Shown: in pieces, positions 1 to 64,000 of the stretch
How positions within the stretch are numbered: position 1 is the first letter of the stretch
How the letters are laid out: every line of letters starts with the position of its first letter
From: Paraspadella gotoi
Lineage: Eukaryota; Animalia; Chaetognatha
Length of the DNA stretch: 64,000 nucleotides
Assembly: GCA_051294375.1 (NCBI GenBank)
Contig: CM119265.1
Coordinates: 14,980,963-15,044,962, forward strand
Reading direction: 5' to 3'
Notes under the pieces: generated by a model
What the model was told of the DNA's origin: nothing
What the model saw: the letters and a program-made list of their open reading frames with translations, nothing else
The model's database searches: none
Program-made: the position numbers and the translations under genes

Positions 1-50
1 TCTTCGAAATATGTACATTGTACAATATCTTAAGATTTTTTTCAAAAATA

Positions 51-3000
51 GGTTTAAGCATGGTAACAGAACGTTGTGAACTAGAAATGCATAATGTCAG
101 AAATGCGTGTGTTTCTGGAATGGATCATGTATATCACACTTGTTTGGATAAAACAACTTACACAAAAACAAAATGCAACGAGGCACTTTCAACTGTAATA
201 AATGGTGGAACATGTGACGTTCTTCAAGGTTCTGTTCAATAAATAAGACCATATACGAATAGCACTAAAATTTTCTTTAAGAATTAATAACTAGTATTAA
301 CAACAGTATTAACAGGCAATAAATGCTGATATCATTTGATGTCCTTTTACAATCGATAAAACTAAAAAACAGATTTCACAAAAATAATAAATCAATCCAA
401 ATGTAGGTATCGCTCAGACATGCATGGTTGTAGACTGGGGGCAGCTTTGTACATCGGTGGACTGGCTTGATCCCATTTCAAAACGTTGTAGAGAAGACAT
501 GGGTGCCATTCGACGTGATTGTGAAGCTGCTATGACAGCTGTGGAAAAAGATTGTCGATGGATGGTGGGAAAAGCAGTCTCAGGTTATGAGCTTCTTCTT
601 TTTCTTGTGATTGTCAGTGTTTTTCAAAATTTCACAACTTCATTTACAGGAGCATTATGCAAACCGGTTGATCTAGCAAAAATGACCTGTGTGGCTTTCA
701 AGGAAGCTGATAGTTTATGCTCCTTAGCAACGGTTACGCAAGGAATGTGCAAGAGTCTGAATAAAGCAGCAAGAAACTTGGAATCATTCGGCGAAAGCGT
801 AAATGAGGCATTTGATGAAGTCAGAGACTACTTCAAAGTTGATGCAGGTAATACTTAACGGTAATAACAAGTTTGACAGAAATATGTTCCAAATCATACA
901 CTTATTCAAATTAAAAGGACCAGTTGACTGCCGACGGCCTTGTGAAAATACCAATTCTGTTCAACATTACCATAAGCAGTTATATAATATAATACAAAGT
1001 CCGACTACGTGAATTAAACTAAAGTTAGATTAAATTTAAAAATGAATAAATTATATAATGGATATTTTAATTGATAGCGCTTGATTTAATCAATAGTAAC
1101 AGAAATAAAATGTCATCTTGAAGTAGGCAAAAGTACAAATTCACAGAGAATTTTTTTTTCTTTAGTCGTGATTGGCGTCGCGAACACAACCCACAATACG
1201 TCGAAATCGAGGGAGCAAATTCAAGCTGCGATTAATACAGAAATAGAAGAGAGAACACAAACGCTTCGTTGGTTAACAGACATTGCTGGAAAACTACTTC
1301 CACTCACCATTCTTTTCTTATTAATTTCTTGTATTTTGTATATGAGAAAATATTTAAAAAACATAGAACACGATAACAAGTATATAACACCTAAATTTGC
1401 TGAAATTGACGACACTCTCGGAGCTTCATTTGGAAAATCCGAGAAACTAATGCCGCTTAAGCCACATGAGAAGGAAAGGTGAATGTAATGTTTATTGGGA
1501 AATGTGATCACTAAGTAATAAAGACAATATTAAATATGAAATTTTCCCTTACCCCAAGATATCAAGTTATACGCGGAGGATGCTGTGGACTGAAAATAAG
1601 TTGGATGGCAATAATTAAAGCAATAATTCCAATTATTTTGCACATGATCTTTTGTGCGCTCATTTGTCTTGGAGATTTTGGATTGTGGCTCATTTTGGCG
1701 GTTGCCAAAAAGCATGGATCTGTTGAATACAATGTGGAAGGAACGGCGAAATCAACCTATGAAATTAAGGTAAAATTAGTTTTTTTTTTTTTTTTAAATT
1801 ATTTTTGAATTATTCTTGGAACTTGTACCCTTACAAGGGTGATGGAATATTTGCAACTCTTCTGAAGGACTTCGTAGAGAGTTTATCCATGACCAAGAAA
1901 TACGAGATTAACGTATCTTCAGAATATTGTCTTCCTGAAGCCGTCCCACCAAATTGGAAACTAATTATGATTTGTCTTGGGCTGTACCTTTTGTCATTGT
2001 TTTGCGCCTTGTTACAAGGCTATGCCGTAAGAATTAGAGGAATCATCGCGGGCTTCTTTTTCCCTGATCGAGAAAAAGAGCGTTTGCTACACCTGAGAGA
2101 GAAAATAATGAGAAATCGGGTAGCAGACTCTATAGTCTTTGGCAGTAAAAGCAGCTGGAGTAGCAAAGGTAGCGGAGGTAGCGGCATTGGAGTAAAATCA
2201 TTTCAAGATGATCGCATGGATTATCACAAAATAATCAGTCCACAAATCCCACCAAAACCGAAAAGCACAAACAGATCACTTCTGTCTTCATTTAAAATTA
2301 AAAACAAACAACCGAAAGAGAGCGAATCTATGGAATCAAACAAAATGAGTCGTGATAGTTCGGCCAAAACTTTTCAAACAAATGTGTCAGATGATTACAA
2401 CGATGGTTTAGATTCAGTCGAAGAGGTTGTCCACCCGCGCGGAAAAAAATTTGACGTCATTAAAGAATCAGAAAACTTTGTACAATCTACAGATTATAAC
2501 TTTAAAGGAAAATTTTCAAAAATTCCGGAAAGACATCAAATAAAATCGAATTACAATCTGTCTGAAAATGACAAAGACACAAAATTGCTGCCAGGTATAA
2601 TCAAACAAAATTTTCTCTCAATTTACTTTCCAAAAAAAAATGAAATCATATCTTACTTTTACTCAATTTGACTTTCATAGATCCCAGATTAAAGGCTACT
2701 GCGAATCAGCCCTACAACGTCAGTCGGATGTCAAGTCAGATTAGTAAAAAGTCGAGCAGCAGCGGAAGCATCGATAAGATCCCAATTAGGGTTGGGATAA
2801 ATCCAGCAAAGAAAACAGAAAATCGATCGTTTTTTAGGTACGTCTCACCGAGTAAGAAATTAAGTTCAGTAGCATAATTTTTCTCTGGTTTTTAGCTTGG
2901 ATTTTGAGATGGGAGATGAGATGGAATGGGAGTACGAAGAGGCCAACGACGAGTTCGACGATCCAAGTTACGTCATTGGTGGCTCTGCGCATCAATGTGA

Positions 3001-4155
3001 AAGATTATTTAGCAAATTTGATGACGAGGTCATCATAACTCCGACCAACGAAGAAGAAATTAAGGAATTTACAAGCGGTAAGAAATTAAATATAGAGAAT
3101 GAGCAACGCCAAAAACCAAAAAAAAGCAAAAACGAATAAAACACAATAGTTTTTGATAGAATTAAAACAATTCATAAATTAAAAAATCTTAAAAGCATAA
3201 GGATCGTCGCATCGCATAAGAAAAATCTGGATTGACGACAAATTTTGATACTAAAAAAAATCAAATTTGAGAAAAGAAAATTAATTTATAAACAGAAAGA
3301 AAATAATAAATATAAAAGAAAGAATAAAAAGGAAAGAAAAAATAAAATTTTTATCCTTTAATCATACCGCAAATTCACTATTTAAATCCGACTCAGGCTT
3401 CCGTCTCAGTCACGAGCGGGATTACAAAATGCAGCACTGCTTGACACGTATTATCAGCATCGAAGAGGAGGCTCGTCAAATGAGCGGAAACGAAATGCGC
3501 CACATTCAAGCCAACCTAACAAGAAATCTAAGCGGACAGCAGGATAAAAACACAGAACCTATAGCTGTAGTAAGACCACGTGTAAGACAACTTACTTCAC
3601 TCGACTTCAACGAAAGTCCAAAAAGGCCAAACCAACTTCTTCTGCCATTTTCGTACAATAAAGAAATATCAAAGGTAAAATAAAAGGCAAATTTACTGTT
3701 TCGCAACACCCAGTTAAAAAAAATTATTTTCTAAGAATTTAACGCTTGTAATACAGGCTAAACGTATTTCCCGGTCCTTGTCGGATATTTTACAAGAAAT
3801 CGAAGAAGAAGAACCGTTAGACGGTGATTCCGACATGGAAATGGGAAGTGAAAACGGCGATGTACCGATGCTTGACGCTATGACAAGGTTGTTTATAACT
3901 TAAATTTAACAAGATCTTAAAAAGACCACTTGCTTAAAAATAATAAATTTTATTTTCAGGTCGACTTCGGCCGAGAGTCTTTTGGCGATGTTAAATGGAG
4001 CACAAAAAAAGCGCGACCATGCTGCTCCCAAAGATTCTAATAACAAACCCCATCTCAAAGGGCCAAAGGCTAAGCCCTACTCTACTGAATTTCTAAGAGC
4101 GATTCAAGCAGGCAGGGTGCATATGTTGAAACCGAAAATAATTATGGGAAATTAA
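51..4155 (+). CDS. DC-STAMP domain-containing protein (DCST1/DCST2/sneaky/SPE-42-like), multi-exon, 5'-partial
   Basis: Cys-rich ectodomain exons (51-850) and TM segments. The motif YLKNIEHDNKYITPKFAEIDD...GKSEKLMPLKPHEKER and the segment LLQGYAVRIRGIIAGFFFPDREKERLLHL match the DC-STAMP domain. A low-complexity tail is spread over further exons, the last open exon ending TAA at 4153-4155. Tail exon structure is tentative. Confidence 0.75.
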
Positions 4156-5746
4156 TGTCAAGTGTATGCTCTAAATTTAAAAAATCGGCGACCAAAGTGA
4201 AGAGTCTTGAACAAAAACTACTAAAAAGCATAAACACCTCCACCTGCTGTTGTTCTGTGAACCTGATATATCCATTAATAACTATTAACATTCAAGATAG
4301 GCAAGAACATAGAAAGTTTTAAGAAGCCCATTTATTTTAATACACAACGAACTTGTCGCCTCTATATTATAGTTTTAACATTAACGCGCTTATTATAAAT
4401 ATAATTTACTTTGCCAATTTTTGCGTGTTGGTGCTAGTCTTATTTTGAAATGTTTTTTCTTAAATTTAATTTTGACTTTTAGAAAATTTGTTTTCGTTTG
4501 TCAACCAGGAGTGAAGCATCAAATTGTGAATGGTTTACTAAAATTGCGGCTGAATAGTACTCTCTTAGAGAGTTTTGACTGTGATCTCTTCGGCGGAATT
4601 TTATACTTGCATGTTTTTCCACAGAATATTTTTGCTGTATTAACTTTGTTTTAATTTTCCAATAAAATTGAATCGGCTCTGATTTGAACTAATAGGAATC
4701 TCAAGATGAAATAATTTATAAAATAATTATTGATCAAAAACTAAACGAGATCCCAATTTTAATTTTCTATTATTTGTTCATAATGTTATGTTCAAATCAG
4801 ATATTTTAAATTATTATTATAACAAGTTTTTAATCAAAATTTGAAGTATCCAGTTGTCAAAAGTAAAATGACTTTTATAATTCCAAAAATAGAATTTGCT
4901 TTTTGTTCTTTTGGTCCTCTCCATCATCAATATTTAAAAATTAGACAACTTCTAGAAAAAAAAAATAAAAAAGTATCATCATTTTTCATTAATACGAAAT
5001 AAAAATTAGAAACAAATCTTTAACAACAAAACAAGAAAGGTTACTTAAACTTAAGAGTTTTTGCGCAAGTACTCGCAGCGCAACTAAAAATCCAACTCAG
5101 CTTAAGCATTATGCAACACACAACCTATTTGCGTAATAAGTACAGAAGATTTCATATTATAAAATTTTGTAACCAAAATATGTTCCAACCCGATAGAATA
5201 TCATGAAATTTTACATAAAGAGCCCTAATGACGATATAAATGGAACTATCGAGGCGAATTTTGATATTCAACCCCTGCTAAGAGATACATTTTTTTTAAA
5301 TTCTTATGTTAGCACCAGGTGCAATGACGTTTTAAACATAAAAAAAATTTTAGAACTAAAATTGATAAATTGTCCATAATTAAGCATGAAGTTTGAAGAA
5401 TGGTTTCATTGTTTTACTTCAAATTTTCCCCTATTATTCCAAATCTCACTTCAATCGTTGTTGTTCATGAAGCTGAAAATTAGTGTAAACTAATATTTTT
5501 GTGATAATAAATACGTTTTTATGGAAGAGTAAACATTATGCAACTGAAAAACAATTTTGACCTTTTTTTGCCCTTATGGGTGACCCCTCCGGGGGCCCAT
5601 AAGCCATATCTCGGCTTAGGAGGCAAATATTGAAATTCGCCTCAATAGTTCTATTTGTATTCACATATGGATTGTTCATACCAAATTTTAATGAATTTGG
5701 ACCAGTAGTTTTTTCGTAACGTGTTCTGGTAACAAAAAACGGGTAC

Positions 5747-6736
5747 TGTGGCGGTATATTCACACCGCCTCACGTCCACCATCCTTCAGCCAAATCCATT
5801 GGCTCAGAGGGGGAACACACCATCGCAAAGCCAACAGTGAGATGCCCCATCCCAATGGGCATCACAGGCAACCCGGCTGTTCCCATAAGTGGTGAGCCCT
5901 ACTATCGAACATGCAACCTTCTCAGGGTACGCTACAACAAACGCCTATGCCCTGCTGACTTCGGGTACGCTATGACAAATGCCTATGCCCCTGGGGTATG
6001 CTACGACAAATGCCTATGCTCCCACAACTCACGCTCTCTCTCCCACTATGGTAACTGTCTGGTCAGACACCTCTAAGGCTGCAGGAACCTGAGTGGTGTC
6101 TTGGCCGGGGATCCTGTGGCGGTATATTCACACCGCCTCACGTCCACCATCCTTCAGCCAAATCCATTGGCTCAGAGGGGAACACACCATCCAAAGCCAA
6201 CAGTGAGATGCCCCATCCCAATGGGCATCACAGGCAACCCGGCTGTTCCCATAAGTGGTGAGCCCTACTATCGAACATGCAACCTTCTCAGGGTACGCTA
6301 AAACAAACGCCTATGCCCTGCTGACTTCGGGTACGCTATGACAAACGCCTATGCCCCTGGGGTATGCTACGACAAACGCCTATGCTCCCACAACTCACGC
6401 TCTCTCTCCCACTATGGTAACAGTCTGGTCAGACACCTCTAAGGCTGCAGGAACCTGAGTGGTGTCTTGGCCCGGGGATCCTGTGGCGGTATATTCACAC
6501 CGCCTCACGTCCACAATCCTTCAGCCAAATCCATTGACTCAGAAGGGGAACACACCATCCCAGGCGTAGTGTTCCATCCACAGTCCTATTGACTTCCCTC
6601 TGCGTTGGCAAAGCTAGACCGTCCTTGGGTAACCGCGCCAGTGACTGGAGGCGTCACTGAGGGTCGGAAGCCCCCAAAGCCAACGGTGAGATGCCCCATC
6701 CCAATGGGCATGACAGGCAACCCGGCTGTTGCCATA
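5747..6736 (+). mobile_element. Tandem-array TRIM / LTR-retrozyme-like element, family A (LTR-int-LTR-int-LTR)
   Basis: LTRs at 5747-5887, 6115-6253 and 6482-6736 start TGTGGC and end (G/C)CCATA, period about 367 bp. PBS-like TGGTGAGCCCTAC follows LTR1 (5890) and LTR2 (6256). Flanks GTAC/ATAC give an imperfect 4-bp TSD. No long ORF. Confidence 0.85.
6603..6685 (+). ncRNA. Twister ribozyme motif, type P5 (in LTR3)
   Basis: CGTTGGC[P5] AAA GCTA GACCG TCCTTGGG TAA CCGC GCC AGTGAC-tggaggc-GTCACT[P3] G AGGG-TCGGAAGC-CCCC[P4/L4] AAA GCCAACG[P5]. T1 is CGG/CCG and T2 is GC/GC. Predicted cleavage U^A between 6630 and 6631. Confidence 0.75.
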
Positions 6737-7247
6737 ATACCTCATTTTAAAATATGAAACCTGTATATAGTATAGAGCCACTTTCCTTTGGGGCGAAAGC
6801 CCGGGTTTACAATTTTTTCTCTTGCGTACTCAGAGATGGGTACACTTTTTGCTGATTTTGAAATAATTGTAAACCTGGCCTTCCTTCGTAGTAGCGGTAC
6901 TTTTAATTGAGCTCATTGGGCAGGAGAGCACTACGAACTATTTGAAACATTTCAAGTGTGAAAGTTTGAGAAAATTTGGCGAATAAGATGTGCACATTTT
7001 CCTGAAAAATCAAAAGAAAACTAACTGATGAATTGAAAAAAAATTTCATGATAGTTTTATCTTGGTTCAGGATCAATTTTCAATAGAAAAAATAAAAAGG
7101 AAACAAATGTTGAAAATGCAAAAACGGTACAAAAAGGAGTTACACTTGCAGTTAATAAATCTATCTAGAATATTTGCAAGGAGAGAATAGTAAATGAAGG
7201 TAATCTTTACATATCTATCAATAGTTGTTCCTCGAACTTCAGACGTT

Positions 7248-10200
7248 TCACATGCGTCTTGCAATCACTTTTAACAACTCTGAGATAATTTTGCTCTGTT
7301 CCGCAACCAAGTTAAGCAATAAGTTAGGATCTACTTGGTTTACACTTCCAGAGAGCCACGGTAAAGGTGGACTGGGCGAAGATGAGCCAGGAACTAACTC
7401 CATACCGGTAACTGATCGGTTGAACGATAAACTGTGACTGAAAAGTCGCCCTTCTATTTCTCGCACTCGCGCCTCGAGGAGATTGGCTGAGAAGTCAGCC
7501 GAGACGGCAATATCGTATCTGCCTGGATATGAAGATTGAGATTCTACCGGAAGTGAAGAAATTATCTCGGAATCATGGGCCAGTAAAAGATCTGGGGCTT
7601 GACCACTGGCGGGATCATTGGCAATGGCGCATGCATTGGGACCCAGATTTTGTTGGACAGAAGGGGCTTTCGTTGAAAGTAAATTTCTTTCTGAATCTGC
7701 GTAACCAATGTATAAGGAAGATTTTTTTTCCGTGGAAAGATTCGTGGATGATTCAAAAAAATTATTTTCTAAGGAAAACGATGTAGAAAATTCAGATTTT
7801 GGTAACCCAGAGCAGAGCGCGACCCCATTTTCGTCACTTGAAGTAAACATCGTTGTGGCAACCCCAATAGGGCTGGGCGACTTATAATCGCTGGGACCGT
7901 CTGGCGTTATTTGCGAAAAAATGGTATCCGGTAGAGAAGAAACCTCTTCAACTGAGAAAGTAATAAAATAATTAAATCGAGTAAAATAGGCAAACAGTAA
8001 TTCTCGCAAGCAAAATTTCCGTAAGAATGAATTTAAAAATCAAGAATTGAATATATAATAGATTCTTTTCTGACCGACCAAAACATTTTTAGCCCCGAAA
8101 TGACATGTTCTATGGATTCGTCTGATCAAGGGCTGTTGATTGGTGCCCATTTCATTTTTTTTTTAAATATAGTACGGGGTGGATCAAGAGCGTCAAAGTG
8201 CTACGAGCTTCAAATATCATCTGGAGTTTTAAGGTTTTTATTTATTTTATAAATAAAAAAGTTTATTTTAACATACTTTTTACAATTTGATTTGTTTTGG
8301 CAACGAATTGTATTTAAAGCAGACATGCTTCGACTCGAGAGAGAGAGAGAGAGACAGAGAGAAAGAGGGAGAGTTTCCAACAAAGAATTGAGTAAAGGAC
8401 AGTGGTCAGATGTGAGGACAGGTGAAGGTAAGGACAGGGGAGGAGTGAGTTTGGTGAAATTTGAAATTGAGAGAGAATGGGAGAGAGAGAAAAATCTTTA
8501 CATTTGACAATGTACAACAATATACTTTTTAATATTTTTACCCAAGAAAATATAAGAATAAACGTGAACATTTATATTTTTATTATTAAAACTAATACTA
8601 ATAAAGGTTGCTTCCGGTTTTTCAGCATCAAAAATACTTTCTATACTTTTCAGGTTTAGCAAATTCAAAAAACAGCAGCAGAACGATTATGCACAATTAT
8701 TGCTTAATTTTCAAAAAGCTTTTAGCAATAGCTTAATTTAGTTGCTTTGGAATGCTCTTTCTGTACTGCTCTTGGTCGCGGGTTGTTCTTATTCTTCCAT
8801 TTCAAATTTCACTTATAACTCATTAGCTAACTTATTTCATCTTATTGTTATTATTAGTCTAATTTTAAGTTTGCCTAATCTTTATTGTAAATTGCCAAAT
8901 GTAATGATTTATCTCTCTCTCACTTTTCACCATTCAATTTAACTGTTCTTACCTTCACCTGTCCTCATATTTGACCACTGTCCTTTCTCAATTCTTGGTT
9001 GGAAACTTTCTTTCTCTCTCTCTCTCCCTTTGGCCCTCTCTCTCTCACTCAATGTTTGCAGAGAAAAAACTCAAAAAACAAAGGTAAAAAGAGTCGAAAC
9101 ATGTCCGATCACTCCGATGTACCAATACTAAATAATTCGTTGTTTTTCCCCATTAAAACTGTTTTTCCTTAAATAGGCTATTACTATAAAGAAAATTAAT
9201 GATACTGTTATACAAAATTTATTTGAAAAGAGGCTTAATTATTTTTTATTACATATACAAAGGTAGCAAAAAAATATACTTCCATCGCTCAATCTTTTCA
9301 TCATTCCACCCTACTGTACATGACCTTTCTATCAAATATCACCAAAAGTTATGCATTATTATTCGAGATATCATTTAAAACGTAAGTAGGACAGTCGGCG
9401 AGTATTATTCTGATTATAAATAAATGACGTAATGGACCCGCAATTTTACGATATTTTTTAAAAAGCTGGCACAAAGCAAAGAAAACTTACTTTTTACTGC
9501 ATGTAGAGCTGAGGCAGTCTTCGGCGGATGCAACGCTAATATTCGAGCTTTTTCGGAAAGTGTAGGAGATGCAGGAGCGCGTAAACTCGCTGAGTAGAGA
9601 GTAAGTAATTATCACCAAACGACAATGATAAACAGTTCACTTAGATGATTGAACCGGAGGCAAGTCATTCTATTCCCAACCAAAAGGTCTGGGTCAGAGA
9701 CCAAAAGCCGTTACGAGAGTTGGAGCGGTTAACCCGCCTCTAGCATGGTGCCACTGCCTAATCCGATGCTCAGGGATTGCTACGTGATTTATAATATAGT
9801 TTGGCCATTAATTTATAACAATTATTCTGAGATAAGAAACGTTTTGTTTTCAAAACGAATTTTTTAATGAACAAATCACAGACATGTTTCGGTCTTGATT
9901 TGTTTGATTTGTTCATTGAAAAATTCGTTTTTAAAACAAAGAAAACTTTTCTTATCTCAAATTCCAAAGAAAAGAAAAAGAAAGGAAAAATATACTAACA
10001 ATTATTCTGTCTCTTCAATTTATTAATTCCCCCTGTCTCCCCCAAGTCCTTTACTTCTTAAGAATATTATGAAATTGGTACAACCAATATAAAAATTATC
10101 CATTCATTCAATAAATAAGCTATCTTGCCCCTGACTTTGGACAGGCTTTGGTGGTTTAAGGCCTCCATCACTCTTACAAGATAATGAAATAGCAGGTCCC

Positions 10201-13200
10201 TGCAAGCTTTCAATCAAGACTCTCTCACAGTCTCGTTTATTCACTCCCAGAGTACCTGGCTTCCCTATCAATGAAGTGGTATAATATTTCAAAGAATGTT
10301 TCAATTGTATGAAAAGACCACTCCCTTATGTAAGACTTATCGAAAATTAAAAAGTGTACTTTAAAGTATTTTAATTTTGTTACTTTCGGGTAAATCGTTG
10401 ACGCTTTGGCAGGCAGAAACTGCGAACCTCTTGTGCACCATTATGTCAGGAAACACGATATCAGCTATGCCGTTTGTATTCCATAATGCCACCTCATAAT
10501 GAGGTCTAAATAAAAGGTAAGCAAGATGAGATTAAACTACCATTCATTTTGTTATTGAAGGGATACTAGTATTACTTACGGATAGTCTGCAGAAATAGTT
10601 CTTGGTTTGCACCATACTTCTTCTTCCTTAAGAGATTCGAAAAAAAATTCTTTTGCCTCGGCAGACCAAGACACTCCATTAGCTAGAAAAAGGGCTTTGA
10701 TAACATTATATCTTTTTTTGGGTTTTTATTGTCAACAATGATCGGTTTGTCATTCTGCCCTTTACCTTTACCCAAAAAGTTTTGGCAAAAACATTTTTAT
10801 AAGTAATATAAAACTTACCCGGAACGTTTAGGCCCATTGCCAAAGAAGCCGTTAAGGCCTGAATTGGTAAATCTAAAAATTTATGTTTGAGAAACCGAAC
10901 AGCGTGAATAGGAACGAAATTCACACCCCCATAGTCGACCCAAAACACTTTGTACTGCTTCTCATTATCGATATGGTAGGGACCGTCTTCGATCCGTCCA
11001 CGACAAAAGTTGTTATCAGGCGAAACAGCGATGCAAATACTTCCACGAACCATTAATTCTTCAGGCATAGAGTAGTGGATGCTCCGTTCTGAAAAAGCAA
11101 ACCAATGTATGAAAATTTGCAAATTACTTGTTTCACTATTTTCTATGTTAGTATGTTAGTTTTCTTCTCACGAAAGTAGTTTAAGGCAAAATCTTACTTA
11201 AATTTTGGTAAGATTCGGCTATTTGGTCCATCATGTAATCTAATTTTGAGTTAAAACCGCCTGAAATCATCTGGAGATGAAAGTGGTTAGGATCGTCAAT
11301 ATGGGATACATAGACGGGGTATGGTTTTCCAACTTCCATCACATAGGGACCAAGATACTTTTCGTCCGGCCTAACTATGTCTTCCGGAAATGAGCGCAAA
11401 TTTGACGACACCGAAAATAAAAAATGGTCGTTAAACGGAGAAGCCAATGATAATTGGCTAGAAATGCAAGCGACGTTGGTATTTTCGACATCGAAAGCTT
11501 CGACTTCTACTCTCTCGGGTTTACTCATGTTCTTCGACTGGAATGACTTGACGTAGGTTATTAACTGCGATTTAATAGAAATAAAGGGAAAATATTTAAT
11601 GGTGACGGTAGCCTAGAACTAGGCAAAATATCTACTTTAAATGTAAAAGAGTTTTTAGATTGTGAAGTATCATGGAATGCTCCGAGTAGTTGAATTAAAA
11701 AAAAAGACATCGATTTGGGATTCAGTGCTAATTTTTTTTTAAGACCATGCATTCAAACCATTTAACTAATTAATTGTTCAAGGCCAGAGAAATTGTGGTG
11801 AGGTTAAAAAATTATTTACAAGTAAGAGAAGGTGAGAGGAGGAGAGGAGACTTAGAGGGAGAGAGAAAGACACTCCTGATAGTTATGTGCAAAACCACAG
11901 CAAAATCGCTTTGCGTTTGCGACGAATAAAAATTAACAGTATCCCAAATCAATGTTTTTTTTAAAAAAGAGTTTTTAATCTAAATCCAATAAGGGAAGAC
12001 CGGGTAAAGATAGTGCTGTGCTGCAATGCTGATGAAGCTCGAAATCTGAGCCGAAACATGTCCAATTTTATCCAAAATTAAATTGTTTCTCGAAAATTTC
12101 GTTTCAACTAAAAAAAAATACACTTTACCATTTTTTATTTTTATTACATGTATAATATTGTATATTGTATATATTATTATATGTATATATTGTATATTGT
12201 ATAGACCAATGTCTTGTGTAATAATTTTATGAGTTTCTAATTAATTGTGAACCGCATTAAAGTACTGAATTTTTTTTTAAACTCACCATCTTACCCAATA
12301 GCGGGGAAAGATGGAGAGCTGAAACTGCTTTTTAAAAAAGATGCGACTTCAAATACAAACAATACAGCAAAGCATAAAAGCATCGAAACATCAAAGAACT
12401 TCTTTGAGAGACTATCTGTCTCCCTTCAGCGCGAGAATGGGGACCTGCTTGCTTCCCGAAGTCCCGTGATTGAGTTGCGCGCCTCATGTGGATGGAATTA
12501 CTTGACTTTATCCCCTGAACTACTCTTCTTATAAATTTCTTCTTTTTGGTTCACTTTTATTGTTAACATTAAAGGTTTTTTGCAACCATTCCCGCAATTA
12601 TATTTGTTTGCTCTGTTTTTTTTTTCAGAAAAAAAAATACAGCACTAACAAAAATGCATCATAGCATAACATGAAACGACGTAACTGCCATTCTTTGGCA
12701 AAAAGAAACCAAACATTAAAAAATACGAGAGAAAACAAAAACTGTAGCACGAAAGGATATCAATTCTCTTTAATTCAATCTTCACTCGTGAATTTGTATT
12801 AACTCATAGGCCATCTATTGGATTAAATCTGTAGCTTTTCGCATTATCTTGCTCGCAGCATTGACTAGAATGTTAATTTTTACATGTTATATCATGTCAT
12901 ATAATTACCATTGTTTAGAAACTATGTTCTTGTTTTTTAGTTGATTGCTTTATAAATTTAAATAGGTCTGGAATCAAATCAAATCAAACATTGATTTCTC
13001 TGGAAGCTTTTGCAGCGCCAATTTTTACATGACACATAGCAGCAATGGCCTTTTCCTAGGAATTTTCATTCAAACCACCTCTACTAGTTTTTCTAATTTA
13101 GTTTCTCATCATTATATCTAGCTATAACAGATCTAAAAAAAAAAATGATTTGTGCATCCCCATCTTGCCCCAGAAAATTTTTCCCATCTTATCCCAAAAT

Positions 13201-16200
13201 GCAAAAAACTGAAATTTCAATTTTTAAAATTTTTAAAATGTTGAAAGTGAAAACTATCTTCATGACATAGATAAACAATCTATAAAACAATACAGTACAT
13301 ATGCATGTCAAAAACCTTAAGTTGTCAGTGCTAAAATAAATAACAAAATGCAAAATTTTACATTTTTAGCATAACTTTTGTAAATGTAAAACCATCAGTT
13401 GGAAAGTTTATGGGTCATCCAAAGATGAGTAGTTGAAGTATCTTCAATCCGTTTTTGTTGTCTTAATAGGTTCATTTCGCTAAAATTACCAATCCCCATC
13501 TTACCCCATGTACCCGTCTTACCCAGTCTTCCCCTACGATTTTTAGTCGAATATTATTTTATAATATTATAAGCAATAAGATCTTTGTTAACAATGCTTC
13601 TCATCACAGGAATAGCAAACTCGAAGATTAAATGTTAAAACCTCTGGTGGATTAAAAGTTAAAACCCACTAACCGTTTCCAGCGGTCATTGGTGCAGGAG
13701 GAAAGTTATTCGCCTCCCAACCCAAAGGTCCGGGGTTCTAGCCCGACTCACAAAGGGACGGGGGACTTACCCCGCCCCTAACATGGTGTTACAGCCTGAT
13801 TCGAAGCTCAGGGACTGCTTATATTGAACGGTTCGATCACTCACTCATAACAATTATTCTGTCTCTTCAAACCTCGCTTTCATCGACGAAATGCCATCGA
13901 GAGTATGGAACAGGTTTTTGGGCTTGCATTAGGTAGAAATTCGGAAACTGCTTTGGATCATTATTTCCAAAAGCGTCCATGAAGAAAATTCTGAAATAAA
14001 ATCCTCCGAAGTTTAGGCCTAATTTAGAGTATTAGATTTTCCTTGGTTTGTAATTCTGAAAAACTAGACCTCCCACTTCGTTCTAGGTCAACGATTCGCC
14101 CATTGCAACATTTCCTTTTCAATGAAAATTTCCGAGCACAACTTACAAATCTGAGGGTTTGCCGACAGACGGTTTGACAGGGGAATTTTTTACGAAGATG
14201 TACAGACCATCCCTGCGATTTGAAGCCAGGTGCAAAGTCCACCTCGTAAAAACGTGCTCGGAAGTAAAGCTGCATAATAATTCCAACATATTTCCAAAAC
14301 CGAGCGACAACGGATTAATAGGAAAAGACGTTTTTTTGAGCAATTCATCTCCGAATTGTCCAAATAATATCCTAAAAATAAAACCGACACTATTAGTAGG
14401 TGTAGCCCAACTCAATGGGATGATTCAAAAATTTAGAGCGAGTACATGCTCAAACGAATATTTAGACATATTTAAGAATACTTTCAATGGACAAAAAATT
14501 TCTAATATGGCTCTATACCCAAGTAATTATTTTTGTAATATTTATTTATAGATACGAAAAGCGAAAAATTTTTTTCCTAATTTTAAAATTTTAAGACCAG
14601 ATTCAAATAGCTCATAAAAAGTTGTCTATACAAAATATAATTTTTAAAAATATATTTTTATGTAAAAAATCATCATCATCATCATCTTTCGATGATTTTA
14701 TCAGTTTTCACTTAGAAACCTTTAGAATTTTTAAAAGCTGTAATTATATTTCTTGTTTAACGATCGACTTGAAATTTTGTATTTGGTAGAAAAGTGTGTG
14801 ATTAAACTGGAAATCAAGTTTCGATGGAATCGTTTGAGTGGAAATGAGTTCAAATGGAAAAAACAAAAAAACTATTTCACTAATTGATTATGCTTCTTTT
14901 TCTTTTTCTTTTAAATGTAAATGCAAGATGTATTAATTAATCAAATAATTAATCAGTTAATTAATCAATTAGTCAATTAATTAATGAATAATTAATTAAT
15001 CAGTCAATAAATCAATCAAAACAAACATTTCGGATCAAATTAATTAATTAATTGCCTAATTAATTAAATAATTAACTTGAATAAATTAATTATTAATTAA
15101 ATAATTAACTTGAATAAATTAATTATTAATTAAATAATTAACTTGAATTAATTATTAATTAATTAATTAATTACCGAAAATGATCGTGGGCAGATCCGAC
15201 ATTGTTTACTCTAAATTGTTCCATTATTTGACCCACGTATCATCGAAATATTGAAAAACGCATTATTTTTTTATGGGCTATCTGAATCTGTTCTTAAAAA
15301 ATAAAATTATTATAAAATTTTTTTTCATTGTCTATGCATTGATAAATATTTAAATGCTTTAATGTTATACTGTGCTTCACGAGTTAAAAAAGTTATAGTA
15401 AATATTGATTAAGTATATGATGGACAAATGAATTTTATAATATAGAACTCTTAATGATAAAAAGTGATCAATTTTGGCTCGCCAAACACAATTTTTCTAG
15501 ATGCAATCTTATAATTTGAAGCCATTTCCATCATCACTTTGGCAGGGGCATGCCTTCCGGACTTAAACACTTAGGTTCTTGTTCTTTGTATATAATATAT
15601 ATATATATACAGTTATACACACTATATATACTAAGGTTTAGTAAAATTTCTAAATTTAACTTTAATTAAAATTCTAAAAGTGAGGAACGAACAACATTAT
15701 ACTAATGAACATTTATATTTAAAAAAAATTTATAAGAAATTTTACAATTTACGCAGTAGGCCATATTTATACTAGTACTATCCAATAAATGTTTAAATTT
15801 CAAAACAGTCTTTTCTAAGATTTTTTTGCAGATTTGGATTCGTCATAAAAAGTTGATAAAAAGAAATATAACTATTTTTGAAAAATTCCTTCATTAAGTA
15901 GGTCAAAAATTAGAAAAAACTATATTTTAAACTGAAAATTAACTTTTTATATATTAAATATAGTTTTTTTAATTTTTAACCCAGAAGAATTTTTAAAAAT
16001 GATTTATATTTTCTTTTATCAATTTTTGACGAGGAATTCAAATCTGCAATCAAAATTAAGAAAAGCCTATTTGAATTTTTTTGATTTTATAAGGATAGTA
16101 GTACTATATATAAATATAGCCTACTGCGAAAATTAAAAAACAAAATTAATTTTTTTACAAATTAATGTTTACTGACGGTATGTTGTTCATAATTGACTTT

Positions 16201-17672
16201 TAGAATTTCCGTACGTAAATTTCACTACGCTCTAATATATACTATATATTTTTTAAATAAATAAAAAATTTAAGTTATAATAAAACTGCTTAGTTTTTTT
16301 TTCATGTCTGATCCCATGTATTGTCGTACTGTACGTTGTAAATCAACATTAACTATTTATTTTTTTAGAAAAAATTCGAAATTCAAAACATAAAACTTTT
16401 ACCATACCTTATTTTTAAAAAAGTAACCTGATTTATAATTAATGGCTATTACAGAGCGTAAAAGAAAACTTGTCTACAATACCAGTCATTACGAAAAACA
16501 TTGCCTTAAATCTTATTAAAGTGGACAATAAAAACACATGCACTCCATTACTACGAATTATAAGAACCTGGGAAAATATTGAGGAATGAGACTGCTTTCA
16601 AAAATATCAATTAGTGCGTAGAATATTTGAAGGCTCTTTTCTGAATCCTTTGGGAAACACCGGTAAGGTGGAACAGGAACGATCGCGTGAAGCCCGACTC
16701 TATCACGAGCCGCCATGTTCACGATGTAGCTTCCATCAAGTTGAATGTTAAGGTTGAAGTTAGCCTGGTTCGCTAACAAAAACTCAATAATATTTTCGAA
16801 CTCTCCGATTTCCATCTTCCTCCCGTAAACGCTCTCAAAAACAGCCTCTAGCCGATCAAACGGAATGCCGCACGGAGTTTTTCTTAGAAGGAGGAGAAGC
16901 TCCTTCACCGTAGGATGAGCTTCATTTAGCTCGAGACAATCAACCTCTTGTACGGTAACGGCCTCATGTTGTAGCTTTGTCAGCGTGGTCTTATCGAAGT
17001 GATCGGTAACCTGTAGTTCGGATGCGGCCTTGTTCTTTAAAACCTTTGAATTATCGATCTTTTGTGCACCGTCCGGGGTAGTGAAGTCGCGCGTAAAACT
17101 CTTCCCACTTTTTACTTCTGTGCTTTTTTTTCGTCTAGCTGGAAAAACCTTTAAAAATCTGACTCATTAAAAATAGCGCTTTCAAAATACCAACTAACAT
17201 AACCTTAAAAGTCAAGCAAACTTACACGTCGCGGACCCCTCGCCTGACCCGATTCGACTTGACTCTTGTCGCACACAGAGAGTAGCCGGTTATCCCATTG
17301 TTTCTTAATCGATGGCTTCTGGTTGCAAAATGTAGACGGATGACGATTGGCGTACCATCGACCCTTGTGGAAAGTCGCTAATCCGAAGCGCATCATATCC
17401 TCGAGGTTACTAAATTTGTGGTCGCGGAAGGGAATATCTTCGCCGATTTGAGAGCGGTATGTGGTCGAGAGTTCTTCGATAGTCGCTCCGTCTTCGAAAG
17501 TATTCAGAACTGAATTTATTTTGACCCGCAAATCTTTCGAGGGGGATAGAGGCTGAAAAACTGGCTTGCAATTCGAGGGAGCCTGATCCGAGGCGATTTC
17601 GGAAAATGGCTCGTCAATATTGACGAATTCATCGTTCGTCCACGATCCGCTATCGGAGTTCGCTCCAGACAT
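7248..17672 (-). CDS. TDRD5: LOTUS/OST-HTH plus Tudor domain protein (TDRD5/Tejas-like, piRNA pathway), multi-exon
   Basis: LOTUS1 LRVKINSVLNTFEDGATIEELSTTYRSQIGEDIPFRDHKFSNLEDMMR and LOTUS2 KELLLLLRKTPCGIPFDRLEAVFESVYGRKM. A probable LOTUS3 is split between 16570 and exon 14147-14372 (PLSLGFGNMLELL). Extended Tudor: VYVSHIDDPNHFHLQ...FCRGRI...KVFWVDYGGVNFV...FLKHKFLDLPIQA. The terminal exon near 7248-7950 is assigned by position. Confidence 0.75.
8300..9145. repeat. Long imperfect inverted repeat with (GA)n/(CT)n tracts; probable Penelope-like pseudo-LTR relic
   Basis: About 8322-8520 is the reverse complement of about 8880-9105 (gtaaaggacagtggtcagatgtgaggacaggtgaaggtaag / cttaccttcacctgtcctcatatttgaccactgtccttt). 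Both outer ends carry GAGTCGAA(A/G)CATGTC, the 3' half of a hammerhead core. Confidence 0.55.
9640..9830 (+). mobile_element. Degenerate copy of tRNA-derived SINE (same family as 13681)
   Basis: Shares tcccaacc(c)aaaggtc, catggtg...gcct.at.cga.gctcaggga.tgc and the tail taacaattattctg with 13681-13871. Confidence 0.5.
9829..9995 (-). repeat. Fold-back insert containing a hammerhead 3' half (CCGAAACATGTC on the minus strand)
   Basis: Imperfect inverted arms gagataagaaa...aatgaacaaatca / tgatttgttcattg...tttcttatctc. Flanked by a duplicated taacaattattctg (about 9817 and 9996). Confidence 0.5.
10072..10323. repeat. Dispersed repeat of about 250 bp; second copy inverted at about 62980-63218
   Basis: aataaataagctatcttgcccctgactttgg.caggctttggtggtttaaggcctccatca.tcttacaagataatga is present in reverse complement in a lamin intron. 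Confidence 0.75.
11990..13536. mobile_element. TIR-bounded non-autonomous DNA transposon (pogo/Tigger-like MITE) with nested relics
   Basis: Left end taagggaagaccgggtaa and right end ttacccagtcttccccta form imperfect TIRs with TA ends. Internal subterminal repeats catcttaccc/catcttgccc/catcttatccc. Confidence 0.45.
12026..12066 (+). ncRNA. Minimal type I hammerhead ribozyme motif (Penelope-like)
   Basis: CTGATGA-A-GCTC gaaatct GAGC-C-GAAAC ATGTC, with palindromic stem III ACATGT and a GUC cleavage triplet at 12060-12062. Stem I is only about 2 bp. Confidence 0.6.
13681..13871 (+). mobile_element. tRNA(Gly)-like SINE
   Basis: Box A-like TGGTGCAGGAGG, anticodon-arm-like TTCGCCTCCCAAC and box B-like GGTTCTAGCCC, followed by a non-tRNA body. 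Second copy at about 9640. Confidence 0.55.
14765..15220 (+). mobile_element. Helentron/DINE-1-like non-autonomous element fragment (same family as 35610-37085)
   Basis: Shared core gtagaaaagtgtg.gatt.a.ctgga.atcaagtttcgatggaatcg, (aatt/aatc)n tracts and a 3' subterminal gggcagatccgacattgttt. Confidence 0.5.
15620..16250. mobile_element. Palindromic fold-back/MITE element (related copy at about 19920-20450)
   Basis: Long inverted arms, e.g. cgcagtaggccatatttata...tagtacta vs tagtacta...tataaatatagcctactgcg, and gcagatttggattc vs gaattcaaatctgc. Confidence 0.55.
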
Positions 17673-17880
17673 CAGAAAAACTTAAATTAATAAATTAACA
17701 CGACCGGATTTTAATTTTAACTAATATAGAATAATTAATAGCAGTTTCCAAAGATAGCTAATTTTCTAACTTTTTTAATACAGTGCTGGAACAAAGCATC
17801 CAAATAAAAAAATGTAATTTCAACAGAAACAATTGTATTGAATAAAAACTTTATAACAAAACATTTTATATTAAAAATTA

Positions 17881-20800
17881 TTATCGTCGCCCTCTTTTCG
17901 GCATTGCCGGTGTTGCATCGTAATCCTCGTCGCTACTGCTGTCATATGCGTACTTCTTCGTTCGACCCCGAAGGTTCGATTGGCGATTCTACCATATTGA
18001 TACAAAATGTCAAACAACCTTATAGGCATAAAAAATAATAATAACAGGCTTACCTCGTCCATAACTGCTTTTGGAGTTGTATTCGAAGGCCTCGGTCGAG
18101 AATCTTCGTCGCTATTGTCGATGGCGATAACCGACCTCGCACTAAGTATTGAAACATGAAGGCGTGAGATGACCGATAAAAACGGTTTATCAACAAATCG
18201 TTTTTAATTTTACTTTAGCGATTTACAAGGTGACGCTCTGAAACTCGCCGCTAAAAAAAATCGTTACTTATAAACTTATAAATATTTTTTTTAATTTGAA
18301 AGATTTAAAAAAAAATAAAAACCAAAATCATTTATATATCCAAATTTTATATCGATTGGTTATGATTTGACTTAGTAATGAGCAAAGAAAAGTTAAAAAT
18401 CGTCATTTCAAAACTTATTATATTACATTATTTTTAATTATGCTATTATTTTTATATTTTTAAAAGCTTTTAAAATATATTCTTTTTTATTTAAAACTTT
18501 AAAAAAAGAAAAAAAAAGAAAGAAGCTGGACAGAAGAAGAAGAAGAAAAAGCAGAAGAAGAAGCAGAAGCAGCGATGTAAAAAAAAGAAAGCGAAATATA
18601 ATTAAAAGAGAGAGAGAGCAACATATATTTAAAAGAGAGGGAGATATAGATCTGGACAGCTGAACTCGTCTATATATATAAAAATTGTTTGTAAATAAAA
18701 ATGAGTGGAGGAATATAAAACATATGAATTTAAACGATCTTGCTGATTAAAAACTATATTTAATTTTTTAGCTTCCTTTGGTTACACACACAAGCTATTT
18801 TTAATGTTAAAACTGCGTGACAATGACGACAACGGTCAAAAGAAGCCGAAACGAATTAACATCTCGCCCAAATTAGGCATTCGCCAGTCTGGCGAGATAA
18901 AAATATAAAATATCCAAAAATATAAAATTAATCTTAAATAAATCAAATTTCTTGATATTTAACTTTGTTGCGGAATACTTCATTTTAAAATCACTGCTCC
19001 TAAACGAATAACCCAATTTTGATAAAATTAATACTAAATTCCTTATATTTTAATAAATTTTATTTTATTTTATAATTTTTTTAAAAATTCAAATATACAG
19101 GGTAATTTTTAAAAGCTTAAATAAAGTGGCGTGTTTTTTTACACATGACTGTATTGGTGTAGCCACTGTTTTTTTTTTTTGTGAGACTAAAAGCGTACTT
19201 GGAATTTTTGCTCGATTGCGAGAGGAAATCGTTAATGTGAGAGGAATGGAGATCGACGACGGTTCGACCTCGTCCTCTTCCTCTCCCACGACCACCCCGA
19301 GATCCACGACCACTCTGAGCACCTCTCGACCCTCTGGCTCTGGGCGAAACGCTAGACTTAACTTGGAGGTCGTCATTATCGATGTCCTGGATACGAAAAA
19401 CAACGATGGTTTCCATGAGTATTAAGGCGAAGTGAAAGTTGCCGATCAAAATTCGAACAGTTGAAATTCGAACAGTCTTGTACTAGAGAACATTGATATT
19501 AGGGCCAATCTATGTCAATGGGGTGGGTCAGAAATTTGATTTGGGAACCATCCCAAATGAAACTTCAAACATTTTTGAAAAAACTTTCAATGGACCAAAA
19601 TTTTTTAAAATGGCTCGAAGCGCTAGTTATTAATTTTTTAATATTTATTTTTAGATAAGAAATGTCAAAACATTTTTTTTAAATTTTATATTTTTAAAAG
19701 AAGATTCAGATATCTTATAAAAAGTTGTAGGTCAAAATTGATAAAACCTTAAAAAATTATCATCATCATCATCATTTTATGATAATTTCAACACTTTTTG
19801 CGAATTTTCGGTAATATAATATCAAATTTTTTTAAAAATGTAATTATATTTTTTGTTTTAACTTTTTGAGCTCTATCAGAATCGATTAAAAAACTTAAAA
19901 TATTAAAAAAAATTGTTAACATTATATAGCAATATAATAATTTAAATTAGTGAATTACTCAATACTCATGGTTCGGAACATTTTTTCAAAAAAATATTTT
20001 AACACGTTAATAAATACCGATAATGGATTTATTTAATGCTGTTCCTATTACAATTTGAATTTAGTCGGATATAACAAAAATTGTTTTTTAATTTCTCGAT
20101 TTTCGCATTAGAACATATTTATACAATATACATAGTACCCACCATAGAAAATGTCAAAATTTTAAAATGTTTTTTTATTATTTTTGAAAGCAGATTAGAA
20201 TTCCTAAAGAAAAGACAATTATTTCATTAACTTTTCTTGAGGAATTCGAATCTTCTTTTAAAAATAATAAAAAACCATTTTAAAATTTTGAAATTTTTTA
20301 TAAATATGTATAAATATGGACTGTACGAAAATTGAAAAAAAATTTTGTTATTTAAAAATGTTCACAGGTACACCTGTTCATGATCTACTATTCGAATTTT
20401 GATTCTCCTTTATTTCAATATTTTTGCTATGCTTTAATGAGTATATAAGTAAATGACCACATGAAATCCGCAATACACACCATGTCTGCTTCTTGACAGC
20501 GTGCCTTCATTACCGACGTTTTATGCTTATTTGACTCGCACAAAGAAGCTTTCAAAACGTCCTGCTCATCTTTAAGTATGTCACTTTGTCCATTCTGTCT
20601 TTTCTCTGGTAAAAAATAAAATATTGATTACTGTAGATCATTTGGAAAAAAAACCCATAGAACAAACCCCCCCCCCAAAAAAAAATACCAGCTAATTCTC
20701 GTATGTCCTCTGCCACGCCCTCTTTAGATATCGTGCTCAGATTAAGTCTTTTTTCTAACTTGGTGGCCATATTTTCAATTTGTCGAGTGACGTAATCGTC

Positions 20801-23107
20801 AATGGCACCGCCGACGCCCTTTTCAACGTACTGGGCCATGGCCTCGGTAAGCGGTTTTTCCGCTTGCACCAGCAGTCTGTCTTTAACGGGGCGATTATCT
20901 CCTTGCAAGCAGCGCACCACAACGTCTTTCATGCATCCAACCGAGTCCGCCGTCAAATCATCCAGTTCCAATTTGACGGAGGCCTTTTCCTCCTTAACGG
21001 CACGAGGTTTCGACAATTTAAATTGAATAATGTCCTTTGTATTGGCGACTTGGCCTAAGCAAATATACAAAATCGCAATATATAATAATTTATAAACGAA
21101 TTTACATAAAGATGAAAGAAAAAATGTTTTCAACGCTTTCAATCGCTCTGACCTTTGAACTGCTCGCCGAATCGATAAAGATTAAAGGTTTCAAAAGCCC
21201 CGTTTCCTGACTTGAAAGCGCGATTGACACGAAGACGAATCAACGGCTCTTTAGGCTGACTCGGTTTCCGCTCACTATCAGCTAATAGTATGAGCTTTTC
21301 CACTGCACTACGACAAAACTTTTCCACCTACGAAGAACAAAGTATAAATCATTTATAATTTCGGGATAGCGTAGATGTAGCTAGTTATTTACTGACATGT
21401 TCCTTCCGAGTTCGTTCGGTCTGGTCTTCCTTAATATGGTCGTACAGTGTAACATCTTTCCAGTAAAACTGTCGCACGGTTTTCAGCTCAATCGGGGTTA
21501 TTTTAAAATTTTTCCCTTTCACCTAATAAGTAAGGCAAAGAATAGTATATTGTTATGCGAAGGGACAAAGTTGAAAATATCAATTTTATTTGAACTAGAA
21601 ATAATGAGGACTTTTTTAAGGGAACTGATATCGCAATAAGTTGTAGAAGACGTTTGGAAATACATTGCATGTGTAATAAAAATGAAAAACTGCAGAACCT
21701 ACACGAAGAATCCCGACGTGCTTGGCGGCGGTTTCGCCTTCGCACAAACTTGTGGCAATGGAGCTACCCGGTTGAGTAACGAAAAAGTCTTGGCTTACGT
21801 TCTTGACCGGGTTGATCTTAAAATACAAAATATAAAACGGGAAGAAGAGTTAGGCCACATATTTCTAATATTTGTAATATGAAACCGTGACTCATACCTG
21901 GCAATCGTGCTCATGACCCCAAAAAATAAGATCCATAGATCGGTCGATACTCTCCTCTGAGACGTAAGAGGTATCTGTATGTCTGAAGAAAAAAATTTTA
22001 AACGTCACAAAGCTCTACATTTTGGCTCAATGAGCAAAAAATGTGTAACCTGACGCGATTTTGATGTATGACAAATATGTTGAACCAATCGTCTCGAGCA
22101 TTTCCAGGCTGTTGCATGAGATGGACCTATAAAGGAAAAATTGAAAACAGGGAATAGGAAGGAAATGATAAAAAAACACTTCCCCAGTTTGAGTTGAATC
22201 CAATAACTTAACTAAGTATGTAGTTTCCCACCAATATACCTTGTTTTCTCGCCAAAGTCGATGAAGACGTTCTTCTCTGAGCGCTCCCAAACCGAAAACA
22301 GCTAACTTAGTGGAGCCTTTTTCAAAAAGTATAGGGTGAATGCGAACTTCTTGAAGATTAGTCTAAGAGCGAGTTTATTTCAAATTTATACTTAAAGATT
22401 ATCGCGAATATGTTTCAAGGGTTAAGTTACTTGTCTGCCAAAGTAATTGATGAAACCAGCATCGGCAAGAGTATTTAGTACGCTGAGCGTCACACCAGCG
22501 TTGGCTGCACCGCAACCTTCAAAATAAATCATAATTAGCATTTTGAACATTTTGTTATAAAACAGTTTAATTCGGCTTAAAGTTTCACCTGTAGGGTCGT
22601 CGTGGTTTCCGTGAATGGAAAAAACAGGGATGGCCACGTTTATATTTGGATCCAGGTAATTGGGCCATGGTCTTGAACCGTGGGCCTCGAAGTTAACCGA
22701 ATGATCACTGACTATGTCGAATTCTACATCCTTGTCACCCCACGTGTATTCGCGAAGGAGTTGGATGCAGCTGAATGTTCGCGCATTAACGAAAAATTAC
22801 AATCTGAGGCACCTAGGCACTCTATCAACGATTATCACCGATTAACTATGTGCCTCGGCGGACGGTTTTCGTGAAATAAATCTCCGCCCAACAGGATGAA
22901 ATCGACCGTTTCCTCTTTTCCGATTCGTAAAATCTCCTCGAAGGTTTCCAAACTGTCGCGACCTCTGAGCTGAGAAAGAGGTACAACGTGTTAATCTGGC
23001 GAAATTCTGAAAAATGGAGCCTCCTTTATCTAAACCTCGTGTTTGTGCTGATATCCTAAATGTACATCCGTGGCGAGCAAGATTTTAAATTCGTTCGGGT
23101 CCGTCAT
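17881..23107 (-). CDS. MRE11: Double-strand break repair nuclease MRE11, multi-exon
   Basis: [18 protein letters not shown]; [16 protein letters not shown]; [15 protein letters not shown]; IFWGHEHDC; [16 protein letters not shown]; PLIRLRV; [10 protein letters not shown]; GAR motif [15 protein letters not shown]. The last exon ends ...PKRGRR* at 17881. Confidence 0.95.
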
Positions 23108-23535
23108 TACTAATCCAAACAACAAAGTTTCCTCTTTGATCCGACGCGAAGTTAAGAATCTATGCGCATTACAGTAAAGATTGCTTTCGCTGTTTGAAAA
23201 TGGCAAACAGGATCTAATTTGAAATGTCTAGGACCTCTACGTAATCTTTATGAAAAAAATGCGAAAGGTAACTGAGGATGAATCCCATGTATCTACTCTC
23301 GAATATAAAATCGTGGGAACAAAAAATTTGAGAATAAGAGTTGGGGGAATTAACATGATTCGCAAAATGATTAGCATTGGCGAAAAAAGTTCGACAATTC
23401 TATAAGCGTTCCGAGAACGAATAGTCTTAAACCATTATCCATTTAAAGAAAACAATGGACAAAGTCAAAGAATTGGGTGATGCAACGGGATTCTTGAAAC
23501 ACACACAGAAAAAAAAAAAAGTAAAAAAAGAGACT

Positions 23536-26500
23536 TCACTTTCTGGATTTGGAGTTGCCGCCCCTCAAGAAAATGCATTTTCGCAATTTGCATATTTGTC
23601 TAGCGGTGGCTCGGTTCTTGCATTGCTGACATTCACCGCAACTCTCCTTTATTTGACAAGGGCCGCACGTGCCGCAACGGCGTCGTTTGGGCGCCGTAGA
23701 AGATCCACCGACGCCGCCGTTTGAGTCGTAAGCGATACGATTGACTCCGATAACCGAGTTTTCGGCGGCTCCACCCCCAAAGGCAGTAGAAGCGGACCTT
23801 TTGACGCCACCATTGTTGACGAGACGTTTGACTACGACGTTACTGATTCCAGACGACAGACCGTCCGTGACGGCGCCCGACTGCGAAATTCCTGGGCTCA
23901 AGGCGTCGTCGTATTCTTCATCGTCGCAGTCATCGTCATCATCGAGCGGAAAAGAAGTGGAGGGTGAAGGATCCGGATCGGGAAATTCGCCTAAGGCACT
24001 CGGGGGCAAGTGATCGTCTGAGACATCAAGATCTTCGTTGTCGTCGTCTTCGTCTAGCCGGACGACGACGGGAGGGACGTTTTCTCGCTTGGCAAACGGG
24101 TGACGGTTGCGCATGTGGACGTAGAGGTCAGATCTGCGACGGTACTTTCGTGGACAAAGGTGACAACGGAAGGCCGTTTTGACTGGAGCGTGTACCACCA
24201 TCATGTGGCTCTTGAGATGGTGGCTCTGAGTGAACGTTTTATCACAGTGCGGGCACGTGAAAGGTCGCATCTCAGTTCTGTGCGTGCGAATGTGGCGAAG
24301 GAGTTTATCGCTGTGCGAAGTGCGGAAGGCGCAAAGGTGACAAGCGAGGGGCAAGGAGGACGGTGGAACGCTTCCTGAAAAAGTTTAAGAAACATGGAAT
24401 AATATAAAATTCGAAATCTTTCGACATTCGATTTTTGAAGCTCACCTTCGTCTTCGAGATAGTCCCCGTCGCTCCCATCGTTCAAACCGTTCGCCTCGAC
24501 GTCTTCTTCAATCTCCTCGCGATCTTCCGATTTTCTCTCCTCTCGGTTTTCGTGCACTTGCGAACAATGAATTTCCAAGTCTTCAATCAAAACGAACCTA
24601 GCGTCACATTCAGCGCAAGGATACAGGCTTGACCCGGACGCCGATGCTTCGTCCCCATTCAACGAGAGAAAGTCGGCGTCGAGATTTCCCGTTGGAGCGT
24701 CGAAAGTATCGACGCCTCCCGATCCCGGATCATTAGGGATTGCTGACCGTAAATTGTCTCCGTCGGGACTGACGTCTCTGGAAGACGAGGGACGTGGCTC
24801 GTTGGCGTGAGCGATTAACTCGTGGCGTCGTAGGAGGCTGTCGCTTCCAAACTGCCGATCGCAGCCCGGAAAGTCACATTGAAACAGGAGCTGTTGCGGT
24901 TGCTGTGTCTGCAGCGACAGTTTAGGTCTCGCGTGGGAGAGGCGGTGCTGGTTAAAAAGGTACTCTGTTCGCGCGACGTGACCGCATAGCACGCAACGGA
25001 AGTCACCGAACCGAGAGGCAGACTCCGTGAAGGGACGCCTAACCGAAGTGCTTGGAGTCGTTTTTATTTTAATAGAGACCCCCTCTCGAATGCCTTCAGA
25101 GGTTCCACCACCTTCGCGGCCCTTTTTCAAACCGTTCTTCAGATGCGTTTCGTTCAAATGTGTCACCAAATCGTCAAGTTCTGCATAAGATTCCGTGCAA
25201 AATCCGCAGGAGTAAGGCTTTTCTCCAGAAGCGGGTGGGGACAACTGGTTCGGTGACTTAAAAATTTGGACGGGCTTCGACGCCTCTGAGCTGAAATCAG
25301 GGTCCTGCACTTCTTCGTCAAAAACGACAGGTTCTGCGGAAGTAATGTCTGTGGGGGAAAGCAACGACAAAGCTCGAGATTGAGAACCTCCGTTTCGATC
25401 CCCGCCGCCGTTTGACAAGAGACTGATCCTATGCTGAACGCCCTTCAACAAGCTATATGCGCCTCTATTAGGCTGCGGATGCTGCTGCTGCAGCATATTG
25501 AGGGATTTGGAAGACGAGGATGGAAGAGAAAGGCGCTTGATCTGTTCCGGCGGATTTGAGACTCTGGCTATTTCGGCTGGCAACAAGGAATGGCGAACAT
25601 ATCGGGTGTCTCGGAATCCGTCGTCAAGTTCGTCGATACTTTCAGGGAGACGCTTGACCGCCGCCGCAAATGTGTCAGTGTCGCGCCCGACGCCAACGGT
25701 GACGCCGCCGTCCGCATCCGAAAGTTGATTGTCGTGGGCAGATAGTCTGCCCTTTCCCTTCAAATAGATGCATTTTCGATATTTGCAGATTTGCCGGGAC
25801 GTAGCCCGGTTGCGACACTGTTGGCACTCGCCGCAGGACACTTTGACTCGGCAGGGGCCGCAAATACCGCAGCGTTTTCTCTTACCGCTGGGTCCCTGCT
25901 CTAGCATGACACCACCGACAGGGTTGTTCTCCATTTGCTGCTTCACCCACGAGTCGACGTCGTAGTCGAATTCGGGCGCTCGTCCCTGGCTATTGGCGGA
26001 CACCAGTCCTGGGGCAATGGAAGGCGGAGAAAGAGAACCGTCTATGCGGTCATCGATTCGAGGCGAGGACGAGGTCCGACTTCGCTGTTCGGCTTCGCCG
26101 GCATCGTCGGAAGCGTCCGAGGTCCGCGGTCGCCGACGAAATCGTCGCATGAAGCGGCACATTACTTTGCAGACTTCGAAAGAACCTCTGATAGTTGCAA
26201 CGGCTTCGAGGAGCTCGATTAAGTCCTTTGGGGAGTCGACGCTAACTGGCCCGGTGAAAGATGTTATGTTGTGACCGCTCAAGATGTATTCGAATAGACC
26301 GAAGTCAGGACGCCATGGATTCAGGTTGAGGTCCAATTCAGGCGCAGGGCGTAAAACCAAGTGTTTCCTCCACGACGATTCTTTCGTATCAAAATCCAAT
26401 ACTACGTGAGTGAAGCAGAGGCCCATAAGAGGCCCATGCGACAACATCGTAGCGCTCCATCCTCGCGGAAGTATTCCGTGGTCTAGGGCAGACAAGAGAG

Positions 26501-27440
26501 TGTCCATGTCAGATATTTCCTCCCCGATCTGGCCTTTGAGTTCGGCGAACGACGACAGCGCCGGAAAGGAGTTTCCGTCCTCGTTGTTATTGTTCAATTC
26601 GGGCAGCGACGTGTCATCGTCTTCATCATCTTTGGTGTAAAGTTCTACTTCCTCAAGAGGCAATTCTCCTGGAGCCTGAAGCAGGTGCAAAGGCACGACC
26701 TCCAGCTTGTGAATGTGTCTTAGCATTTCCAGAAGATCAACGGGGTTTCGAAGGCAAAGGGGGAAAGTGATATCGGCGAAGGATGCTTTGGAAGTCGCAA
26801 AGTCGACGACTGTGTTGGACGAACGCCGAAAGGCGCGGGTAGTCGCCGACATTTTCACAGAAATCTTAGGGGAAATGCGAAGGAGAAAGTTCCAGGCGGA
26901 AGTTCTAGAGGAAGATGGAAACTGGGAGAAGGACAGGGTGCATTGATGTCGGGAGCTCTTGTCGTGGTCGGAAACCTTCGCCAGAACCAAGTGAACGATA
27001 CGCTTTTTAGCTACGAATGGAAAAGGTTTGACATTTTTATAAATTTTCAAAAACTGAAAGATGCAAATATTTTAATTACCTTCAACATGCAAACTCCAGT
27101 CGTCTTCTAACAGTGAAGGCAACAAATCTCTCAATTCTCCGATGTCGTTGACACCGAACGGAACGCCGTCTCCAGTAAGAGACGACCGAGGGGAAGCATC
27201 GGCGCTGGAGGTCGACGCATCGTTTTCAGGGTCAAAAACTCCGGGGCAATCGGTGGGGAGACTAGGAGAAGGGCTTTCCATCGTGTCCATAGCCATTTCG
27301 ACCCCCAATTTTTTACAAGGAAGAATTGTTTCCGAAGTGAGAACCGCCGATTTAACGCCAATCTCGCGGTTGTTGACCTCCGCGTCGGCGTCATTATTTT
27401 CGCGGGAATCTTTGACCGTCAGGGAGGGTTCGTCTTCCAT
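23536..27440 (-). CDS. Large zinc-finger protein with two CXXC (TET/IDAX-type) domains and about 7 C2H2 fingers
   Basis: [38 protein letters not shown] and [38 protein letters not shown]; C2H2 fingers such as FTCPHCDKTFTQSHHLKSHMMVVH. Three exons at about 27079-27440, 24446-27008 and 23536-24375. Confidence 0.8.
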
Positions 27441-29911
27441 GACAGCGAAACGCGTCAGGCGCGCTGATGTTTTTGAGGAATCAGTCTTGCCAACGTTTCA
27501 TTTTAAATCAAGTCTTTCACCTGTAAATAAAGCTGCATAACAGGGTATCTTACTTTAATTTTTACTCATTGATCAATAATATCATATCGTATGCATGTAA
27601 TAACTTTTATATTACATTCATTTACGTCGATGTTAACTGTAGCCTGCGACAAAACATACGGTTCAACTCTTTCCTCGCCTGAGTGTCAGAAATATCCTTC
27701 CGTCGATGACAGGACAGAAAGACGAAAAAGGATAAAAGTTCAAAAAACAACAACATTGACAACAGAGGCGATCAGGAGTTTGGACTTTATATACCTACAG
27801 TCAGAATCGATAACGTAGCCAAATAAAAGGAATTCATTTCAACTGCTAATCGGGGAGAGGGGAAACCGCTTTGAATTTTTTTTTTTTTGGGGGGGGGCAA
27901 CATTTCGAGTTTGGAAGCTTGAATGGCGACTCTACCTTTTTAGTAAAAGACATCTTCGTCGATGCAATTGGCTACTTATTATTATTTTAATCTACTTTCA
28001 TTTTTAATAACGTGTCTCCCAAACAGGTGAATCAAAACTGAAGTTGGCGATAAGGAAATTAAATGAAATATAAAAAGTCTTACGCTTTAGAGTGATTTTG
28101 TAAATCGGGAGACACTGACGCTGTGCAGAAAAGAAACCACTCCTCATAAAAAAATATACCTAAAATCATTATTCATCGGCAAAGTTCTAGAGTATTAAAC
28201 ACAAATAAAAACTTGTTGATTAAAAAAGGTTTTAACGCAGACTTCTCGAAATTAATAACAAAATGAAATCTAATATCATAATTAGGGACTAATGGTAATC
28301 CAATACGTAAACCTAATAGATGAATGATCACTGAGCTACGATAAAAAAATCAATTTTCAAAATTTTCAGTATTACAAATTATTCCTTTCTAATAATTTAA
28401 TTTAATTCTTATGAAAGATAAAAACACATTACGGCTAAATAACTTTAAAAAGATACATATTTTCTATTAAGAAATTCAGTATTTGTATTTTATAAAGCAT
28501 TTTAAGAGAAAAAAGCCAATGCGACAATGAGCTTCTAATCTAATCAATAATGCAGCTGCTGAAGAATTTGTCACAATGAGACGAGATGTTTTTGTTTATG
28601 TTTAATTTCTAAGACTAAACTTTGTTGTAAGATTTGAGTATAATATTAATCATAATAATAATAATGCTCAACATACATCATAGTCATATTTCACTATTAA
28701 CAGGTGAGTGATGAGTGATCAAGTAGTTAACAAGGAGTAGTTAGTTATTTGATGTTTCTAACAAACAAACAAATATTTTAATCAAAAAGTTCCAATAAAT
28801 AGAACTTTAAAAGATCAAACAAAGGTAAGGATTTCAAAATCTCTAATATATCCTCACCGTTTCCATCCAACAGATGAACTATCGAAGGTAAGTCACAAAA
28901 AATGTTCATCTTTGTATCGGACGAAAACGAGAGGGAACGTTTCTAAATTATTCTTAGAGATAAATTAGTTATAGTTAACAATCCTTTGGTTTGCTAGACC
29001 TTATTTAACAAAGTTTAATTTTAAATCCTCCCTAGAAGTAATGAAACGTGACCCTTCTTTGAGACTGGGACTGGGAATTGTCACCTAAAGCTTGAGATTG
29101 AGTTCATTCGGTTGACACGAGTGTGCAAGAACCAGTCCAAGTTACAAAGCCAAATTCGGATCGATGATTGAGTTTCCATGCCCGAAAGGACATTTGAAGT
29201 TTTTACAGTTTTTTAACTTTTTATAGTTAGAGGGGCTTTTACTTACCTTAATTTCTTACATTCACATATCCGGGGCACCATTATTAAAAGAACCCCCCAA
29301 AATTGGGCTGGTTAATTGTTAGTCAGGATATTATGGTAACAAGGCGCGGGCAGTTAAGGTATATGATTGGATTTTAACGTGTAAAGCCCCTCAGACGTTA
29401 ATATATGTTGAATTGCATTTTAACCACGCAATTAGAGTAACCCAGTGTTAATTTAAATTTTTTATGAGCAAAAAAAGCTTCTACAGCCAAAAAAATCGGC
29501 CTTTAGAACTAAGTTATTTTTATTTTTTACAACCTGTTTTTTAAACACTTAAACATAAATTTTTTTATTAGAAGAATACAACTATTTACACGCACACAAC
29601 AAAAAATACACAAATGCTTTGTGCGCCCCTAAATTTTTAACTTTAAATCTTTTCCCCTTTCAACTAACACAGATTCAAAAAAATTTACGAAATAAAACAC
29701 AGCTTTCCTTCAAAATGGCGCTAGTTAGCGTGGAAGTTTAACAACGAGATTATAGTTTAACCGAAATGTTTCAAACGAGCACGGAAGGGTCATTTCTTAC
29801 TCTTAACAAAAAATAAAATTAAAAATAAATGTAAAATGAGATCAAAACTCCATAACGTGAGTCAACAAAGAAGGGGGAATAATCACAAATACATTTACTT
29901 ATTAAATAATT

Positions 29912-32900
29912 TTAATAAATCTTTTTAAGATTTTGAATTTCTTTTTTCAATGCTTCATTTTCCTGCATTAGCTGATGCTGATTTAGGTTACCCACTTGCA
30001 GGATTTGTTGGATTTCACCCAACTGGATTTCAAATTGTCTTACCATTTCAAATTGAACCTGAAAAGAAAAAGAGACTAATTAGCCAAACCAGAACTATCA
30101 AACTCAATAGACACAAAGCAGCGAGTACCTGTACAATGTATCGGCGTATATCATCCTTCAAATCGCCAACTTCTTCCCTTATGAACTCTTTTAAATGTTT
30201 AACCTGGCAGGCTTCGTTTGATGCCAAGGGGTCGTCCACATGGGGGCCAAGGGACGCGGAAGCGCCTCCCATAGCGCCACCGACTAAAAGGCCGTGGGAG
30301 GCGCCCGAGGAACTGGCGCCCGCGAGTCCGGAGGGCGGAGGTGCTAGAGAAGAGGCGCCCGAGAAAAGAGAGGCTGTCCCCGCTCCGTCCGGTGACTTTC
30401 GCAGGTGTGAAGACGACGCCGACTTGTGCATAAGGGAAGAAGGAACAGCCGTGAAGCCCCTCGAGGCTCCAGGGCCGAGGATGGACGGAGCGAAGCCCAA
30501 AGGGGCCGAGGTGGCGCAGCCAGGGTCGAGACTAGCGCACTCTCCCCGTACGTGAATGGCACTGGATAGTGGACCGGAGCAGCAAGCCTCGTTTACACCC
30601 TTTACGCCGCCGAAACTTGATTCTTGAGATGTATGCGGTTGATGATGATGATGCTGGTGGTGGTAGTGTTGTTGTACTTGTCCCTGGGTTCCAGTGACGC
30701 CGTCATGACTATGGGGTTGGTGATGCAAATGATGTTTGCTGCTTCCGGACCGCTCTGTGCCATCCGTTTTCTCCTTGCGATGGTGTGGATGATTATGAAC
30801 AGAGGTGCCACCTGATTTAATAACAAGAGACGATACTAGATGAGGTAAAAAATTAAGACATTAAAAATGTCATCTAATAAACGACGAAGATTCTTACCAA
30901 GAACGGTGGAGGGATCTTTGACATTGTGTAAACAAGTGAAAGGGGCGTTGGGATTTGGGGAAGGGAGTTGAGGAGAGGACCCGCCGCCGGGTCCGGCGCC
31001 GGCCTCGACGAGAGGTTTCGGTAATGTGGAGGGCGGAACTGAGAGTCCATCTTTTCCACTTCCGTTCACCTGAAAACAAGTGGAATTTCGGTCACCAAGA
31101 ACTTATAAAAAGCATTACTGAAAAAGCTATATTTACCGGGTGATAGTTGATTTGCGCTTCAGTTGTATGACTAGTGCCGTGCGCTATAGATGAATCTCCG
31201 ATCGACGCGTCTACAAATACCAATGTAAACGTCGTAGAGATTCGTGGAGAACAAACGTAATAATATACAAATAAAGAGTGCCTCAAGCGTACTGTCACTT
31301 TACAAATGAACTCTGTATAAAACATTTCCTACATTTGCTTTGAGTGCTGATAAAATATATCAACGATTATATCTATTGTTTGATTTTAAAAATAAAGACA
31401 TCATATCACGCTGTAAGAACTTCTGAATCGAAAGAGTACAGTAAATACAACTTTTTTGACTGTGCTGATTCACTGAATTCATTTATCAAGTGACAGTACG
31501 CTTGAGACACTATGTATTTAAAACGAACGAATGACTGCTACTTATTTATATTTATATCCCAGAAATTAATATGATGAAATATATCATTTAGGACGAGGTT
31601 TTCCCTCGTGGTTCTGCACAAACTTGAAACATCAAACAGCTTATAAATACACAATTCTACGAATTAACAATGTACAATGTTGAATTTCACAGAAAATGTA
31701 GTGTTGATTTCGTATATCTATTATCTACCAATTGCCAAAGGCAAGTCCGACTGCAGCACCGTATAAAGAGTTCAGCCCAAGTCGGAACGATCGAAGCCAT
31801 AGAAGCTACATTGACAAAAAAATCCGGAACCTGCGCTCACAGAGGGGGCAAGAAACACCTAAACAATTTGGTCCCTCTCACTTAATTATTCATTCTGGCT
31901 CAAACTTGGCCGGCAAATACCTGCATTAGGATGATGGGAATGAGCGCTGCCGCCATAAGTTGGCGAGAGAAACACAGATGATGACCCGTCATTGATATTA
32001 AAAGAGGAAACGTTGGGATCTTCCCCACCGGGATTCCTGAGGGGGAAACACATAGTTTAAATGCATCGTGATGTATGAGAAGTGGGCGCGGTTTCCTTCA
32101 TACTTAGTATTGAGTGGTGAGATAGCCGGGTCGAAATAACCGGTTAAACTGGATTTTCCGTGGAGATGCTGCGACCGGAATAATCCCGACGCCGACTTCG
32201 ACAACGACTTGTTGCCGGCCATTCCGTCCGGTGTTGTGGCAGATATCAATGAGACACCTGATATCAAAATACAACTGATGTGAAAAAAAAAAGCGCCACT
32301 TTAAATTTAAATTTAACTTTAAATTTCAGAAAACTATATAATTTTTTTTTTTTTAAATAGAAATCAGTTTAGGAAGTTAACGAAAAATTGCTGATGAAGA
32401 CTCGAAACATGTACAAACTAATAAAATAAATTGTTGTTCAAGCTTATTTTTCGTTAACTTCCAAAACTTATCAAAACAATAAAAAGAAAGTTCCAATACA
32501 AATAGTATAAATTTTATTACAATCGGTCAAATGGTTTAAGAGATATGATTTTTTAAACTTGAGTATTCCAAAACCAAATGGGGAAAATCGACTTTTAACT
32601 AATCAACATAGACCTATCATTCATCGTATGTTTCAATAACCTTAAAATTATTATTTAGGGATCTGGGTCAATTTATTTCTCCAGCTATCCCTCCGAATGT
32701 CCAATATATGTTTTTTTCATTTTTAATCTACGATAAGTAATGTAAAATATCAGAAAAAATGATTAGTCTTAAATCTATCAGCTTTGTGGTAGAGTACATC
32801 ATTTAAAAAAAAATCACTGCTCCTAAACAAATGGCCCGATTTTAATAAAATTTCTGCCAAACTTATTATGTTTTAATAAACTTTGAATAACTTTTAAAAT

Positions 32901-35900
32901 CTTTTTAAAAATTCAAGTATATATATGATGAAAATAAAGTGCCGCGATATTTTTGCACATGACTGTAAAAAAATTAAATAAGTACAGCTTTTTTACCCCG
33001 TGAGCCAAATCGATTGATACGAAGTAAAAATTAATGATACATGACCTACAAATCATTAAGACAATTTTTTTATACCATTTGATAGAAAAATCATTGACGT
33101 TTTTGAAATGCCCAAAATATTGATTAAAATTGGTTTGAAACATGCTTAAAATACCTCCCGAACATGTTGGGACAAACTCGTCATCGCTATAAAAAAAGTT
33201 TTTAGACAACAAATAAGTTGTGATTAAACTTTCTTTCGTTGTGTTTTGAGTTATTTGAGATTAAAGACGAAGTCAGCACTGATGAAGGCTTGAATGAAAG
33301 CCGAAACTTGTCTGTACCATAAAATAAAATCGTTGATGTAACAAGACTTCGTCTTTAATCTCAAATAACAAATAAGTTTAATTTCTCAAGCCAGACTTCT
33401 TTAGTGACAAATTACTTTTTTTTTAAACAACCCATGTTTTAAAAGGAAAACAGATCATACTGTTAGCCACAGCTGCTTTTCATACTTTCCGAGGTTTAAC
33501 TTATCATATTATAATCAGCGCAAACAGATTTGCATCTTAACAATCATTTAAGCCCCAATTTTGATGCTTTGATGTTGTTAAGCTAAGCTGCTTAAATAAA
33601 GGAATGAGAATGAATCTTGTATAAACAAACTGCCCTTCTGGACCTTGTAGAGGTCAATAAAGCTGAAAATATCTATACTGTAATCTTAAATACTGAGTTA
33701 AAACTTATTCATTGCGCTGGATTATTAAAAGAATCCATTAGCCATCATTTTGACGTCTGACATCTTCGCAAAAATATTAATTTCAAGTTGTTAATAAAGA
33801 TCAATTTAAATAAAATTTTAACAGAAAAAAAGTTAAACATATCTCTATATAATAAAAAAAATAGTTTACGTTTATGTCGATGCAGTAAACCATGGCAATG
33901 ATTTATTTCTTGTGACTGGATTTGGCTCACGGGGTAATTGACGAGTATGGCGACAGGGTTATGAAGTAACATTTAATAAAATGCTACCCAAGTCAAAAGC
34001 AGTAACGATCATGAACGAGAAAGAATTGATAGAGATTTCGAGTTGTAATTTACGCCGTGAGCTTGTCGGCTCTTAAAGTCGAAAGTCCACCTCAGTGTTC
34101 TCATCGCTTTTTCGAAAGAGAAAGAGCGAGGTCAGAGGCAAAAAAACCACCGGTTACCACTGTGGCCAGAGACATGACCCACACTCAATCACTCATCTTA
34201 AATGTTGTCCTTACGAGATAAGAAAAGCCCATTTGGAAATTTAACATAGCTTACAAAAAACATTTTCTGTCTTTCACGAATGCAAATTCTATATAATGTA
34301 ACGGTAATTTTTCGTGGGTTCATTCGTCACTTTCTCCGCTTCTTTTGTTAACGGTGACCAACTACGTAAGCTGACAATTAATCTCCCTACCTAGAGTATT
34401 ATTGCCGGAAGAAATGACGGAGGGATCGGCATGGCTGCTTGTTCGTCCTCCAGGCAAAGGCGGTCCTCGTAGCGGAGAGAAAATACTATCATCGACGGAC
34501 GATGACGTGGAATGTATGTTGGTGATGACCGCGTTGTGGCTTTTGTGGCGCATGTGGTGGTGGTGATGGTGGTGGGCGTTGGAAGAAGGCGTCGTCGCTT
34601 CGGCACCTTTGGTGCCGCCAATCGAGTCTTTGACAGCACTATCAACTTCCGACGCCGACAAACCCATTTCCGGCGTGGCACCTCCACCGTCGCCGCCGCC
34701 GCCTCCACTCGCTTTTCGCGTGTGATGCTTGTGCGAACTCGATCCCCCGCCCCCACTATGGTGCCCGCTCGTGCTGCTTTGGTGGGTGACACTGTGGTGG
34801 GTCGAGATTTCCTCATTGTCGTTTGCATCCCGCGTAGGCTTGGAAGACGCTGCGATCATAAAGAATAGTCAATATTGAACAAGAAAGTGTTAAAAACAAC
34901 AGAATTAGCTGTAACTGGTGTGGGCCAGACCAGAATGTCATACCTCCTGTCGAGCCATGCTGATGCTTCTTCGTTTTCGTCGACGTCGTCGCAGCAACAG
35001 AGTCACCTCCGGGAACGTCTATCGTTTTATCGCTTTTGTGACTAGCTTTCCCACTGTCCCTATTGGCAACCACGCCACCGGATGAGGACGATCGTTCTAA
35101 AGCCGCAGCTCTATAGAAAACGACAAAGTATAATCTTTCCGAACGTGCACGCTGCTCAACTAATATTTTTTCGCACCTCTTGGATCCGCACTTTTGAAAG
35201 GCCAATTTTTGGACTTTGTCCTTGTGAGCGTTGAAGTATTTGACGGGTGTGTTGCCCTTGCGCAGATCAAAGATGATGATCTTGCCCCTGGTCGACCCGA
35301 CGGCAAGAGTGACCCCGTCGGGCATGAGGTCGAGAGCCGAGAGGCAGTAATCGGTGGCGATATTCTTGATGGTCTTCTTGTCGCGGACGTCGTAACAAAC
35401 GACGTTATTGTCCAGGCCGGCGGAAAGCATGAACATCTCATTGAGCGTCGAAAAGGTGAGCCCCGTTGCCGGAGCCCGGTGGATCTCGCGAAAGGCGTGC
35501 GTCAGCTGCCGCGTATTCACATCCCACAGGTAGACCGAACCATTTTCCGACGAAGAAGCTGAAGAAATAGTATATAAAATGAAGAGACTCATTTCTCGAA
35601 CGATCTACTTTTTAGTCGGATCTGCAGATCCTGACTCTATAATTCACTTTGTCGATCCGTCGGTCCGCCACCTCAATCTTGTCGGGCATTCACTTATGTC
35701 AGAAGATCGAATTATGATAAATTAAGCAAAAAAAATTAGGTCCATCCATCTGTCTGTCTGTCCATCCCACCTTGGCAAAAAACTCCAATTATTCGTGATA
35801 TGAAGTTTTGATGGAATCGTGCGAGTGAAAATGAGTTTTAATGGAAAAAACTACTAATTGTTAGGCTTCTTTTTTTTATATTAAATGTAAATACAAAATG

Positions 35901-38260
35901 TATTAATTAATCAAATAATCAGTTAATCTATAATTAATTAATCAGTAAATTAATCAATTATTCAATCAATCAATCTATTAATTAATTATTCAATCAATCA
36001 TCATCGTCGTCGTTGCTTTTGTCGTGGTCAGTGACGAAAAGACCCAAAAACAACCATTTCCGATCAAATTAATTAAATTAATTAATTACTGCTAATTATC
36101 ATGGGCAGATTCGACATTGTTTGCTTAAACTTGTTTCAACTAAATTCCAAAACCGTCTTTAACCAATTTTTAATCGGATCTTCTTATCAGCAGATTCCGA
36201 CTCTATAATTCACTTTGTCGGTACCAGCCTAAAATCTTGTCGGTAAATCATTATTATCATATCAAAACATCGAATTATGATAAAAAATGATCTTCCGTCC
36301 GTCTCCCCTTAGCATTAAACTCCAATTACTCGTGATTGGATGGAAGAATTGGAATGAAATTTTGTGTGTAGGTAGAAAAGTGTGAGATTGAGCTGGATAT
36401 AAAGTTTCGATTGAATCGTGCAAGTGGAAATGAGTTTAAATGAATGAAAAAAACAAGTCATATTTACTTGAAGTATTTTTGTTTATATTTACTCATAATT
36501 ATCATAAATTGGAAAAATAAATTGAATTGAAATTTTTTCTGTGGGTAGAAAAATATGTAATTAAGCTGGAATAAATTTTTGATGGTATCGTAGGAGTGGA
36601 AAAGAGTTTAAATTAGAAAACCATTTATTAATTTTTTTAAAAATTAATCTCTCTATCTCTGATTGATTGATTGACCTAATTATTCCAGTTGACCAAACTA
36701 TTCATGTGACCAAATTCAGCAAGTTGACCAATGACCAAATTATGCCAGTTAACTAAATTATGCCAATTGACTAAATTATGCCAGTTGAGCAAATCACGTC
36801 AATTGACCAAATTATGACAGTTGACCAAATTATACCAGTTAACCAAATTATGTAAATTGGTATTGGCGCAGCTACTCGTAATTATTGATAGATTAATTGA
36901 TTTATAGGTTTTTTCATAGATTTATTAATAAGTCTGTTATGATTTGTTATGTTACGATTTGTTACGATCTGTTAAGATCACAAATTGAAAGTTAGAAAAA
37001 ATTACCATGATTTATCATTGTATTAGCTTATTACCGCTTATTTGTCATAAGGCAGATCCGACATTGTTTGCTCAAACTTGTTTTTACCAAGGATTAATAA
37101 TCCAATTAGTACTTATGTAAAACTATTTGCTGAAAATAATTGCTCATTTGTATCTAGATTGCAAACACAAAACATGAAAAGGCCAGGCCAAACAGAAAGG
37201 GGTGAAATGTAGAATCAAGAATGTAATTTCAATATAGTAAATATTATGATTATCTTAAACTTAACTATTTTAATTCATCAGTTGGGAAACTATACCCTTC
37301 ATTGATTTGGGTTTTTAATACCGAAATTCAGTTATATAGCCTATAGACGAGCCATCACCAAATGGAGATCTTGAATTTAATAATTAATAGAATAATTAAA
37401 AGAAAATTATTGTATAGTTTCTTTCTTTCGTTGTTGTTGTAAATAAATAAATATTTACTTCTCTTTTCTAGAAAAATTATTTATATTTTGACAATTCAAC
37501 AGGCGGACACTGAATAATTCACCAGTACCAACCTAGCCAGTATTTCTTGTGAAAGGAATACTGTACGGCGCTGACAGCCTGAGAGTTGGTCTTGGAGGCG
37601 ATCATCGGCTGGGAGACGGTGCCCGTGACGGTATTGAGAAGCGAGATTTCGCCTCCTGACGTTCCGGCGGCGATGAATCCATCGTTGTGGTTGAAGGCCG
37701 TCGACGTGATTCGACATAACTTAGACGCCTGCGTAGTGTGTATGATTTCAAGGGCGAATTTACTCCGGTGAAAAACTGAAGGGCGATATTGAGAATCTAG
37801 CATGCCGAGTAGATCACTGTTCAGTGCTCACCTGAAAAGTTTTTTTCACTTTTCTTGTTTTGACGTCCCACAGCTGGACGACGCCGGTGGAGGTGCCGAC
37901 GGAGAGATCGTTGGAATAGTTGGCGAATCGAACGGAACAGGGAAGACCTTCGGCCTCCAGGTCGTGAGACACGTAACCCGCCGGCGCGTAGGTCACGTAG
38001 ACCTAAAAAAAAAAAAAGGTTTATAATTTGAATGGGCGTATTTAGTCAAAATCTTGAAAGTAACGTGCCTTATCATGATTGATTCCGGCGCTGGCGATAA
38101 TGGTAAAGTCGTGGTTCCACGATATGGATCCAACGTTGCATCCCTCGTGAGGGTTGAACGAATGAACCTCTCCAAAGTCCGGCGGCGGGTCCCAAACCGT
38201 CACCACGTCTCCCGCCGAGAGCAGTCGCGAAGACGACTGCGACGTCGAAGAAGACGACAT
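29912..38260 (-). CDS. NEDD1: NEDD1/GCP-WD gamma-tubulin ring complex targeting protein, multi-exon
   Basis: N-terminal WD40 (RLLSAGDVVTVWD; HRAPATGLTFSTLNEMFMLSAGLD; PDGVTLAVGSTRGKIIIFDLR). C-terminal helix LKDDIRRYIVQVQFEMVRQFEIQLGEIQQIL...ENEALKKEIQNLKKIY*. Confidence 0.9.
32366..32468 (+). ncRNA. Degenerate minimal hammerhead motif enclosed in an inverted repeat
   Basis: ttg CTGATGA agactc GAAAC ATGTA caa, with stem II collapsed. Flanked by ggaagttaacgaaaaa / tttttcgttaacttcc. Confidence 0.5.
33250..33369 (+). ncRNA. Minimal type I hammerhead ribozyme inside a perfect 25-bp inverted repeat (Penelope pLTR-like)
   Basis: gca CTGATGA A GGCTT gaatga AAGCC GAAAC tt GTC tgt (33276-33315). Arms 33250-33274 and 33345-33369 are exact reverse complements. 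Confidence 0.75.
35610..37085 (+). mobile_element. Two adjacent Helentron/DINE-1-like (HINE) non-autonomous elements in a NEDD1 intron
   Basis: 5' subterminal IR gtcggatctgcagatcc-tgactctataattcactttgtcg at about 35617 and 36175, a (gtct/gtcc)n microsatellite, and 3' ggcagat(c/t)cgacattgtttgct at about 36103 and 37051. The second copy holds a minisatellite of ccagttgaccaaattatg-like units at about 36670-36855. Confidence 0.55.
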
Positions 38261-39027
38261 GACGTCCGAAAGACGTCACTGAGCCCGCTGAGACCAGCCT
38301 CGTGACAACTCGGCACGCCCTCCCCCAAATGCGGGAAGACGAGCTAACGCCGTCAAGAGGCGGAATAGGCGTCGTCGTTGCCGACGGCAGATAGCGGTGT
38401 TTTTTTGTGCATGTGAGAAACTAGATAAAGGTAAAAATGAGAGGCGCGAGAGAAAAGGTTGGTCGTGATTATCCGGTTCAGTTTTAAAGAGTAGCCTCGA
38501 GGGAAATTCGTTCCGAGTAAAAGATCAGCCTGTGAAAAGCATCATTCAAAATCTATAAAAAAATTTTAAACGCTTCAGATTTCTCTGTATCGACTTACCC
38601 TTAAAACGGAGGAGGCTTGAAGAGATTGCTGTTATCCATACCACCGGAAAAATGGGACGAAACAACTGTCAGCCATTTCGTCATTTGCGCGATTGTCTTT
38701 AGCAATTAATATAGATACGGCGCGGAGCTGAGGCCCGGTTCTTTTAGAGAGTGTACGTGGAAAGGTTGAACAAGTGAACTTTGGTTGCGGGCAGGAGGGT
38801 TGGGATTGTCACTACGCTACGTGAAGAGTCGACTTAATCGGTTAAGGTTTCATGAGGAATGCATTTAATTCTACTAACGCCATCGTATGAGTCGATGAAC
38901 GAGGGGTATGGAATGAATAAAATCTCATGGTTAATACTGAAATAAAGAAAAGAATATAGAAAATTAATACTTTATTATTATTCATAATGCAACACTGAAA
39001 AAAATTCTTACGTCCCATTCTTTAATC

Positions 39028-39579
39028 TTATTTTTTATCAATATTGAGCATTTCAATTTGGAACACAAGAGTCGCGTTGGCTGGAATGTTCCAGGCGGGA
39101 AATCCTTTGTCACCATAAGCCACTTCGGGCGCCAAAATGAAACAAGCGATTTCTCCCTTCGTCATGGAGAGTACTCCCTCGTCCAAACCTTTAATCACCT
39201 GAAATTCATTTTATAACTTATTATCACGCGCACAATAATATTACTTTCTTAGATCAATGCAACATAAAAGGAATTAAAAACAGTCTTAACTGAACAATGT
39301 ATATAATATATAAAAATAAATAAATGACAACTCATTAAGAATCATTGTTTATATCACAATAAAAATTGGACTTTAAAAGATTTAAACCTTTCCGACTCCG
39401 CAGGAAAAGGTGAATGCTTCTTGGCCTTCATCCCTGGTTGACCAAAACGTGAAACCTCCATGGATGGCGCCAGTGCAATGAACCGTAACATTTTCACCGC
39501 GCTTGACACGAAAATTTGAATCCCCCTCGCGAACAACTTGCTTTACGACGCCTTTTGGCAAGGAAAACGTAGAACCCAT
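39028..39579 (-). CDS. FKBP-type peptidyl-prolyl isomerase, plant-FKBP12-like, 2 exons
   Basis: MGSTFSLPKGVVKQVVREGD...VTVHCTG...FWSTRDEGQEAFTFSCGVGK | VIKGLDEGVLSMTKGEIACFILAPEVAYGDKGFPAWNIPANATLVFQIEMLNIDKK*. Confidence 0.9.
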
Positions 39580-39855
39580 TGCGCAAACGGGAGAATAAGA
39601 ACAAATAAACCCGATGAAGGAAGCCGAAAAAATTTTTACATCGAGCACGCTTCAAGGGGAGAGAAGACATCGATTTTCTCTCGTAGTTATTTCTATGGTA
39701 ACACATCGATTCGTTGTTCTTCTTTAATATTATCTCTCGTTGATTTTTTTTTTATTTGTTTGAATATACGTATGTTGTCTATATATGAACTTTTCAACAG
39801 ATTTCCCAACCCTATAGCCGGATGACTATTTGAGCGAAGTTTATAACATTCATTA

Positions 39856-41359
39856 TCACCACTTTATATTCAAGGACGTCGTGTTTTTCTCAACTTCATG
39901 ATATTCGGTGCGGATAATTTTTTTTACAAATTTCTCCTCTCTCTTTAACCACGAATCAAAGACGTTTTTAGCTTCGTCATTGCTTTCAGGACTCCGCGCC
40001 GTCACGGACTGGTAGACTTCTGTCACTTTATCCAACAGCGCTCGGCTTTGATTTGCTCCGTTGTCTTTAATTTGTCCGCCGCCATTGAGGCACCCGGATG
40101 GGCACGCCATCACCTCGACGAAGTGATAACCCGTTCCGGCGCCACGTTTACCCCGTTTCATCTTTTGGACGAAGTTTTGAATGTTTCTGAAACCGTAGGC
40201 GGTGGCAAACTTGAGTTTTGTCTCGCCGTCGATAACCAGTGACGTCTCCCTGAAATCTCGGTTCCGCAGCGATTCAAACCGTACCTCGTCAACGTACCGA
40301 CTGAACAAGTCGGCGGCGGCGCGTCTGTAAACGAACTCGGCAAATCCTCCGGAGCCTCCGTCAGCGTGGCCAAAATAACCTAGCTGCTTTTCACCTATTT
40401 TCAAGACGGAATCCGGCGCCTCTCGTGGAAATTCGTTCAGAGACCTCGCGCCCAACATAGCCTCCACCTCTAGCGTTGTTAACACGCAGTCAACGTCACG
40501 GTTCTCCGATTCAACGTCCAAAAAGTCAGCGCGTGACGCTTCTAACTTTTTGTCGAAACAAGGCATGACGGTTACATGGTAGATTTTGTCCCGACTCTTT
40601 TGCAACGCTTCGGCCATCCAGACCTTTACCAATGAACCCATGATCTGTTGGGGGGATTTAGTTTTGGAGATGTATGGCAGAACAAAGTCACCGTGCGTCT
40701 TTTCGGCATAGCAAATCCATCCAGGGCAAGCGGAGGCAAGCATGGGTAAATCGCCGGGAGCGTTACGTTTGTATCGTTCGATAAACTCCCGTGAGGATTC
40801 TAGGAGGCTTAGGTCTTGGCCAACGGTTTCGTCAAATACATAGTCTACGCGCAACTGTTGCTTGAAGTACCCGACGAGTCTTTCGATAGCTTCGACGGCG
40901 TTGAGATCATATCGCGCCGCAAGGGAAGCGCGAGACTGAGGAGAGACGGTGACCGCAACTGTCAGAGAAGAAGCCTCGGCGGATGCGAGTACGCTATAGA
41001 AAGCGTCTTGACTTTGCTCGGCGATCAGAACGCTTTCTGCCGAAGTGACGCATCTGCCCACCGGAATCAAGAATTAATTTATAAAAAGGAAGTTGAGCAT
41101 AAATTCTTCAGCAAGATTTAGCAAACCCGCTGCATGCTAGACAATCGGCCAGCGTGATGGACGCCTTCTCCAACACGTTGCTCTGTCCTGTGTTTGCGTC
41201 GAGCTCCCGATAATCCCCGGTGACATCGATTGTTATTTTAGCGCGGCCTTTGCTCGACTCCGACTTTTTCTCTACTTTTACAGGCTTAATGCATTCTTGA
41301 GAAGGCGCTATGAAATCGTCTAGGTCCGTAAGACGCAAAGCGCCGCTAAATTGCGCCAT
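39856..41359 (-). CDS. CIAO3: Cytosolic Fe-S assembly factor NARFL/CIAO3 (Nar1), 2 exons
   Basis: [24 protein letters not shown]; [18 protein letters not shown]; [17 protein letters not shown]; [13 protein letters not shown]; [15 protein letters not shown]; C-terminal NIKW. Confidence 0.95.
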
Positions 41360-41445
41360 AACTTTCGTAAAAATAAAGATAAACCAATAAAAAAATTTTA
41401 CAATTTAACAAACAACGAAGGTTAACATTGCTGAAATAAAGTGAG

Positions 41446-42614
41446 TTACTTTTTCTTGAAAAAGCTCATGACCGAGGCGGTCCCCTTAGCGGCTTTCGCT
41501 AAGTCTTTAGCGGCTTTTGTGGATTTCTTTAAGGGGACAGCCGGAGAAAACGTCGACGTCTTGGTATAGTCTTCTGTGGGCTCCTGTTGATTCCGCTTGG
41601 GCCTTTTAGCGGCGGGCGGGACCTCGGGTTGAGCAGCGTCATTGTTCAATCCCAAATGTTTCATAAACGCATTCTTCATGTTAAAAGTCAAATAGTCGCC
41701 CACGACTTCGGCGCCGTAACGAAGAAGATCATTGTTTAATTCTCTGGTATCGTTAACCTCGAATGTAGTTCGATCGTCGGAGATTACCAGACTTGACGAA
41801 CGGCTTCCGCATACGTTAAAGTTGCGCCGTTGTAGTTCTTGCCCGAAACGTCTAGCTTTTTTTTCCAACCAAAGGAGAGTCTTGGCTTCATTGTAACGTG
41901 CCAGAGGAGATTCGCTGAAAACACCAACAAAAAAGAAAAATCAAACGCCACTCTTTTATGATCAAATCCAACAACTTCATTAACCTGTCTTCTATTGTCT
42001 TCACGTCAGCAACGTTGCGTAATTGCTCGCGACAAGAGGAAGATAGGAACATTGAAGGCAAATATTTTTGAACAGAGTTGAAATCCTCGTCGATAAGTAT
42101 TTGATCCAATATCATAAATTTGTCTCCACCCGCCTTAAGCGATGGAAGGAAATGGATGTTGAAAGAAGACAATGAATATGCATTACATTTGAACGGACTC
42201 AATGCTTCACCTTGGAAGCCGCAGCGAGATAGGGAAGAAGCAGGAACAAAGGATCGACTCTCGTCGCTACTGAGAGACAACCGTCGGCGAGGATTGATTT
42301 GTCGATAAACCAGCAACCGAATTTCGGCTGGAAATAACTAATCTCGAGAAGCGAACCGGGTGAGCTGAAGGGAAATGAAATGATGGTAATGCTCACTCTT
42401 AAGGCGTGGGGTGCCCACACTCAGGGACTTAACGAAAAAAAAAAAAATAAATTTAACCCAAATCGAGTAGGTCTCACCACAGATAATCAGCGGCTCCCTG
42501 GGTACGAGGATGCCTTAAACGGCAAAAATAAGTTTCGTGGTTGTTATCCTTCTTCGTTTCGACAGTCTTCTTGGGAAGAACCAAAACGGTAGGTTTTTCA
42601 ACCAGTTCACCCAT
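41446..42614 (-). CDS. RNASEH2B: Ribonuclease H2 subunit B, multi-exon
   Basis: FCRLRHPRTQGAADYL; WFIDKSILADGCLSVATRVDPLFLLLPYL; FMILDQILIDEDF; C-terminal PIP-box-like AKGTASVMSFFKKK. Confidence 0.88.
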
Positions 42615-42899
42615 TGCTTTATTCTATTCCTTGATCTACAAAACGAAAAGAACGGCAATATTAAACTGATAACGGTAAACTAAGCAGTAAGTATCGCGAA
42701 AATCAGGGAGAACGTTTATAAGTATACTTTGATAAAAAGCCGGGACACACTCAATAAAGAGTGATCGGGAAAAACAATCGAAAGGATCATGATAATGAAA
42801 ATGGCTTTTTCCGCCTACAAATCAAAAGGTAACGAAAGCAATAAGGAAAATCTAATAAAAATCAAGTGAAAAGAAAATAAATAAGACAGGAATTGTAGC

Positions 42900-44084
42900 T
42901 CAGTTGGTCGTGATGCGCAAATCCTCGTTTTTCATCATTTCGCGCAAGGAATCATAAGCATTTCCGCTCCAGCAAGCGTGCCCTTTTAAGCCCTTGTGCT
43001 TCTCAAGACCTGATAAGGTATCTTCCTCATGCCCACAGCCACAAATGAACTCTTTCACATTGGGCGGTTTACTCAGTGCCGGCGGATAGAGCGGTTTGGG
43101 ATTCTTCATGAAGAACATCGAAAGTGATTTGGCCTCGGGACCTCTGCCTCTGTTGATCACGTTGACAAACGAACCACATATGCAACGTTGACTCGTCTCT
43201 GCCTTGGCTATCAGACGAGGTTTTTCGTTGCGGCGCTTCAGATCAGAAATTTCGACATGCGGCTCTTCTTCAGAGGAAGAGCATTTTTGCAATGGCGGCA
43301 TACCAGCCTGGACCGAAAGTTGCGGGTGAGCATTATCGGCAGTTTTTGCCGGAACTGGCAAGGACACCGGCAGCTCTTGTAATAATGATAAATCGGTGGT
43401 CGGGTCAGGAGAAAATACAGGAGAGTTGCCACCCCATCCATCAGGCAGCCCATCAGGAACTGGTCGACCCGCTTTCGGAAATCTTTTCCGAAACTCGACG
43501 AAAGGCAAAATGTCGGCATGCGCGGACTCTTCGAACGGCATAACCCTTATTTTGACGACTTTCGCAAAATTGCGGAGCTGCAATTCGGAAAAAACGGCCA
43601 ATCGGCGGTTGTTAAGCGTCCAAAGACTTTTGTCCAGCCAAACGGCGTTAATCATCGGAAGGTCGCGCTTGCGAATCTCACGTTTGGCAATACAATCGAA
43701 CGTTTCCTTTAGTGGTTTTCCGTCGGCAAACGCACCTGTAATGCTTTAGTTAGGAAGAAAAAAAAACTAAATATTTTATCTTTTGATATTAAATAAAACT
43801 TAAAGATCGTGCCTTCGCTGAGTGAAGTAAATCGCTGACGGCGGGACGAAGATGTATTCTCGCGTAGGTTGTTCGATCTTTCCAGCCGCCATCGGCGTCG
43901 AAGGTTGTCGAAGAGGAGGGCTCGATGCCACTTTGAACCTCTTGCGCACTGACAAACTATGGAGCATCGTTCTACTCGGCTGCACAGGGTGAGAGTCTAA
44001 ACTTTTGACGGGACTGTTGGTGACCTCTTCGATAGATGGAAAATCACCGGCAACGACGGTCCCGGTGGAGGAGCAATCAGACAT
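42900..44084 (-). CDS. Uncharacterised protein with ParB/sulfiredoxin-like domain and C-terminal Cys/His motif, 2 exons (probable GC-AG intron)
   Basis: Spliced PSAIYFTQRSITGAFADGKPLKETF...DLPMINAV...WTLNNRRLAVF resembles the I.FSQ.SI...F.DG..L..T...P.I.V...DNRRL pattern. The C-terminus has CGCGHEEDTLSGLEKH. Confidence 0.55.
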
Positions 44085-44322
44085 TTTAAAGAAAGAGACG
44101 CTGAAAAATGGAAAGAACAATCGATCTCAAATTTAAAACCAGGAGCTATCGTTTGAATGCAGAGTTGGATGTATATTACTAAAGCGGTCGGGTATAATGT
44201 GGATTTAAAAAAAAAAGATGTTGAAATGAAAACGTAAACAAATAAAATAATAAATTAAAAATTTAGTACATAATGTTCTGTGCAGTTAAATTAAACACAA
44301 AATAGGATTGGAAATTTTAAAA

Positions 44323-46308
44323 TCAGTTTAAATAAGCTTTGTCTCGGAACTCAATTTGAAAATGAGGTCTGTGAATTTCAAAAATTAAAATATCATTGCT
44401 CCCTCTGACTAACAAAGGAGCCGGAATGTACAAAGACTTTTGGGGGCCTATTTGCCAATATCGTCCAACGTTAAAGCCATTGACAATGACAAATCCATGA
44501 TGCCAATCGAAAGGTTCCAAATAGAGAAAAGTGTCACTCGGAACGTCATTTATCTCCAAAGTGGCCCTGTAAAGCCCAGGCCCCTGATTCGTCGGAATGC
44601 TGTAATCACTCCATTTTCCTTCCGTCAAAGCTTTCTCCACGAAGGCCATCTTGAAATCGAGGCAGTAGATTATCACATCCTTGACTATTTGATCATCTAG
44701 TACGACCTGCTCTTCCAGCAGTCCCTTCCGTTGATTCTCCATTCCGGGCCCGTAATTGACGCGACCCAGATTCTCGACGAGAATGTCGAGAGTATTGTAA
44801 TCGCCCGTAGTATCGATTTGGACGCGAGCGTCCTTCATTGTAAAATCGACAGTTTCAATCTCTTTTCCGTTTATAATGACTGTCGCCCGATCGGCAACGA
44901 ATCCACGAAAACGCAGCTCGCTCACTCGCGCCACCTCCTTTCGGTAGAGGACGAACCCGAAATTCTGTCCCCGTCCGTCGCGCCTCTGCAGCGATTCCAT
45001 CTGCTTCGTCGGTTGGCCGGCAATGGAATCGTCAACGAGCGACAGCATCTGTTCCAAATCCATCATTTGTGCGACGCGCACGGAGCCGTAAGCTTTGGGA
45101 GTTATCGGCGCCGGTGGATCAACGAACTGGAAGCAGTCGCGGAAGATCCCGTTGGCCTCGGCGAATTCTTCCAACATCTTGCGCGTCAGGCTCCACTTAG
45201 GCGTAAGAGCCCCATTTTCGGTTAACGGAGCATCGTAGTCGTAAGACGTCACGTCGGGTTTGTAGTGAGGAAAAGCAGGAACGCCGTTCGCTCCCGCCAA
45301 AAAACCGAAGGACGTGCCCCCGTGAAACATGTAAAAGTTAACGCTGGCGCGATTTTCCAGAATCTCTCGAAGAGACATTTGAAAAAGGGGAAGTGGAAAT
45401 CCGCCGTGTTTCTCGCCCCAATGATCAAACCAACCGGTCCAAAACTCCATCACCATTAAAGGTCGGTCCGGCTGCAATGTCCGCAGGTTGTTCAGGTATA
45501 AAGTCACATTGGTCTGGCAATTGACAGTCATCAGGATTCCAGGAATGAACCCAGTTTCCAGCCCGGCTGAATTGTCTGAAGTGAATAGAAGAGTAGAGTC
45601 GGCAAACCCGTGCTTTTCGAAGAGACCCATCAGATGGAGCAAATATCGAGTGTCCGACCCAAACGACCCGTATTCGTTCTCTATCTGCGCCGCGATAACT
45701 GGTCCTCCTCTCAGGTACTGCAGATCCTTTAATTTCGGAAGTAGAACGTTGAAGTAATCGTCAACGGCGTCGAGGTAAGGACGGTACATGGTCCTCACTC
45801 TCATGCGCGGATCTTTCAACAGCCAGGAAGGCAGCCCACCGAAGTCCCATTCGGAGCAAATGTACGGACCGGGACGGATAATGATCCAGAGGCCGAGTTT
45901 TTCGGCCAAACGGACGAAGGAAACTAAATCCAGAATACCGTGGAAATTAAAGTCACCCTTCGATTCCTCGTGGAGGTTCCAAGGAACGTAAGTCTCTACT
46001 GTGTTCAGTCCTGCAGCCTTGAGTTTTGTCAGCCGATCCAGCCAATACTCGGGGACGACACGAAAGTAATGGAGAGCGCCGGCGGCGACGAAGAACGGTT
46101 TCTTGTTCAAAGTAAAGTCGTTGCCTTGGGCCTTGAGGCCCTCGACGCGAGTCTCGCGGAACGGCATGGCGACGACGGGCGGCGGTGGGGTAGGGGGAGT
46201 CGAGAGCCAGAAACGAAAGTGGATGAAAATCGCGAAAGCAACGATGGTGAGAAGGATGACGCCGAGACGAACGCGTGGTGCGCCAAGTCGAAACAATTTT
46301 AAAGTCAT
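44323..46308 (-). CDS. GH35 beta-galactosidase (GLB1-like 2/3 type), intronless, N-terminal signal anchor
   Basis: GALHYFRVVPEYWLDRLTKLKAAGLNTVETYVPWNLHE; RPGPYICSEWDFGGLPSWL; QIENEYG; MEFWTGWFDHWG; NFYMFHGGTSFG; TSYDYDAPL; GRYWQIGPQKSLYIP. Confidence 0.93.
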   Translation of the reverse strand: MTLKLFRLGAPRVRLGVILLTIVAFAIFIHFRFWLSTPPTPPPPVVAMPFRETRVEGLKAQGNDFTLNKKPFFVAAGALHYFRVVPEYWLDRLTKLKAAGLNTVETYVPWNLHEESKGDFNFHGILDLVSFVRLAEKLGLWIIIRPGPYICSEWDFGGLPSWLLKDPRMRVRTMYRPYLDAVDDYFNVLLPKLKDLQYLRGGPVIAAQIENEYGSFGSDTRYLLHLMGLFEKHGFADSTLLFTSDNSAGLETGFIPGILMTVNCQTNVTLYLNNLRTLQPDRPLMVMEFWTGWFDHWGEKHGGFPLPLFQMSLREILENRASVNFYMFHGGTSFGFLAGANGVPAFPHYKPDVTSYDYDAPLTENGALTPKWSLTRKMLEEFAEANGIFRDCFQFVDPPAPITPKAYGSVRVAQMMDLEQMLSLVDDSIAGQPTKQMESLQRRDGRGQNFGFVLYRKEVARVSELRFRGFVADRATVIINGKEIETVDFTMKDARVQIDTTGDYNTLDILVENLGRVNYGPGMENQRKGLLEEQVVLDDQIVKDVIIYCLDFKMAFVEKALTEGKWSDYSIPTNQGPGLYRATLEINDVPSDTFLYLEPFDWHHGFVIVNGFNVGRYWQIGPQKSLYIPAPLLVRGSNDILIFEIHRPHFQIEFRDKAYLN

Positions 46309-47306
46309 TATCGCGGCGACGGCAGTGGGGAATATGAAGCGCGAGTGAAGAGCGACGGACGGCAATGTAAAGTCATTCTTACCGAGTTTAATTAAGAGTT
46401 TTTATTCTAATAAGAAAAAAATAGGCGAAGATAAGAATTGAAAAGGTGAGAGAAAAATTTTGGATTTAGACAAGTTAGCCACTCTTTTGTTCGGTCGAAG
46501 TTTGTATCTTTTAATCCCGAGCATAGTTTGATAGATGGCGTTTCAGTCAGCAATCTTAGTCAGAAAGACATCGGGTTTTTAAATTACGCCTATTTTTTAA
46601 AAAATTGAGTTTAAAAGCGGGCTCGATCATCGGGACATATCGTCGAATGATAAGACCTATAATTGAAAAGAAGAACTTATATACAAATTTTATTTCTATT
46701 TACTTTTAAATAATTAACTGTGACTTTTAATAACAAATCAACAAGATAGATTGATCGTAAAATTTAGGTCGGATGTAATGTAACAAATGTACAGATTAAC
46801 AGGAATTTTAAAGAATAACGTTAAAGCGAGAAGTACTAAACAAAGATATGGATAAACTGGATGGCTAAAAAAAATTATCGCAAACAAGAATAGTCATACC
46901 CCCCACCTGTTTGGAACGTAATCCACAAAAAATGCATAACAATCGTGCCTGGAGAAGCGTGACCAGATTTTTTTTAATTGAAGCTTTACAACGAAAAAAT
47001 CACGATAGGAACGTAACGTCGGAAATATGAAGAAAAAAAACGAAAAAAATATTAAGAGAAAATTGTTATTTCCTCCTCGCGAAGTACGTTCAATTTTAAT
47101 TAAAGGCCAAAGCTCTTTATAATGATAATAAAACGTGCGCAATTCGGCCTTCGAGACCAAAACGAAAAAAAAAAGACCGAGAGTTTTGACATCGTCAGTT
47201 AGAAAAAAAAGCGACCGTCTCGAGTTACACACGGCGGCGGCAGGCGCTGGGATTATTCTCTTTCTTCGCTCCCTCGCTGACGCTGGCAAACTTCCCCTCG
47301 CTTCGG

Positions 47307-47308
<2 letters not shown>

Positions 47309-47388
<80 letters not shown>

Positions 47389-47498
47389 CTCGCAGGCGGC
47401 CGCCTATCCAACGCCACTCGGCGAGCTCGATCTCTTTTTCGTCGAGAGAGAGAAGAGAGAAGAGAGAGAGAGAAGACGAGAGAGACGAGAGGAGAGAG

Positions 47499-47533
<35 letters not shown>
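47309..47533. repeat. (CT)n and (GA)n microsatellites in inverted arrangement
   Basis: About 80 bp of CT repeat (47309-47388) and about 90 bp of GA-rich repeat (47444-47533) around a GC-rich spacer, between PRC1 and the beta-galactosidase gene. Confidence 0.85.
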
Positions 47534-47536
<3 letters not shown>

Positions 47537-47781
47537 CATTTATAAAAAAGTTTAACATTGAAAAAAAAATTGTAATCGAGGGAAGTAATTATTTAAAAAT
47601 AAAAAAGACTAACCACGAATACTCGTTAATAAATAACCAAGACAAGGAGACAAAAGTTTTTTTCCCTATTTTCGATATAAAACTGAGAGGTCCTTTGGAA
47701 TGATTTTTTGTTTTCTCCTTTTTCTCATTCTTGTCGACGTTGTGTTTGATCGTCTTCCTCGTCGTCGTCCTCGTCGTCGCC

Positions 47782-50700
47782 TCAAAATGCGGCCTCGTGA
47801 AAGGATCGGACGGCTAGGGAGGCGGCGTCGGGGGGTGTGGCCGAAGCTGCTCGGCGATCGTCGCCGCTCCCGCCGGCTGCTGCCGCCGCCAAGTGCAGGT
47901 TTCGTAAATCGGTCAATGAGGAAGAGCGGAAGGGAGGTTTAACGCCACGCTTGAAATCCTGACGAGGCAAAAAAAAAAAAAGGTTCGGGGGTGTTGGTTG
48001 GTTGGCTCGCTGGCTGACTCTTTCTCTCTCTGCGACTCGCCTCGTAAGAGTCAATGTTGGAGTTGGCGTCGTTCTTTAAATCATTAAGGGCACGTCGAGA
48101 CGTTAAGGGGGCGATACGCCCCGGGCTCCGAGACAGCAATCGGGAATTCGAAGCTCCCTGAAATCCAAGGGAAAATTGTTTGTTACAATGTTATAAATCT
48201 ATTTGTTTTTCTCTATTTTCAAGCCTAAATTCTTATCTAAAGTTGTCCTTGTAATTTACAGGTACTAATAATATTGGTTATAACATTATAACATTCTGTT
48301 CGAAGACTCGCTAACAATAAAATAACACTAAAAAAATTATCGAATATAACACATATTAAAGTTAAGTCCAAATTGAATGCTTGAATTCACGATAAAGAAA
48401 AACTCATAAAAATTCGCCAGACATGGCATAAAACAGCGGCATCTTCAACCCACGCCGAATCGTGCGCCAAGACGAAAAAGTTGCCATTCCGGTTTTCCCT
48501 TTGGCTCGACACGGAGAACGAACTCGACTTTTCGGACAAAAAGGGACGCGAACATTAAACTGGCGTGGGACCTGACCTTTGATTTAGCCGGGCACGACAT
48601 CGGCACCGGCGGCCGGTAAGGCGAAAGCGCGAGTCGGATGCTGGAATGCGTCTGTTGAGTTGGGGTCATCGTCGACGCCTCCGCACCGTTGAGCTTTTGA
48701 GGAAAAGTTATACTAATATAATTAGAAAGTTCAAAATATTAACTTGATATTTTTTTCAGAAACTAAATAAATCTCTTAATTTATTATCCATTATTATATT
48801 ATATTGGCTGTAAAAAGATATAATATTTCTCAAGATACCAAAAAAAGGGGTTAACTATAAACCAAGTACAGATCCTAAAATTACAATACAGAGCCTAAAC
48901 TTAAAAGAAATGAATATTTGTTTAGATAATGGAATAAATGATTATAGACACGTGCAAAAAAAAAAAGAAAAAAAAAGCGCCACTTTAGAACTTTAAATTC
49001 CAGACACTCTATAAAAATATTTTTAGAGAAAAATAAAGTTTTTAAAAAAAGGAATTTATGTGTATAAATTTTATCAAAATCGGCCAAGTGGTTTAGGAGA
49101 TATGATTTTTTAAATCGTATAATGATTTCTTTTAGAATAAAAAGAATTTTATTCGAAAGTTTTAAAATCATTGACCTATCATTCGTATTATATTTTATTA
49201 ATCTTGATATTTTTATTTAGGGATCTCGGTCAATCTAGTTGTCCAGCTATCCCTCCTGATATCCAGGAAATTTTTTTTTTCATTTTTAATCTACTATAAA
49301 AAAAAAATATTAGTCTTAAATGAATCAAATTTCTTTATATTTAATTTGTTTTGGAGTACCTTATTCTGAAAAACTTACTCATCCCAAACGGATAGCCCAA
49401 TTTCTCTCAAATTTAAATCAAACTCAATCTTTTAATAAACTAATTTTAAAAAAAATTGAAGTATACAGGGCGATTTTTAAAAAGCTGAAATAAAGTGGCG
49501 CTTTTTTTTCACAAGACTTCAATCCTAGTTTATTTTTCCTTCCAAATACAAAATTTTGAAAATCGATTTACGGCCAAAAACGTACATAAGGTTTCCAATA
49601 AATTTTATTTAAAAGTTAATTTTCAACTGAGACAAAAAAATCCAACTGTGATCCAAATCCGATGATACGAAAGAAAAATTAATTATACGTAAACTGTACA
49701 CCAATAAGAAAAAATTATAATCCCATTTGAAAGAAAAAATGACATTTTTAAAAAGTTCAAAACATTGCTTAAAAACGCTTAAAAACATTCTAAAAATACT
49801 ATCCAAACCACTAACAAAAAAATTATTCTTCGTGGAGCAAAAAATCTTGTCCAAAAGCAGCTATAATTTTTTACTATTACAAATGTTGAATGCTGATAAC
49901 CACTTGTTATAAATTACCACAAGAAAAAAAATCAGATTTTACTCAGGTTAGCTAAGGGATAGCTAAGGAATATCCCCCTTCTCAAGCTATCTTTCGATAA
50001 AAATTTAGGTAAACTTTTATGCAGCCGATGCTGTGATGCACTGGTCACTCTATCGAGCTTAAACTACCAATTTTTCAAATTGTATTGCCATAAGCCACTC
50101 CTGTTTCTTCAGTTTATATGCGAATTATAGGCAGTGAATACCCATCGTCGTCTTGCCAATAATCAATTTGTCACTGAAAAGCAGTCTTAAGGCTGAGTAT
50201 CATTCTCTCAGGCCACAAAAGGTTTATGGACAAAAGGTTTATGGACAGTAGTGGCAAAAAAGCACCAATATTTTCTGTACCAGGGTCTTCAAAACTTAAA
50301 CAAAATTGTTTATTGCAATCGATTTTTAACAAATACGATTCGCCGACAATTGAGCATTTTAACATCTTCGTACGAAATTATAATGGATTAAAATAAAATT
50401 TATACATAAAAAACGTCAAAAGGTTATATTATGGCAACAGCCAGGTTGCCTGTGATGCCCATTGGGATGGGGCATCTCACTGTTGGCTTTGGGGCTTCCG
50501 ACCCTCAGTAGCCTCCAGTCACTGGCGCGGTTACCCTAGGACGGTCTCGCTTTGCCCAGCAGAGGGAAGTCGTTAGGACTGTGGATGAACACTACGCCTG
50601 GGATGGTGTGTTCCCCCCTTTGAGCCAATGGATTTGGCTGAAGGATGGTGGGCGGGAGGCCGGTGTGAATATACCGCCACAGGATCCCCGGGCTAAGACA

Positions 50701-53700
50701 TCACTCGGTTCCTCAAGCCTGAGAGGTGTCCGACAAGACTGTTACCATAGTGGGAGAGAAAGCGTGAGTTGTGAGGGCATAGGCGTTTGTCGTAGCATAT
50801 CCCAGGGGCATAGGCGTTTTCGTAGCGTACCCTGAGAAGGTTGCGTGTTTGTAGTAGGGGTCACCACTTATGGCAACAGCCGGGTTGCCTGTGATGCCCA
50901 CCAGGATGGGGCATTTCACTGTTGGCCCTGGGGCATCCGACCCCCAGTGACGTCCCCAGCCACCGGCGCGGTCACCCCAGGACGGTCTCACTTTGCCAAC
51001 GCAGAGGGAAGTCATGTAGGATTGTGGATGGAACACTACGCCTGGGATGGTGTGTTCCTCCCTCTGAGCCAATGGATTTGGCTGAAGGATAGTGGGCGTG
51101 AGGCGGTGTGAATATACCGCCACAATATATGATTTTAAAAAATCTTTGTGTATAAACTTTCGTTACGTTACTATCAAAGAAAATTAATAAAAAAATCCGA
51201 AAAAAAAGGAATGATTGATGTAATAGTAATTGATTATTGATGCGATGTTAACCAAATATTGATGCGATGTTAACCAAATATTGATGCGATAACCAAATAT
51301 TGATGCGATGATAACCAATAATTCATACGATACGGCCCTTATCCCGTCTGGCGAGATAAAAATGAGTGAATCTATCTCATCTCAGTAAAGTACGGCAGTG
51401 GTTTCTTTCGTATCATCGGAACTTTGGGAAAGACGGAAAAAAAATTCTTGTAACTCTAAAAGGGGTTGCCCAAATAAATTTTGCTATGATGATCCAAAGA
51501 CTTATCCAGCTTTCCCTTCATTATTTTTTTTGAGGGGGACTACGACTCTCCGGGTGCATCAACAGTAAGAATAGTGAACATTTTTTCTTACATTATCTTA
51601 GCTTTTAGGTCAAACCTATTTGCTTTCCCTTACCAAAAAGTATGCTTAAACTCTCGGATAAGTTTCAAATCTCATTTCATGGTGTCCAGTTGCCCCATTG
51701 CAGTTCCTCATGCCATTACGGAGTTCATTAATATCAATACTTAACCTAAACTATATATTTAATTTTAATTCCCTAATGACTATACACGTGCTAAGTACTT
51801 TTTGTAATAATTAAAAAAGTCAATAGAAAAACAACACCCCATACTAGAAAATAATCCACGAAATGAATGCAATTTATAGGGAAAAAAATTCTATCTACCT
51901 TGGGAAACTTTCTACCCAAGGTCGGAGTCAGACACCCCGGCCTTGATTCTTCCTGAAACGTGGAAAAAGAACGTATCGGTGTAAACAGTTTTAGAAATTT
52001 TTTTAAAACGAAATTTCGTTTAAAAGTACTTACTCTTTGTCTTTTGGTGGGAGTCTTGGCGTTGCTAGGAGTGTTGGTATTAGAGGGGAGAGCGCCACAG
52101 AATCGACGCTTTGTCGGCGTCTTAGGGCGACTGCCAAATGTCATCTCGACTTCCGTTTCACGCTGTTTCTTTCGCAAACGAGACTCACGTTCCTGACCAA
52201 ACCACCAATTAACATTTAACAATACTAACATTCTATTACTAAAGACAAAAAAGCAAGTTGTCGAAGGTTCTTACTCATAATTGAAAACTTACCATTTGCT
52301 TTTCGACCTCGTGATTCTCCCTCTGTCTTGTGACGTATTCTTTATAACCAATCCCGCAGACTTGAAACTGCCGCCCATTTTCCGACTCCCAGGCATGGAT
52401 CTGTATCTCCAATTCTTTTTCCACCTTGGGCAACTTAACGGCCAGCTTGTTTCGTTCCTTCTCTTCCTGCAGTAAGAAAAATGTTTCGATAAAATGGCCT
52501 ATTGTGGCAGCAAGACTTAAAAGCTGCCTCACTGCTGTCCTTCCTCAGCTCGTCTCAATGGCCGAGCAGGCTAATCTACTCATTCATCCGTCCGGCGTCC
52601 GCGTTCAATCTGGGTATCCCGGTTCTGGCTTAAGGTTGACGGTGGCCGGTATAAACATGCCAGTGACAGGGAGGCGTCACTGAGGGTGCGCAGACCCTAC
52701 GGGCCAGTTGGTGGATCCGCCGCCGCCCCGGTTATCAAGGCTATCCTTCCGCGTTGCCATACTATCCTTTAAATTAAGGACTAAAAGTCTGAATACTAAG
52801 TTTAACCTGCAACAGTCCCCCTCCTCGATTGACGAAACGGTTAGGGTCATTTGCTCTTTTCTCAAACTGCAGAAACTGGGTCCACATCATTTCCCAACAT
52901 TCTACCGCCTAAAAATGAACAAAAATGTAACAAACAGTTAATTTTTTCTCAAGGGAAATCATAACATTTTTTATTTTATACACCTGAAACAATCTCTGGT
53001 GCTCCTCGTAGTAGATTTTAAGAAAATCTAATTCCTTTTCGTGAACATCCAACAACTGTTCGTTATAATCTTCATCTTGAAATCCCAGAAAAGCTTCCTT
53101 CTGATCCTCGCTGTTAAAAAAAGGCGATGAGAAAAAAATAAAAAAATCGAATAACAGACACAGTTGCATAAGTAAACGTTATGTAACTAACCTATAGTAA
53201 CACTTGTTCCAGTATTCTTTAATTTGATTACGTAATTTTTCAATAAGTTTTCCCAAATTTGCCCTGCGAAGTTCCTTCATTTGCTGAACTTTTTCCTTAA
53301 AATTGTCGATAACCTGCAATTGGATAAGATTCGTCAATTGCATCATATTTTAAATTATAATACCGAGTAAACGTCTTCGTCATACATATATAATATATAC
53401 GTTAAAGTATAGCACTGTAGTACTTAACTACTTAAGTTTTCCCCGGTTTTTTTTCAAAGAAACTAAGCATTTCACGATTATATGCGATAATTTTTATTTT
53501 TAGGTAAATTGGTAAAGTTCTCCGCCATCATATGACACTCCCCACTCCCGAGACCTGCTGACGGCACCCTTGGTTGTCTTCGATAAACTGCCGTTTAATG
53601 TCGTCTGTAACATCCAGTTGGTCCCAGAGTACGATCAGTCTTCCCTTTAATTCGGCTATGGCCGATCGCCGTTGAGACTCAATCTCTTCCAAATCCTAAC

Positions 53701-54529
53701 AAAGCGATTTCCAAGAACACAATTTAATGTCCGGAACTGATATAGAATAAAAAAATTAACAAAATTTTCTTCGATTTAACTCACCTGACAATATTTTCTC
53801 AGCCCCTCCATATTCCTGGAGTTAAGATCGAAGGATTCTTCGTCCTCGGCAAGAATGTCTCCCTGAAACGTATTGTCGGGAGTCACTCCAACGGCGTCGA
53901 GCAATTTGACTATGTTCCTCTTGAGAATCTTGAATTCTTCTTTCCGCTCTTTTAAAGTTCTTTTCATCAAATCAATGTGAGCCTCGAGTTCTTTGAGCAC
54001 GTCGCGAGAAGGTACGGTATTGGGACGAATGGCATATGGTATCTCCCCCAACTGGTCGGAGAGCGCTTCGTCCACGTTGACGAGAGCCTCCACTTCCTTC
54101 ATACGCTCCGCTTTTTCTTCGCGTAACTTTTGAAGTTCTTTGGGAAGAATGCTGTTTAATTGGAAAGGGGTCGCGTGTTCGGGGGGCTACCGAAAGGGGG
54201 AACTTGTTATTACAGGAGGGAGACTGACCAAAAAAAAAAAAATAATTTACTTCGTAAGGTGCGAGATTGAGTTCGTCGCACAAGGCGGCGATCTTCTGGG
54301 CCAACTGCTCGATCCTTTTCTCGATCTTTGACTTGAGTTCCTCCTCTTCGTTAACGAGGCCCTTGAGAAATTCCTCGACATGGAGAACGACTCCGTTGGT
54401 TCTTTCCATCATGGACTTGGCGTCGAGGCCAAGCGTGTGCCAAATCATGCACATGTGAGTCACGTCCTTGGAGACGCCGGCAACGAGCGCCTCGCGCAAA
54501 CGATCCTCAGATTGACGAATTTGCGACAT
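47782..54529 (-). CDS. PRC1: Protein regulator of cytokinesis 1 (PRC1/MAP65/Ase1/Feo), multi-exon
   Basis: Coiled-coil N-terminus; ANDPNRFVNRGGGLLQEEKERNKLAVKLPKVEKEL...WESENGRQF; EMTFGSRPKTPTKRR. Tentative 3' exons include SNIDSYE|DF and end ...HEAAF* at 47782. Confidence 0.88.
50482..50560 (-). ncRNA. Twister ribozyme motif, type P5 (3' LTR)
   Basis: GGGC AAA GCGA GACCG TCCTAGGG TAA CCGC GCC AGTGACtggaggcTACT G AGGG TCGGAAGC CCC AAA GCCAAC. Core is intact, P3 and P5 are partly eroded. Confidence 0.7.
50921..51000 (-). ncRNA. Mutated twister motif (5' LTR)
   Basis: GTTGGC AAA GTGA GACCG TCCTGGGG TGA CCGC GCC GGTGGC...GTCACT G GGGG TCGGATGC CCC...GCCAAC. UAA is changed to UGA and L4 AAGC to AUGC, so it is probably inactive. 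Confidence 0.6.
51235..51320 (+). repeat. Short tandem repeat (about 22-bp unit tattgatgcgatgttaaccaaa, about 4 copies)
   Basis: Direct reading. It is followed by gtctggcgagataaaaa, which is also seen at about 18887. Confidence 0.7.
52503..52761 (+). mobile_element. Solo LTR of a divergent family-A subfamily with degenerate twister motif, in a PRC1 intron
   Basis: TGTGGC...TTGCCATA ends and a perfect CTAT TSD. Twister-like 52625-52707: CTGGC..GACGG TGGCCGGTA TAA ACAT GCC AGTGAC..GTCACT G AGGG TGCGCAGA CCCT..GCCAG. Confidence 0.75.
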
Positions 54530-55048
54530 TTCGTCGACAGGCGCGTAAATAACGTTCTTAGTTATGATACACGGGATTTTAATTAGCACGGTTTCGAAGA
54601 GGATTACATCTTCTGGTAAACGAATTCTGGGGGATAAGAGGATACAGTAAAAAGCGAATAGATCAACAAATATAAATAATGTCGACTTAAAAAACTATAC
54701 TTAATGTAATCAACAAATTGAAATTTAATTTCCTTAAATTGACAGAATATAATGTAAGAAATGTTGATTGTTTGTATGTGTGTGAATAATCAACGATAAG
54801 GCAACGAGTTCAATAGTGAATACGTTGGTCTACGTAAACAGAATAATAATTTAGGACAGTCCAATGATAAAAAATTAAAAAACAGAAAAAAATGCAAATA
54901 GGGTAAATATTCTTGGCAGGTCAATTTCGGATATCACAAAACGCTTTTTGAAATTACTGGAAATTACACGAAAAAGATTTTTTCAAAATTATATTGAATA
55001 TATTGTATAAAATAATGTGTTAAACTAGAGGCACATTAATGAATTTAT

Positions 55049-55664
55049 TGTAGCGGTAGTATTTCATACTCCGTTACTCGTCCGAGAATCAGCAGCGCCT
55101 TAGGACTCGCGTTCGCGCCCTGCTGATTCACACAAGAAAGCGCGACGGGGCGTCTCACCCACCGGTAGTGACGGACTACAGCCCGATCCAAAGTTCGGGA
55201 ACTTGTGTGCAACGGACGGTGAACTGCTCACATCATCATCTTCCACATTGGTGAGCCCAAACGAACACGCTGGGACGTTAATACACCTCTGCCCGGACAT
55301 GTTAACACACCTCTACCCTCGACCAGGAGACGGGAGCAGGAATAGGCAGTCCCCTAGAGTGCTCAGGTACAACGTGTGCATCAGAGCCATCACACTTGCG
55401 CGGGTTTGTGATGTCTAGGGGGGGGGATGTGTAGTGGTAGTATTTCAAACCCCATTACTCGTCCGAGAATCAGCAGCACCTATAGCGCCGGAGATAGCAC
55501 GAGCTCCTCCAAACCCAAAGGACTCCGGTTCGCGCCCTGCTGATTCACACAAAAAAGCGCGACAGGGCGTCTAATCCACCTGTAGTGACGGACAACAGCC
55601 GGATCCAAAGTTCGGAAACTTGTGTGCAACGGACAGTGAACTGCTCGCGGCATCGTCTTCCACA
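55049..55664 (+). mobile_element. Complete TRIM / LTR-retrozyme-like element, family B
   Basis: LTRs 55049-55247 and 55430-55664 (TGTAG...TTCCACA), PBS TGGTGAGCCCA at 55249, PPT AGGGGGGGGGA at 55417-55427 and a perfect TTAT TSD. Twister-like motifs at 55129-55209 and 55546-55626. Confidence 0.9.
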
Positions 55665-55713
55665 TTATCCATGTAAAAAGTAATCAGCCCTGCTTCCAAT
55701 ATTCGAAACGAAA

Positions 55714-58700
55714 TCATTTATACCTCCTAACTCCATCAACAGTCATTGGACGAGTAAAAATTGTAGGTTTGGGATTTATCTCGACGTTACAGTTTTCGGA
55801 TTCGGCCATTTGGCATAAAATAGTTTCGGTTTTAGGACCGTCACCTTTCCCCATCATTGCCACTGTCCTTAGGTCCTCTTTATCTTCTCTTTTCATTGAC
55901 AGAAAGCTTTTCATTAAGGCCATCTCTTGACGGTGGTTGAGCAGGCGTTCTAGGTCAGCCGCCATTTCAATTTGGATGCCTTGAAGACGATCCCGTTCGG
56001 TTGACAGTCGTTCGATGTCTTGCACAAGGACGGCCGACTGTTCTTTGAGATTTTTAATCTGGACAAATACAAATCTTGGCTAGTTTTTCCGCAAAGTTTT
56101 GACAAAAATTATAGTTTTCATAAATTTCACCTCTTGATCTTTTATTTTCACTGTCTGGATAATGTAACCGTAGGGTTGTTGCGAATCTTCAATGGCTTGG
56201 TTCGCCTTTTCTAACTCTTCTGTAAGCGCCTTCCTTGTTTCGTCTGCAGCTTCAAGAGCCCTTCTTTGAGAGACGTTGGCGCGCTCTAACGCTAAAACGC
56301 GGCGAGCCAGGTGGACGCTCTGCATAGTGCGACGTCGCGCAGAGGAAGGAACGTTGGCACCATAACCATAGGCGAATAAAATCTGAGCAGTGGATTCACA
56401 ATGTTTAAAACTAATAAGTAAAAAACCAGCCTTATTATTTAATTTCATCTTAAGCACCTTATCGGCTTGGGCGTCGTCCTCCAATTCCGCACATTGCATC
56501 ACAACCTGGTCCATTTCCTTCTCTAAGTGTTCGTATACCTCGAGTTTGTCTTTTAAGGTCTTGCATTTCTGTGTCAGCTCTGTGTTGTGCCTCTCCAAAG
56601 ACGTTCGCTCATCAAAGTATTCCTTTGTCGACTTCTCCAGCTTCGAGGCTAAGCTTACGGTCTCTCGTCGCAAATCGTTTGAGATTTGTTGGGCCTGCTC
56701 GTAAAGCACTTGGAGGTTTTCAAATTCAAAGGTCTTCAAACGAAGTTCGTTGGCGGCGGCGGCGCTTTTGGCGTCTGCGTCGATCCGCACCATTTTTGAT
56801 TCGTCTTGGAGAGAAGCGACCTTTTCCGCCAGACGTTTAGCGGAGGCCACCGCTTCCTCCTTTTCGGCTAAAGCCAACTCCTTAGTCTCCCGCAGACCGT
56901 GATTTTCACGGTCATAAAGTTCTCGAATGGAGGCGCGCACGCGGTCGACTTCGTGAGAGGTCCGAAGTTTCAGCGAATCTAATTCATTCTGTAAAGGATC
57001 CTTCTTTGTAGCATTGAACGCGAATTACTAACTCTAAGAGGGCCCACCTTTAATTTTTCCTCATACTGGTTCTTCGATTCTTCCCGTGACAGCACGTATT
57101 TTTCGTACATTTGCTCGCGACTCTCCTTAGCTTTCTCGAGATCTTCGTTGGCTTTGCGCAATTTTTCCTCGGAAAAACTACATCGATTGTCCAAATCCCT
57201 GAGTGAAGAGGGAATAAGTAGAAATTTATGAAGAAATTCGTTGAACGAAAAAAAAACCTTTTTCGCTTCGCCCATTTTAATACAGGGACTTCCATCAGGA
57301 GTGATAAGAAAAGACTTTATTAAACTCGTAATTCTCTCAGTTCATATTATTTTTATAAATCTTATTAGTTAGAAAACGTTTATTTTGACCTAAATTTTTT
57401 TTTCATTTACTAACAGTAGAACCACAGTGGATCACAAGTGCGGAGTTACTTTTCTTCATTTTTTCTTTCAAACTTTAACAGTTAATTTTTAACGCAGATT
57501 GTAAAGTTATTTAATATAAAAATAAAAATTTTTGATGATAGAAAATTATAAAAATTAATAAAAACTTGGTGATTAGTTTTTATTAAAAAGAAAAGTAAAA
57601 ACTAACATATTTTCTATTGGTTCAGAGGGGGAACGCACCATCCCAGGCGTTGCGTTCCATCCACACTTCCCTCTGGGTTGGCAAAGCGAGAGCGTCCTGG
57701 GGTAACCGCGCCAGTGACATAGGTGTCACTGAGGGTCGGTAGCCGCCAAAGACAACTGTGAGATGCCCCATCCCAATGGGCATCACAGGTAACCCGGCTG
57801 TTGCCATACTTTCATAATTTTTTTTCAAAGTGAAATTTTTATTTTTAATTGATTTTAAAGGGAAAAAGTTATAATGATTAAGTATTATTTATAATAAACA
57901 AATCTGTTTTATTTCTGGTTTGTGATACATTTACTACAGTATCATATTAATAAAAAACTGAACCATGACAAAAATTGTTTTAATAGGAAGTGAAGGATTA
58001 ATAGTAAAGTCCTCTTACAAAGTAAACTGCCACAGTACGAAAAAAACATGCAGTGAAATTATAAAGTCACCTGATCTGCCTTTCGAAATATTCCTTGTCT
58101 TGGGCCATGAGGGCGTTCTCTTGCCGCAGATTCCCGTTCTCGCGCGCCAAAGACTCCACCTCTTTGGAAAGTTTCTTCGTTTCGACTTCCAAAAATTCCC
58201 ATTTTTCGTGGACCACCTGGTGACGCCTTTTGAGATCGTCGAGTTCCTCTTTGACGACGTCGTAGTTTTCTTTTTTGAAGTCCCTTTGTTTTGTGGAGAG
58301 TTCAGTCTCCTTCAACTTGGACTCGACCTCCTTCAGTGACTTGGTCAGACGGTTCTTCTCGTCATCTCGTCGGAGTAGGGTTTCTCTAAGGCCGTAAAGT
58401 TCTCTGCCCAGGGAGTCACGTGCCTCCATCGCCGACGCGCGAGCGAGTTTTAACGACTCCACCTCATCTCGCAGTGGCTTCACTACCTCGTAGACCCTCA
58501 TCCCGACGACGTCCTTGATCGGGAGGGAGGATTCGTCGCGTCGTCGCAGCTCAGAATATCGCTTGTCAGACACGAAAAGATCCCGGGTGAGGTTTCTCTC
58601 TAGATTGCCGGCCTTGAGCCGCAGTTCTTCGTTGGAGGCTTCCAAAGTCTCCTGCGCCTCGAGGACAGCCTTAATCTCCGTCCGCGTTTTGTCTCGGGAG

Positions 58701-59520
58701 CGCCGGTGCTCCTCTGCTTGTACAGCTAGCTGCGTCTCCAGCTTGGCGCGAAGTACTTGGTTTTCGTGCTCCGTGTCGACGACTTTCTCCTCTAGTTCGT
58801 CAACTTTCGACATGTAATCCGCTTTCACGTTGTCAAGCTCCAGAGATTTCTATAAAGTTTAAATTTTTTAATCTATTAATTTTTTTTGGAAAAAGGTAAT
58901 AATATTGACCGACCCCCCCCCCGCCCCCCCAAAAAACGTAAAAATCACCTGCGATAGTTCTATTTTAACAAGCTGCAAGTCATGTTCCAACTGTTTTTTT
59001 TCTAACAGCTCCTTGGTTACATTCCGGTCTAACAGACCTACGGAGCCGGCCGTTCTCCTGGATTGCGGACGCCCTCGCTGCGCTGTAGCGTGACGGAGTA
59101 AAAGTCGTCGGCGAATGATCTTAAAATATTTTGGTTTTATTACACTGTATTAATGCCGTTGAAAATATAGTTACGATACAACCTTGTTTTGATTTTCGTC
59201 GGTATCCCCATCATCGTCCTCCCTAGCGTCCAAGAAGGTTGTCGTGGTCGTCAAATCGGTAGGAAGACTAGTTCCGAGAGAGAGACTGGCGTCTTCATCC
59301 AAAGTTACAAAAACTCGATCAGGATCGTTGCCGCTTTTGTCCGCATCGACGCCTGCAGAATATTTAGGAGAAAAAACATGATACATTGAAGGAAAAGAAT
59401 TTTAAAAACTTTAAATTAAAATTATAATTAATAAAATGTAAACTTTTTTATTTTACCTGAGCCACCTTCAGAAGAGACTCGTTCTCCATCTGGTGATGAA
59501 GCTAGCGCGCTACTGTCCAT
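55714..59520 (-). CDS. PIBF1: Progesterone-induced blocking factor 1 / CEP90 centriolar coiled-coil protein, multi-exon
   Basis: VTKELLEKKQLEHDLQLVKIELSQK; KESREQMYEKYVLSRE; YEHLEKEMDQVVMQCAE; AYGYGANVPSSARRRTMQSVHLARRVLALE; QQPYGYII; MAADLERLLNHRQEMALMK. Confidence 0.92.
57616..57808 (+). mobile_element. 5'-truncated solo LTR of family A with twister motif (57677-57756), in a PIBF1 intron
   Basis: Aligns to 6482-6736 and ends CTGTTGCCATA. GTTGGC AAA GCGA GAGCG TCCTGGGG TAA CCGC GCC AGTGACA-tagg-TGTCACT G AGGG TCGGTAGC CGCC AAA GACAAC. Confidence 0.8.
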
Positions 59521-60120
59521 GACGAGAAAACTATTATATTAGCAGCATATATCGATGATTCTCGCTAGTACTCAGGTTTTTTCGCCATCGACAAAATGAG
59601 TTGCCCAGTTCTTAGGAATTCTTTAACAAAAAAACAAGCATCACTGAAATAACAAATCAAGAACTTTCGCTGTCATTTTATGTATATGAACACTGTCGCA
59701 TTCGTCGGCGCGGTATATTTAACAATAATGCGGAACATGAAAATTCGAGAAGGCGAAATGTATCTAAAACGAAAGAGCGTTAAAACCGTTGGTGTTCTAA
59801 TCTCTCACAAACCTAACCTTTCATTAATTTCATCTTAAGAGATCGTCGAAATTCTAAGAATTGCAAGAGACCAAAATATCGCTTGATCTATTAACGCACA
59901 CTTCAGCTACAGAAAGATTTATGGCAATTAATCGTATGAAAACTTCGATGATTTTTTTTTTTTACTGTCCGAGTCGACATAATTATAGTCTAAAATGATT
60001 GCAAAGAATAACATCAACGGAAAGGTAATAACAAATTGGAAACTATTTAACGACGGAGGATGATAGTTTCAGACAGGAAAAGACTGGGGTGTGCGCGTCC
60101 TCGTTTCGATCTCTCCATTG

Positions 60121-60583
60121 TCAGTTCGGCTTCTGGTTTTCTTTGCTCACTGGGCGCCTGTTAGCAAATGAACGAAACCAATTAAAAATTATTTAAAAAA
60201 GCAACTTATTACAAAAATCATTTTCTTCTGCCTTCAAATAATTAGCTAATTATTTACAACGTAGTAAAGCTAAAAGAATTGGGTAAATGGAGGACCAGCT
60301 AACCTGAAAAGTAGGATGTGAGGTTCTGGTTCGTGCATCATAAAGTGAATCCATCCCTGAGATTGTTGAACGCCAAGGCTTCGCCACTCCGCTTCCGACA
60401 TCAAGTGCGTCTTTGGGACCAACTTCGCGATTTCCTTCGGCAACATCACGTGTCTGGCGGAAAAAGATTCTCTCTCGAAATAAGTTAATTAAAATAAAGT
60501 GATTCAAAAGTCACAAACAATAACCTGTACTCGTAATCGCCGTCGAAGTATTTGTCAGAATAGTAAATATTGTTGTGGGACAT
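60121..60583 (-). CDS. CKS1: Cyclin-dependent kinases regulatory subunit (Cks1), 3 exons; not in the supplied ORF track
   Basis: Spliced [20 protein letters not shown]|[50 protein letters not shown]|[11 protein letters not shown]. Confidence 0.95.
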
Positions 60584-61724
60584 TTTCAAAGTATTTTCCG
60601 GCAATAGAGAAAGAAATTAATGTAGCGGGAAAACCATTAAGGAAAGGCCTTTACCGCTTAATCACTTTGTATTTTGCTGTAGAAAAATGGTCTTGAGTAA
60701 AAACTAGGCACACAAAGAACTAAGTGAAATACAAAGAAAAATGATCTTGATGAAAATGTTAAACATTTGAAACATTTTATGTCTCGGTTGCTTTTAATTT
60801 TGGCTTGCAAAATGATTTACCCACACTTAGGGTATCATGTACTTTTTACTAATTTATAGTAAATATTTTTTTAAAAAATATTTTCGACAGGGCAAAAATC
60901 AACATTTCATTAGAAAAATTGAAAGCAAAAATTAATGAAAAGTCGACAAAAAGGATGAGATGAAAATAACAAATGATAAAAAACAAGCTGAATGAAACGA
61001 TCAAATTAGTGCTTCAGAAAATGTAACGCGTTGAAGGGTGTCTGTCATTCGATGAGAAAAAATGCTTACTTAAAAATGACACTAATTTCTGGTTCCGCTT
61101 TCATATATAAAACCTTACGTTAAAATTTACATTTATTCCTAGAAATATACATACGTAAAACTCACTAACAATGCCAAAACGGAAAAGAGAAATCGGCGAG
61201 TTCTAAAACCATTCTCGTTGGTTGTTTTTGGCCTAAGGTTTTTTCATGAAAAAAATTGGTTGCAGAGATGGAGAAAATGATTAAAGCGAAATGACCATGC
61301 TTCTCTACATACTAATTTTAAATCTTTTAAATCGCCAAAAATAACTAACGGTGTTCCAGTATCACATTTTGATTTAAGGCACATACCTATCGTCTCGATG
61401 ACATATTAAACAAACGAGTTATGCAATGTGAAACTAGTGGCAGCAGAAACATCGCACAAACCCCTTCCGTTCAACGCTCGTCCAAAATCTCGAATTAATG
61501 ATTGTTAACTCCGTTCATCCATACGACGTTACTGCGTGTTACTTTAAATTTACAATTTTTCAAGGTATGACTGAAGAAAGTAAAAATAAAATGTGATATT
61601 GTAACAAAGTTTGAGAGGGTCTTTAAATCACTGCCGTGAAACAGAAATGTCGAACTGATGAGCGTGGTGGGGAGCGCGAGTTGGAAAGCATGAGTATGGA
61701 TTTTTTAAAGTGTCTCAAAGTCAT

Positions 61725-63935
61725 TTACATAATGGCGCAGCTTTTTGCCTCCTCCGCCGGTGCGGCCGCAGCGGGCTGTAAAAAGAAAAAAAAAAATTTT
61801 TCCTTTCGAATTTTTTAAAAGGGGAGATTAAATAAATAATTTATGTGATAAAAACTAACAACTCACCTCATCGGGTGCCGTAATGATAGATTCATTTTGC
61901 GTCACAATTTCGGAAGTGTATTGCACACGCTTCCTCTTCGTTCCACGCGATGGCGTTGGAGTTCGCGATCCAGATTGGGAGACGTTGATTCGCAAGCGCT
62001 CCTCTTCGCCTTCCAGCAACTTCCGGTAGGCGGCTAAAAGAAACAATGATCGTTACTACCCGTTGGGGCAACCCAAGAAAACCATGATCATTTAACGCCC
62101 ACGCTCCCTCTTCCCACCGATTTCCATGTCGAGGGCGAGCTTTATGTCCATTAACTCGTGATATTCCATCAGTTGATCGGCCATTTGCTGACGCAAACTT
62201 TTTATTTCATCGTCCTTGGCGGTCATAGAGTTACGATACTCTTTCTCGCGCGACGCCAGGTCTGACTCCAAATCGGCGATGCGTCCCTCGTACATGCGAC
62301 ATTTTGACTAAATAAACAAACAAACATGCATGAGCATAAGAATTAGTACTCGGTTTTTCATATTAAGACCTGTTTTTACCGAGAGTGTGTTAATATGAGA
62401 GGTGAGTTCTCCGATCTTTAATCTCCCGGTAGAAATTTCTTCCTGGAAGCCCTTGTCTTCGGATTGACTCCGATTTAATGCGCCTTGAAGCCCATCGATC
62501 TTGGCCTCGTACATCGCTTCCAGCTCGGCCTTGAGCAGGGCTGCCTGCTCGTCGTAATGACGACGTAGATCTTGGAGAGACTCTTGAAGGCGGTTGTCAT
62601 ATTCTGTCGCCAAAGTTTGATCTAAAAATCGTGGAAAAACGTTTATTTAGATCTGGTAGGGCATTCGGCGAACCACAACCATAACTACCGATTTCCGTGA
62701 TTTCAAGTTCTTTCTTCTTTCGGGTTTCGTTCAACTCGGAGTCGAACAAAGATTTCTTGAAGACTAATTCCTCCTTTAGAGACTGCAGACGATTCTCCAG
62801 ATCAACTCGGACCAACGTCTCTTCTTCTAACTGACGTTTGGCGAGGTTCCTTTGTGATTCCAGTTCCGGAAGCTCGGCCTGAAGGCTTGCCAGTTCCTCA
62901 ACGGCGCGTTGCTTGTCTTTCAGGGCGATGGAAAGGTTCGCCGAGAGATCCTACAAAAAATGTGAAGTCAGAGTAATAGTAATAGTCTTTTCATACAATT
63001 GAAACATTCTTTGAAATATTATAATACTTCATTGATAGGGAAGCCAGTACTCTGGGAGTGAATAAACAAGACAGAGAGTCTTGCTTGAAAGCTGCGATGT
63101 CATTATCTTGTAAGAATGATGGAGGCCTTAAACCACCAAAGCCTGCCCAAAGTCAGGGGCAAGATAGCTTATTTATTAGGTGAATGGATAATTTTTATTT
63201 TGGTTGTACCAGTTTCATATGATAAAATCAAGTTTAAAATTAAATTGTCAATGCAATAAATACAATACCGAGTTAAATTTTTTGTTCAATTCCGATTTTA
63301 GAAAATAAACCCTAAACCTGTAAATAGTACTAAGGCAAAATGGAAAAAGAATGCCTTGCCATTCTGATCCGAGTAATTGAAAAGTAACATTACAAACAAT
63401 ATAGACTAACTTCGACGTTTATTCTCACCGAAATCTTTTTTTCCGCGTCGGCGAGGGATTTGTGAAGGGCCGAGAGCTCCGAGTCCCGTTTGGTTAACTT
63501 GGCTGCAAGATCATCCGCTTCCGCCTTCCACTTTCCGACTTCGATTTGTAGATGTGCCTTTTCTTTGGCAGTCTCATCAAGAAGCTTACGGGCATCAGCA
63601 AGTTCCGCCTCGTAGAGACCCTGTTTAAAAATTAAAATTATTGCATCGACATAAAATTTTATAAAACAAGATGCATCACAACGCAGAGTTTGGGTAAATG
63701 GGTTAATAGGTAAAAAAATAACCTTTTTATAATAAAATATTTATATATTGTTGAATCATTAGAAGCAAAAATATTAAATGTCAAATATCAAATGACACGA
63801 GGCAAAAACCTTCAGATTTGAAATTTCTCTAGTCGTAGTGTCTTCTGTGCTCTGTATTTGTACGGTGAGTCTCATGTTCTCCGATTCAAGACTCCGAACC
63901 CTATCGATGTAGTTGGCGAAGCGGTCGTTTAGAAC
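61725..63935 (-). CDS. Nuclear lamin (B-type, CaaX CAIM), 5'-partial, lacking the Ig-fold tail domain
   Basis: [19 protein letters not shown]; [15 protein letters not shown]; [26 protein letters not shown]; NLS KRKR. Terminal exon 61725-61775 reads [16 protein letters not shown]. Confidence 0.9.
62980..63218. repeat. Second copy (inverted) of the dispersed repeat at 10072-10323
   Basis: Reverse-complement similarity over about 240 bp. Confidence 0.75.
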
Positions 63936-64000
63936 CTGTTAAAAATACATGGTTCAGCATATCAAAACTGGTTCATGTTCTGGTTTTTCGTTTCTCGTTC

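Follow-up and report, generated by a model that had tools for sequence, protein, structure and literature searches.

Paraspadella gotoi DNA was analysed over a stretch of 64 kb (the window) and found to contain families of miniature LTR elements with predicted self-cleaving twisters in their LTRs. A spliced-leader match agrees with a chaetognath host. On balance, we consider it probable that the unit RNA of these elements is circularised and copied by a Gypsy partner of the CsRn1 type. The parts of this explanation differ in strength: the motif is very likely to be derived from a twister, intact copies would, judging from their letters, be likely to cleave, and the route through a circle is moderately probable.

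Element families and replication signals

The elements in the window are TRIM-like and non-coding, with TGT..ATA/ACA ends and 4-bp TSDs in families A and B and in C, a solo LTR (Table 1). Families A and B show the TRIM features of a length below 1 kb, two LTRs, TG..CA-type ends and a TSD. The original prediction had described five insertions, four of them with TSDs, and a TGG-initiated PBS behind each 5′ LTR; all five stretches are present where it had placed them, and its TSDs and PBS were borne out. The fifth insertion, given as 57616-57808, is a 5′-truncated family A LTR at 57613-57808. Families D and E, the former of which yields the only Rfam Twister-P5 match, had been overlooked.

Table 1. 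Positions of elements, motifs and replication signals in the window
Feature	Position	Strand	Characteristics
A1 (family A)	5747..6736	+	three LTRs; imperfect TSD GTAC/ATAC
A1 parts	5747-5887, 5888-6114, 6115-6253, 6254-6481, 6482-6736	+	deleted LTR, internal, deleted LTR, internal, full LTR
A2 (family A)	50430..51124	-	LTR1 51124-50869, internal 50868-50682, LTR2 50681-50430; TSD ATAT
A3 (family A LTR, 5′-truncated)	57613..57808	+	decayed motif 57675-57759; no TG start or TSD
Family B element	55049..55664	+	LTR1 55049-55247, internal 55248-55429, LTR2 55430-55664; TSD TTAT
Family C solo LTR	52503..52761	+	diverged A relative; TSD CTAT; motif 52622-52712
D1 (family D)	10068..10345	-	intact motif without P3, predicted cut 10158/10157; Rfam Twister-P5 match
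D2 (family D, 5′-truncated)	62985..63219	+	in intron of intermediate-filament gene; motif 63101-63168
E1 (family E)	13690..13816	+	decayed B relative; G-C/C-G T2; nhmmer with B profile E 2.6e-6
E2 (family E)	9635..9827	+	decayed; 57 bits with E1 profile
Motif A1 LTR3	6604..6684	+	P5-type with P3; predicted cut 6630/6631; one extra P2 mismatch; strict descriptor 1 miss
Motif A2 LTR1	50918..51002	-	cleavage-site A changed (50973); L4 one base short
Motif A2 LTR2	50479..50560	-	core intact, P3/P5 slightly damaged; predicted cut 50533/50532; strict descriptor 0 misses
Motif B LTR1	55129..55210	+	T2 A-U/C-G; cleavage-site A changed at 55156; T1 mismatch at 55190
Motif B LTR2	55546..55627	+	predicted cut 55572/55573; T1 with two mismatches
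PBS of A2	50857..50866	-	CsRn1/tRNA-Trp type
Equivalent PBS of A1	5890-5899, 6256-6265		
Equivalent PBS of B	55249-55258		
PPT of B	about 55417-55427	+	clear

The two deleted LTRs of A1 are identical to each other across 139 aligned columns, and its internal regions share 98.2% identity; both LTRs lack 114 nt that include the whole twister-like motif. Identity between LTR1 and LTR2 amounts to 90.4% in A2 and 89.4% in the family B element. A model built from family A alone recovered C (29.4 bits, E 4.4e-6) and did not find B, D or E. No TSD was found for D1 and D2; family D, a putative LTR family, has a fixed 3′ end and upstream sequence that is common to other copies in the sequencing-run contigs. 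Multi-copy spread was seen in the DNA run X4, where 132 contigs leave the 3′ end of A and 123 that of D into unlike flanks, and 25 and 20 contigs do so at the ends of B. The site of the C insertion is polymorphic; it is empty in two DNA runs (X4 and X5), in which positions 52473-52769 are jointly skipped.

The PBS of families A and B reads TGGTGA(G/C)CCC. In the available part of its description, the CsRn1 clade of Gypsy has a tRNA-Trp-type PBS, TGT..ATA ends and a 4-bp TSD (PMC2582038), and all three features match those of A and B. It is likely from these sequence features that the families depend on a Gypsy partner of the CsRn1 type, and the non-autonomous, Gypsy-dependent LTR element that had been proposed is supported by the same PBS, ends and TSD. 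No autonomous CsRn1-type gag-pol element was found within the 64-kb window, and ARAGORN detected no tRNA genes there; the host tRNA-Trp was not seen. As a PPT, a short purine tract is all that precedes the 3′ LTR in family A. The longest ATG ORFs in the elements encode 66-100 aa, and the three element ORFs that were scanned gave no Pfam match. An endless ORF of the Zeta-virus type was considered, as both unit lengths (441 and 417) can be divided by three, and was rejected because stops occur in every frame. Seven Rfam scans of window sequence gave no hammerhead match.

Twister-like motif and its conservation

The motif has the order P5-AAA-P2-GA-T1-P1-UAA-P2′-T2-C-[P3]-G-P4-L4-P4′-P5′, which was parsed by script in all nine motif-bearing LTRs of families A to D. 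It lies on the strand of the PBS wherever a PBS is present. The P2, P4 and closing P5 stems are found in P5-permuted order around U^A, with P2 short or mismatched in A, B, D and E. The order had been predicted for every full LTR together with the letters GCC and AAGC; the order stands, but in family B the letters are ACC for L2 and AAGU for L4, which still pair, and the C copy is broken in L4 and also damaged in P2.

The catalytic G, the cleavage-site A and the conserved U and AA of L4 are all present in A1 LTR3, A2 LTR2, B LTR2 and D1. At least one catalytic or conserved core letter has been lost in the remaining five motifs (A2 LTR1, A3, B LTR1, C and D2), and the motif of A2 LTR1 is likely to be inactive, as judged from its letters. 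The predicted T1 pseudoknot (3 bp, L1-L4) has all three pairs in A1 LTR3, both A2 LTRs, D1 and D2 and is broken in the window copies of A3, B and C. Both T2 pairs can form in eight of the nine motifs. A2 LTR1 and B LTR1 carry another letter in place of the cleavage-site A, and B LTR2 has a broken T1, so that two intact motifs are found in no element of the window. The predicted cut at 6630/6631 and the unit lengths between two cuts, about 440 nt in A2 (441 nt) and 417 nt in B, are correct as predictions. As sources of a unit RNA, A2 and B keep these lengths, but each has a damaged 5′ ribozyme, and the predicted unit circles of these decayed copies are no more stable than shuffles (z -0.3 and -0.6, with 60-62% of bases paired; above 70% is reported for animal and plant retrozymes in the available text of PMC4918200).

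Several departures from the twister consensus were observed. An A-C mismatch tops P2 in four of four A copies, P2′ has 3 nt in B, D and E, and T2 has A-U in place of G-C in B and D. The closing pair of P4, an "essentially invariant" G-C in the consensus, is G-C in A, C and D and A-U in B and E. P1 is a self-complementary word of 6-8 nt in families A to D. Published twister tests, in the part of the report available, tolerated flaws in P1, P2 and P4 and did not tolerate those in a pseudoknot or catalytic base (PMC11662667); this pattern agrees with what the families keep.

The twister assignment was compared with Rfam and with shuffled sequences. The single Twister-P5 match in the window, on D1, reached 25.8 bits against a gathering score of 37.6 (E 0.32 window-wide, 0.0015 locally), and a twister-P1 match on A1 LTR3 (6636-6679) reached 15.2 bits, far under its gathering score of 67.2. 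The Rfam check proposed for the LTRs thus returned sub-threshold twister matches in two of six local scans, none at the gathering score, and no twister match in the scans of C, A2 LTR2, B LTR1 and E1. With a loose descriptor, the real score was reached by none of 200 dinucleotide shuffles for six of the nine LTRs and by 1, 2 and 8 of 200 for B LTR2, C and A3, respectively; across the whole window this descriptor is non-specific, since each shuffled window gives about 470-520 matches, with scores as high as 39. A strict descriptor, composed after the motifs had been seen, recovered five of 11 motifs and gave no match in 100 block-shuffled windows. Nested MFE folds of the motifs recovered P5, P3 and P4 incompletely (z -0.4 to -2.0). 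The P3 hairpin pattern of A and C matched one metagenome contig and one viral contig, at places that appear to code for protein and lack the motif; these two matches were discarded. The pattern of family D had no match in viral contigs.

Both predicted pseudoknots change compensatorily between families. T1 is CCG/CGG in A and UGG/CCA in D, still pairing in each, and B and C share a third type, which is paired in other copies; for T2, families A and E have GC/GC, and B and D have AC/GU. MAFFT failed to align B and D with A and C, so no five-family covariance model could be built, and pairing across families was taken from the scripted parse. In a gap-free alignment of B and E, two-sided changes were found in five of 20 pairs, against 0-1 in slid controls. 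The covariation expected by the original prediction was seen in the score of this alignment of only four related sequences (reached by 10 of 500 shuffles), but not in its two-sided pair count (reached by 159 of 500), and the four family A copies showed no two-sided pair change.

Most breaks in the window copies are not shared by most other copies. The contigs cover twelve breaks in A3, B LTR1, C and D2, three L4 breaks of C lying beyond their reach; at 11 of the twelve, the pairing or the conserved letter is present in 93-99% of the depth in DNA run X4, a summed contig depth that measures neither copy number nor expression. For one P2 break in B, the repaired form accounts for just 21% of this depth. 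T1 pairs in other copies of A3 and of B LTR1 in the sequencing-run contigs, and in one RNA-run loose end matching family C both T1 and T2 pair, but the base C stands at two conserved L4 places. The twister reading is supported by the compensatory pseudoknots, the core kept in most other copies and the weak Twister-P5 match; the Rfam scores are below threshold.

Proposed mechanism and alternatives

We propose that transcription would run through an intact element and that the RNA would be cleaved at U^A some 150 nt inside each LTR; pairing between the self-complementary P1 words of both LTRs may assist this cleavage. The resulting unit of 417-441 nt, free of terminal redundancy, would be joined by an RNA ligase of the host, in line with the model put forward for other retrozymes. 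Since cutting in both LTRs would leave the RNA without a terminal repeat, ordinary strong-stop transfer would be impossible unless the RNA were circular. Priming by tRNA-Trp at the PBS and reverse transcription beyond one round would then rebuild two LTRs, and integration would produce the 4-bp TSD. The self-complementary P1 of families A to D is a feature hinting at a two-LTR double twister. In this tentative extension, the P1 words of the two LTRs would pair, only complete two-LTR transcripts would be cut efficiently and give circles, and at least four to five CsRn1-mobilised animal LTR-retrozyme families would exist. The ribozyme may also be present in the autonomous partner.

Ribozymes act as promoter substitutes in R2 and Perere-3. 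It is possible, if rather unlikely, that an active twister works here on linear RNA, cutting in the 5′ LTR only and releasing the element from read-through transcripts of the host; the RNA would retain about 100 nt of terminal redundancy, and the element would replicate like an ordinary TRIM and form no circle. The lack of excess structure in the predicted circles is consistent with this, as are the genomic surroundings of B, C, A3 and D2, which are spliced, trans-spliced host genes (RNA-run contigs from X8 and X9 skip introns). P1 was dispensable in the published tests, so a monomer could cut alone, and 5′-end processing is the role described for the Perere-3 twister variants in the available part of PMC8501958. 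However, as each of the two LTRs has the motif, this reading would require silencing of the 3′ copy; the self-complementary P1 fits cooperation of two LTRs better, and the poor PPT in A also speaks against linear RNA.

It is improbable that the motif descends from an ancestral LTR, perhaps that of the autonomous partner, as a relic that is no longer catalytic, and that the families spread as plain TRIMs and solo LTRs. Such a relic would agree with the absence of two intact motifs from any window element, the duplicated ribozyme-less unit of A1, the sub-threshold Rfam scores and the family-wide consensus departures, but the catalytic and pseudoknot letters lost in window copies are kept by most others (11 of 12), and divergent families retain both pseudoknots through two-sided changes. 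Chance resemblance in GC-rich, hairpin-rich LTRs, to which the many loose-descriptor matches in shuffled windows might point, is highly improbable and largely refuted by the rarity with which composition-matched LTR shuffles attain the real scores, the absence of strict-descriptor matches from shuffled windows, the independent Rfam match on D1 and the motif order common to five families.

Relation to known retrozymes

The element with cleaving twisters and a circular intermediate, which we favour, resembles the plant LTR retrozymes in the features available from their description (PMC4918200): both are non-coding, with an LTR-internal-LTR structure, a 4-bp TSD, a PBS and a ribozyme per LTR, and both have solo and multimeric forms, an inferred Gypsy partner and a G+C content of 55-58%. 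The plant elements differ in host, in their type III hammerhead in place of the twister P5, in a tRNA-Met PBS in place of the tRNA-Trp type, and in their larger size (600-1000, against LTRs of 200-260 nt and a unit of 417-441 nt here). They also give abundant, highly self-paired circular RNA of unit length, whereas the circles proposed here are predicted only and show no excess structure (PMC4918200).

The animal non-LTR retrozymes are likewise non-autonomous, ribozyme-bearing animal elements of similar unit size; as far as their available descriptions go, they differ as tandem repeats with type I hammerheads and ties to Penelope-like elements, and without LTR, PBS, PPT or 4-bp TSD (PMC7229834; bioRxiv 10.64898/2026.07.22.740005). 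The T-variants of Perere-3 in Schistosoma are also twister-class ribozymes serving an animal retrotransposon, but an autonomous non-LTR (RTE) one with a single ribozyme at its 5′ end and no LTR or circle in the part of the report available (PMC8501958). The animal TRIMs Helenus and Ajax are short non-coding LTR elements, Helenus with 4-bp TSDs and a Gypsy-like PBS, in some cases for tRNA-Trp; their LTRs carry tRNA- or 5S-derived promoters and not ribozymes in the available description (PMC10886601). The CsRn1 clade of Ty3/Gypsy differs in being autonomous with gag-pol, and no ribozyme figures in the available part of its description (PMC2582038).

Reviews and a 2026 preprint, in their available parts, divide retrozymes into plant LTR elements with type III hammerheads and animal non-LTR elements with type I hammerheads (bioRxiv 10.64898/2026.07.22.740005). 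The design of a retrozyme with a ribozyme in its LTR was found in the literature only for plant hammerheads. No account of an LTR retrozyme with a twister was found in the literature searched, in agreement with the original prediction, to which no description of the combination was known. About 80% of the repeats in a published chaetognath genome are unclassified (PMC12460157), and tests are feasible because chaetognaths are bred in the laboratory. The families would add natural twister variants missed by Rfam, with A-U in T2, a 3-nt P2′ and a palindromic P1. The double twister, if true, would parallel the double hammerhead with a twister and be the first ribozyme-bearing LTR element described from an animal. 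If the proposed explanation is true, the combination of a ribozyme in the LTR, a circle and borrowed Gypsy machinery would have arisen once more, this time with a different class of ribozyme and a different tRNA primer, and thousands of unexplained animal twisters would gain a testable role, with the clade of the partner named.

Anatomy of the elements and their neighbourhood

The five insertions of the original prediction (A1, A2, A3, B and C, copies of the repeat families A–C) are all present in the window, and the TG-type ends and 4-bp TSDs ascribed to such insertions were found for A1, A2, B and C. The element A1 contains three LTRs, the first two of which are identical across 139 aligned columns and share a 114-nt deletion that removed the motif. 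The tandem duplication within A1 may have arisen by local duplication or by copying of a deleted circle, and the sequence fits either origin. The two LTRs of A2 share 90.4% identity and those of B 89.4%, so these copies are old or recombined. The predicted non-coding nature of the elements is borne out: the longest ATG ORFs span 66–100 aa, a Pfam scan of three ORFs of the elements returned no match, and circular reading of the unit gives stops in every frame. By anatomy, the elements are TRIMs. The copies C, B, A3 and D2 all run antisense to the minus-strand genes around them, as one would expect if a ribozyme in sense orientation cut the pre-mRNA. Antisense bias is common anyway for LTR elements in introns.

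Features of the window
Feature	Position	Strand	Description
A1	5747–6736		TGT start, ATA/ACA end; flanks GTAC/ATAC
Duplication in A1	5747–6481		near-perfect, tandem, period 366–368; ribozyme-less LTR and internal region, ahead of full LTR
A2	50430–51124	minus	TGT start, ATA/ACA end; flanks ATAT
A3	57613–57808		5′-truncated family A LTR, without TSD
B	55049–55664		TGT start, ATA/ACA end; flanks TTAT
C	52503–52761		TGT start, ATA/ACA end; flanks CTAT
D1	10068–10345	minus	family D
D2	62985–63219	plus	family D
E1	13690–13816	plus	decayed B relative, canonical G-C T2 pair
E2	9635–9827	plus	decayed B relative, canonical G-C T2 pair
Probable MITE	8394–8986		44-nt inverted arms, 505 nt apart; GA/CT-rich flanks
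ORF	39856–41073	minus	long, uninterrupted; NARF-like Fe-hydrogenase-domain protein
ORF	44323–46401	minus	long, uninterrupted; GH35 beta-galactosidase
SL2 tails	54626; 60676		AG acceptors
Other dispersed AT-rich repeats, unclassified	14387–14870; 19490–19728; 32607–32724; 35772–36628; 49169–49286

Among the protein domains encoded here are DC-STAMP, Tudor and intermediate filament, and introns are skipped in contigs of the RNA runs X8 and X9. The two tabulated ORFs are apparently intronless amid this intron-rich neighbourhood. A 15-nt loose end of X8 contigs, joined at two AG acceptors, equals the 3′ end of the chaetognath spliced leader SL2 (Table 3 of PMC2481426), which points to trans-splicing and makes an arrow worm the likely host; these sites probably mark operons.

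The twister-type motif

For each of the nine LTRs with a motif in families A–D (those of D being putative LTRs), a scripted parse gave the order P5-AAA-P2-GA-T1-P1-UAA-P2′-T2-C-[P3]-G-P4-L4-P4′-P5′ (stems P1–P5, pseudoknots T1 and T2, loop L4), with the predicted cut, U^A, about 150 nt inside a full LTR. These features are those of twister in PMC5408937 and in the Rfam consensus. The literal GCC and AAGC originally predicted hold for family A only; B and D have ACC and AAGU, with pairing kept. The Rfam check proposed with the prediction gave matches below threshold only. Family D, which the first reading had missed, yielded the sole Twister-P5 match (25.8 bits against a gathering score of 37.6; E-value 0.32 window-wide, 0.0015 within 291 nt), and LTR3 of A1 a twister-P1 match of 15.2 bits. 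No match reached the gathering score, and scans of C, A2 LTR2, B LTR1 and E1 returned no twister match, which may be explained in part by the lack of a P3 arm in the P5 model. The motif has the structural features of twister and scores below the Rfam threshold. As judged from sequence, the putative twister set extends to five families, A–E; the original observation is partly confirmed and enlarged.

No other repeat of the window matches twister as well as family D, which is also the deepest repeat in the matched runs. Its 3′ end is fixed, other copies extend further upstream on the 5′ side, and one joint in the DNA run X4 leads from the 3′ end back to the start, a tandem form. Family E is homologous to B and decayed; its two window copies showed no clear termini and no TSD.

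Only 6–9 nt lie between T1 and the predicted cut. The P1 words gave no computed hairpin when folded alone, and each has a predicted self-duplex of −5.9 to −11.1 kcal/mol. In B, D and three of the four A copies P1 is self-complementary throughout; in the decayed pair of E copies the palindrome is incomplete. One extra base sets the C copy apart; X5 and X8 lack it in nearly all their depth, X9 in half and X4 in only 8%. By analogy with amphibian hammerheads that have a 1-bp helix and a palindromic tetraloop and are active as dimers (PMC7229834), two LTR motifs may pair through P1 into a double twister. The need for this is weakened, since P1 is dispensable in published twisters (PMC11662667, PMC5408937).

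Proposed route and rival explanations

The PBS is TGGTGAGCCC in A1 and B and TGGTGACCCC in A2; the PPT is clear in B and short in A. The CsRn1 clade is described with 4-bp TSDs, a PBS TGGTGA(G/C)CCC.. that pairs with tRNA-Trp, and TGT..ATA or AAA as termini (PMC2582038). The window elements are alike in all three, which suggests a CsRn1-type partner. Our best reading, held with moderate confidence, is a circle route in which every step beyond the anatomy is an inference. Intact elements would be transcribed and the transcript cut in both LTRs, releasing a unit of 417–441 nt without terminal repeat. The unit would be closed by ligation, and a CsRn1-type reverse transcriptase would copy the circle from a tRNA-Trp primer through more than a single round; the copy would integrate with a 4-bp TSD. 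This route is weakened because not one element of the window retains a pair of intact motifs and because the predicted circles of the decayed copies A2 and B do not exceed shuffles in stability (z −0.3 and −0.6). A linear TRIM RNA whose motif serves 5′-end processing is a possible but rather unlikely alternative. RNA-run contigs, which as such cannot reveal ends, strand or circles, cover all four families A–D.

The motif could also be a catalytically dead relic. The cleavage-site A is changed in LTR1 of both A2 and B, and A-to-C or A-to-U changes there abolished activity in published tests (PMC11662667). Other genomic copies were assessed with contigs of four runs (X4, X5, X8, X9) matched to 52450–55300 and 57550–63300, stretches outside which A1 and A2 lie. 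Among the matches listed, 12 covered places have a model pair or conserved base broken in the window copy, and at 11 of them the expected letter prevails in the other copies: all four in A3 (T1, L4, P4, P5), three of four in B LTR1 (cleavage-site A, T1, P3), both in D2 (P2, L4) and both covered ones in C (P2), whose three L4 breaks fall outside contig coverage. The expected letter makes up 93–99% of X4 depth at these 11 places and occurs in 21% only at the P2 break of B LTR1. One X8 contig of B has breaks of its own, and family-wide flaws remain across copies, such as A-C atop P2 in A. An amplified master copy under purifying selection would give this pattern. We consider the relic improbable, most other copies having kept the letters that the window copies lost. 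X4 contigs leave into unlike flanks at the 3′ ends of A (at least 132) and D (at least 123), and at the ends of B (at least 25 and 20); summed X4 depth, which cannot be read as a copy number, exceeds that of single-copy DNA by about three to four orders of magnitude. The C site is empty, with a single CTAT, in X4 and X5, which confirms the TSD and indicates a polymorphic insertion.

A resemblance by chance is very improbable: a strict descriptor, composed after the motifs had been seen, found 5 of 11 motifs and nothing in 100 block-shuffled windows. A loose descriptor, non-specific window-wide, had its score reached in none of 200 shuffles for six of nine LTRs; the exceptions were B LTR2 (1 of 200), C (2) and A3 (8). 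A model from A alone found C (29.4 bits, E-value 4.4e-6) and did not find B, D or E. The covariation looked for on the strength of the prediction appeared in part. In the gap-free B/E alignment, of four related rows only, 5 of 20 pairs changed on both sides, T2 included (slid controls 0–1), and the covariation score was equalled by 10 of 500 shuffles; against this, the pair count was equalled by 159, and the four A copies, in which 94% of cells pair, have no pair altered on both sides.

A search of the open literature, to which neither subscription articles nor the original description of twister belong and which does not extend to Repbase/Dfam, turned up no paper on twister motifs within LTRs, on LTR retrozymes of animals or on ribozymes of chaetognaths. 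In PMC7761336, unpublished elements of insects are said to carry type III hammerheads, and PMC8501958 remarks that 1.6% of twister variants have LTR RT domains on their downstream side. The interpretation as an animal LTR retrozyme is partly supported. The elements differ from the plant LTR retrozyme in lacking its hammerhead and, in the predicted circles of A2 and B, its highly paired unit structure; by the circle route they would resemble it in their way of working.

Follow-up and report, generated by a model that had tools for sequence, protein, structure and literature searches.

The locus raises the question of whether a short LTR element in an animal, the chaetognath Paraspadella gotoi, carries a self-cleaving ribozyme of the twister type in its LTRs and, if so, what the element would use it for. 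The element, referred to here as family B, was found in a stretch of 64 kb (the window), where an earlier note had described it as the second of two TRIM families with the same ribozyme architecture.

Anatomy and dispersal of family B

The family B element occupies positions 55049-55664 (616 bp) and consists of two direct LTRs, a primer binding site (PBS), a polypurine tract (PPT) and a TTAT target site duplication (TSD). Sequence comparison placed the 5′ LTR at 55049-55247 (199 nt) and the 3′ LTR at 55430-55664 (235 nt), both on the forward strand and both with TGT..ACA ends. The internal region (55248-55429) was non-coding in an ORF scan and included the PBS, TGGTGAGCCC, at 55249-55258 and the polypurine tract at 55417-55427. 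The longest ATG ORF in the whole element measured 39 aa on the forward strand and 66 aa on the reverse strand. TTAT was read from the sequence on both sides, at 55045-55048 and 55665-55668, and the chance of any 4-mer match at this site is about 0.006. The TRIM anatomy given in the earlier note, with TG..CA LTRs, a PBS, a G-rich PPT and a TTAT TSD, was located in full. Family B is a TRIM, being shorter than 1 kb and non-coding, with two LTRs, a PBS, a PPT, a short TSD and dispersed copies, and we hold this with near certainty.

The insertion is not recent: an alignment of the two LTRs over 199 positions showed 21 differences, besides a 36-nt indel (K2P 0.114). The 36-nt segment was present in the 3′ LTR, missing from the 5′ LTR and deeply covered by other copies. 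A hairpin at the start of each LTR (55049-55077 and 55430-55458) was preserved through a double change between the two, and family A also opens with a hairpin.

The window holds a single family B copy. Other copies were read from the contigs of six sequencing runs out of 11 listed, taken as set 1 (X4, X5, X7 and X9) and set 2 (X4, X5, X6 and X8). Unlike flanks beyond 55664 were found in three of the four set 2 runs (36, 12 and 24 contigs in X4, X5 and X6), and contigs continuing from the LTR end into a PBS were found in X4, X5 and X8 of the same set (11, 5 and 4). In X4, LTR depth reached about 224,000, compared with about 110 in the flanks (about 2,000x) and 900-6,600 inside the element, although depth is not equivalent to copy number. 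The depth and the many distinct flanks in other contigs support the abundance of the family that had been proposed. X7 was guessed to be an RNA run and, because it covered the flanks evenly, it was not used as expression evidence. Among 15 of the 33 joints in the set 1 runs, none skipped the element as an empty-site allele would. The whole locus was present, and identical, in X9 record 25. A metagenome scan with a 19-mer gave six loci, none of them alike past 24 nt, and all were considered chance matches.

Twister-like cores in the window copy

The Rfam Twister-P5 consensus and the S. mansoni table in PMC8501958 served as templates for parsing the cores. Each family B LTR could be parsed as P5, linker, P2′, GA, T1, P1, UAA, P2, T2, P3, P4 with L4, and P5′. 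L4 is an 8-nt loop of the form U-N-N-N-A-A-G-Y, closed by P4, and T2 uses A-U where G-C is usual.

In the 5′ LTR the core lies at 55129-55209 on the forward strand. P5 is formed by 55129-55136 with 55202-55209, the GA is at 55144-55145, the cut-site triplet at 55155-55157, T2 at 55161-55162 with 55193-55194, P3 at 55163-55181, P4 at 55182-55186 with 55195-55199, and L4 at 55187-55194. Pairing was complete in P5 (8/8), P4 (5/5, with a predicted pairing probability of 0.99) and T2 (2/2), and incomplete in P3 (6/7), T1 (2/3) and P2 (1/3), and TCA replaces TAA at the cut site. The 3′ LTR core (55546-55626, forward strand) has its GA at 55561-55562, a TAA at 55572-55574 and L4 at 55604-55611, with the cut predicted after 55572. 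It keeps TAA and has mismatches in T1 (1/3 paired), P2 (1/3), P4 (3/5), P3 (6/7) and P5 (7/8). The three-pair T1 is thus incomplete in both LTRs. The 5′ LTR core is predicted to be inactive, as it has lost the general-acid A, and the 3′ LTR core is predicted to be weak or inactive. The window locus is probably a decayed, inactive copy of family B. A hammerhead reading (CTGA..GAAA near 55123-55139) lacked stem III and a cut triplet and was ruled out by eye, and a candidate L4 chosen by eye was dropped because it sits within P3.

Rfam gave no twister match to family B or A, whether the window or the families separately were searched, and no hammerhead match in the window or in either family. The Rfam Twister-P5 consensus has no P3. 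With a loose descriptor the 5′ LTR scored 22 and the 3′ LTR 20, values reached by 18 and 44 of 60 shuffled windows, respectively; at least 21 was reached in 11 of 3000 shuffles of the element. A strict descriptor matched twice in the window, in family A at 6664 and in a third repeat, family C, at 10141, and neither family B LTR of the window copy passed. Applied to shuffled windows, it gave one match in 11 of 300 and two in none, and no element shuffle passed (0/5000). With a loose score within chance and the strict descriptor failed, the window copy alone is unconvincing.

The fold in other family B copies

The shares reported for other copies are per position and depth-weighted on contigs, and do not represent whole molecules. 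The set 2 runs gave 38 variant rows. Eight core positions differed there from the window 3′ LTR, each of the four runs showing the difference in 70-99% of depth. Six of these close all six non-P2 mismatches of the 3′ LTR (one in P5, two in T1, one in P3 and two in P4). The remaining two fall in P2 and in a linker, and no pair is opened by any of the eight. Of the six repairing letters, the window 5′ LTR already has five, so that the T1 position is the only independent test. The T1 defect common to both window LTRs, noted before these data were obtained, was closed at 55607 in 97, 94, 98 and 78% of depth in the set 2 runs, and at the corresponding 5′ LTR position, 55190, in 93-99% of depth in three of the four set 1 runs. 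At 55156, among the set 1 rows listed, UAA accounted for 95% of depth in X4, 97% in X5 and 78% in X7; it accounted for 0% in X9, whose contigs there were almost entirely the window locus. UAA, and GA with the general base, were found at the family level and in the 3′ LTR, UAA being missing from the window 5′ LTR.

P1 and P2 are weak throughout. P2 has 3 nt on one strand and forms one or two pairs, at best two Watson-Crick pairs, where a twister would be expected to have 4 bp. Its better, two-pair form at 55560 accounted for 44, 0, 38 and 2% in the set 1 runs, and in set 2 it was seen as loose ends in all four runs with no table row. P1 consists of a single pair, or of two that close a 2-nt loop. 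Most minor variants in set 2 were C>T or G>A changes, the pattern that post-insertion decay would produce. The common form of the family has a CpG at the T1 position changed in both window LTRs, and this change may have arisen twice.

By our reading, the commonest letters of family B would satisfy every clause of the strict descriptor, and their loose score comes to about 25.5-26.5, a figure obtained by arithmetic on per-position shares and not from one molecule. The family-level data, unlike the window copy alone, beat window-wide chance. The P5-type layout described earlier was recovered element by element in both LTRs and in the commonest letters of the family, although both window LTRs are defective. 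A family lacking UAA and the L4 motif had been named as evidence against the ribozyme, and the other copies were found to keep both.

In the available text of PMC11662667, which reports a screen covering about 2,600 natural twisters, defects in P1 and P2, and most of those in P4, were tolerated, molecules with pseudoknot mismatches cut less, and loss of the general-acid A abolished cleavage in five of five cases. A scan of the rice twister agrees with this screen; swapped pseudoknot pairs were often functional there, and the G at the T2 position where family B has A-U was intolerant to single change (PMC5113685). P3 and a linker of the G-U-A-A-A type occur in S. mansoni twisters, as given in Table 1 of PMC8501958. 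As twisters withstand damage to P1 and P2 but not to the pseudoknots or the general acid, the core of the family is credible as a twister, with the window 5′ LTR predicted to be dead and the 3′ LTR predicted to be weak. Judged on its predicted fold, family B probably carries a working twister.

A few LTR copies kept both ends and had the core (55547-55636) replaced by 17-37 nt, mostly A-rich (four joints in set 2, in X4 and X6). The A-rich replacement in one such core-less contig contains AATAAA. A-rich loose ends at the core position were also seen in X4, X5, X8 and X9, and the core behaves like a removable cassette.

Families A and C

Family A is represented in the window by a three-LTR tandem array (5747-6736, forward strand), two LTRs of which are internally deleted across the core, by a full element flanked by ATAT on both sides (50430-51124, reverse strand) and by a partial solo LTR (57613-57808, forward strand). 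The best BLAST match between families A and B was 10 nt long (E 0.63), which bears out the claim that the two are distinct in sequence. Family A LTRs end in ATA and not CA. The family A cores are cleaner predicted P5-plus-P3 twisters than those of family B, and two of them scored 25.5 and 25.0 with the loose descriptor, above all 60 shuffled windows (maximum 24.5). The family A core at 6604-6684 is predicted to cut, as is the family C core near 10141.

Family C is an AT-rich repeat with two copies, 88% identical, at 10068-10330 (reverse strand) and 62985-63219 (forward strand). It contains a predicted P5-type twister without P3, which passes the strict descriptor and has a weak Rfam match (25.8 bits, under the cut-off of 37.6). 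It shares with family B the A-C/G-U T2 and the 3-nt P2 strand. Its P1 is a loop-less palindrome, so that dimerisation may be needed. No PBS-like motif was seen in family C.

Across the three families the letters of T1, T2 and P4 differ and the pairs hold. The same is true of P3 between families A and B, and P5 is paired in both. T2 was paired in all eight natural cores and T1 fully paired in five of them. The pairs of the A and B cores were read by anchor, because a MAFFT alignment of these cores was out of structural register.

Primer site and partner element

The family B PBS was identical over 10 nt to two of the three family A junctions and differed by one base from the third, confirming the near-identity reported before. 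In the available text of PMC2582038, CsRn1-clade Ty3/Gypsy elements have the PBS TGGTGA(G/C)CCCG(T/A), complementary to tRNA-Trp, as well as 4-bp TSDs and LTRs with TGT..ACA or TGT..ATA ends. Families A and B match the first 10 nt of this PBS, both G/C variants included, and the match stops there. They also share with the clade the 4-bp TSD and the LTR ends, those of family A being of the ATA type. Unlike family B, which is non-coding, the CsRn1-clade elements described in that source are autonomous and coding. Neither a tRNA nor an element of this clade was found in the 64-kb window, and a literature search for the PBS string returned, among the matches listed, only unrelated papers. The common primer tRNA proposed for the two families therefore stands as far as the shared PBS is concerned, the tRNA itself having been matched only to the published CsRn1-clade PBS. 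The further proposal of an abundant, diversified superfamily holds for abundance, given the depth and flanks, but the word superfamily overreaches for two or three families in one genome.

Upstream fold and transcription start

An upstream segment capable of pairing with the core had been put forward as a possible inhibitory fold. The candidate inhibitor, at 55112-55122 (forward strand), is complementary to 55146-55152, on the T1/P1 side of the core. Three of its bases are locked in a 10-bp hairpin between 55086-55095 and 55120-55129 (forward strand; pair probabilities 0.69-1.0), which sequesters the strand, and the probability of the inhibitory helix was 0.00 in either whole LTR. The complementarity is real, but the stronger hairpin would block the inhibitory fold unless the transcript starts inside the LTR.

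In a 5′-truncation scan of both family B LTRs, the maximum probability of upstream pairing by a core base was 0.00 for starts at positions 1-37. From LTR position 43 it reached 0.91 in the 3′ LTR and 0.47 in the 5′ LTR, and 0.92-0.94 in the latter at starts 49-56. The scan covered the two decayed window copies, folded without pseudoknots; other copies in set 1 differ at four positions upstream of the core. No start-dependent switch was found in the scan of three family A LTRs. A TATA-like hexamer at 55060 and a TCAG at 55089-55092 (55060-55092, forward strand) suggest a candidate Pol II start near 55091. The two motifs, at LTR positions 9-12 and 40-41, occurred in five of five LTRs of families A and B. 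They are weak motifs that may represent a Pol II TATA/initiator core promoter. No poly(A) hexamer was present in the two family B or the three family A LTRs.

Comparison with known elements

Family B is most readily compared with plant LTR retrozymes. In the available parts of Cervera 2016 (PMC4918200) and PMC7761336, these are non-coding, have a self-cleaving motif per LTR (predicted in family B), a PBS, a PPT and a 4-bp TSD, an inferred Gypsy-type partner and tandem multimers, all as in family B. They differ in carrying a type III hammerhead and a tRNA-Met PBS, whereas family B has a twister-type fold, a tRNA-Trp-type PBS and an animal host. According to the same sources their LTRs are about 350 bp and their units 600-1000 nt, and they form circles, whereas family B has LTRs of about 235 bp and a unit of about 420 nt and is known from sequence alone. 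Having neither a hammerhead nor a tRNA-Met PBS, family B is not a member of the plant LTR retrozyme family. It would be an animal counterpart of these ribozyme-carrying plant elements, if its fold cleaves.

Animal TRIMs, including Helenus and Ajax, are described in the available text of PMC10886601 as shorter than 1 kb, with two LTRs, a PBS, a PPT and a Gypsy partner. Helenus has a 4-bp TSD as in family B, and animal TRIMs, again like family B, have an RNA module in the LTR and LTRs outnumbering internal parts. The Helenus and Ajax module is a tRNA- or 5S-derived Pol III promoter, whereas that of family B is a ribozyme-like fold; no tRNA or box-B motif was found in family B. The twister variants at the 5′ end of S. 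mansoni Perere-3, as reported in parts of PMC8501958, resemble family B in having P3 and a weak P1 and in their link to retrotransposons. They are P1-type and terminal in a non-LTR element that is autonomous, whereas the family B cores are P5-type and lie inside both LTRs of a non-autonomous one. Metazoan non-LTR retrozymes (PMC7229834; bioRxiv 10.64898/2026.07.22.740005) are also small animal repeats with a self-cleaving motif per unit. As far as these accounts go, and unlike family B, they have type I hammerheads, lack an LTR, PBS and PPT, and are linked to Penelope-like elements.

In the available literature taken together (PMC7761336, PMC4918200, PMC7229834, PMC6765202, PMC9695139, PMC8501958, PMC12542633, PMC3286476, PMC10886601, bioRxiv 10.1101/2022.07.19.500677 and 10.64898/2026.07.22.740005), LTR retrozymes are mainly from plants and have type III hammerheads, animal retrozymes lack an LTR, PBS and PPT, and twisters are reported from non-LTR Perere-3/RTE elements and from viroid-like circles. 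A twister in an LTR element was not encountered in our literature search, which reached few subscription papers and not Repbase. Unannotated LTR loci of this kind could be among the twisters catalogued in PMC8501958 and PMC11662667. As the P5-plus-P3 form is missed by the Rfam models, such elements may also be overlooked in other genomes. If animal LTR elements indeed carry twisters, and do so in two families unrelated in sequence but with a common primer site, the retrozyme design would have arisen again with another ribozyme, host and primer. Family B would give twister ribozymes a concrete role that is cheaply testable.

Proposed mechanism and alternatives

We suggest that family B, with its predicted P5-type twister in the LTR, works like a plant LTR retrozyme, although we place the whole chain of events slightly below an even chance. 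The steps are drawn by analogy from what the available parts of PMC4918200, PMC7761336 and PMC9695139 describe for plant retrozymes. Transcripts containing both whole cores, from read-through or tandem arrays, would be cut at U^A in each LTR to release a unit of roughly 420 nt (the two sites are 417 nt apart here) with 5′-OH and cyclic-phosphate ends, which a host ligase would close into a circle. At the PBS, a tRNA-Trp would serve as the primer for reverse transcription. Reverse transcriptase and integrase would come from a Gypsy partner, likely a CsRn1-clade element, and integration would leave 4-bp duplications. The three-LTR tandem array of family A counts in favour of such a route. The circle would hold the whole anti-inhibitor hairpin, so that an intact core could re-cut it. 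Retrozyme circles are strongly paired in the literature available to us, unlike the unit-length circle of the window copy, which folded no better than shuffles (z -1.04, 60 shuffles).

Alternatively, transcription from the element's own promoter may start near LTR position 43, in which case the 5′ twister would be off and only the 3′ twister would cut. We consider this unlikely, if still worth weighing, and the same applies to its second part, in which the ribozyme would make the 3′ end instead of polyadenylation and leave a linear RNA whose normal R repeat, of about 65-100 nt, would serve in strand transfer. A start near 43 would halve the anti-inhibitor strand and so hold the 5′ twister off. 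The predicted pairing follows this pattern (0.00 for starts 1-37, up to 0.91 and 0.47 from position 43), as do the TATA-like hexamer and TCAG in all five A and B LTRs and the lack of a poly(A) hexamer from the same five. The few family B contigs whose core is replaced by 17-37 mostly A-rich nt, which in one of them include AATAAA, also point this way, but AATAAA arises easily in A-rich DNA. Moreover, the start motifs are weak, the three family A LTRs show no such switch, and the scan was made on two decayed copies without pseudoknots, other copies differing at four upstream positions. Since starts over a wide stretch are all inhibited, the coincidence with position 43 is modest. In a plant retrozyme, LTR-driven RNA is cut at the 5′ ribozyme, according to the available text of PMC9695139. 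In a broader form of the idea, which we regard as doubtful, a twister cassette would have taken the place of the poly(A) step in animal LTR mini-retrotransposons, and family B would gate it by transcription start (5′ off, 3′ on). If this is true, one sequence would yield two products: a linear template bearing R when transcribed from its own promoter, and a circle when read through.

The retrozyme-like route must also be set against two explanations in which cleavage plays no part. Family B may be an ordinary TRIM that captured a twister once, lost its activity or never needed it, and moves by a capped linear route; we think this improbable. In its favour, both window LTRs have the T1 mismatch and a weak P2, which may reflect transposition of a defective template; some LTR variants lack the core; and even the commonest form has a weak P1 and P2. 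Against it, both pseudoknots, UAA, GA and L4 are retained in the dominant letters of family B and, with other letters, in families A and C. The minor variants, mostly C>T or G>A, look like post-insertion decay, and the shared T1 change, at a CpG, may have occurred twice. That the resemblance to a twister is due to chance, or to a non-catalytic multi-branch structure such as a packaging or dimerisation signal, seems very unlikely to us. The missing Rfam match and a loose score of at least 22 in 18 of 60 shuffled windows would agree with it. It is opposed by three unrelated repeats in one window that parse as P5-type twisters with compensating letters, by two family A copies (25.5 and 25.0) exceeding all 60 shuffles, and by the strict rule, which gave two matches in the window and at most one in any of 300 shuffles.

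Genomic surroundings

The family B element lies between two genes within 53776-58849 (reverse strand). One, downstream on that strand, is a MAP65/ASE1 (PRC1-like) gene. The other is a coiled-coil gene without a Pfam match, whose last exon, as it appears, is about 50 bp from the element, and the element may sit antisense in the 3′ UTR of this gene. Single-frame NARFL-like and beta-galactosidase-like genes were found at 39856-41073 and 44323-46401 (reverse strand). Their nearest named proteins were 46-54% identical and unnamed ones 59-76%; these low identities point to a poorly sampled animal lineage. Further AT-rich interspersed repeats and an 18-nt tandem array were found at 14387-15168, 19490-19728 and 35772-37090.
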